39,565 nucleotides of DNA from contig JAVECS010000025.1 of NCBI GenBank assembly GCA_051942165.1, positions 1 to 39,565 of the forward strand. Reading direction: 5' to 3'. Below, in pieces: positions 1-39,565 of this stretch; the stretch's first letter is position 1, and the number at the start of each line of letters is the position of its first letter. A model generated the notes under the pieces. The model saw nothing but the letters and a program-made list of their open reading frames with translations, was not told the origin of the DNA and ran no database searches. Position numbers and translations under genes: made by a program. Source of the DNA: Circinaria calcarea. Its lineage: Eukaryota.

Positions 1-1
1 A

Positions 2-349
2 AGACCTTTCCGGGAAGGCATCAGAGAGAACCGCGGTATGTACTGGGGTCTTATTCTAGTGTCCGGAGTCGCTTTCTCGTGCTCCACGGAATTCATACCG
101 GAGATCAATGAGAAGATGAGGCTTGTCAAGTTCTCCAGCGCATTCAAGATGACTATGACAACAGTCATGATTCTGGATTATGTTGGATGTTACGTCATTG
201 AAAAGGGACTCAAGTATGCTTTTAGCGATTACCGGCCAAAGGATATTGCTGTACGGAGGCCTGATCAAATCAAAGCGGAAGAAGCGAGAAGAGCTCTAGA
301 GCTATCAGATGCTCAAAAAGAGAAGGAGGTGGCCAATGGCAAAGCATAA
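2..349 (+). CDS. SPF1: 3' end of P5A-type ER ATPase (Spf1/cation-transporting ATPase 1); partial, runs off the left edge
   Basis: Frame is open from position 2: RPFREGIRENRGMYWGLILVSGVAFSCSTEFIPEINEKMRLV...ILDY, matching the Spf1/ATP13A1 C-terminal membrane region (GRPFRE motif); stop at 349. Confidence 0.85.
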   Translation, partial: RPFREGIRENRGMYWGLILVSGVAFSCSTEFIPEINEKMRLVKFSSAFKMTMTTVMILDYVGCYVIEKGLKYAFSDYRPKDIAVRRPDQIKAEEARRALELSDAQKEKEVANGKA

Positions 350-567
350 TATAGACTTTCCTGTAATATAGACGTGCTGATCATGATTTATCTGGTTTGG
401 CATAGATAGTCTGCGGATTATTGTTAAACACAAGCTAGGCCCGTTGAAGCGAAAAATCAAACATATTTAAGCGATAGGCTAAAACCTTTTAGGTCACTCC
501 TGCGGCCAGAGTGCTTTGCGCCGAGATAAGTCCTTCCTCTGCCCGTTCCTCGTGGTCTTCGGGCACT

Positions 568-2566
568 CTACCTGGTTCTCAAGCTCACCCGCGCCGGCAT
601 ACCCTCCCTCGGTTTCGCGGAACCCTGCATAACCTGATAAGCCTCTTCGCCCCATACCTCTTGAATGCCACCAGTATCGTTGGGCCAGCAACTCCCATCC
701 CCTTTTAACAACGCCAGGTCCTCGTAGGCGGCCCGAATGTCAAACCTTCGCAATACGAGTACCAGGATAATCTTTACCTCGATGACGGCCAGCTCCTGTC
801 CGATGCAGGTCCGAGGCCCTTTGGAAAAAGGCACGTAGGCCGGATGGCTTTCTTTGCTCAGGAAGCGATCGGGGCGAAACGCGTGCGGGTCGGGGAAATG
901 GGACGGATGACGGTGCAGGCCGACGTCTACGGGTAAAAGCATGCAATGCTCCGTGGGCCAGCAAGTGCCCGTCTTTGGGTCGCGGATGAAAAAGCTGAAA
1001 AAAAGGGGGTGAGCGGAGGCTTCTATCTAAGGTACAAGGGTGTATCTATCTGGAAAAAGGGAAATCATGATTGAATGCAACGGAAAGAACACGTTCCATA
1101 CTTTTTCTCCCCGGCGCGTACGGAGCTCGCCGGCGGGTACAGTCGGAGGACTTCTTTGATGACCGCGAGCGTGTATTCCAGCTTCTGTAGTAGGTGTCCG
1201 TTGGATTTGATCAGTTGAGGCGCATTATCGAGGTCGGGCCCGAAAACCTGGTCGTGCTCTTTGCGGACCTTGGCGAGCCACTCGGCATCTTTACTGAGGA
1301 GGTGAAGAGCATAGCAAATTGTGCCGCTGACGGTATCGTGACCGGCGAAAAGGAGGGTTTTGACCTGGGAGATGACGTGTTTCTTGAAAGTGCTGTCGAT
1401 GCCTTTCGCCGTGGTGGTTGACGTATTTGGTCGTTTCCCTCCGAGAGATGTCTCCAGGACGAAGTCAATAACATGTTTTCGCTTACTACGATTTGCCCCA
1501 GTTGTATCTCGTTGGTCCAAGACCTTTGAAAGATAGTTGGTCATCTTTCGGGTATTCCACCACAACACGACTAATGCCCATGGGTTATATGCATCCCACG
1601 GCGCACTCGGGCTTCCCTGAGGGATCCACTGTACTTGGCTTTGAATGGCGTTGGCGAGCTCATTGTCCGACGTCTGAGAGTTGAGTCTAGTGTCTCTGCG
1701 CAGCATCAGCACTGACACGAATACCATTCAGATAGATCCGTCTCGTACAAGATAACCCTTGCGATGATATCGATAGTCAGCCGCGTAGCTGCTTCCTCAA
1801 GTCGGAAGACGTCACCCTTTCTCGCATGCTCGTGTAAGATATCGCAGAACACCAAGGAGTCCTCCACGATTCCCGGTATGTGGGTCATCAGATGGGAAAC
1901 CGAGAAGCCCGGGTTGAAGCTTCTTCTCCACGTACTCCATTCTATGCCATCTGAAGAGACGAGGTTCACATGAGAATCGACCAGCAGTTTCATAAAATCT
2001 TTAACCGCTTTATGTTTCGGCAGTGACGACTTGACTGTTATTTGATAAGTAATGTCGGGATCGACAATCCTAGCGATTCAGTTTCTGAGGCATGTGGAGC
2101 AAAAAATTCCTTCACGTACATTAATAGCACGTAACTAAAAGGCCAAGCATCCAGGTAGAAGAAGTCACCCAAGCCATATTTTTCTTGAATGAAGCGGGCG
2201 TCTGAAGGGTCGCATCAGAATTGGCTATTCATAAACTCATGGGCCGACTGCTAAGGCCTTACAGCATTGGGGATGAGTGCGGAGCGGGAGTGTCTTGAGT
2301 AAGTCGACAATAACTGGCAGGTGGCCCCATAAAGGATGATGAGGAGGTCCGGGCTAAGTGTCATGTCAGCCAGGAGGGTTTAGGACGGCCAAACATCAAT
2401 CATCCAGCTCGAGTTCGTGGATCCATACCAGACCTCGTACGAGTGTTCGATAAAAGTGAAGATTGATGGCAAAGCGGACGATCAGTCCGGCGGATAAAAC
2501 GACAATGGCGGCGATGACTGGATTTGCAGTGGCTACTCCCGCCACTGAATCAGCAGAGCGAGACAT
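568..2566 (-). CDS. Cytochrome P450 monooxygenase (P450-1; StcS/CYP59-like, multi-exon)
   Basis: ATG at 2566 gives [32 protein letters not shown] (TM anchor), then [13 protein letters not shown]-helix FAGHDT, K-helix EVLR, PDRF and heme motif [15 protein letters not shown] introns join the ORF fragments in frame. Confidence 0.92.
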
Positions 2567-2934
2567 CGGTCTGTGGTTTTAAAATTCATTGTCGGAAAAG
2601 GGAGAATTTAAGTAGGACCTGTAAAGCTGCCTGCGGCATACAGCTATCCCAAATCGGTCAGCCCTCCGAGAGATGCCCTACGCAGCAAGGCCGGTATGAC
2701 TTCGGAGCTGAGCATAAGCAGTACCGATTATTTCGGCAGACTCGTGTAGTCGAAAGTCTGATTCTGCCCATTCGTGCCGTCGGCTTTATTTCATGGGTGG
2801 AGGCAAAGGGCAATTAGTGGTTTGTGGAACACGCGATGTATGACGCATCCACTTGAACTTAAGTTACAGGGAGGTCACGGAGAGTTAGGCGCTCGAATGG
2901 GGCATAGCAGTGAATAAAAACGCGCAGAGACTTT

Positions 2935-2947
2935 GGGGGGGGGGGGG
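2935..2947. repeat. Poly-G homopolymer (13 G)
   Basis: Seen directly in the P450-1/PKS intergenic region. Confidence 0.9.
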
Positions 2948-3131
2948 ATGTTGTGGAGACTCTCTGTAGATGTGATAGTATACTAAATTCTCTCATGCGA
3001 TCTACGCTACCTGCCCAAAACCAACCACCGGTTGAGCATTTCTGTAGATGCCGATAAATCATCTTCCGGTCTGGCTGACCTCGGAAAATACACCTAACCC
3101 ACGGACTTTGCCATCTGTTTTGCTCGCTTCC

Positions 3132-6100
3132 TTACACTTGAAGAGGGAGAACTCCAGCCTCGGCAACATACCTACTCTTGGCAGCAACCTTCGCCGCCAA
3201 TATCGTCAACGTTGCGCTTTGTAGCACGTCGAAGATGGATAATTCAGCCTGCGCACGCGAGACGAGCCAATTCCTCATCTCGACCGCCACCAGTGAGTCA
3301 ACACCGTACTTGGACAAGGGCATCGACTCGTCGATCTCCTGTTCGGGGATGAGAAACATCTCGGACATTTTCTTGACGATAGCAGTGGTGACTACTTTTA
3401 CTGCAGCAGTCCAGGAAGAGGTTTTGCCAAGAGAATCCTTAAAGTTGCTGTAGTCTTTCTTGCCGCTGTCCCGCGAAGCTGATATAGAGGAGGATTGGAT
3501 CCGCCTGAGGCCTAAGAATCGTGGCTCCTGACGCCAGAAAATACCGTCTGAGCTGTCGGACATGTCGAACGGGGCAAGGCCCGTAATGATTTGGCTTGAG
3601 TGCTGCTCGCGGATTGGAGCTCGAATAGCCGCCTCAATGATTTGGAGTACTTCTGCCTCTTCGAGTGGTCTGTATCCAATCTGCGCTAATCTCTCTGCTA
3701 CGCCTTTAGTCTCTGCTACGTAGCCCACAGACTTGACCATTCCAAGATCGATCGAGACAGCTGGCAGACCCTTGGCTGTGCGATACCTGGCAAAAGCATC
3801 CTGGAAAGTCCCTCCAGCGGCATAATTCGCTTGACTGGGGTTACCTAATACGCCGGTCGCGGATGACAACATGATAAAGAAATCTAGGTTATGGCTTGAC
3901 AACACCTCGTGGAGATTGTGAGTTCCCTGCACTTTGGGACGAATGGCTGCTTCCCAGCTGTGATATGGCATATATTCGAAGACAGAATCCTGGTGACATT
4001 GATTAGCTTCACTACGAAAGCCTACATGCAGGTCAGGGTCTGGATCAATTACCTGAAGAACCATAGCAGCGTTGATAACCCCCCGTACCGGTGGCATCCC
4101 CTCAGTACATGCGTTCACAGCTCGTGCTAGCTCTGATCGCTCGCTGATATTACAGTTTCGAGTTACGATATTGCACCCTGTTGCTTTGAGCTGTTCTAGG
4201 AATGCTCCGGAGCTGGTCTGGGATGCCGCACTCCGGGATAGTAAGACGAGATGTTTAGCACCATGTTGTACAAACCACTGGGCAATCGATCGTCCGATTC
4301 CACCTAGGCCACCCACAATCAGGTAGGAAGCGTCGGCAAGGAGCTTAACTGGTCTTTTCTGTGAGATTACCTATTAAAAGGGTGTTAGAATTCCTTTGAC
4401 TGTATTGCATCGGTGCGGCTTACGCTAACGAGGTCGCCTTTATTCAGCTTTACGATAATCTTACCCATATGCTTTCCTGCCTGCATTAAACGGAATGCCC
4501 GCTGTATTTCCGAGATAGGATAGACTGTAATTGGGGAGACTGGTTGTATGGCTCTCTCATCAAGCAGACGAAGGACATCTGCCATCACCCTCGACATGAC
4601 TTTTCCCCTGTGGTTCCCAAGGTGGATCAAATCTATTGCGGTAAAAGAGGTTGCCCGTCCCAAAGGCTCCATTTCAAGATATCTGTTGAGCTGAATATCT
4701 CGCTTGCCAATCTCGATGAATCGGCCAAGGGTAGCGACACAGTTCCAACTTTCCTGAAGCAGCTGGCCAGCCAAAGAGTTTAATACGACGTCAACGCCCT
4801 TTCCGTGGGTCAGCCGCATTACATTTGGAGCAAAGGACCGATCTCTGCTTGAGAGAATATGATCATTGTCGATGCCATATGTTTTGATAATAAAATCGCG
4901 CTTTTCCTGCGATCCCACCGTCACAAATATCTCTGCGCCGATGTGTTGGGCCAGTATAATGGCAGCTTGGCCAACGCCTCCAGTCGCGGCGTGAATCAGC
5001 ACAGTCTCCCCTTTCTGTAGGCGCGCTATTTCGTGAAGAGAGTAGTATGCAGTAACGAATACCATTGGAATCGACGCTGCCAACTCAAACGTCATGTGGT
5101 CAGGTATCTTGCCTACCCCTGTCCAATGGATCCGGATGAAGCTTGCCCAGTGACCCCTAGTAGTCAACGCGCAGACCCTGTCGCCAACTTTGAAGCTATG
5201 AGTCGCGTTGGATCCCACCTTGGTGATCACACCACTGCATTCAAACCCCATGGTCGTTTCCTGCAGTTGGCCCATGGCTACCATTATGTCTCGGAAATTT
5301 AGGCCAAAAGCTTTCGGCTCTATCTCGACGAAGTCATCAGGTAGAGCCTCTCCTGCAGATGGGTCATCAACAAACACAAGACTATCCAGCGACCCTGGAG
5401 TTCCGACAATCATACGTAGCTCGCGTCCCGGCTGGTAGAAGGGCTGCAACTCAGGCGTCGAATTGGTGGTTGTATCACTGCCAGCGGCATCATTCATGGC
5501 TGGGTCATCGTATAGTCTAGGGACATAAACCAACGAGTCTCGTTCAGCATATTCAAAGTCCATTAAACTCTTGTCCCGTCCGTAGTCAAAGGTCAACTTG
5601 AACAAGTCAAGAATGGTGCTTATGCCAGTGGCGGTCCATGGGCCGTTTCTGGGATCGAGGTCCAGTGCGACGAACCGCTTACTACTATCTTCAAGTCGTA
5701 AAGTGCGTAGAAGACCGGTACAAAGACCATGTTCGGGCCGTTCGCAATCGATAGCTCCACCACGAGACACCCATAGGACTCCCCTTGCGCCGTTGAGTAT
5801 GTTTTTGATAGCTGCAAAGCATGAAGCATCCATACGACTGAGAACTGCGTCATCAGTATCTATGAAAATGCACACTTTCCCGTCCACGTCTATATTACCT
5901 AGGCTTCCAATTACGGTTTCGGTGAAGGTAACGGCGGATATCAACTCTTTCAAGGTGTTAAGCCATGGTTCGGGGGGTTGAAAGCTTGCATGTACGATTG
6001 CGGTCTCATGCTGATAGTATGAAGAAGCCTCAGCAGTAGCAGTCGACATAATGACGCTCATAGCGTAATTTTCATCATCCTCGGAATCACGCACTTCAAC

Positions 6101-9100
6101 ATCCAAGCCGCTAAACCCAGTTTGTTTGAGAAGGCGTTCCCATGAATCGACGCTGAGATTTGGGCTATGCTTTCGTTCCTCCTCCTCACCTAAAAGAGTC
6201 AGCAAACACAAACTCTCTCAGCATTGAAGCAGAGAGGTACGTACTAAGCCACCATCCGCTAAGGGTCCCAAAAACCAACTGGACATCAATAGCATCTTGA
6301 GTAGTCTCGACCATAATCAACTTTCCACCTGGTTTGAGTAGTCGGCGAACGTTCGTCATGGTGTGCTCCATACATTTGGTTGCATGCAGCACCTGACAAG
6401 CAATAATCAGATCATAACTGCCGAGTATAAATGATTGCTGCTCTGCATCTTGCTCAACGTCAAGTTTATTATAACTAATCATATCGCCCCAGGCACCAAA
6501 CTTCTCTCGAGCCGCTTCAAAAAACCCCGAGGAGATGTCGGTTAGGTCGTAATGAGTGAAACGAGGGCTTACCCCCGAATCACCTCCACCGAGAGCTCTT
6601 AGAACAATTCTGGTGCAAGCGCCAGTGCCGGCACCAATCTCCAGCACTTTTGCTCGAGGGTGTTCGTGTGCGAAGAGCTTGACGAGCTTCTCAACCTGAG
6701 ACAATGAGCGATCAACTCTCAAGGCTTCTTCATAGTAGCTGTAGAGAAGCTTGTTCTCCAGCATGAGTTCCAAAGGGGCGACTTCTTTCCGCAAGATAGC
6801 AAGAAGTTTTCGGCCTATGCGGACCAACATTCTACCATTAGCGCTCTTGGAAGATACTTGGTCGTATAGGCGCTGCTTAACGCCCTCGCTTGCCTTGATC
6901 CACTGGGAACTCCGGGGAGCCATTTGATTAAGTCTTACCCTCCGGTCCTGTAGCATCATCCAGTTGTACAGGACCTTATGATGCCAGTCCAACTTTTCTA
7001 TGTCTGAACCAGTCAAAGCTGCGAGTACATCGAGAATAATTTGACAGGTAGCACGCTTTAAGTCTTCGAAAAGTGCTATCTCCATGGGCTCCGGAGGAAT
7101 CATCAGTGACTCTTTCAAATCCCCCAACCGCATCAACGACAGACCACGTTCCCAATGGATAGTCATACAGAGTTTTGAATCATCCATGGTCTTCTCCGCA
7201 ACGAGTCCACTTCCGAGAGACTGATAGTGTAAACCTTCAATCTCTAAAGGCGCCGGGAAGCTGGCATCTCCCAAGTTGAAGGTAGCGATCGAGACATCGA
7301 AGCCCTGTGAATTTTGTTTATGAATAGTTGTCAAGGCTTCAAATTGATGGCCAGCATCATGGCTAATGTACTGGGAAACGAACATTCTCTTGATTGATCT
7401 CGGAATCGCTGCGCCCATTGACTTCGTTTCGCTTGTGGGGACAGTGGAGTAAGCAGCCTGGAAAAGGGCATCCAGCGTGATTGGATGCAGGACATGATCA
7501 TGTTGGTATTTATAGGGCATTAGGGAGGCTGTATCGGCAATTGAGAAACTGGCCACAGATTGATGCTGACCACATCGAATAGATATCAGATTCCTGAATG
7601 ATGATCCATGATTAATACCCACAGCCTGCAGCCGCTCGAAGAAATCTCTTGGATCAATACGGCTCATGTAAGCCCCTGACTCGATAGTACAATTCAACTT
7701 TTGACCAGGCGTGCCGTCGAATGGAGACTTGTATTTCACAGAAATAAGTCCTTTGCAATGCTCGTTCCAGTTGCCATCCTTGTCAGCAGAATAAACGTGG
7801 AACTCTTTCCAATTCTGATCTAATGTCTTGTTACTGCAATCCCGAAGTGTGATCTGCACCTCAATCCCGTCCTGTGTATCTGGAATGACTAGGGCTTTCA
7901 TAATCTCAATTTCACGTAGATTATATCCGGATACTACCTCTGCCGTGGATTCTGAAATTTGACGCGCAGCTTCAATGGCCATACATATACATCCGGCTCC
8001 TGGATAAACCATGTCTGATTGTACAAGGTGATCGCGCACCCACGGTATTTCGGAGGGACGAATAATGTGGCGCCATGTAGGCATCATCGGGTTGGTTCCT
8101 GGCGCACGAGATCCTAGCAATTCGTGCGGCGGAAACTGGCGGTGGCGGTATTCTTTATTTTTCCGGGGCTCCATCCAGTGACGAACGGAGTGGTTCCAGG
8201 GATACGAAGGCAGATCATGGATAACCTGGCGCCCATGAGCGCCTCGTGGGAAATTGACTGCTTCCAAGTCAACAGGATATCCTTCGCTTAGCAGAAAACA
8301 TGCCAGGTTTTGCATGCTTAGCACCGCGTTCTGTCCTCTTTCTAAACAAGATCCGTACGAAATCTTGTAGTCCTCAAGTTCTGGAAGCGTAAGGGTCTGG
8401 CGAATAGGTCCAGCTAGTGCACTATGGGGGCCGATTTCAACTATGGTGTCCACGGCTAGTTTGTTCTCTTGCGAATCTGTCGAAGAAGTCTCGATACACA
8501 TATTGCGAAACGACTGTGCAAAAAGGACAGGCTGAACCATGTTCCTTAGCCAATGTTCCGGGCCAAGCTCTCGGGCAGATTTTATCCGCTCTCCGGTTAC
8601 TGGGGAAGAATAGATGACTTGGCCGAAATCGCCATTCTGCTTAAGATATTGCCTTAGGGAAGCGTGATATTGCTCTGAAATAGGTTCCATATGGTGCGAG
8701 TGGTAGGCTACTGCAACCTTTAGTCTCCTCGCAAATATCTTATCTGCGAGCATCTTTGCTTCCAGTTCTTCGATGGCTTGCAGATCTCCAGCGAGTGTGA
8801 CACTTGATGGGCTGTTGACGCAAGCTACCACAACTTTGTCGCGAGATGAGACGGTTGAGAGATAAGGCTCTGTGTCTTCTCGACTCAAACCAACAGCAAG
8901 CATGCCACCATGGAGAGCGGATTTCCGCAGAAAGTTAGTAGTAAGCGTTCCTCTTGTATAAACGATTGCCAAGGCTTCCCGGAAGTCTATGGCTCCGCCT
9001 GCATATGCAGCACTGGCTTCACCGCTCGAGTGGCCTGTGACGGCGGTTGGATTGATACCCCAAGACCTTAGAAGCCTTACTAGTGATACCTGAATTGCAC

Positions 9101-11335
9101 AGCAAAGAGGAAGACTCAACATGGGCTCGTTAACGCGGCTTGTCTTTTGATCCCGCATAAGCTCATCTATACATTGTCAGCAAGCTGCTTTGTTCTTCTA
9201 GGTCTGCATCCAAGATCACCTACCAACTAAGGACCACGGAGCTCCGAGCTCCTTCAAGTGCTTATCGGCTTCCCGGAGTGATTCCTCGAAGACGGAGTAT
9301 ACTCCTATCAACTCTCTGCCCATCGCGTGCCATTGCGCTCCTTGTCCATTGAAGACGAAGCCAATGCGCGGTACTTCAGAGGAATAGCTAGGCTTAAGCT
9401 GACCATTATCGAGTGTCTCGATAAGGCCTGGGAGTGTTCGCGCAGAAGCCGTCACGACCCAAGGAAAGAATGAACGGCGTTGACCAAGGGTATAGGCTAG
9501 ATCTTGAAGGACTACCGGCTCATTCTGATCTGCACCCAGCTTAAGATAGTCGCTTAGATTGGCTATCATTGACTTAGCAACCCCCTGATCCTTTGCGCTG
9601 AGCACAAATACACGCCACTCGTCATCTCTATCGCTAGAAGAATGGCCGTTTGTCAACCTTCGCATGCGGGTATCATAGTAGATAGAATCATCCATGATCA
9701 CATGTGCATTGGTACCACCATAGCCGAAGTTGCTAAGTGAAGCCCGTCGTAATTCGTCTAGAGGCCACGGTTCAAGTAGCCTGGGAACCTGCTACATGTG
9801 AGTCATGTACGCGGTAATGATAATCAAGCAATCCAACCTTAAGGTTCCATTCTTTGAAAAGAATTGCTGGATTGGGCTTCTCGAAATTAATACTGGGAGG
9901 TATAAAGCCTTTCTCAAAGGCCAGAACAGTCTTGACCACAGATGCCAATCCACTGGCCGCTTCCAGGTGTCCGATGTTTGACTTTATCGAGCCAATGTAG
10001 AGAGGTTTCTCAGTCGGCCTTCTTTGACCAAAGACAGAGCCAATTGCACCAGCCTCAATTGGGTCTCCAGATATGGTCCCAGTTCCGTGAGCTTCCACAT
10101 AAGTTGTATTGATGGGGTCGAGGCCCGCTTTCTTGTAGCATGTTCGTATCAATTCCTCCTGTGCCGCTTGAGATGGTGAAGTGATTGTAGGGCTCTTGCC
10201 ATCTTGGTTAAGAAGTGTCTCCCTAATCACAGCACGTACCGGATCACCATCCTTTAGCGCCTCATGCAGAGGTTTGAGGATGAGAGTCGCGACACCCTCA
10301 CCACGGCCATAGCCCGACGCTCGAGCATCGAATGAGTATGACTTGCCATCGGACCCAAGAAGTCTGGGGTGGATTAGCTGCGGCCTCTTGTAGCCCTTCA
10401 AGACTATCTTACCCTAGATTTGACATTGAAATGAACATATCGGGATTTATTATAATACTCGCTCCGGCAACAACAGCCAAGTTCGAATCACCTGTTCTGA
10501 TAGATTGACACGCCAAATGTAGCGCCGTGAGGCCTGTAGAGCAACCCGTGTCGACTGTGACACTAGGCCCTCCAAGGTCGAAGAAATGCGAGATACGATT
10601 CGAAATCATGGCCGAGCCATTGCCGGTCATGAAGTACCGAGGCAATAGCTCCGGATCTCGCATTAAGCTGTCATGGTAGTCTCTGAAAAACGCCCCTGCG
10701 AACACTGATGTTGACGTCCCCGCAATTTTTTCGATGGGAATGCCCGCTACAGCAGATCAGCGGAAACCCCAACCCTAATGTCTGATCTGACCAACCACTC
10801 TCAAGAGCCTCGAATGTAGACTCGAGCTGAAGTCGGTATTGTGGGTCCATACTCTAGAAACGTCAGCTCACTCTTTTTCGGTTTTAGGACCGCTCTTAGG
10901 GTGCTAACACTGGCTACTTCGGCAGAAAAATTGAAGAAAGAGGCGTCAAATAAAGATATATCGTCTTTAAGGAAATGCCCACCTAAGACGTTGGACTTTG
11001 GTCTTTTCATCAGTGAAAGTCTTTTAGCCGCGGAAGTGGCATTTACCAACCGTACCCATATTTTCACCTTGTGGGTGATAGAATGCTCTCTGGTTGAATC
11101 TGTCCTCGGGTATTTCCGACCACGCGCTGCGGCCTTCGGCACACAACTGCCATAGCTTCGTGGGACTACTGGCACCGCCAGGAAATCTACAACTCATGCC
11201 GACTATGGCAATCGGTAATGTGGCCTCGAGTGGTGGGTCTGCCACAAGTCCATGTCGGGGTGTGTAGGTATCGTCAACATTACCGTCCAGCTTGCCAATG
11301 GTCTCCCCATTGTCACCAAGCAATGGACTCATCAT
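3132..11335 (-). CDS. Highly reducing iterative type I polyketide synthase, KS-AT-DH-cMT-ER-KR-ACP
   Basis: [94 protein letters not shown]. c[61 protein letters not shown]. No TE/R domain. Multiple introns. Confidence 0.96.
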
Positions 11336-12341
11336 GCTCTGTCGTTTCGAGACGGCTGTTGAGTCTCGAGTCTTGAGGCGAGATCGGCCAGACTTGTAGA
11401 AGCTGAAAGGGCTCTAGGAATGATAAAAGTTAATTCGCACTTTGCAGTGACGGTAGCTAGTTTATCGTACCAAGGAGGGAGACACGATCTATTCACGGAC
11501 GTTGGCGGCTTCAGAAGGAGATGGTCTAGCAGCCCTGGAATGGCCAGAGCAGTTTCTACTTAATATACGCCATTGCCTCAAGACAGCTGGATGGCCAGAA
11601 CAGGTAAGGCTGGCAGCGGTCATGGACCTCCCGAGAGACACAGGCCGTGCCATGTTACTGTAGCTGGCAAGCCGCCAATCAAAGAAACCGATTGCTGCTG
11701 ATGCAGTAACTTGGGCTGAGTCTCGGGATGCTCAATTATTGCTGTCTTTGGCACAAATTAGGCCGGATTCGCTCCCGATGGATCTCAGACGCAGGCATAC
11801 TGAGCAATCTTCCGGTGGGATACCAAAAGCGATAATATGCGAATGACGATTTGGGGTGTCTCGAGCATGTGGTAATACCAAAATGGAATTAAAACCATTT
11901 CATATATTAGATGGATTGGTTGTTTTAAACTAGGTCAGCGGGCAGCTTAACTGGTATATTACAGAGCCTTTGACGGTAATAAATTTCATACTCCGATGAA
12001 ATTAATTCCATAGCCCCGAGTCGTTAGTTAAGTTCGGAGCTTCTAAATATGGCTAAACAGCAACTGTAAAGGGAAATCGACGCGAGTGGGAGATCTAAAA
12101 CGGTTTAGGCAATAACCTATCGTGTAAAGCCCCGAGCGGTACCTTATGCTACGAATGGCAATCGAATTACCGTTGACCGCTCGCAGTAGGATTCTCTGGA
12201 AGCCTCTCCTGGAAAGGATTCCCCGTGATGTCGAACTGCTGTGCTGCCTGGCGTGATACAAACCATCATAGGAAGAACATGCTTGAATATCTCTAAGCAG
12301 CTTTAATCGCCGTTGTCTCGGTGGATATCTACTCGGTCAAG

Positions 12342-13411
12342 ATGACTTCGCTTATTATCGAAGAAAGCTGTATACCTCGTCTGGATGGGAAAGTGGCCAT
12401 CATCACCGGTTAGTCAAACCGAGTAGCCGTGCTTTTCTCGTAGCGTCTTCTCTGCCAATAACTTCCCCGCCTATCACTGCTCACGGCTAACTGGACAGGG
12501 GGCGCATCTGGCATTGGTTATGCCACCGCAAAGATATTAGCCACCAGTGGCGCAAAGGTACACATACTCGATCTCAACTTACCCGACGAGTCAGACAACA
12601 GAGGAACTCTCCAGCTTGAATTCATTCGGTGCAATGTTGCTAATTGGTCCGAACTGCGTCTGGCCTTTCAAAAGATTGGACATGTGGATATGGCTTTTGC
12701 GAATGCGGGCATCTCAGAGGAAACGGATTACTTTCAAGACAGATTCGAAGACAACGGTCTTCTTGCTGAGCCGGCGTACCCTGTACTTGATGTCAATCTG
12801 CGGGCTGTCATTAACTTCGTCAAGCTGAGCTGGAGCGTGATGAGACGCGACGGAACTAGGGGGAGCATTGTCATCACAACTAGCGCAACTGCCTATGCTC
12901 CGGAGCAATCTCTACCTGTATATGCAGCTGCAAAGCTAGCGGTAAGTCCCTCTGCTATCGCTGTGTTATTTGGTTGGCGAGGGAACCGTGGGCCTGACAT
13001 TTACCCTCCTCTCAGTTAGTCGGGCTAGTCCGCGCCCTCCGCTCCACCATTATTCGAGATGGCATCACCATCAACGCGGTCGCGCCCGCAGCAACAATAA
13101 CGAATCTCTTACCAGCAGTCCTCGCCAAGCCAATTATTGCAGCAGGCCTTCCTGTCAGTTCTGCCCACTTAGTCGGTCTTGCCCTAGTTTACTCTGCTAC
13201 AGCCAAAGAGACTCGAAGGGTCCAAGCATACGGTAAAGATAAAGAGGAGGAAGATGAAAGGGAGGGAAGGTGGAACGGAAGAGTGATTTTAACTCTAGGA
13301 AATCGGTACACGGAGCTGGAAGAGCCGATTTCTCGCCTTAGAGGAGAGTGGTTTGGCAAGAACAATCTTGAGGATACTAGGATGCAGCAGGCAATGACGG
13401 ATTTTCGGTAA
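12342..13411 (+). CDS. Short-chain dehydrogenase/reductase (SDR-1)
   Basis: ATG at 12342, [29 protein letters not shown] (Rossmann motif split by an intron), FANAG, catalytic YAAAK, ending [10 protein letters not shown] at 13411; two GT-AG introns. Confidence 0.9.
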
Positions 13412-13754
13412 GGGATGAAAATTACTGAATCTGATAATGGAAAGGAAACTATGTAAGCTCTTGAACTATTTAACTTAGTGCCAAGTGTGTAGCAAATATA
13501 TTTCTTACTATCGACAATCAGATCGATATAATGAGGTCGAATCTCCCTTCGCACTGTCCCTGTCGATTATGCTTGGGACGGCATGTGTCACTGGGATATC
13601 AAACCTAGTTTATGATTTAAAGTTCTTTTATCGTACTCCGGAGCAACAGGACCCATTTTCTACGGTAAATATAGCATCATGCCGACAGTTACAAGCACCC
13701 GGTCAATAGTTGTCCGGAGTCTCAACATAGGGAGATAGGCCTTTGTCCCACTTT

Positions 13755-15708
13755 CTACCTTCTCGGTGTCAAGTGAAGCTTCACATCCTCCGGGGGCACC
13801 AGTGTAACCGGGCTCCCACCACTTCTCAACCGCATGACCCTCTCCACATCCTCAGCCGCCACCTTCCCGCCGAGGCAAACCCGGTATTGCCTCAGCAGGC
13901 CCGCAAAGAATGCGATGAATTCTACCTGGGCGAATCTCTTACCGAGGCAGGCGCGTGGGCCCTCGGAGAAGGTGAGGAATGTCCCCTTGGTATGGCTCGG
14001 AAACGTGAATGTGGTGTTGCTGGCGTCGTCGCAGGAAGGAGGCGAGGACGAGGTGGGGTCGAAGGTGTTGGGACTGCGGCTTAGCCAGCGGAGAGGCTCA
14101 ATGATCTGAGGATGCGGCCAGTATTTATGGCTGTGGTGGATTCCGGTATTATTGACTATGACACCACAGTGGGCTGGGAGCTTGGAGTATGAGATGCCTT
14201 TGCCGCTTGGGGTATCGTTCTCGATCATAAGCTCTTGCTGTCGAGTAGTTATCCTGCCGATGGGAATTACGATTGGATATACGCGCATGATTTCATACTG
14301 GGACCCCATGCCAACGGGGAGATTCTATTAGCATATTTCTTGGACGGGATATTAATAATGATACAGGAGGTTTGGTCGCCGGTCTAACTTACCATGAAAG
14401 CGAGTAAATAACGGAATCTTGGCAAATCCTGGCTATACGATAATTCCTTCCTTCCGTCTTTCTCCGCCTCTTGATAAACTTGGTCAATCTCTTTTACTAT
14501 TCGATTATGTATATTCTCGTTTAAGGCTAATGTGATGGCTGAAAAAATAATTGTGTTTGCAGTAGTATCATAACCTATAAGGAATATTTAGTTACTATCA
14601 GCTTTTTATGAGATAAAATTATTCTCGAAAATAACTTACCAGCCAGCAAGAATATAAAAGTATTTCCTAGTATTTCTTCATCAGCAAAGGTCGTCCTCCC
14701 ATGATATGACCCTCGCGAATCCCCTTTTTCGGCTAAATTTGAATTGCTCGATTTTAATATTGCCGTTAAAAGATTTCCTTGCATAGCACTTTCGTTATTC
14801 GAGTTCATCGACAATTTCTTCTTTTCGGCAGCAAGAAATTCCCCAATGTATCTTCCGTATTCAGCGTATGATTGATGAGCTTTTTTCCAGGGAGACCTTT
14901 TGAGCAACCATTTAGGGAGCAAAAGTATGTGTGGGAGATACGTAACCACCCCGTGAATCGAGCTAACTAAGCTCATGCTGTGGCCGGTAGGAATGGCATT
15001 CTCGTCTGTCCAGTCGGCTTGCTGCCCAAATCCAGCGCAGGACATGACATTTACAGTAAGGGAGTAAACATCGGTCTTGAGGTCGCCAGAGCCATTCGAA
15101 GCCCAGGCAGAAGCGAGCAACTTAGTCTGACGGAATGTTTCAGACCATACCAGCCTGTTCACCGCGTCACCAAAGGAGGGCAAGGTTATGCGAATATGAA
15201 ATCGCCAGAGATCACCTTCGACAGAGACTACATTTGGACCAAAAGGCTCCAGCATTCCTGTTTCTCATCAGCATTGAGCATTCGATCACACAGCGAGGGA
15301 GCAGCACATACTCATCTTCTCCGGCGGCTTGATAAAGTCTTTCCTCCGCGAACACATGTTCATGGCTGACTTAGCATTGGCAATGTAACAGACAATCCCT
15401 CCAGGAGCCACAACCAAAAAGACATCTCCAAACTGTTTGTGCGCGCGGCCCTTATCCTCGTACATCCAGTCTTTCACCATAAAGCGCGCCCATCTCGGCC
15501 ATCCTTGACCTTTCATCAGATAAGTAGAGTATGTCCATCGTAGAAGTGGATCAGTAACGTATGCCCAAACTTCCAGCTCGTGTAATGGACTGTATGTATA
15601 TGGGAGACTGGTTCCTTTGGCCAGTTGCACGTTTTTGATAAAAGAATTCAGTTTGTAAAGAAAGAGCGAAATAGCAAACAGACTAAGCACAACCAAAAAA
15701 GCCAACAT
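13755..15708 (-). CDS. Cytochrome P450 monooxygenase (P450-2)
   Basis: N-terminal TM MLAFLVVLSLFAISLFLY; I-helix FLLAG|YDTTA; K-helix YEIMR; PLRW; heme motif TFSEGPRACLG; three introns. Confidence 0.92.
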
Positions 15709-16124
15709 CACGCGAGTATCAACACTTGTACCTCAGCGTACTCCGGTGTTTGTGGTTAATCTCAGTGGGAGAGGGTCTCCGATCAACTTGATAAACTCGG
15801 CTGGCCGCTTGTACTCGGAGTCAACAAGCGAGGTAAGCAGAATCTGCACTTGCACGAATAAGGAAGAAGTGCGAGGGATCAGGCCGATAGGTCAATGTAT
15901 TCACCGGTCTCCCGGCTACAACAAGTAATTTTTGATACAATCGGCATTCAGCAAGAGTATCGCCATTTGCTGCTGGGACTAGCTTGGATTTGGACAATTA
16001 GATAGCCTCTCATCCCTGAGATAAGTAATATATATACAGGCTTACTTTAACTAGAAGAAGAAGAAGCTTCCCTATACCGAGCAGATTTCTTCAATGCGGA
16101 TATATAAAAGGATGTCAATGCATG

Positions 16125-17585
16125 CTAATGACAACTAAAGCTTGCGTACTTGGCGAACTCTGCATCTACCATTAGTCTGTGCATCTCCTCCTTGGCCAAA
16201 GTGATCAGAATCTCAAAGCCACCATATATCCGGAGGGGCAGTACCATGCACCTCCTACAGATGACGTCAAACTCTTCCCGTGGCGGTCGTACTGATTCTG
16301 GCCTTCCCCCATTACCAAATGCCTTTCCAAAATTTAGCTCAAACAGGGGTAAATTCAACAAAGACGTCGCGCAGAGCTCAGCGCCATCGAAGGTTGCAAA
16401 TGGGAAGGTGAGTTGGTTATAATCGGGAATGCAAGAGGCAAGGGCATATGCCGAGTGTACTCTAGAAGTTGTAATTGTATCAAGAGACGTTCGGATCGCA
16501 CGGGCAATTTGACTAAGCTCTGTAGCCGGAGACGTCAAGCTAGAGAGCGGTAGGAAAGTTGTACCGATCAAGATAACGTTTCCCAGATATGAAGGAGGAA
16601 GTTCAGTGGAAAACTGAGCTCGACCATCAATGGTGGTATCGAGGATTGCAGTCTCTTCGTTCGTCCCGATAGACTGTCCTGGTGGGAACCGCGCCGACAT
16701 GATACATTTCCATAGGAGAGCCATAAGAGCGTCATTAGCAGAGATTCCGTGACCTTCATGTGAACACTCGTGTTTGAGATCAGCGAAGGACGTTGCGGAT
16801 ACATAGAAAATACTCGTCTCCATTAGCGGCGCATTTCCCGAGAAGGCCGATGATGGTGCTTCAGGTGCAAACGAATCTGGGGTAGTAATCATGTTTGCCA
16901 CTGGATTTAGGCCTAGAAGCCGCCATTGCGGTTCCGAATTGTCAAGATATTCAGGTGTGCGGGCACCGCCCTCGGCCAGCCAGAGCTTCGTCAGTAACTC
17001 CCGATCAAAGCTCTCGGCAGGGATATCAAGGAGCGGAGTTGATGATTCTTGTTTCTGGAGTCGCTGGCAATGGTCGGCCCAAACCTTCATAATCGTATTC
17101 AATCCCGATCCATCGGTTACTGAGTGCCAGATTCCCACCCCGAGAAGACAGCCTCCATCGATAAAATTGGCCTGTGTTACCAAAATATCCGTTCCCATGG
17201 CCAGGTTAGGTCTGAATGCCGCTGGAAGCAATAATTCCCCATCAAGCTCCGCCTCCGGCAGGCCAGCATCCATGAGGTCTTCGTAATTCATTGTTGCGGT
17301 CATATCTTTGTATCGCAAACAAGGCATCGATTCTGTGTCAAGACATGTTGGTACCCGCATTTCCAGCTGCCCAGGTTTTGATTCAGGCGCATCAAGCGCT
17401 CGCACACCTAGCTTTCCGGCCAAAAATGGTATTTCCACTACCGTTTTCGCCAGTGCCTCTTGCATATACTCATACACCACTTCAGGCTTGTGATCAGGCT
17501 TGGTGGGTATGCACAGTATAAATTTGGCGTAATAACGAGCCATAACGTTGTCGAGGGGACTAAGGGGAATGTGCTCAGCAGTCAT
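16125..17585 (-). CDS. CoA/ACP-dependent O-acyltransferase, Tri101/BAHD-like transferase family
   Basis: Intronless ORF from ATG 17585 (MTAEHIPLSPLD); QANFIDGG, catalytic HxxxD (HSVTDG), YLGN and a DFGWG-like LNFGKAFG motif. Confidence 0.92.
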   Translation of the reverse strand: MTAEHIPLSPLDNVMARYYAKFILCIPTKPDHKPEVVYEYMQEALAKTVVEIPFLAGKLGVRALDAPESKPGQLEMRVPTCLDTESMPCLRYKDMTATMNYEDLMDAGLPEAELDGELLLPAAFRPNLAMGTDILVTQANFIDGGCLLGVGIWHSVTDGSGLNTIMKVWADHCQRLQKQESSTPLLDIPAESFDRELLTKLWLAEGGARTPEYLDNSEPQWRLLGLNPVANMITTPDSFAPEAPSSAFSGNAPLMETSIFYVSATSFADLKHECSHEGHGISANDALMALLWKCIMSARFPPGQSIGTNEETAILDTTIDGRAQFSTELPPSYLGNVILIGTTFLPLSSLTSPATELSQIARAIRTSLDTITTSRVHSAYALASCIPDYNQLTFPFATFDGAELCATSLLNLPLFELNFGKAFGNGGRPESVRPPREEFDVICRRCMVLPLRIYGGFEILITLAKEEMHRLMVDAEFAKYASFSCH

Positions 17586-18557
17586 GATTGAGATAAATCG
17601 AAGTATGAGTGTCACGCCGTTCCAGGAGGAAGATTTAGATCAGCAAGTGATTTTTATAATAATGGAATTGTGAACCTGAAAACTAACCTCATATAACTTT
17701 TGTGTTTTTGATGCGGAAGATTTCTTAATTCGGAAGACACCGATATGCTTCGCAGACGAGGATTGGAGGTTCTTTGTGAGTATAAACCTCGAGTCCGCGA
17801 AGGAGATGTTACCATCGTATAAGTGGTGAGTCGATAAATAAGCAGATCTGTATTATGATTGATATTTTTATTCATTGTTGATAATCTTCTATAGCCTATC
17901 CACGAGCCGTCTGCGGATAGTACCAGAGTTGCGAAACTTCTGTATATACAGAATACAAACTCCGTCGGCTATGATACACCGGGGGTGTATTCTACCACAC
18001 GGACCAGTTTTGTATGGGAAAACAGGGGCCAGGGTCAGTATTATTTATAATACAGGCCCTGTGTATTCCCGCCAGCGGAGGATGTACTCGGTATTTCGTG
18101 ACCCCTGAGCTTGCTATCGCAATCAGGAAAGCCATAAAGACTATGCCCTAAGCGTACGAATGTCTGCTTATCCAGGACGATGTGGGTAGAGTTACCAGAA
18201 GTCGGTTTTATTCGTTTATAGAACTGAACGTTGATCCAGCATTTCATGATCGTCCAGGAAAGCGGGGGTGATCAAGTATACTCCGGTATAACTATCACCG
18301 CAAAAAAACGATGCCGGGGATAGAGACGGCTCGGCCTATTATAAATAAGGTTACTCCTCGTCCTGGGTCTCTTAAACGGAGAAACGAAACGCTCCTCGTC
18401 ACGAGAATGGGAATTGGGAAGTCAGGCTTGATTCTCTGTCTAAGCTATGTTTATGGCTAAACTGGTGACTGGCAAGCTGGTTAAGAAATGTTGCTAGCTA
18501 TCTCTCTTCAAGCCAAAACATGTATATGGTCGCAATCTTCTCAGCATCTTCACTCTA

Positions 18558-19670
18558 TCACCCTTCAGTAGTCTTATTGTATCGCTTCGTTGTATGGCTC
18601 CATAGTTCATTCCCACTCATTTGGTATTCCAATCCCTTCATGTAATCTCGAAGGCCTGGCGAAGGTTTGTCCTTGCTTTCCAACCTCGCTACGAGCTGCT
18701 GGTGACAAAGCTCCCACTCCCTGCACATGGCCCACAAGATGCGTTTGGCAGCCTCAATGCTGACGTCCACTTCCCTTGCCATGATCTGAACCGATGAGCA
18801 GAGTGCACCACCTTCCTTATGGCCTTTTCGGGCGGCAAGGACTTCTTTCTCGTAGCTGTAAATGTCGTTGACGACAGAGATATGCTTTGAGCAGTTGAGC
18901 TCAATGGGTCTGGCGATTGCTAATTCCGCAGCAGTGATATGGATAGCCATGGAGTAGCGCATCAGAGCGGAGAGCAGCCTGAAAATTTTAGCCAGTCCAG
19001 CAAACAGGTCTTTCATGCTAGGTCTTACGCTTTTCCAACATCTTTCTCGCGATACTCAAAATACTTTCCTAGGCCCATGAGCTTTATGCGAGTTCTATCC
19101 GTTTGTGCTCTCATGAATACAAAGACTGGTTCAAGGATTTCATCCGCCATCGCTTTATCATGCGCACGCATGCTCTCCCAAAGATCATAGATTATGTATT
19201 CGACTGCAACGGACCGATCAGGAAGAACATCACCTCGAGATATTGGAATTAGCTTCTCATTGTACGCCGAGCCATCGTCGAAGGACATATCATCAAGGAC
19301 ATCTGTTTCCATAAGTTTCCTCGTTAAACATGAAAGGACGACGCTCACCGTCTATGAGAAAAAGGACCGTAAGGAGTCGGCATGCAAAGTGGATTCTATC
19401 ATCCAAGGCCTGTGGGAAGTAAAGGCATGTAACCCGCGAAAAGCCGGCGGCAATAAATTTTTCTTTGGCTTTTTCAGATTCAAACTTCCAGTGCTGGAGG
19501 AAGTATCCATCAACTTCTTTGGACACAGAGTCGACGAGGGGATGGCAAAGTGGTTTGAAAGGGGATGGTGAGGGTGTATATAACTGTAAATTCGCCGAAG
19601 CTGGTTTCTTAACTTCCGTAGCAATGATCAAGCGGTAAAGCAGACTACTAAAGTAGCTAAGGAGAGGCAT
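18558..19670 (-). CDS. ari1: Aristolochene synthase-like sesquiterpene cyclase
   Basis: Three exons (19670-19349, 19302-19029, 18978-18558). Contains GFSRVTCLYFP, DDVLD, RAQTD, YREKDVG, NSE motif NDIYSYEKE, GLEYQMSGNELWS and RY; closely follows the Aspergillus terreus/Penicillium aristolochene synthase sequences as I recall them. Confidence 0.93.
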
Positions 19671-20609
19671 ATTCTTTTCTTTTCTTAATACCCTGAATCG
19701 GTATGATCATACACTGCTTTAAAGAAGGGTCGTCCGAGCTTGTTAAGTACATTTTACCGTTATGTTCTCCGGCATGACCGGACGCGCAGTTTCCGTAAGA
19801 GATGGATGACTCGGAAGACTAAGCCCAGCCTTAAAGCTAGCTAAAAATGCCGAGAAATATTAACTTACTCTATTCTATATAACCAAATGCGGTATGTCCG
19901 ATGGAACAGCGCTCCGATGTTGGAAGTCATAAGGCTTACCGAAAAATGTATTGCTTAGGAGGTCCATGCTCAATACTTCCTACACATTTCATAAAAATAC
20001 TTTTCTCGCTGCATAAATAGCTTAACTAATTACACACTTACATAGTATGAATGCCACCAAACATTACTGTATGCTCAACATCCGATTAGTTAACGATAAT
20101 ATTTTGGATTCGATCCTAATATGTAAAGAGAAAACGTCCATCTCAAAGCTGTATAGTATGCATTTAACCCTTGTATAATAGCGCTTCGTTCGCGCACCAA
20201 AACCCTAAATCTGATATTCGTAAGTCCGGGAGGCAGGCCTATTATACACTATGGGAAATAGAATACGGCTAGAATATTTCAAGCTAAATTTGACGGTGAT
20301 AAAAGAAGGCCGACTCCCCGATTTTTTTTCACTCCGATTTATAACCTACACGGTACCTGAGTAATTTATATATTTACGGAATAAATTTATTCCCGCTACC
20401 TATAATACTTGTTTTCTTAATTCCCTCTTAGTATAATAAGTTTAATAAATAAGCCAGATATGCTTAGCTGATCCAAATTTATTATTCCGATACCTTTATT
20501 TTTCGGTCCTCACTTTCCTTCTAATTTGCATTTTACTCTTCGCAGCCGGTTACCATAATATCTTTGGCTTCCTAAAACCTACCTTGAAAATAGCAATCTC
20601 CAAAACATT

Positions 20610-21584
20610 ATGGGCGGGATGAAGAATTATAACCCTGACAAGGACGTTCCTGATCTTTCAGGCAAAGTTATTTTCGTTACAGGAGGCTAGCTCTCCTCCA
20701 CACCGCTCTGATCGATCGCTGACGTTTGATGTATAGGTACTGCCGGACTTGGTTCCGAAACGGTTCTTGCTTTGGGGAAACACCACCCGGAACACATTTA
20801 CTTCAGCGGTCGCAATCCCCAACGAGCTACTGCACTCATTAGCCGGGTCAAGGCTGCTGCACCGGCCCTGAAGCTTACCTTCGTCGAGTGTGATCTTACT
20901 TCTCTTGCATCCGTTGCAGCGGCGGTCCAGCAGTTCGCCTCTCGACGTCTGGATATTCTCATGTGTAATGCTGGCATTATGGCCGTTCCTCCCGGCCTCA
21001 CCGAGGATGGATACGAAGTGCAGTTCGGTACCAACCATCTCGGACATGCCTTGCTCATCAAGCATCTCCTTCCTACTTTACTCCAAACCGCGGAAGAACC
21101 CCACTCGGATGTGCGAATTATCCTTCTGACATCGCTTGGATTCCGCGGCCACCCCAAGGGCGGAATCGTTTTCAAAGACCTCAGGACTACGCAAGACACC
21201 GGAGCATTCGGCTCGTGGATTCGGTATGGTCAGAGCAAGCTCGCCAATATCCTCTACGCCAACGAGCTTGCACGTCGCTACCCGAACATTACGTCTCTCT
21301 CCATCCACCCTGGCGTTGTTGAGACGGACTTGGTTGGGAGCCTGGGTTTTGCCAATAAGGCATTCGTCTATGTCGCAAATATGGGAAAACTCTTGAAACC
21401 GGCGGAGGGTGCCTACAACCAGATTTGGGCGGCTACATGCGATAAGGAAAAGGATAAGCTGGTTAACGGGGCGTTCTATGAACCTATTGGGTTACTTTCC
21501 ACCAAACTTGATAAAACTTCGAAGAGTGAAAAGCTTGCAGAAGAGCTATGGGTCTGGACAGAGAAGGCGCTTAAGGATTACTAG
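20610..21584 (+). CDS. Short-chain dehydrogenase/reductase (SDR-2, retinol dehydrogenase/WWOX-like)
   Basis: MGGMKNYNPDKDVPDLSGKVIFVTG|GTAGLG, CNAGIM, QFGTNHLGH, YGQSK, HPGVV; requires intron 20686-20736. Confidence 0.92.
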
Positions 21585-21830
21585 ATAGCGGGCATGCCAA
21601 AGCACGAACACCCCAAGATTAGGTGGCTTTTACCCTTATTATAAAGGTTTTATCTTCTTAAACTGTTTTACTTTTGTTTTCTATCGCCAGCTCTAGTGAA
21701 GGAGAGCGCAGTATGTTAATTTGAAATTCAGATTGCAATTCGGCAGTATTCTCATGATTATTAAATAAACTATGGTACCTAAATAAGTTTTTCAGTTCTT
21801 CAATTATGGACTCGAGTATAATCTCGAATT

Positions 21831-23731
21831 TTAGCTGCCGAAGCGCCTTCTGATCCGAAAAGGGATTTGACCCTTGGGTGGCAAAGCTCCCAATCCAAAG
21901 AACTCCATATTTGGATCTGGCTTGAATCCCTTCTCTGTACGAAGCTCCACGTCATAGTAAGCGCAAAATATGGCGAAGCTGCCGATTATCTCCTGCTTGG
22001 CAAAGTGTCGGCCAGGGCACATGAATTGTCCGCCTCCATACGGAACCCAGCCACCAGCAAGACCATCCATGGAAAAGACTGCCTTCTTTGTCGAGCTCGA
22101 GCCCTCTATAGGCGCCTCTATCTCGGAGTGCTCCAACGAGACAGTGGCTCTTTTCAGCGGACCACTTCGAGGATGATCTGGATAAATCAAAAACCGATCT
22201 GCCCAGAAGTCGTCCAGGGCATGTACATTCTCAACATCTTCTCCAGTGCTCCACAAATCCTTATTGCTTGCTGCCGTGCGAGTTGACAAACAAATCAGCC
22301 GCTTCTTTCGGAACAGCCATTCGCCCAATCTGAAATCTTCATGTTCGGGAGTGCGGTTTAGGAGAAGGGCGATACGCAGCCGCAATGTTTCCGCGTAGAT
22401 TGACTGCAGAAGTGGGTTCTCACAGAGCTTAGCGATATCGAATCGAGCGTTCCCGGCGCCTGCGCTGGTTGGAAGTTTTGCACTTGCTACTTCCTCGCTG
22501 GTACGGGAGATAAGGTCTGGATCCCTGTATATTTCAAGTAGAAACCAGGCGGCGCAGACAATTGCATTGGCGTTTGCGCTGGCAAAAGTTATCTATCCAC
22601 AAGCCCATGCGTGACGAGATCATGGATATATGTACTTACGCAACCATTAAAGCCAGATCTTCTGCCGCAAGAGCATTGTCGTTCATAGCATCCATAGCCC
22701 TACCGAAGTTTTGCCTCACTTTCAGATATTTCGAGCCCCAGTACTCATCCCACTCAACGTCGTCTGGACCAGTCTTGGTGTAGTCCGAGTGTTCACGAGC
22801 GAATCGATGCCATTTCTTTATACTTTCCAAGACTCTGTCGCGTGCTCTATACGCACTGGGAATCATCCATCGCGGTAACCCTTTTAGCAAGGTCGGTGTT
22901 GCTGAAATATACATCCAAAATTCTTCTGTGAAGGTAGGGTTCAATGAAAGGAGGTGGGGACCAAACAAAGCTTCGGTTGCGCTACGGAAAACCCGATTCT
23001 GCCAGAAGGTATATAAATCGGGTAAGGCCTTCCAGTCATGAGTTATCCGACCATCGCCGTCAAGGTCCCGGCTGAGAATCGCCATAAAGCGTTCAGTCAT
23101 CTGCTGCAAGGGCCTGCCAGATAAATATTTATGAGCTGCTAAGTGCTGGTGATAGTAGATCCGATGTTCTGGCCTCACTTCAGTACCAGGCAACGGTTTG
23201 GGCGCAATACCAGAGTCGTCGGCTCGATAGAGATTGACAGCGCCAGAGGGAGTGCCAAACATATTCTCCATCGTGATAGCAATGCCTGGCTTGGGCGTTA
23301 GGCTCCGCGAAGCTTTGAGGAGCGTGGTAAAGTGCTCTGGGGCTGATACGAGATATCCCTGCTGCGGCCCGATCTTGATCTGAACTGGAATCGCGTCACC
23401 ATATTTGTCTCTGCGATTCCGAATTCGTTAGGACTATGGGCAATATTCACGTCACAATCAAAGCCTCAAGAACTGGACATTACGTTACTTGAGATATAAA
23501 GCCGGCTGTGTTTCTGATAAACGGGATTAGACTCCCCAAAAATGGGATCCAATAGGGGATAGTCGGTGGCTCTCGCCCGAGTTTGTTACTGCGGATGGCA
23601 CGTATTGATTGGAAAGTCGTGATCAGGAAAGTAAAAGTTGGCACCAGAAAAGTTGCAGCACCGATCCAGAGCTTCCAATCCACCGGAGCCAAGTCTGAGA
23701 GGCTATCGTAGAAATCGTTTGTCCGCAACAT
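21831..23731 (-). CDS. Cytochrome P450 monooxygenase (P450-3; CYP7/CYP8-like clan)
   Basis: TM anchor followed by PPTIPYWIPFLG; I-helix LMVAANANAI; ETLR; ADRF; heme motif PYGGGQFMCPGRHFA; two introns. Confidence 0.92.
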
Positions 23732-24824
23732 TCCGAAAACCGGGATGGAACTGAAAGAATGAAATTCTGGGGAAGCAGGAGAGAATGATAACGCTAGGAT
23801 ATGGAACAGATAATTAACAGCAAAGGACTGCTCTATAGACTCCAAACTCAGTCTCGACTGTGGTGGTTTAGGTAGAAAATCCGCAGCATCATCCATCCTC
23901 CATCTCTGAGGATCCCTCGTCGATCGGAGGCCTTCCATTCACTTCTCCATCCTCGATAGCCTCGATTCGGGGCTGTACCAGGAAAACATTGTGATGATCC
24001 CGGGGAACGAGGCTCTGCATTGTGATTTGGCGTTTAAGGTAAAGCGTCGGAGTGTTTCGGCAATTGCCGAATTCAGTACGCGATAGATTTCGGCGCATGA
24101 CCGTTTGGGCTACCTCATGGAAGTGCAGGGATAGAGAATCACCATACCATAATAGTACCAAGGGTCATCCGGAAAAGGTTTACTTCCACCCCTCGGAACG
24201 GAACAGCGAAAACGGGCAAAGGCTCAGAAATTGTTAGCTCGCTCCGACGATTTCCGAGAAGGGTTAGATAGGGGACCTGTCAGGGCCCCGGGAGGACAGC
24301 CACATATCCAATATGGAGTAATGTTTACGAGATTTCTTCGGAGCAAAGCATACACAAAGGAAAGGTCGGTGCTCAGCAGATGGTGTCCCTACGGAGTACC
24401 AACGGTTTGGCGGCCAATAATGGAGAGCTATATGAACACGCATGGGATCCCATATTATTTCCGATCTTTCTGGTATTTGCGAAGCTCAAGCAGGCAACAA
24501 CGGCCTGGTAAACGTCCATTAGGAGGATTGGCGTAGCACATGCGCCTTAATTATCGTTTGCACAATGCGGCGCTTGGAGAGTAACTCAGCACGGTTTAAT
24601 ATAGTTGAATCAAATTCCGCGAAGACCTCGGCGCGAGAGTGTTGATTGATGGCTATTGTCTTGCGTGCCTCCCTTGCTAGCCCTACTTCCTGGGCATACC
24701 CTCTTCCGTTGAGCTTTGCTATCGACAATGTGCCCTGGGCGCTGCATGAGTTTGACTGGAGATATGCAGTCATACTGGTGGACTAGAATCATGATGCCAA
24801 GATCAACTCCACATATCCGTTTGT

Positions 24825-24961
24825 AGGGAGAAGGAGAGGGAGGGGGGGAAGGGAGAAAAACAGAGAAAGAGAGAGAAAGAAAGAGAGAGAGAAGAAAGAA
24901 AGGGAGAGAGAGAGAAAGAGAGGGAGAGAAAGAGAGGGAGAGAAAGAGAGAGGGGGAGAGA
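24825..24961. repeat. Polypurine GA-rich low-complexity tract
   Basis: About 137 nt, all A/G except a single C, with reiterated GAGAGAAAGAGAGG units. Confidence 0.92.
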
Positions 24962-25961
24962 TTGGTACGTTTTGAAACTAGGTAGTAATAAGTGTGGTTC
25001 GTAGTACCGAAAAAGGTTTATTATTTACCTCTTTAGCTGGAGCTTCTCTGCCCTTCTGCATGTTGCCAAGTTTCAAGGGTGTATTTCCCTGGAAGAGCTT
25101 TCATTGTCGAGCTCATAATCCAAGATCGATAAGACCCGCTAGCTAGCCTGTGAGCATCAATCAACGTGCTTGGCTGACTAGGTAGTATGAGTCTCTGGTG
25201 GAGTGGGGCTAGTGAAGATCTTGCGAATCCGAGAGCTCGGACAAAGTCACGATCCTTCAGATGCAGCATTGCGGATTGCCACTAGGCTTACTCCGTGCTT
25301 ACGACATGACCTCTACAGACTATATGCTGATTGGTCTGCAGGGTAAAGATCCGCTCCACTCCGAAGGATCTATTCCCAGGTAGGTCCCTTCCAGCATCCC
25401 GAGTCTGGTGCAGAATGCTTCTTCTGTATGCCAGGTACTTGTACCTGCATATGGAGAATTGTCCGATCGATCAGCCTAAAGGCACTAGTTGCATATCAAT
25501 AATACTGTAGTTTTCCCATCGATATATTAAGAGTGCTAATGGCAGCAAGGGATGAGCAACGCTGACGACAACTGAGAAGGCAGAAACGAATACGACGAAA
25601 CAGGATGTTGATACAAGCCATCTCGATCGGAGGTTTGGCATACAAGGATAGTATTTGGTTTGCCTTAATCCGGCGCCGATAGCCCACTTGAGTAGTTTGA
25701 AAACAAAGCTAACCAACACTGTTAGATGTCACCTGAAAGATGGACAGAATAAGGCACACACTTACTCTTTAGAGGCTAAATACTGCGCCTCCCGACTTCC
25801 AGGCTCTCGCAACTCCTTTCGGCCTAATTCAGCCAGCCTCCAAGCTTGATCGGCGAGGCTGAAAAGAAATATATAAGTCATTCGAACGACCATGCTTGCT
25901 GATCGATCCAACGTCTGGGCTTATACTGCGTTCCCCTCTGTTCTTGAAATCCTGCGATATC

Positions 25962-27713
25962 ATGTTGGCACGTTTCGGCTGTGTAGTGGCTGCTGCCTTT
26001 ACTCTGGTAGGCGTGACTGGTGGGTTCTTGACTTCCAGAAACGCCAGTGGAGTGGCCGGCTGTATCGGATTGGCCAGTATGTTTCCTCAGAAGCTATTCT
26101 GGCCCAACACGACCACATATATCAACGAGTCAACCCGTACGTATCCTTCTTTCTCATTCATGTCACCCTCGCTGCAGAATCTCGTTTTGTTCTTGGCCTA
26201 CCCTCATTAGCGGGTTTGAGGCATGCCTTGTGCTAATTTTTGTTTCTATTTCAGGTCTTTGGTCTGAGACTTGCCTACTCTCCCCGAACTGTGTTTTCAC
26301 ACCCAGTGATGCGGATGATATAGCAAAAGCCCTGAAAGTCATTCGCGAAACCAACTCCCCGTTTGCAGTCCGAAGTGGTGGCCATATGCCCGTCCCTGGT
26401 GCCGCGTCAACAGATAATGGTATTATGATCGCCATGACGAATATAAATACCAGAAACCTGATACACAATCAGTCCATCGCCCAGCTTGGTCCGGGTCAGA
26501 TCTGGCAAGACGTATATGATTGGATCTCAGCCTATGATCTTGGCGTCGCCGGTGGAAGATATGGTCAAGTTGGTGTCGGCGGCCTTTTAACAGGCGGAGG
26601 AATAAATTACTTCGGTAATCGGTTTGGCTGGTCTTTCAACAGCATCGTCCAGTACGAGGTTGTCGTAGCGGATAGCTCGATCCTTCAAGTCAACGCCAGC
26701 TCGCATCCCGATCTTTTTTGGGCATTGAAGGGGGGATCCAATAATTTTGGCATTGTGACACGTTTTGATATGAAGACTTTCCCGGTTACCACCGCATATG
26801 TAGGAGGAATAGTCTGGATCCCCGATGCGCTGCCTGCATTTCTGGAAGCTGTAGGCAATTTTGTTCAACCGGGCGGAGGGTCGGAAGATCCTCTGGTAGC
26901 AATCAACCCTGCTATTGCACTTACACCAGCCAATGGAACCGTGGAGCCGACGAATATTGTATTTTATCAAGGAAATGAAACTGCGCCGGCAACACTGGCA
27001 AACTTTTCCGTTATTCCAGGAACACTTTTCAATGATACTGGAGTTAGACCTAGCTGGATTTCATTGCCGGCGGAGCTGAACCAGCCGGCATTTGCCGCTA
27101 GAACCTCAAGGTAATCGTTCAAAATACTCCAAAACTGAGTCTTCGACTTCTGATATATCTACTTCTCTTCTAGGCAGCTTTTCTGGTCCGTTGGTATTAA
27201 ACCGACGCAAGCGGCGATAAATCTTGCAAATGTTACAATCGTCGGCGGCGCTCTCTCACAGCTGCAGCATATACCCGACCTAACACTTACATTAGCCTAT
27301 CAACCAATTACCAAAGCGTGGCTAGCAGCAGCACGGGCATCTGGGGGTGATGCGATTGATCTTGATCCTGCAGATGGGGGATTTATATGTTCGTTCTATT
27401 CCACGCCCTTATATTTTTTTTCCACGCTGATAAGCCAGCGATTTTAATATCTGCCACATGGTCTCACGCAACCGATGACGCCGATATCAACGGTTTTATG
27501 CGAAGTGCGACCTCGACGCTGATACAGCAAGCCAAGGCAGCAAACCTATATTACCCGTTCATTACCCTAAACGATGCAGGCAGAGGCCAGGATCCTTATC
27601 CGCTGTATGGCAAGGGAAAGAGTCTTCCACGGTTGAGAAAAATTCAAAAGATGTACGATCCTAACAGGGTTTTTCAGGACCTCGAGGCAAGCGGCTTTAA
27701 ATTAAAAGCGTGA
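25962..27713 (+). CDS. FAD-dependent oxidoreductase (berberine-bridge/VAO family) with N-terminal signal peptide
   Basis: MLARFGCVVAAAFTLVGVTGG signal; PNCVFTP, FAVRSGGH (covalent-FAD His), VGVGGLLTGGG, DLFWALKGGSNNFGIVTRF, C-terminal YDPNRVF...GFKL; three introns. Confidence 0.92.
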
Positions 27714-28352
27714 AACCAACTTTCATTGTGTATTCCGAAAGTTAATCTGTTTTCAAACATGGAAAATTGCAATTTTGTACCCCGAGAATTTAATATTTAT
27801 ATTTTCACACCTTACGTTGCAATTTCATACCCCATTCTTTTATTATTAATGGTTGATCTTCTGTTAGTGGAAGGTGGCTATCATTCGAAAACCGGTATTT
27901 CCAAAATGGCCAACAATAGACACTTGCCGTTGGAGCTCATAAAGAGGGTGGCGGGAAAACAGCGTTAATTAGGTGCGCATTTTGTTCTCTATCTCAGCGA
28001 TTCCCATTTCTTTTTTCCACACGTATTACACACTACATATATAGCACATATAGAAGCTTTACAGTATTTCATAGCAGTATTCTATGGCATTTACCCATAC
28101 ATATATTCCGGTCACACCGTGCAGCCCATTGAGGACTTAGTACCTCCCTGTAATGCTTCTCCTTTTTGTTATGTGATCGAGATTGTTGGGAGTCATAAGG
28201 CTTACCGAGTTATGTGTTGCTTTCGGGTGATATATGGTCCATGCTCTACACTCTTCACACTCCATAGAAGCACCTTTTCGTAGTATAGATAGATAGGGAA
28301 TACACTTAGGTAGCAATGCCACCATGCAAATTGCTGCTCAACAGAGATCAGC

Positions 28353-30301
28353 TTAAGGGACTCGCTCATGAAACCGGACCATTAATGCGGGTTTAGCCCA
28401 CATAATCCAGACTGCGCTTGAACCCAGCCAATCGAGCCCTTTATCGACAAGCTCCATGTCGTATCTCCATACTAGTTTCGCTAGAGTTAGATTGATTTCC
28501 ATGATGGCGAAGCTGCGCGGCAGATTAGTCTCTAAAGGCTTGATGTATTAGTCGAAAACATGTGTGGTGAAAACGTACTTGCGTCCGAGACAGCCTCGGG
28601 ATCCCAAGGAGAAAGGCTGACTTGCTTCCTTAATGTCGGTACAGTCGGTTTCCAGCCAGCGTTCTGGCTTAAACTTCATAGGATCATGAAAGTTACGCAT
28701 GTCGTGCGTAACAGACCACGCGCTTGTATATATTTCTGTCTGTATGAGGAGGAATGGATCAGTGACCCAATCATAAAGCTATCTCTGTGATAAATTCAAC
28801 AACATACATCTTTGGGTACCCAGTATCCATCTACAAAAATACCAGGAGATATTCTAGGGAAGCCTTGAGAGCCTGGTGGGTAAATTCGTAAACCTTCCTC
28901 AATAACAGCTTGAAGATACGGCAACTGTTGTGCTGCTGTAGCGTTGATAGACTCGTAACTTGGGAAACAGCTGCGCACTTCTGCTCGTAATTTATCATAA
29001 CATGCATCTTCCTGCAGCAGGTAAAAGGTGGTTGCGGCGAGAAAAGTAGCAACAGTCTCACCTCCCGCAATGCTGGTCCTGATCAGCGCTCGCCTCTAGA
29101 TGTATATCAGGGTGTTTTAAACATACACAAGTGTTGATACGTGAGCGGTCATCTCTTCTTTTGCAACTTCTCCACTTTCCACCTTGCTCACAAGGGTGGA
29201 TAGGAAGTCTTTCCGCGTTGACTTACTATCCAATCGGCTGTACAAGCAATATCAGCTTCTGATGAGCATTCAAGCGTACAAAGTAGCTTCCTACCGTGCT
29301 ACTTTCTCTCTACTGTACATTGAATTTTGATTTCGCACCGCAACCGTAGATGGGAACAAGGCCTTGGTGATACTTGATATCAACGGAAAACGACGTAAAT
29401 TATCGGCGACGGTAATGTAGAACAGATGGCTAAGAATTAGTTCCTGCCAGAAATGTGGTTTCCCTAAGAACCAATGTTAAATTCCGTGCACAAGAAAATC
29501 TGACTTCAATACGGAGCTCACCGTTCTCGATACAATGGAATGATTCTCCAAATGCCATATCACCCAGGACATCGAAAGCGTTCATTTCGTACCATTTTGA
29601 CATATTCAATCCGTCTGAGCCAGGGCCACCATCTTGCCCTACTTTGAGAACAAAAGCATCTATGTTCCGTGCAACAATACTCTCTTGCTCAGAGAGTGCC
29701 TTGGTTGAGAAAGCCGAAGATAAAGATTTCCGCATCTGATTATGTTTCAGGGGATTCCGCTCTGATCCAACACACAAAGATTCAAAGCCAGCCCCGTACA
29801 TATCATAAAACTCGCTTTTGATGACCGCCCCCTTATCTGCCGGTCGATGCCCATAAATCGCTTTCCAAGAGGCAACAGAAGCAAAAGACAATTCGTTGGG
29901 CGAAACACGAAAGACAGGTCCTAGGGATGAAGTCAACTTAGCGTAGCAAAAGCTGCTGGTGTACCTGCATACCATATATCTGGTGTTCTCGATCTATGGC
30001 CAGATGGATACGCCCACTCATCGAGTGCAAAAGCCTCCATAGCTATTTCTAGCGATAAGATTTCCCATTGATCATACTACCATTGTGACGCCATGACTCA
30101 CCAGGCTGCAGCGTGCAAGAATTGGCCCTGGATAACCTGCAAGGGGGTGAAAGTAGACATTATATATCATCGATGTTGCTATCCACAAAAGAGCCTAGAA
30201 TTAAAAGATAAGAATTAGCTCTTTTTAAATGCCCTAGATATAAATAGTGAACCGGTCTTACAAACCATTGTCATAATTCCTCCTATAAGTGAATACATCA
30301 T
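28353..30301 (-). CDS. Cytochrome P450 monooxygenase (P450-4; CYP65/Tri11-like), many introns, start codon uncertain
   Basis: YNVYFHPLAGYPGP, GPVFRVSPNELSF, GDMAFGESF, AHVSTLV|IAGGET, EGLR, PERW, heme motif QPFSLGSRGCLG; ends VRFHERVP* at 28353. Confidence 0.88.
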
Positions 30302-30457
30302 TATTCTATTTACCCTCTACTTATCCTCCTTTAAAGTAGTGACCAAGGCTATGTTCGGACTCAGATCGAGTTTTTCTAGTTATATTAATTTCCGCTGGGC
30401 TTAAATAATTAAAAGGCTGAAACAATCTCATGTTCTAATTCTAGTATTGATACCGGC

Positions 30458-30516
30458 CGGAGAGTCACCGTGCTCAGCATAGTATGTCGGACCGCTACCG
30501 ATTGCGGCAACGTCCG
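30458..30516. promoter_or_regulatory. Candidate Zn2Cys6 binding sites (three CGG-N6/7-CCG) in the divergent P450-4/HMGS promoter
   Basis: CGG-N7-CCG at 30458 and 30488, CGG-N6-CCG at 30505; similar pairs at 24058/24091 and 35639/35665. Confidence 0.4.
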
Positions 30517-31175
30517 AAAATAGTTATGGCCGGTACACCTGACTTCTGTTTAGCATCTTTCCCAGGCCTAGGAGAATGGCAATAAAAAGACGGAACCAAT
30601 CAGTATGTTTTGATCCCGATTATCTACCTTAGTTTAGCTATATATTTTTATTCCAAATCAGGAAGTCTTAGGACACTATGCAGGGTTTACCAAATCGCAC
30701 GGCATCCCACCATATCAGGATGGGAAATGGAAACGTGAGTGCATTACCATTACTAGAGGAGTACAATCTGCAAATGGAGATACTATCTCTTTTGTCCCAG
30801 GTCCCTCTTCCTTACAGATACGGTTGATATTGTTAAGCCGGGCTCGGGAAAATGCTTCTCACGTGATAGCCTTTTCACATCAAACTCACCATCAAGCTGT
30901 GGGGCGGAAAATACCGGGAAAGGTTATGGTGACACTGTCAAGAGAGATTGACCTTAGGCTTCCAAATTTGGCAACGCGTGCTCCGAGCCGTAACCAAGCA
31001 TAGCGGTTGGGAAAGGCACTACTGCGTCCTCGCGAGCGAGCCAGAGAACTCAAAGAGCTGGATATATACTTTGGCCTCATCGATTCTTCTTCCATAAGTT
31101 TGGTCATTCTGTTGGAGCTGACTCGTGTGAATTCTTCAAGTCCAAGGCTTAGGGTTGCCTGCCAGAGAGGAAACG

Positions 31176-32821
31176 ATGCTGTCAAGACCGAGAGATGTAG
31201 GCATCAAGGCAATTGAAATTTACTTTCCAAGTCAGGTATGCTGAGATCAAGGTTGGATTCTATCCTTCGTGATGATGGCCAACAATTGAGACTGCAACAG
31301 TGTGTCGATCAGACCGAGCTTGAGAGATTCGATGGCGTTAGCCAAGGCAGATACACAATTGGTCTGGGCCAGACGAAGATGAGCTTCTGCGATGATCGCG
31401 AGGGTGCGTTGCAAACAGCTCTAGCCAGAGCTGGCAATCATGACTTATGAAATGACAGATATCTATTCAATGGCGCTAACAACTGTCTCGTCCCTTCTTC
31501 GAAAGTATCGGATACATCCCGAAAGCGTTGGACGGCTTGAAGTGGGAACAGAAACCCTCCTTGACAAATCGAAATCTTGCAAGACAGTCTTGATGCAGCT
31601 TTTTGGGAGTAACACGAACATTGAGGGTGTCGATACCGTCAATGCTTGCTACGGAGGCACCAACGCTGTCTTCAATTCAATCAACTGGATTGAATCGTCT
31701 GCCTGGGATGGCCGAGATGCTGTTGTTTGTGCTGGAGATATTGCCCTGTACCAAAAGGGGAATGCTCGACCCACCGGTGGAGCTGGTTGTGTTGCTATGC
31801 TTATTGGACCCGATGCTCCTTTGGTCTTCGAACCTGGGATGCGAGGGACTTATATGAAGCACGTCTATGACTTTTACAAGGCCGATCTGACCTCAGAGTA
31901 CCCCTTTGTTGACGGTCAATTTTCTCTCAAGTGCTATACGGAGGCAGTGGATGCCTGCTACAAGGCGTATCATGATAGGAGGACTTCCCTCGAGCAAGGG
32001 CACCTACCAGTGCCCGAAGACGGGCATGCGATGATGAACGACCACGGCATTTCTAAGGATCATAGCGATTTGAACGGGGATGGAAATGCTGATGGAACTA
32101 GTAACATAAATAATGATATGAGATCTAGCAAGAAGCTGCTGTTGGATCACTTCGATTATTTGGCCTTTCATACGCCAACCTGCAAGCTCGTCTCAAAGTC
32201 CTATGCGCGGATGCTGTACAACGATTACATCGCCTCTCCGACACATCCGCTCTTCGACTGCCTCCCAGCTGAGCTCCGAGCTATGGACTACGAGAGATGC
32301 CTCGGCGACAAGAAGGTAGAAAACGCGTTCCTGGCTCTTAGTAAAGAGATGTTCGACGCCAGAGTCCAACCCTCACTTCAGGTCCCGAAAATGTGCGGGA
32401 ACATGTACTGTGCTAGTGTCTACGGGTCTCTGATCAGCCTGTTGAGCAATATACAGAGCGAGCAACTGCGCGGCAAGAGGATAGGTATCTTCAGCTACGG
32501 AAGTGGCTTAGCTAGCTCACTGTTCAGCTTGATCGTTAAGGGAGATGTCGGCACTATTGCGCACAAAGTCGACCTTCATGCAAGGCTCGAGGCCAGAAGG
32601 ACTGTGCGACCGGAGATATATGAGGAAGTAAGTCCCTCGCCTGCCGAAACATGTATGATGATAGTGTTGACCCGAGCTCCCAGATGTGTCTGTTGAGAGA
32701 AAAAGCTCACTTACAGAAGAACTCCAAACCAAAGGGAAATCAAGAGACACTTGCCAAAGGTACTTACTACCTTGTCGAAGTAGACGAGGTTTTTAGACGC
32801 AAGTACGAGGTTAAGGCATAA
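31176..32821 (+). CDS. ERG13: Hydroxymethylglutaryl-CoA synthase (ERG13-like), cluster-embedded copy
   Basis: [20 protein letters not shown]|, YTIGLGQ, catalytic Glu in EVGTET, Cys in NACYGGT, His in FHTPTCK, GNMYCAS, FSYGSG, ending RRKYEVKA*; three GT-AG introns. Confidence 0.95.
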
Positions 32822-33482
32822 ATAGTCTCACATCTTTATATAATATTGTTCTTTGCTATTGTAGAGGCGAAAGCAAAGCATAAACGGTGGACAATTTGGC
32901 CATTAAAGCAAATACTTTTCCCTGCATTGTCTAGAATATCTAAATAAGGACAACAAGTGAATATGAATTCGAATTCTCAACCGGTCACGAGAGCTACAGC
33001 GGAAACATTGCAAGCTGAAACAGAGAGGGTGTTGAAATGCCTTTTGGTCACGTTGTGCCTAAGTATTGAAAGGTGAATTTGTATGGGCTGAAGCTATCAA
33101 ATTACTATGGGATTATAGTGGTATTTATGATAGTCATGACCATGCAGCTTGCCCACTTGATACGGAGCAGCAAACGAGAGAACAAAGGTTTCAAGAATAC
33201 CTGCGGGAATTCTCTGCATAGAATGCGCCGATGCTCGGAGCTTCTGCATGCAAGCAGCGCTTTCCACCAAATTCTAACAAAAAGCTCTAGTTAGTAATCC
33301 TCTCTCGCGTAGGGCTTTCCCATCCCAGTTTAAACATGTGTTGAAAGGGTGATCTGGTGGTCGAGGCCCGATCCGGAAAACGAAATGGGAATAGAAATTG
33401 GGAGGGGGAATATACATCAACACCGAGTGCTCTTCTGGTATATACCGAGAAGGACCTGAGCTATTGAAGGTCGGTGGGTACC

Positions 33483-35388
33483 CTACTCGACACCAAGTCC
33501 CAATTCTCTCACCCGTGAAACCCGTACTCTTAGCTCCGGTTTCTGCCACAGTGTCGTCATCCTTGAATCGCGCTGCCAATCCAAGTCTTGATTCAATAAG
33601 ATCATATCGTACGTGAAGTACAGCTTTGCCAGGATAGTGGTCAGTTCAATCCAAGCCAGACTACAATTAAGCGCTAAGTTAGTACAGGGGCTGAAAGGGA
33701 AAATAATCCTGCTGCGCAAGGTACAAAGAGAGGAATGAGGAAAGGGTCGAACCTGCGCCCAAGACACCCTCGTGGTCCAAGCGAGAATGGCTGCGTGGCT
33801 TCCAACTGGTCTGTCTTGTTTACTCCTAACCACCGCTCGGGACGAAAAGATAGTGGAGCTTCAAAGTGCTTGGAGGAGAGGCTCGCAGCTACCGGATTTG
33901 TAGAAACGATCGTCTATTGAAACGGTTGAGCATTGGTAGCTTTTCGACTTGGGTGGCCCGCAAATAACATACTCCAGCAGGTAGATAGTAACCATCCACG
34001 GTGTCTCCCCCGTCAGGTACGACACGGGGGAGTGCAAATGGCAAAGGCGCATACAATCGCATTCCTTCGAGGGCCACGGCATGGAGGTATTTCAATTTCG
34101 CCGCGGCAGTCGCGTCGATTTCCTCATACTTGTTGAAAGCCGAGCGGATTTCATCTTGTACCCTCTGCAAAATTGGGGGGTTTCGCAGGAGGTAGTAAGT
34201 TATACAGCTAAGGGCGGTTGCGGTCGTTTCACTGCCCGCCGTACTTTGTATTGATCAGTCATGCTTTGCATCTGGTCTTACCGATACAGGATAACTCACA
34301 CGAAATCTGAGGCGTGAGCAGCTAGCTGAACGTCGCTTATATTATTGGTGTCTCGATCGTCCAAAATGCGGGTGAGAAAATCCGGCCGATCACTAGGGTG
34401 TTGAATTCTTCTAATAGTGAAAGTGAGCTATTTCTCTATCTATATTCCATTTATGGCCTCAAGTGCAACCTTTGAATTAAATCCAATGTATGACGTTCAT
34501 GGATCTTCGTATCCCGAATAAGGTTTTCAATGGTTCTCGGCATTATAGCTTTGAAAAGCTTTGCAATGATAGGAAACCTATTGAAGGTATCTGCCAGTGC
34601 ACCCTGCCTTAAAGCCTTGGTTACAAGAGCGATCCAGAAATGCACTTTGCCTAATATATGCGAGTTAGTACGCTGCTTGTACCCATAATCAGAAATGATC
34701 AGAGTATAGGTTAAACGAACCAGACTTGACACCACCAAACGACCGTCCAAACGCCAAACTACCGATAATGTCAAATGTAGTAAGGTTGAACCACATTACA
34801 ATATTAGCACCCTGTTCCCCTGAAGCGTACACGCCCAATTGGGCGATGAACTCGTCGACAACCTTATTCACCAGACCCTCTTGGTCTTTCAACGACCGAT
34901 CTGAAAACGCGTGTGAAAGGTACTTCCGCATCTTACCATGTACAGCCGGATTCCGTTCGCTGACGATTGAATAAGCTTGGTCTGCAAAGCTCCCGCCGTC
35001 ATAGAAATCGCTTTTGATGAAGGGGCTATGCCCCGGCCGGAAGCCGTAGATATCTTTCCATGAACCAATAGAGTTGAACGAGAGCTCGTTGGGAGCTGTG
35101 CGGACTACGGGTCCATACTTCTCATGTAGCTGGAGGATCTTATACGGTTGGCGACCGCCGAGAAACCAGTATGAGTGGAGTAAATTACTCCAGGCGGCGA
35201 GGAAGGGGCCGGGAAATCGGTACAAGGGGTGATTGATATGTCTCCAGAGAGTTGCTCCTAGGGTAGCAAGCAGGATCTGCGATTGATTTAATTGGATAAA
35301 CGTGACAATCGATCAATACCCAGAGCCTTACGGACACGGCAACAATCAGCGATCCAGTGTGTAGTCCGAGATACGAGGAAACCTCCAT
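33483..35388 (-). CDS. Cytochrome P450 monooxygenase (P450-5; CYP65/VerB-like)
   Basis: HPLYRFPGP, YGPVVRTAPNELSF, FDIIGSLAFG, AHASDFV|TAGSETT, EGMR, PERW, heme motif QPFSLGPRGCLG; multiple introns. Confidence 0.9.
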
Positions 35389-36156
35389 CTTCCTTTCTTT
35401 CCAAACAATATATTCGACACTTTCAGACAGGTCCTTGATGGTTTAAACCAGACGATCAGGGGCGAACAGGTCAGGTATAGGTAGCACCGTGTAATTTCTT
35501 GAAGAGTTGATGGCAAAAGTGAAAGCCAATTAAAAGAAACAGAATGACTACTCACTCGTACGGAAGAATCAGCTTAAACAACCAACGGTTGCTCGAAATG
35601 TTTCTGCGCTGTACATTCCGCAGTCGAGCTTGGAGTATCGGAGGTATACCGGCTCATCCCAATTCGGTAGTGCCCGAATCGCTCAGCGTATGCAACCTTG
35701 AGATGCAAGACCTCTGACTTCTTCTCTGCATGAAATACACTGCCTTAATACTTGCCTGTTCCTAATGCTCATTGCAATATTTACCTTCTGGTTATGGCGA
35801 TGGTGAAGCATAGGAAAGCATGCTGGTCTTCGCCTACCCAGCGGAAACTATTCTAGTGGCAATAAGACAGGGCGGATTTTCTGTCAAATTCTAAACAACT
35901 GCAGATGTCAACGCTATTGCCTCCCTGTGAAATTCGATATAATGCCCTGCTATCACAGCTACTGGCATAGTTAGCTTTCTCATCAGATGGCGTTATAGTA
36001 ACTACTTTCGAAGGTCTTCTGAACTCAAGTATGAAGGCAATCCGCTCATCGGCCCATATAGGTAGATCATGGACGATGCTAGCCTATTTACGTCAAATAT
36101 CCAAACGGTCTAATACCTTACAAAAGGAGATGAGCGCCACAATAGTTGATAAGCAG

Positions 36157-37772
36157 TCATGAAGGATCCGTACTCCCCATTCTGCCTTGAACCTCGGTGC
36201 GTTGTAGCTTGGCGGCGGTGTCTCTAATTTTACGCTCCGCAGTAAGTAGTACTGTATGTTGAGCTCCTCGAAGTTCTAAAGATGTTACCATCTTGATCTT
36301 CGCCATGAGACTTCCCAGTCTCTTCAACTGCAAGAAGATCAGCACTCTAATTAGATGCTCCCATTCTTCCCGTTGGTCGATTTCGTAATTGCCGAAGAAA
36401 ACCTTCCGACGACACTCGTCACCCTTTCGTGAGCTCCTCTCTTCAATCCCATGCTTGGAGCCAAAGCAAACATGGGGTTGCCAAGTGTGTTGCAGAAACC
36501 TGGACGCGATTCTATCACACATGGCTACCAACTTTTCGCAGACAACAGCAAGCAACATCATGTTTTCCGATCGAGCGGTACATATTAGGCAACGTAGCAT
36601 AGTATTGCAGCGATGCAAAGCCTCTTTGTGATACGCTAAAGCTGAATCCAGTATCGCCGAGTCAATAGCGTTACTCCGGTACTCTGTTTCTTCGAGTAGG
36701 AGGACAAGCGTCTGTAGGCATTGACAAGACGAGTGTGCGTGGTATGATGATGGAATCATGCTCTCCGCATTCTGGGTAATCTGAGCCGCTCGATTGCCGT
36801 AGGTTAGTGGCGGTGTGCATATGCCCACGTTATCCCGGTGTGTGGGCTGCTGCAGATGTAGTTTATCCGCGTGCGCCATAGGATAGGCTGTTGAGGAAGG
36901 CGAAGGTAAGACCGAATGTGGCCGAGTCATAGGAGTAAGTATGGCTTTGGTGGATAAGGTAGGCCGGCCTGCACACGATTGGGCAATGTGCTGTTAGTCA
37001 AGTTTCATCGATTTATATTGGTTGGTACATAACAGCATACCCTGAGTATGGTCTGAAGAAGCGCTATTGCTGTCCAGGATTGGAGAGCCGAAAGGAAAAG
37101 AGTCATTCGCATTACTATCTGTGTGAAAGGTGTAGTCTGGGGTCGTCGTGTTATAGTTTCCTACACCGTGGGAGCCATAATCGGGCATGATGTCTCGCAA
37201 CATCTGGTCTGAGATTATACAATCTTCCTCAAAGCTCGGCACTGGCGACCCAAGTCCACCGAGCATATCATCCTCTGCAGGATCCCTGCCCTGCTCATGT
37301 TGAAACGGATTATTCTCTTGCCTTGGCGGTGTCCCTATTTGCTGGCCTACTGCGGCCTCTGTTGACTGTGGAGCAAAGACATTCGTCGAGCCGAGCTGGG
37401 TTGGAGGAGCTGCTCCTGACTGGGACGATAGGCCCTTTTCCTGTAACCGTGTGTCGGGCCGCTTGCGCCGTCTTGTACCCTTTCCATCCACAGTTTCCGA
37501 ATACACGCAGGAAGTCGCTGTGGCTCTGCATCGATCACATCCAGACTTTTGGCCGCTACATCTGAGCTGTTAAGGGGAGTCCTGGTGATTAGCTATGGAG
37601 CTTTACGCAGAAGTTGCTATCGCAACGGTAGCCTAACCTTTTTGAATCGACACTTGTCACATGCAGAATGCTGAGGAACATGAGCCCCAGCATCACCGAG
37701 TAAAGATCCATTGGGCCGCTCTGTGAACTCGCTACCGTTACGCTGCGGGTCGTAACGCAAGGTGCCGAACAT
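36157..37772 (-). CDS. Zn(II)2Cys6 pathway-specific transcription factor
   Basis: ATG at 37772, MFGTLRY...HSACDKCRFKK|LRCSGQKSGCDRCRATATSCVY; all six Cys are present once an intron is removed. The C-terminal CQCL...CNTMLRCLIC region resembles AflR-type cluster regulators. Confidence 0.9.
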
Positions 37773-38205
37773 TGTCTTTCGCCCGAAGTCGATTGTAGAT
37801 GACTAGGGGACGAGCAGCGAGAACCCGAACTCTCTATATGCAAGGTGGAAAAGATATCTTGACCGGTGACCAGTGTCGACTTCTCTACACAAGTCTCTCG
37901 TAGACCACCAAGGGACTACATGGAGTTTACCACAGGCCCAAGTTCCGAGTAGTAAAAGGCGGCTTGGCTGGGCGATATATGTTATGTAGCACAGCATTAC
38001 AGCGGTAGATTGACAGATTCGAATGCGCTCAGATGGCACAGTTAGGCTTTTGAACTGCTTGTAGGGGCCAATATTGCCAGTAACGTAGGGAATGCTTGCT
38101 GGCTCGTGGCAAGACTTGATTGACCGAACTGATACAATCCTGTGGGCATTGATCCTACATTCCACGTGCCAAGGATTCAGCCGCCTGAGGTTTGGCGATT
38201 TGATA

Positions 38206-38271
38206 GAGGTTACGACTTAAATGGTAGTAGTCGCCAAGGCGTTAATGGTCTACCATTAAAGTCGTAACCTC
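38206..38271. repeat. Inverted repeat, 22-bp arms (1 mismatch), 22-nt spacer
   Basis: GAGGTTACGACTTAAATGGTAG (38206-38227) pairs with CTACCATTAAAGTCGTAACCTC (38250-38271). Confidence 0.9.
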
Positions 38272-39092
38272 AATTTGAGATCGAGGCTCGAGCTGAAGTG
38301 ACTAGACGGTCCAGGGATTGGATAAAAATGTAGTTAATATGCAGTACGACCCTAGGATGCGGAGTAGGCTGTGAGTAACCTGGTGTATTCTACGATAGAG
38401 TTTGTACCCTGTAAGTAAGGCGTCCAAGCCCGACCAAGGGTTGACCGATAACGAACTGCGAACGCGATGGAATCTTAATAACAGCGGCCTAAGCCGCATA
38501 TTTCGCCTGAAACAGCTTAACATCTACCAGAAATCTAGATAATACAGCGGATAAGAAATTTTTAGTGAAAAGCCTAATAACTACTCTGAAGGCTACACGC
38601 CTGAACTTATAAATAAATGCCGAAGGTGTCTACGGAGTACCGTATTGGTTGTATTTACCGAAGGATTTGGCGGATCTAGCGGAATATTAAGCGGACTGCT
38701 AGATTATGCTAGTAAAGGATAATTTCTGATTTCAAATTGGCTATAAAACAGAAATGGATAACGGTATAGCTTATTAAAATAATATTTTGCGTACGTCCGT
38801 ATTACCAAACTCATACGTGCAGCCAATTTTTATTAAATAAATATCGATCCAATAGTCGCGTCTGTAGCAGTACGGAATTAGCTTTCCGCCTGCCATTCCC
38901 ATATATCCTATATTAGAATCAGCGAATCTGAGTAGAATAAGACTACCCTTGCTATTAAATCAGAAACGATAACGAAGAAGCTCGCTATTTTTCTCGAATA
39001 TCTAGACCTGTTTGTTAAATTCGGAAATATATTACCTTTATTTTTTTTCAAGACTTCCAGTCTTTACCGTATGGAATGTCAGCCAAAACAAA

Positions 39093-39497
39093 TTAGAAGG
39101 CATAAACGGATCGGAGGAGTCGAACCTCTACTAGAAATACCCCCGTCAAGACCGCAACAATCGCATAGTGGACCCCAACGGCGAAAAGAGCAATGCTAGC
39201 GTTGAAGGTGGGAACCGCCAGGCAGAGGATAAAAGTAGAGAATATGGAAAGAGAAGCCGCTAACGCAAAGTCCTTAAGGGTTTTCAACGATGTGAAGAGA
39301 AGGAGATGCTTCCACTCAATGGGATTGAAATCGATCGGCGAGTCAAACTCGATGTCGAGGTCCATCCAATTTCGAGTAATGTATTTTCCTCTAGGCTGTC
39401 GTACTGGTGCCATTCTCGCGGGCGATGAATTACGCTGAGAGGTAGTGCTGGACGCCGCTCTGGTATCGAATGACGATGGCGTACCGTAAAGAGACAT
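39093..39497 (-). CDS. Hypothetical small membrane protein (2 predicted TM segments)
   Basis: 134-aa ATG-initiated ORF with a Ser/Arg-rich N-terminus and hydrophobic stretches FALAASLSIFSTFILCLAV and IALFAVGVHYAIVAVLTGVFLV; no family recognised. Confidence 0.5.
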   Translation of the reverse strand: MSLYGTPSSFDTRAASSTTSQRNSSPARMAPVRQPRGKYITRNWMDLDIEFDSPIDFNPIEWKHLLLFTSLKTLKDFALAASLSIFSTFILCLAVPTFNASIALFAVGVHYAIVAVLTGVFLVEVRLLRSVYAF

Positions 39498-39565
39498 TCA
39501 ACTAATATAATATTGCATAGAAATAATCGCGCCCCTCGCATGCACCTGCTAGTTTTCTACTATCT

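Follow-up and report, generated by a model that had tools for sequence, protein, structure and literature searches.

A putative eremophilane-polyketide ester gene cluster with an embedded HMG-CoA synthase on a contig labelled as the lichen fungus Circinaria calcarea

The window analyzed here is the whole of a 39,565-bp contig, whose proteins are labelled as part of a metagenome-assembled genome of the lichen fungus Circinaria calcarea; because the contig originates from a metagenome bin, the host assignment is uncertain. We searched 164 stop-to-stop ORF pieces of at least 70 aa, from both strands, against Pfam, and 27 of them gave matches at E ≤ 1e-3, all 27 within 12 enzyme genes. Twelve of the matching pieces fall in five P450 genes, seven in one PKS and two in two SDRs, and the remainder match Transferase/TRI-like (one), Terpene_syn_C_2 (one), FAD_binding_4/BBE (two) and HMG_CoA_synt (two), while a Zn2Cys6 regulator without a Pfam match at this threshold makes up the thirteenth gene. 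The original prediction had placed 13 secondary-metabolism genes at 568..37772, and all were recovered, apparently intact, from Pfam matches, curated exon models and motifs; its coordinates are exact, with the first P450 gene's stop codon ending on 568 and the A of the regulator ATG at 37772. It had also held that no unrelated gene lies between the 13, with which our results agree. The only long gap, at 23.9-26.0 kb, contains no ORF with a Pfam match at E ≤ 1, and the depositor's locus tags, from 000384 (in which the acyltransferase and a P450 are fused in one model) to 000390 (the HMG-CoA synthase), leave exactly five, matching the five genes found between the acyltransferase and the HMG-CoA synthase with none to spare. 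The further description of the cluster as apparently complete holds for its left side, where positions 2..349 (plus strand) hold the 3' end of a gene for a P5A-type ATPase (Spf1), whose C-terminal part matches the final ~110 residues of the 8op3 and 6xmp chains in a PDB search (E 9.8e-35 and 8e-21); this is a housekeeping gene outside the cluster and marks a real border. On the right side the border is lost, the contig ending 1.8 kb beyond the regulator. Within the 39,565 bp, the cluster contains no transporter gene.

Three genes form the biosynthetic core. The terpene cyclase gene (18558..19670, minus strand; 338 aa, three exons separated by introns at 19348-19303 and 19028-18979) matches the Aspergillus terreus aristolochene synthase in a PDB search with all three exons (E 2.6e-41, 4.8e-46 and 7.8e-53), is collinear across them with residues 13-317 of that chain, and is identical to it at 221 of 303 positions by our own count on the alignments. 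Both metal-binding motifs, DDVLDD and NDIYSYEKE, can be read directly. The protein is a close relative of a structurally characterized aristolochene synthase, and its predicted product is aristolochene. Directly adjoining the cyclase gene on the same strand is a single-exon acyltransferase gene (16125..17585, minus strand; 486 aa) of the PF02458 Transferase/TRI-like N (PF22664) type (Pfam E 1.7e-30), whose HXXXD motif (H172, D176) is invariant across an alignment of 33 sequences. Its closest solved structure is TRI101 (2zba, E 4e-14), and the enzyme is BAHD/TRI101-like. The highly reducing PKS (HR-PKS; 3132..11335, minus strand; ~2,570 aa in ~11 exons, the small exons and an in-frame 63-nt intron being resolved by eye) has the order KS-AT-DH-cMT-ER-KR-ACP expected of a fungal iterative enzyme of this class. 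Pfam matches on seven exon pieces and a motif scan, including GVDSL, indicate that all seven domains keep their active-site motifs, the DH reading HxxxSxxxxP instead of HxxxGxxxxP. The chain ends ~55 residues past the ACP serine with no release domain, and a PKS terminating at its ACP needs a trans-acting release enzyme. Together, the aristolochene synthase collinearity, the ACP-ending PKS and the HXXXD acyltransferase beside the cyclase support the gene identities and the eremophilane-ester logic first put forward for this locus.

The remaining genes encode predominantly redox enzymes. All five P450 genes lie on the minus strand and match Pfam p450, and their products fall into four families. 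P450-A (568..2566; ~550 aa, six exons, matches on three exon pieces) has PGPP, AGHDTVS and EVLR motifs and no internal stop in its curated model. P450-B (13755..15708; 579 aa, four exons) is collinear with residues 1-575 of a 576-aa Elasticomyces protein (P0185). Thirteen of its 33 homologues are from Xylaria/Xylariaceae (11 at 42-51% identity, two more at 37%) and none of the 33 is a Penicillium or Aspergillus oryzae protein, a spread that fits a group-specific P450 rather than the universal core P450. P450-C (21831..23938; three exons, p450 E 4e-10 on the last exon) starts at 23938 or at an inner ATG at 23731 and has a CYP7-like heme motif, GGGQFMCPGRHFA. P450-D (28353..30301; ~490 aa, at least eight exons, FSLGSRGCLGR) and P450-E (33483..35388; ~490 aa, seven exons, FSLGPRGCLGR), each with Pfam matches on three pieces, are paralogues that share 39% identity over 463 aa. 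On the plus strand, SDR-A (12342..13411; ~300 aa, adh_short E 3.6e-21) has a YAAAK motif, and SDR-B (20610..21584; 307 aa, two exons, adh_short E 3e-15) has a GC-AG intron as its sole frame-keeping intron, its TGGTAGLG motif arising only by joining across 20686-20736. A BBE-type FAD-linked oxidase (25962..27713, plus strand; ~506 aa, FAD_binding_4 E 4e-23, BBE E 6e-4) has an RSGGHM motif and a signal-peptide-like N-terminus. The AflR-like Zn2Cys6 regulator (36157..37772, minus strand; 490 aa, three exons) has a complete CX2CX6CX6CX2CX6C motif once a 71-nt intron (37637-37567) is removed; its Pfam scores are weak (Zn_clus E 0.037; AflR E 0.0055, its 17.2 bits falling short of the 24-bit threshold). 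Sites of the AflR type (TCGN5CGA) show no enrichment in the window (14 compared with 8.6 expected, a count reached in six of 100 shuffles), and 10 of the 14 sites are inside gene models.

Between two of the P450 genes, 20 kb and eight genes away from the PKS, lies an HMG-CoA synthase (HMGS) gene (31176..32821, plus strand; 489 aa) with four exons (31176-31235, 31301-31403, 31459-32627 and 32684-32821). Its product matches both Pfam halves (HMG_CoA_synt_N, E 2e-61; HMG_CoA_synt_C, E 1e-83) and human HMGCS1 (2p8u, E 1e-107), with which it shares the aligned motifs VGTET, NACYGGT and FH(T/S)P, which we take to bear the catalytic Glu, Cys and His. With these motifs and both domain halves present, and with the canonical ERG13-type N- and C-termini recovered, this is a full-length HMG-CoA synthase of the ERG13/HMGCS type, active-looking, to judge by its residues, and divergent. 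In the tree it and a single relative (80% identity) share a long stem (0.26) inside the Lecanoromycete HMGS group (support 80-84%); its identity to the Lecanoromycete HMGSs is 68-71%, whereas those share 72-94% among themselves. It deviates at 12 positions that are ≥95% conserved elsewhere, excluding eight caused by an erroneous first exon in the depositor's model, and has a long private insert common only to the 80% relative, while two other sequences in the alignment have 11 and 13 private substitutions. The occurrence of this divergent lineage in at least one other organism suggests a conserved function.

The embedded HMGS could provide precursor or protect the producer, the latter in the manner of the hymeglusin cluster. 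Most likely it is a putative additional, divergent copy, which supplies the mevalonate pathway toward FPP while the cluster is switched on. Duplicated primary-metabolism genes within fungal clusters are often resistance genes, and both the divergence of this HMGS (in overall identity, altered conserved positions and private insert) and its position, flanked by P450 genes on both sides in a cluster whose HR-PKS is C-methylating, would fit a cluster product, or polyketide part, that inhibits HMG-CoA synthase. The model for such an arrangement is hymeglusin (1233A), whose cluster is described as an HR-PKS, a producer-protecting HMGS homologue and a P450 (PMC12291444). Here, however, terpene genes occupy the 20 kb between PKS and HMGS, no catalytic or obviously active-site HMGS residue is altered, and two sequences in the same alignment are equally rich in private substitutions. 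No eremophilane ester is known to us as an HMGS inhibitor, and we consider a self-resistance role rather unlikely. A precedent of the supply type is the hirsutene synthase-HMGS of Stereum hirsutum, described as physically tying HMGS to a sesquiterpene pathway, although that is a basidiomycete fusion protein and the HMGS here is a separate gene in an ascomycete cluster (PMC9501842). It is unlikely that the diverged HMGS is a resistance copy that flags an acylated eremophilane or reactive polyketide chain as a new HMG-CoA synthase inhibitor chemotype from a lichen mycobiont. Polyketide beta-branching, or the provision of HMG-CoA as an acyl donor in place of mevalonate feeding, is highly improbable: an HMGS with an enoyl-CoA hydratase is described as proposed for the beta-branch in Alternaria ACT/AK-toxin clusters (PMC8102738), but neither an enoyl-CoA hydratase nor another branching-cassette partner was found by Pfam in the window, the termini of the HMGS are those of a canonical ERG13-type enzyme and its tree position is among housekeeping HMGSs, and the PKS has its own C-methyltransferase for branches.

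The closest described parallels to the cluster as a whole are a putative Xylaria cluster and a catalogued group of eremophilane clusters. Sun et al. (2023, Chem Sci; PMC10686045) reported a putative eremoxylarin cluster, xhR3-xhPKS, from Xylaria hypoxylon, with a cyclase, a PKS, the acyltransferase XhL1, P450s and an SDR, and Shi et al. (2026, ACS Omega; PMC13736955) describe a catalogue of 371 eremophilane clusters, of which 37 are assigned to 'group C' and seven to 'BC'. As set out there, group C is defined by a PKS with XhL4-type and XhR1-type P450s, together with a PF02458 HXXXD acyltransferase; its enzymes include the aristolochene synthase Emp2, the PKS Emp12 and the P450 Emp6C (XhL4 type, a C-1 beta hydroxylase), and the core pair Emp9 (P450) and Emp4 (SDR) leads to 7-epi-neopetasone (PMC13736955). 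The Circinaria cluster has an aristolochene synthase (Emp2), recognized by collinearity and motifs, and a PF02458 HXXXD acyltransferase of the XhL1 type; its HR-PKS with a full domain set is a candidate counterpart of Emp12, and its five P450s, including P450-B with its Xylaria homologues, provide candidates for those of group C. As in the descriptions of the eremoxylarin and group C clusters, the aristolochene synthase adjoins the acyltransferase and is accompanied by an HR-PKS, several P450s, an SDR and a transcription factor, and the predicted product is an eremophilane O-acylated with a branched polyketide. The clusters differ in gene order, judged from the text descriptions in those papers, and also in the five P450s, two SDRs, embedded HMGS, missing transporter and lichen-fungus label of the one studied here; 'hmg' and 'mevalonate' do not occur in the main text of PMC13736955, nor does 'lichen' in that paper. 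The acyltransferase is 33-38% identical to its named Xylaria/Hypoxylon homologues.

The combination of enzymes had been presented in the original prediction as one not recognized from a characterized cluster. That view is out of date, the kind having been proposed in 2023 (PMC10686045) and described as catalogued in 2026 (PMC13736955), and the cluster is a new example rather than a new kind because such clusters were already proposed in Xylaria fungi. Its companion suggestion, that the product may be new, stands, as none of the clusters that could be compared gives a one-to-one syntenic match.

We conclude that the locus is probably a group C-type eremophilane cluster, combining an aristolochene synthase, an HR-PKS, a BAHD-type acyltransferase and P450s, that makes a PKS-acylated eremophilane; O-acylation by the PKS product is the part of this hybrid reading that we infer, and it is plausible. 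In the proposed pathway, the cyclase would convert FPP to aristolochene, and one P450 (P450-A, C, D or E, by gene class) with one SDR (SDR-A or B) would install the C-8 ketone of 7-epi-neopetasone. A P450 would then hydroxylate the ring, at C-1 in the Xylaria model, and the acyltransferase would transfer the methyl-branched, reduced chain from the PKS ACP, or from a CoA ester, to that hydroxyl. The remaining P450s and the FAD oxidase may oxidize the isopropenyl side chain and one methyl group, and the Zn2Cys6 factor would turn the gene set on.

The closest loci that we fetched, two metagenome loci (L002 and L003), bear on whether the polyketide and the terpene are joined at all. Each carries the PKS (45-48% identity), acyltransferase (44-45%), P450-D (49-55%), SDR-A (57-60%) and P450-B together, and neither has a cyclase or HMGS within 10 kb on either side of this module, in the 21 kb seen of contigs of 53-66 kb; a pectate lyase gene and a Zn2Cys6 gene apparently bound L003 at its two ends. 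Across the 79 fetched loci, there was no cyclase or HMGS match at E ≤ 1e-2. The pairing of acyltransferase and P450-B homologues in L002 and L003 recurs, on one contig or under neighbouring locus tags, in Elasticomyces, Pseudovirgaria, Trypethelium, Achaetomium, A. nanangensis and one further record. The absence of a nearby cyclase keeps alive the alternative of independent products, in which two pathways are interleaved with no ester link: the PKS, acyltransferase, P450-B, SDR-A and P450-D would make their own (acylated) polyketide, and the cyclase would act with the remaining P450s, SDR-B and the FAD oxidase to give a free eremophilane of the petasol or sporogen type. Cultured mycobionts of Ostropomycetidae lichens are reported to yield eremophilanes, and the free compounds described for lichen mycobionts, petasol and sporogen AO-1 among them, appear there without an acyl group (PMC12113121). 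In the window, however, the module is split, with P450-D 10 kb from the rest and the cyclase in between, beside the acyltransferase; the acyltransferase needs an alcohol acceptor because the PKS has no release domain; and cyclase and acyltransferase are likewise paired in X. hypoxylon, where the products of the cluster are esterified at O-1 with polyketides (PMC10686045). Given also that the part seen of each contig spans 21 kb, we regard this reading of two interleaved pathways as quite improbable, and favor the acylated eremophilane.

The lichen-fungus host and the embedded HMGS are the two features that set this cluster apart. A literature search turned up no account of a cluster based on aristolochene from a lichen fungus, and the cluster may supply the genetic basis for the eremophilanes of lichen-forming fungi. 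For eremophilane-polyketide esters (integric acid, eremoxylarins, xylarenals), the chemistry of acylation has yet to be proven, the order of eremophilane tailoring is not experimentally established according to the 2026 classification (PMC13736955), and another 2026 paper, which adds aculealide, puts the previously characterized families of sesquiterpene-polyketide esters in fungi at only three (PMC13213483). The 13 apparently intact cluster genes form a compact set suited to reconstitution, and the HMGS among them poses a simple, testable question of supply or self-resistance.

Other known systems share parts of this gene set. The PR-toxin (Penicillium roqueforti) and sporogen AO-1 (A. oryzae) clusters, as described, similarly have an aristolochene synthase, a core P450 and SDR pair and further P450s, with the FAD oxidase Prt3/Emp3 oxidizing C-13 (PMC13736955, PMC10686045), but they lack a PKS, PR-toxin uses an acetyltransferase, and an HMGS goes unmentioned. 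The hymeglusin cluster also unites an HR-PKS, an HMGS paralogue and P450s, but is described as consisting wholly of three genes, with HMGS conferring resistance (PMC12291444), whereas a cyclase and an acyltransferase are also present here; a compact HR-PKS/HMGS/P450 unit of that type was not found, given the PKS-HMGS spacing. In fumagillin, calidoustenes (drimane esters, PMC8596746), melleolides and aculealide (lpg cluster, PMC13213483), a terpene cyclase and a PKS likewise act together with a transferase, which esterifies a hydroxyl made by a P450, but the cyclases described are of other families (UbiA-type, HAD-like, AsR6-like, protoilludene synthase). Their transferases are often of another kind as well, as with the alpha/beta hydrolase of the drimane and nanangenine clusters (PMC6880815), and the pair of acyltransferase and P450-B homologues in A. 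nanangensis (FE257_004521) lies outside the published nanangenine cluster (FE257_006541-6546).

The window is an entire contig (39,565 bp) of a lichen metagenome bin, and its HMG-CoA synthase is deposited as a MAG protein of Circinaria calcarea. It is eukaryotic DNA with introns, and its base composition is even (45-51% G+C). Of its 164 stop-to-stop ORF pieces with a length of 70 aa or more, 27 matched Pfam at a threshold of E ≤ 1e-3, and all 27 fall within twelve enzyme genes. Along the contig these encode the cytochrome P450-A (568-2566, - strand), a polyketide synthase of the highly reducing type (HR-PKS; 3132-11335, -), the short-chain dehydrogenase SDR-A (12342-13411, +), P450-B (13755-15708, -), an acyltransferase (16125-17585, -), a terpene cyclase (18558-19670, -), SDR-B (20610-21584, +), P450-C (21831-23938, -), a FAD/BBE oxidase (25962-27713, +), P450-D (28353-30301, -), a HMG-CoA synthase (HMGS; 31176-32821, +) and P450-E (33483-35388, -). 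The thirteenth gene, a Zn2Cys6 regulator (36157-37772, -) without a Pfam match at E ≤ 1e-3, was identified by its zinc-cluster motif; removal of a 71-nt intron gives a perfect CX2CX6CX6CX2CX6C arrangement, and Zn_clus and AflR match weakly above the threshold. The scan and the gene models confirm the 13-gene cluster of the original prediction, whose limits proved exact, position 568 being the stop codon of P450-A and 37772 the start codon of the regulator. On the left the cluster has a real border, since the C-terminus of a P5A ATPase is encoded by bases 2-349; on the right the border is lost where the contig stops. Beyond the regulator, the remaining DNA of the contig holds an ORF of 106 aa (39093-39413, -) that has predicted hydrophobic segments and belongs to no Pfam family.

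Gene models were built with a splice-aware dynamic programme trained on the long exons of the window, together with junction searches and reading by eye, and their collinearity was checked against homologues wherever these were available. Each of the 13 genes is open from its ATG to its stop codon once short introns are removed, all of which are GT-AG except one in SDR-B; one or two splice junctions are uncertain in the models of P450-D, P450-E and the FAD oxidase. The heme-binding cysteine motif is kept in all five P450s, TGxxxGxG and YxxxK in both SDRs, and a GGH flavinylation-type motif in the oxidase. The exceptional SDR-B intron (20686-20736, +; GCTAGC...TATAG, with a CTGAC branch site) is needed to form the nucleotide-binding motif TGGTAGLG, and no GT donor preserves the frame; either the intron is of the rare GC-AG type or the assembly is wrong at the donor. 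Within the ketoreductase (KR) domain of the PKS, a 63-nt intron (4052-3990, -; GTAATT...CACCAG, with a CTAAT branch site) is in frame and free of stops, so that an ORF-based reading would overlook it and add 21 spurious residues.

The three exons of the cyclase are collinear with residues 13-90, 93-181 and 182-317 of the aristolochene synthase chain and match Aspergillus terreus aristolochene synthase structures at E values of 2.6e-41, 4.8e-46 and 7.8e-53. A count on these alignments gives 221 identities over 303 aligned residues, and both DDVLDD and NDIYSYEKE are present. In the PKS, whose domain order is KS-AT-DH-cMT-ER-KR-ACP, every cofactor and active-site motif is present, and the protein ends about 55 residues past the ACP serine; its predicted product is a reduced, methyl-branched chain, for which a separate unloading enzyme is needed. 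The acyltransferase belongs to PF02458, has TRI101 as its closest solved structure, and carries an H172 and D176 that are invariant in a 33-sequence alignment. A search of the ESM Atlas with an exon of P450-E returned generic P450 clusters only.

Published eremophilane clusters place this gene set in context. For each of four compounds, namely sporogen AO-1, hypoxylan A, PR-toxin and eremoxylarin D, a cluster was put forward by Sun et al. (2023; PMC10686045), with XhR1 the only enzyme expressed. Shi et al. (2026; PMC13736955) sort 371 eremophilane clusters into groups, of which group C comprises 37 clusters, with a further 7 designated "BC", and is defined by the P450 Emp6C (XhL4), the PKS Emp12 and a P450 specific to the group (XhR1), together with the HXXXD acyltransferase XhL1; the authors describe the order of tailoring steps as not experimentally established. 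The window's content corresponds well to this scheme: it has a cyclase, a PKS, an acyltransferase and a FAD oxidase of the Emp3 kind, and its P450s and SDRs are numerous enough to fill the roles of the Emp9/Emp4 core pair, of the C-1 and C-13 hydroxylases and of the group-specific P450. The kind of cluster has therefore already been described, although still as a putative one. The original prediction of an eremophilane ester cluster with a possibly new product is upheld for gene content and partly supported in its interpretation, the kind being in print as a putative class. The terms "hmg", "mevalonate", "lichen" and "Circinaria" have no occurrences in the main text of PMC13736955. The window is a fairly divergent new example, in a lichen fungus and with an added HMGS, of this already described putative class.

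The main result against a hybrid product, in which the PKS chain would acylate the eremophilane, comes from metagenomes and would fit the less likely reading of a PKS module and a cyclase with independent products. A metagenome scan with the single acyltransferase gave 22 pattern matches, none confirmed, and a scan with the acyltransferase alignment gave 79 loci. When the 13 window proteins were compared with these by tblastn, only the loci L002 and L003 had at least five genes in common with the window: PKS (45-48% identity), acyltransferase (44-45%), P450-D (49-55%), SDR-A (57-60%) and P450-B (49-50%), contiguous in both and joined by an aldo-keto reductase. None of the 79 loci has a cyclase or HMGS match within the DNA read, and the modules in L002 (1-21446) and L003 (1-21449) are without a class I terpene cyclase in the 21 kb read, to which this argument is limited, of contigs that measure 53-66 kb. 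L003 is flanked by a pectate lyase gene and, at its opposite end, by a Zn2Cys6 gene. L002 has an additional P450 unrelated to every P450 of the window; no remnants of this gene or of the aldo-keto reductase were found in the window, and the unclassified ORFs that neighbour the PKS of L002 and that of L003 are mutually unrelated and without a Pfam family.

Database homologues of the acyltransferase numbered 63 at E ≤ 1e-3 (best 67% identity), including proteins of Elasticomyces elasticus (59%), Amniculicola (50%), a Trypethelium lichen MAG (40%), Xylaria palmicola (38%) and Hypoxylon (33%). The window's own protein was missing from this search because the depositor's model Q9187_000384 (1,058 aa; 13755-17585, -) fuses it with P450-B. 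That model splices over about 440 nt, omitting the acyltransferase stop codon and the first codons of P450-B, which has a membrane-anchor N-terminus of its own; the same kind of fusion occurs in a 1,062-aa model of A. nanangensis, and the two are separate genes in the Elasticomyces and Pseudovirgaria annotations. We regard the fusion as a probable artefact of annotation. P450-B has 33 homologues, among them proteins of Elasticomyces (64%), Pseudovirgaria (57%), A. nanangensis (55%, the fused model) and a Peltula lichen MAG (54%); 13 are from Xylaria or other Xylariaceae (37-51%), and none is from Penicillium or A. oryzae. The Elasticomyces homologue adjoins the acyltransferase homologue by locus tag. 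The acyltransferase/P450-B pair is thus conserved across classes.

Mycobiont cultures of Sarcographa and Graphis, members of the same subclass as Circinaria, have yielded eremophilanes including petasol, sporogen AO-1 and 1-beta-hydroxypetasol, according to a review whose passages on these compounds list no acylated eremophilane from lichens (PMC12113121). Our literature searches turned up no lichen-forming fungus for which an aristolochene-based cluster is described.

Once the first and the last exon are corrected, the HMGS is a canonical 489-aa enzyme that matches human HMGCS1 at E 1e-107 and conserves the Glu, Cys and His motifs. The depositor's 518-aa model (Q9187_000390; 31176-33218, +) has a wrong first exon and two extra 3' pieces and lacks the conserved N-terminus '[12 protein letters not shown]' encoded at 31176-31235; the 489-aa model, with canonical ends, fits better. 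Between Q9187_000384 and Q9187_000390, the five locus tags correspond to the five genes modelled there. Its identity to named Lecanoromycete HMGSs is 68-71%, against 72-94% in comparisons among the latter. In a tree of 24 sequences it pairs, with full support and on a long stem (0.26), with one 80% relative that has the same long low-complexity insert, and the pair falls among Ostropomycetidae sequences with a support of only 80-84%. Twelve positions with a conservation of at least 95% in the other sequences are changed in this enzyme, but for two other rows the numbers are 11 and 13. This pattern fits, and does not prove, a diverged extra copy. Clustered fungal HMGSs have been assigned to precursor supply (a hirsutene synthase-HMGS fusion; PMC9501842), to self-resistance (the hymeglusin cluster of HR-PKS, HMGS and P450; PMC12291444) and, with an enoyl-CoA hydratase, to beta-branching (ACT/AK-toxin; PMC8102738). 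The Pfam scan found no enoyl-CoA hydratase in the window. We favor precursor supply as the probable role of the HMGS, with self-resistance as the interesting second choice.

The AflR-type site TCGN5CGA is not enriched in the window. The hexamer CTCCGA occurs in seven of nine intergenic promoter regions, with 15 of 26 sites in promoter DNA that makes up 21% of the window (binomial p 6e-5), an enrichment that is not significant after correction for 2,080 hexamers (p = 0.13); as a candidate binding site of the cluster regulator it is a lead only. Convergent CTCCGA pairs 38-43 bp apart occur in the promoters of P450-A (2664/2702), PKS/SDR-A (11991/12034) and P450-B (15777/15815). Five sites lie in the 2-kb gap (23939-25961) that separates P450-C from the divergently oriented FAD oxidase gene; none of the ORFs in this gap matches Pfam at E ≤ 1, and it may be an unusually long shared promoter.

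Follow-up and report, generated by a model that had tools for sequence, protein, structure and literature searches.

The hymeglusin (1233A) cluster includes a polyketide synthase of the highly reducing type (HR-PKS) with the domains KS-AT-DH-MT-ER-KR-ACP, an HMG-CoA synthase (HMGS) as well as a cytochrome P450, and these three genes make up the whole cluster. The PKS makes the inhibitor, a beta-lactone; biosynthesis proceeds without the HMGS, and sensitivity rises when the homologue g431 is knocked out (PMC12291444). The HMGS resistance gene of this cluster also appears in a table of PMC13515044. In Alternaria, HMGS genes are found in the AK-toxin (AKT4) and ACT-toxin (AALTg11755) clusters together with an HR-PKS and a P450, and a review outlines a proposed role of these enzymes in beta-branching. 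A different arrangement, also outlined in a review, is that of the basidiomycete Stereum hirsutum, in which a hirsutene synthase-HMGS fusion (HS-HMGS) lies within a cluster that carries P450s and oxidases.

Among the eremophilane clusters, those of group C (eremoxylarin/xylarenal type) are described in the main text of a survey as combining an aristolochene synthase with an HR-PKS that makes a long acyl chain, a PF02458 acyltransferase, several P450s and dehydrogenases (PMC13736955). The terms "HMG" and "mevalonate" are absent from the main text of this survey of 371 clusters, and the literature that we searched, judged by titles, yielded no HMGS in an ascomycete sesquiterpene cluster.

Here we describe a gene for HMGS, the first committed enzyme in mevalonate synthesis, located inside a biosynthetic cluster of the lichenised ascomycete Circinaria calcarea. 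The stretch of DNA analyzed, hereafter the window, is an entire 39.5-kb contig of a C. calcarea MAG and is occupied throughout by one cluster, with genes for an aristolochene synthase, an HR-PKS, a PF02458 acyltransferase, five P450s, two short-chain dehydrogenases (SDRs), an FAD oxidase, an AflR-like regulator and the HMGS.

Results

The HMGS gene extends on the forward strand from position 31176, where the start ATG is placed, to position 32821, where the TAA stop codon ends. It includes four exons (31176-31235, 31301-31403, 31459-32627 and 32684-32821) separated by three introns of 65, 55 and 56 nt, all with GT..AG borders; the resulting coding sequence of 1470 nt encodes 489 aa without internal stops, and the ends of the NCBI protein model (P0002, 518 aa) are wrong. 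Both Pfam domains of the family were detected in the product of exon 3 (P0001, 389 aa), HMG_CoA_synt_N with an E value of 6.8e-60 (202.3 bits) and HMG_CoA_synt_C with 2.2e-83 (280.6 bits), above the respective gathering cut-offs of 25 and 25.1. The N-terminus (24 residues) and the C-terminus (RRKYEVKA before the stop) agree with those of full-length fungal HMGS, and in the alignment the 489-aa protein is colinear end to end with eight orthologues.

The motifs GTET, NACYGG and FH.P.CK all carry their Glu, Cys and His. These residues (E31, C63 and H237 in exon 3) are invariant across the HMGS alignment A1 and align onto the catalytic positions of human HMGCS1 (2p8u), which we take to be E95, C129 and H264, together with the catalytic roles assumed for them. 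The human enzyme is matched with an E value of 4e-107, and the ACP-dependent HMGS-like proteins PksG and CurD with 8e-16 and 5e-20. We conclude that the gene is an intact HMGS of the ERG13 type; this had been claimed previously from the catalytic Glu/Cys/His, and the 489-aa frame, the two Pfam domains and E31/C63/H237 bear it out. The enzyme is predicted to be catalytically competent and cytosolic.

Conserved columns were defined as those at least 95% conserved across 124 fungal HMGS. The window HMGS keeps 164 of these 171 columns, and none of its seven deviations falls in a catalytic motif; the median of deviations in the 124 housekeeping HMGS is one and the maximum seven. Since 164 columns are kept and the catalytic motifs are unchanged, the protein would be a working enzyme that has not been remodelled. 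Over the aligned columns it is 70.0-74.6% identical to eight housekeeping HMGS of Pezizomycotina, as compared with 70.1-87.2% among those eight, so that its identity lies at the low end of the normal housekeeping range and its divergence is not outside it. A strong acceleration, suggested by a BLAST identity of 67%, was discarded, given that this value mostly reflects an insert and the identity over aligned columns is 70-75%. The sole close relative found, P0003 (82%), is also the only protein of alignment A1 that has the same two indels: a deletion of 2 aa before the loop of the catalytic Cys, and an insert of 25-30 aa rich in Asp, Asn, Gly and His that lies in the variable linker.

The highest identities of the window HMGS are to proteins of Lecanoromycetes, and the nearest named protein cluster is that of Ptychographa xylographoides (P0013), of the same subclass. 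From these identities the ancestry of the gene is native (Lecanoromycete), and an origin by horizontal transfer was rejected. In a quick tree of 55 rows the backbone is unresolved, with 21 of the 51 inner branches open, and the window HMGS forms with P0003 a clade with 100% support, a stem of 0.31 and a tip of 0.15; long tips occur in other Ostropomycetidae as well (Thelotrema 0.34, Agyrium 0.37). A clade of the window HMGS with the housekeeping HMGS of Agyrium, a member of the same order, was not rejected by the AU test (p 0.198), and therefore the window HMGS could be an ordinary orthologue.

The left part of the cluster begins with P450a (568..2077, reverse strand; Pfam p450 in three ORF pieces), which adjoins the HR-PKS gene (3132..11413, reverse strand; NCBI tag Q9187_000382). 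The PKS has the Pfam domains KS-AT-DH-MT-ER-KR-ACP and is 100% identical to P0232; its characterised relatives (46-49%) are those named squalestatin tetraketide synthase, LovF and AzaB, which we take to be side-chain synthases. Next are the first short-chain dehydrogenase (12462..13411, forward strand; adh_short 3.6e-21), P450b (13755..15732, reverse strand; Pfam p450) and, on the reverse strand at 16125..17639, a PF02458 (BAHD/Tri101-like) acyltransferase with the domains Transferase (1.7e-30) and TRI-like_N, whose nearest solved structure is a trichothecene 3-O-acetyltransferase. The terpene cyclase gene (18558..19670, reverse strand; Terpene_syn_C_2) is followed by the second short-chain dehydrogenase (20730..21584, forward strand; adh_short 3.2e-15), by P450c (21831..23938, reverse strand; Pfam p450, with the N-terminal ORF read) and by an FAD-linked (BBE-like) oxidase (25863..27713 with an approximate 5' end, forward strand; FAD_binding_4 4.1e-23, BBE 5.8e-4).

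The cyclase matches solved aristolochene synthases with E values of 8e-53 and 2e-47, is nearly identical to them over 99 residues of the printed alignment and has the motif NDIYSYEKE; it is thus identified as an aristolochene synthase, an enzyme that consumes farnesyl diphosphate (FPP). The sequence-only reading of this DNA had noticed a cyclase here without recognising it as an aristolochene synthase, an assignment that places the locus among eremophilane-ester clusters of a type already published. It had also stated that neither an FPP synthase nor an HMG-CoA reductase accompanies the HMGS; this is confirmed by a Pfam scan of 47 window ORFs, which revealed no polyprenyl synthase and no HMG-CoA reductase domain. 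Enoyl-CoA hydratase domains were likewise not detected in these 47 ORFs.

The HMGS gene is flanked by two P450 genes. On its left, P450d (28353..30300, approximate ends, reverse strand; Pfam p450, exon pieces read) is oriented head-to-head with it, and the region between them (30301..31175), delimited by the N-terminal exons of P450d and the ATG of HMGS, separates the two start codons by approximately 875 bp. On its right, P450e (33274..35390, approximate 5' end, reverse strand; Pfam p450 on ORFs 33889-34254 and 34689-35312) lies tail-to-tail at a distance of about 450 bp. Both the location between two cluster P450s and the divergent promoter common to HMGS and a P450 had been proposed earlier, and both hold. 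P450d and P450e are 42-47% identical in three pieces and P450e is the nearest paralogue of P450d in the window, so that a pair of paralogues brackets HMGS. Further to the right is an AflR-like Zn(II)2Cys6 regulator (36157..37802, approximate ends, reverse strand) with an intron-split six-Cys pattern, for which the Pfam matches Zn_clus (E 0.037) and AflR (E 0.0055) are both below the Pfam cut-offs. The HMGS gene is therefore inside the cluster, with cluster genes on both sides, and not at its edge.

No enriched motif common to the window promoters, including the P450d/HMGS intergenic region, was found. The AflR-type site, taken by us as TCGN5CGA, is not enriched: of 14 sites in the window one is in a promoter, against 3.4 expected. 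A de novo search of the window promoters for k-mers and dyads returned only effects of AT-rich composition; the best dyad containing CGG, CGGn2TAA, had a p of 7e-5, uncorrected for the tens of thousands of tests made. The sequence CACCGCC was observed upstream of 24 of the 38 non-redundant housekeeping genes for HMGS; the window lacks it, but so do L061, the closest locus, and several others, and its absence is for this reason uninformative. The SRE and SrbA motifs, as we assumed them for this comparison, are rare upstream of the housekeeping genes (1/38 and 3/38, respectively).

The location of the window HMGS is unlike that of the housekeeping loci. At 24 of the 33 housekeeping loci with wide flanks a DUF7820 gene is a neighbour of HMGS, whereas the window has none; a Pfam scan of seven of the nine loci that lack DUF7820 (39 ORFs) revealed nothing but ordinary neighbours. 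In 80 HMGS loci from JGI metagenomes we found neither neighbours resembling the window cluster genes nor an orthologue of the window type, the best identity being 67-68%. The window HMGS has the same Pfam domains, catalytic Glu/Cys/His and colinear termini as the housekeeping ERG13/HMGCS-type enzymes of Xylographa, Lambiella, Acarospora and Ptychographa, and differs from them in its deletion and insert as well as in its placement in a secondary-metabolite cluster and not beside a DUF7820 gene. A second HMGS of C. calcarea was not present among the best 120 matches (named proteins) of a housekeeping query, which did include 11 sister MAGs of the project. The gene tags of the 39.5-kb contig run from _000382 to _000390; the MAG is probably fragmented, and given this a missed second copy is plausible.

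Regarding the described systems, the window has the core of group C, namely an aristolochene synthase, an HR-PKS and a PF02458 acyltransferase; its five P450s are candidates for Emp6C and the C-specific P450. By gene content, the cluster matches a group-C-like eremophilane type, to which the window adds the HMGS when compared with the group C clusters described in the survey main text. In gene content it resembles the nghhB/g431 system, where an HMGS homologue likewise shares a cluster with an HR-PKS that methylates and with a P450; in contrast, the window HMGS is inside an aristolochene synthase cluster and is not part of a compact layout, since approximately 20 kb and eight genes separate it from the PKS. 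With the hirsutene system, as reviewed, it has in common that within a cluster the HMGS is physically linked to the pathway of a sesquiterpene synthase; nevertheless, HS-HMGS is a basidiomycete fusion protein with a hirsutene cyclase, whereas in this lichenised ascomycete the HMGS is a separate gene and the cyclase an aristolochene synthase.

Discussion

We tentatively favour, at a little short of even chances, the view that the window HMGS is an additional copy dedicated to the cluster that boosts the FPP supply for aristolochene synthase. The gene would have been recruited into a group-C-like eremophilane cluster, in which the aristolochene synthase is accompanied by tailoring oxidases, by an HR-PKS for the side chain and by an acyltransferase, and the bidirectional promoter that it shares with P450d would drive its transcription under the AflR-like regulator. 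When the cluster is turned on, HMGS would convert acetyl-CoA and acetoacetyl-CoA into HMG-CoA, and the extra HMG-CoA would direct carbon into the mevalonate pathway, giving more FPP for aristolochene synthase. Within this scheme we infer the existence of a second, housekeeping copy, the co-regulation of the gene with the cluster and its effect on flux.

The intact enzyme, its embedded position, the presence of an FPP-consuming cyclase, the non-housekeeping locus, the indels common to P0003 and the hirsutene synthase-HMGS precedent speak for a role in supply. Against it are the missing second C. calcarea HMGS among the best 120 matches of the housekeeping query, the ordinary divergence, the allowed Agyrium clade, the lack of a common promoter motif, and the fact that no HMG-CoA reductase or FPP synthase stands alongside HMGS in the 47 ORFs. 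Given that the main text of the eremophilane survey does not use HMG or mevalonate for any of its 371 clusters, eremophilane clusters can evidently do without an HMGS of their own.

A second explanation, which we consider unlikely, is self-resistance: the cluster product would inhibit HMGS, and the window copy would sustain the mevalonate pathway by insensitivity or by dosage. As the inhibitor one would expect an acylated eremophilane bearing electrophilic groups; less likely is a polyketide of the HR-PKS, a source that the earlier resistance proposal had not weighed. The hymeglusin cluster provides a direct precedent (PMC12291444), and all three of its gene types occur in the window. In addition, the survey describes oxidation and epoxidation of the side chain in group C eremophilanes, which makes reactive products plausible, and because its main text does not report HMGS, the presence of the gene here may be product-specific (PMC13736955). 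The lineage-specific indels and the number of deviations at conserved columns, at the top of the housekeeping range, point in the same direction.

On the other hand, the catalytic motifs carry no substitution and most conserved columns are kept; hence, of the two roles put forward by the sequence-only reading, supply and self-resistance, both have precedents but a resistant variant finds no support in the sequence. The distant PKS is paired with the acyltransferase and the cyclase, not with HMGS as in the compact three-gene layout, and it is nearest to squalestatin tetraketide synthase, LovF and AzaB. Its proximity to PKSs of the side-chain type and its pairing with the PF02458 acyltransferase fit the acylation of group C, and this favours a single pathway to a terpene ester over a separate polyketide that inhibits HMGS. 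We know of no eremophilane that inhibits this enzyme. It is quite doubtful that an acylated eremophilane represents a new chemotype of HMGS inhibitor, with the window HMGS and its 82% relative P0003 being the protective copy of the producer.

It is unlikely that the window HMGS is the sole ERG13 of C. calcarea, a housekeeping gene lying among the cluster genes or captured by them, with a sterol and general isoprenoid role and at most a secondary benefit for the cluster. The result for named proteins, in which no other C. calcarea HMGS appeared among the best 120 matches, is what this would predict, and the ordinary level of conservation, the typical N- and C-termini, the best identities to Lecanoromycetes with Ptychographa as the nearest named cluster, and the AU test, which permits a clade with Agyrium, agree with it. 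However, cluster-type genes are present on both sides of HMGS, the conserved DUF7820 neighbour is missing, and it would be a large coincidence if a random housekeeping gene in a terpene cluster happened to be a mevalonate enzyme. Other cluster-borne precursor or target enzymes known to us are extra copies too. In the hymeglusin cluster the HMGS is a homologue that biosynthesis does not need (PMC12291444), and in a MAG that is probably fragmented a copy could well have been missed.

Finally, it is highly improbable that HMGS contributes a building block of the metabolite itself, either as HMG-CoA serving as acyl donor for the acyltransferase or by acting on a carrier-bound beta-keto intermediate in the beta-branching of a polyketide side chain (cf. 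AKT4 and the ACT-toxin HMGS): the window does have an HR-PKS and an acyltransferase of the CoA-dependent type, but the toxin enzymes are proposed, in the review cited for them, to act with an HR-PKS, a P450 and an enoyl-CoA hydratase, the last of which is carried by those clusters and lacking in the window ORFs, the C-methyltransferase domain of the PKS can make branches by itself, and the HMGS is far closer to HMGCS1, a primary-metabolism HMGS that works on acyl-CoA, than to the ACP-dependent PksG or CurD.

Conclusions

Genes of primary metabolism located in clusters are used to spot the target of a pathway or its bottleneck. If the window HMGS is a supply gene, fungal terpene clusters can recruit HMGS besides HMG-CoA reductase and prenyl-diphosphate synthases, and the gene would be a useful part when lichen pathways are expressed heterologously. 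Should it instead confer resistance, the product would be the second natural class of HMGS inhibitors after hymeglusin, and the locus would represent a target-labelled lead for a new inhibitor of the mevalonate pathway from a lichen. The chemistry of this lichen cluster can be predicted.

Structure of the HMG-CoA synthase gene

The HMG-CoA synthase gene (HMGS) is located at 31176-32821 of the forward strand and comprises four exons (31176-31235, 31301-31403, 31459-32627 and 32684-32821), assigned by reading the DNA and checked with a script. The three introns (65, 55 and 56 nt) are all of the GT..AG type, the coding sequence of 1470 nt encodes 489 residues without internal stops, and both termini agree with full-length fungal HMGS. 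The exon-3 ORF alone (P0001, 389 aa) matched the Pfam domains HMG_CoA_synt_N (6.8e-60) and HMG_CoA_synt_C (2.2e-83), so that the sequence-only reading, which had placed a complete gene here, was correct in coordinates and description. Exon-3 residues E31, C63 and H237, the catalytic Glu/Cys/His, are invariant in an HMGS alignment (A1), and their columns coincide with the corresponding positions of human HMGCS1.

The NCBI gene model (P0002, tag Q9187_000390, hypothetical protein of the Circinaria calcarea MAG) is a 100% match to HMGS; the window takes in a complete contig of this MAG, its longest, at 39565 bases. This model (518 aa, 31176-33221) is mis-spliced: it lacks the conserved first 20 residues because its ATG falls in intron 1, and it drops the true last six codons (terminal KYEVKA and stop) for a downstream exon, at about 33100-33221, in which no HMGS homology was found.

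The gene cluster around HMGS

Gene order was obtained from Pfam scans of 47 window ORFs and from ORF reading; cytochrome P450s (P450a-e) and short-chain dehydrogenases (SDR1/2) are named from left to right. The series starts with P450a (568-2077, reverse strand) and a highly reducing PKS (Q9187_000382, KS-AT-DH-MT-ER-KR-ACP, 3132 to about 11413, reverse), followed by SDR1 (forward), P450b (reverse), a PF02458/Tri101-like acyltransferase (16125-17639, reverse), a terpene synthase (18558-19670, reverse), SDR2 (forward), P450c (reverse), a FAD/BBE oxidase (forward), P450d (about 28353-30300, reverse), HMGS, P450e (33274 to about 35390, reverse) and an AflR-like Zn2Cys6 regulator with a six-Cys motif (about 36157-37802, reverse). 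An intron splits the zinc-cluster motif of the regulator (ACDKCRFKKV / RCSGQKSGCDRCRATATSCVY), which leaves the Pfam matches of this protein sub-threshold (E 0.037 and 0.0055). The 1.9-kb region between P450c and the oxidase holds a GA-rich microsatellite (24853-24961, period 8-20), which accounts for the strong purine skew of bin 24001-25000; ORFs 24156-24536 and 24610-25017 had no Pfam match. The same was true of the contig-end ORFs, 2-349 (forward) and 39093-39497 (reverse), and therefore the contig does not define the true cluster borders.

The window genes form one cluster of recognisable type. The terpene synthase matched the solved aristolochene synthases of Aspergillus terreus (E 8e-53) and Penicillium roqueforti (E 2e-47), and is thus identified as one of them. 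Uncharacterised relatives of the PKS were found at 55-59%, and the characterised ones, at 46-49%, are named in the source as squalestatin tetraketide synthase, LovF and AzaB, makers of acyl side chains that acyltransferases pass on. This lichen aristolochene synthase is nearly identical to the A. terreus enzyme over 99 aligned residues, a notable likeness across fungal classes. A survey from 2026, covering 371 eremophilane clusters of fungi, defines a group C of 37 clusters, with 7 BC hybrids in addition; it is characterised by an aristolochene synthase, a long-acyl-chain PKS, group-specific P450s and a PF02458 acyltransferase, and its products are C1-acyl eremophilanes, e.g. eremoxylarins and xylarenals (PMC13736955). 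With its aristolochene synthase, PKS and PF02458 acyltransferase, the window cluster fits this definition as worded in the main text of the survey, where the terms 'HMG', 'mevalonate' and 'self-resistance' do not occur.

HMGS and P450d are arranged head-to-head, with start codons about 875 bp apart, and HMGS and P450e tail-to-tail, with a gap of about 450 bp, in keeping with the two flanking P450s and the divergent promoter noticed from the sequence alone. P450d and P450e, on the same strand with HMGS between them, are each other's closest window paralogue (42-47% identity in three pieces), all other window P450 pairs reaching at most 31%; judged by this similarity, they look like a tandem duplicate pair in which HMGS now lies. 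Given these P450s on both sides and the regulator further right, HMGS is internal and not at the cluster edge. Neither FPP synthase nor HMG-CoA reductase domains were detected by Pfam in the 47 ORFs, as had also been stated.

Relationship to other HMGS proteins

Among about 5.8 billion clustered proteins, the only close relative of HMGS is P0003 (82%, on an 8-kb contig); all others were at or below 70% by BLAST. Both proteins have a 2-aa deletion ahead of the catalytic-Cys loop and, in the variable linker, a 25-30 aa insert rich in Asp/Asn/Gly/His. Over aligned columns, HMGS is 70.0-74.6% identical to eight housekeeping HMGS, with Lecanoromycetes highest, and these eight are 70.1-87.2% identical among themselves. 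At the 171 columns with at least 95% conservation in 124 fungal HMGS, it deviates seven times (median 1 and maximum 7 in the 124), never in catalytic motifs. Apart from its insert, this is an ordinary HMGS.

Circinaria is lichen-forming and belongs to Pertusariales (Ostropomycetidae, Lecanoromycetes). A quick tree built from 55 rows has an unresolved backbone; in it, HMGS and P0003 paired with 100% support (stem 0.31, tip 0.15), and other Ostropomycetidae tips were likewise long. The nearest named cluster was Ptychographa, of the same subclass, and a clade of HMGS with the same-order Agyrium HMGS was not rejected by the AU test (p 0.198). Identities, conserved columns, tree, proximity to Ptychographa and AU test together show HMGS to be a native gene of this lineage that evolves slightly fast, with strong purifying selection acting on it. 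The phylogeny does not separate an orthologue from a paralogue of the housekeeping gene (ERG13).

Context and promoters of other HMGS loci

As a comparison set, 80 HMGS loci from JGI metagenome contigs (58-68% identity to HMGS) were used, and none was of the window type. A DUF7820 gene adjoins HMGS, on either side, in 33 of the 80 (L001, 5870-6967; L061, 5988-8174; and 31 others). Flanks are wide (6.5 kb or more upstream and no less than 4.5 kb downstream) at 33 loci, and 24 of these carry the gene. It is absent from the window. This neighbour could help to mark the housekeeping copy by synteny. Nine wide-flank loci lack it; seven were scanned with Pfam (39 ORFs), the other two being near-duplicates, and the neighbours were cyclins, transporters, helicases and similar; P450s, PKSs and terpene synthases were not seen beside HMGS. 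A tblastn search with 24 window cluster ORFs against the 80 loci (1e-8) gave no match either; therefore, HMGS amid window-like cluster genes occurs in 0/80 of this sample.

The AflR site was not enriched in the window promoters, and a de novo search of these promoters returned composition effects only. The sequence CACCGCC lies upstream of 24 of 38 non-redundant housekeeping HMGS genes (roughly 10% expected by chance), and it is absent upstream of the window HMGS and at the closest housekeeping locus. Frequent positions of this element, relative to the ATG, are -12/-14 and about -115. The form (C/T)TCACCGCCTC recurs within the upstream 900 bp of housekeeping genes (L016, L024, L025, L045, L046, L060, L017, L068, L071-L073 and others), and a second upstream element, ATGCAGGAAC, is found in a subset of these loci.

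Possible roles of HMGS in the cluster

The favoured reading, which we hold tentatively, is that HMGS is a dedicated extra copy supplying the FPP pathway: while the cluster is on, it would raise the flux from acetyl-CoA through mevalonate to FPP. It is preferred because the enzyme is unaltered and the cluster cyclase uses FPP, because HMGS and a tailoring P450 (P450d) have a bidirectional promoter in common, and because there is a precedent, described in a review, of HMGS fused to hirsutene synthase in a basidiomycete cluster.

The main rival, that HMGS protects against the cluster product, is possible but doubtful. The hymeglusin cluster is reported to combine an HR-PKS, HMGS and a P450, its HMGS being dispensable for synthesis and a homologue protective (PMC12291444; Kato et al. 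2020, as cited), and all three gene types are present in the window. In contrast to that cluster, the window PKS lies 20 kb from HMGS, is akin to proteins bearing the names squalestatin tetraketide synthase, LovF and AzaB, and has an acyltransferase and the cyclase as its partners; moreover, the HMGS active site is unchanged. The sequence-only reading had offered supply or self-resistance; it is partly supported, by the internal position and by precedents for both.

That HMGS is the sole ERG13 of the fungus is likewise possible but doubtful. Using a Xylographa housekeeping HMGS as query, no C. calcarea protein appeared among the 120 matches listed (70-100% identity); 11 of these were from sister MAGs belonging to the same project. 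The gene tags of the contig, _000382 to _000390, suggest a fragmented MAG, so absence from the annotation is weak evidence against a second HMGS. A building-block or beta-branching role, as a review reports was proposed for AKT4 and for the HMGS of the ACT-toxin cluster, is unlikely, since no enoyl-CoA hydratase domain was detected in the 47 ORFs, the PKS carries a methyltransferase domain of its own, and HMGS resembles CoA-type enzymes far more closely than ACP-type ones.

We did not find in print an HMGS in a lichen eremophilane-ester cluster. The locus is a case of a primary-metabolism enzyme recruited into a gene cluster, with HMGS placed in an eremophilane-ester cluster of a lichen.
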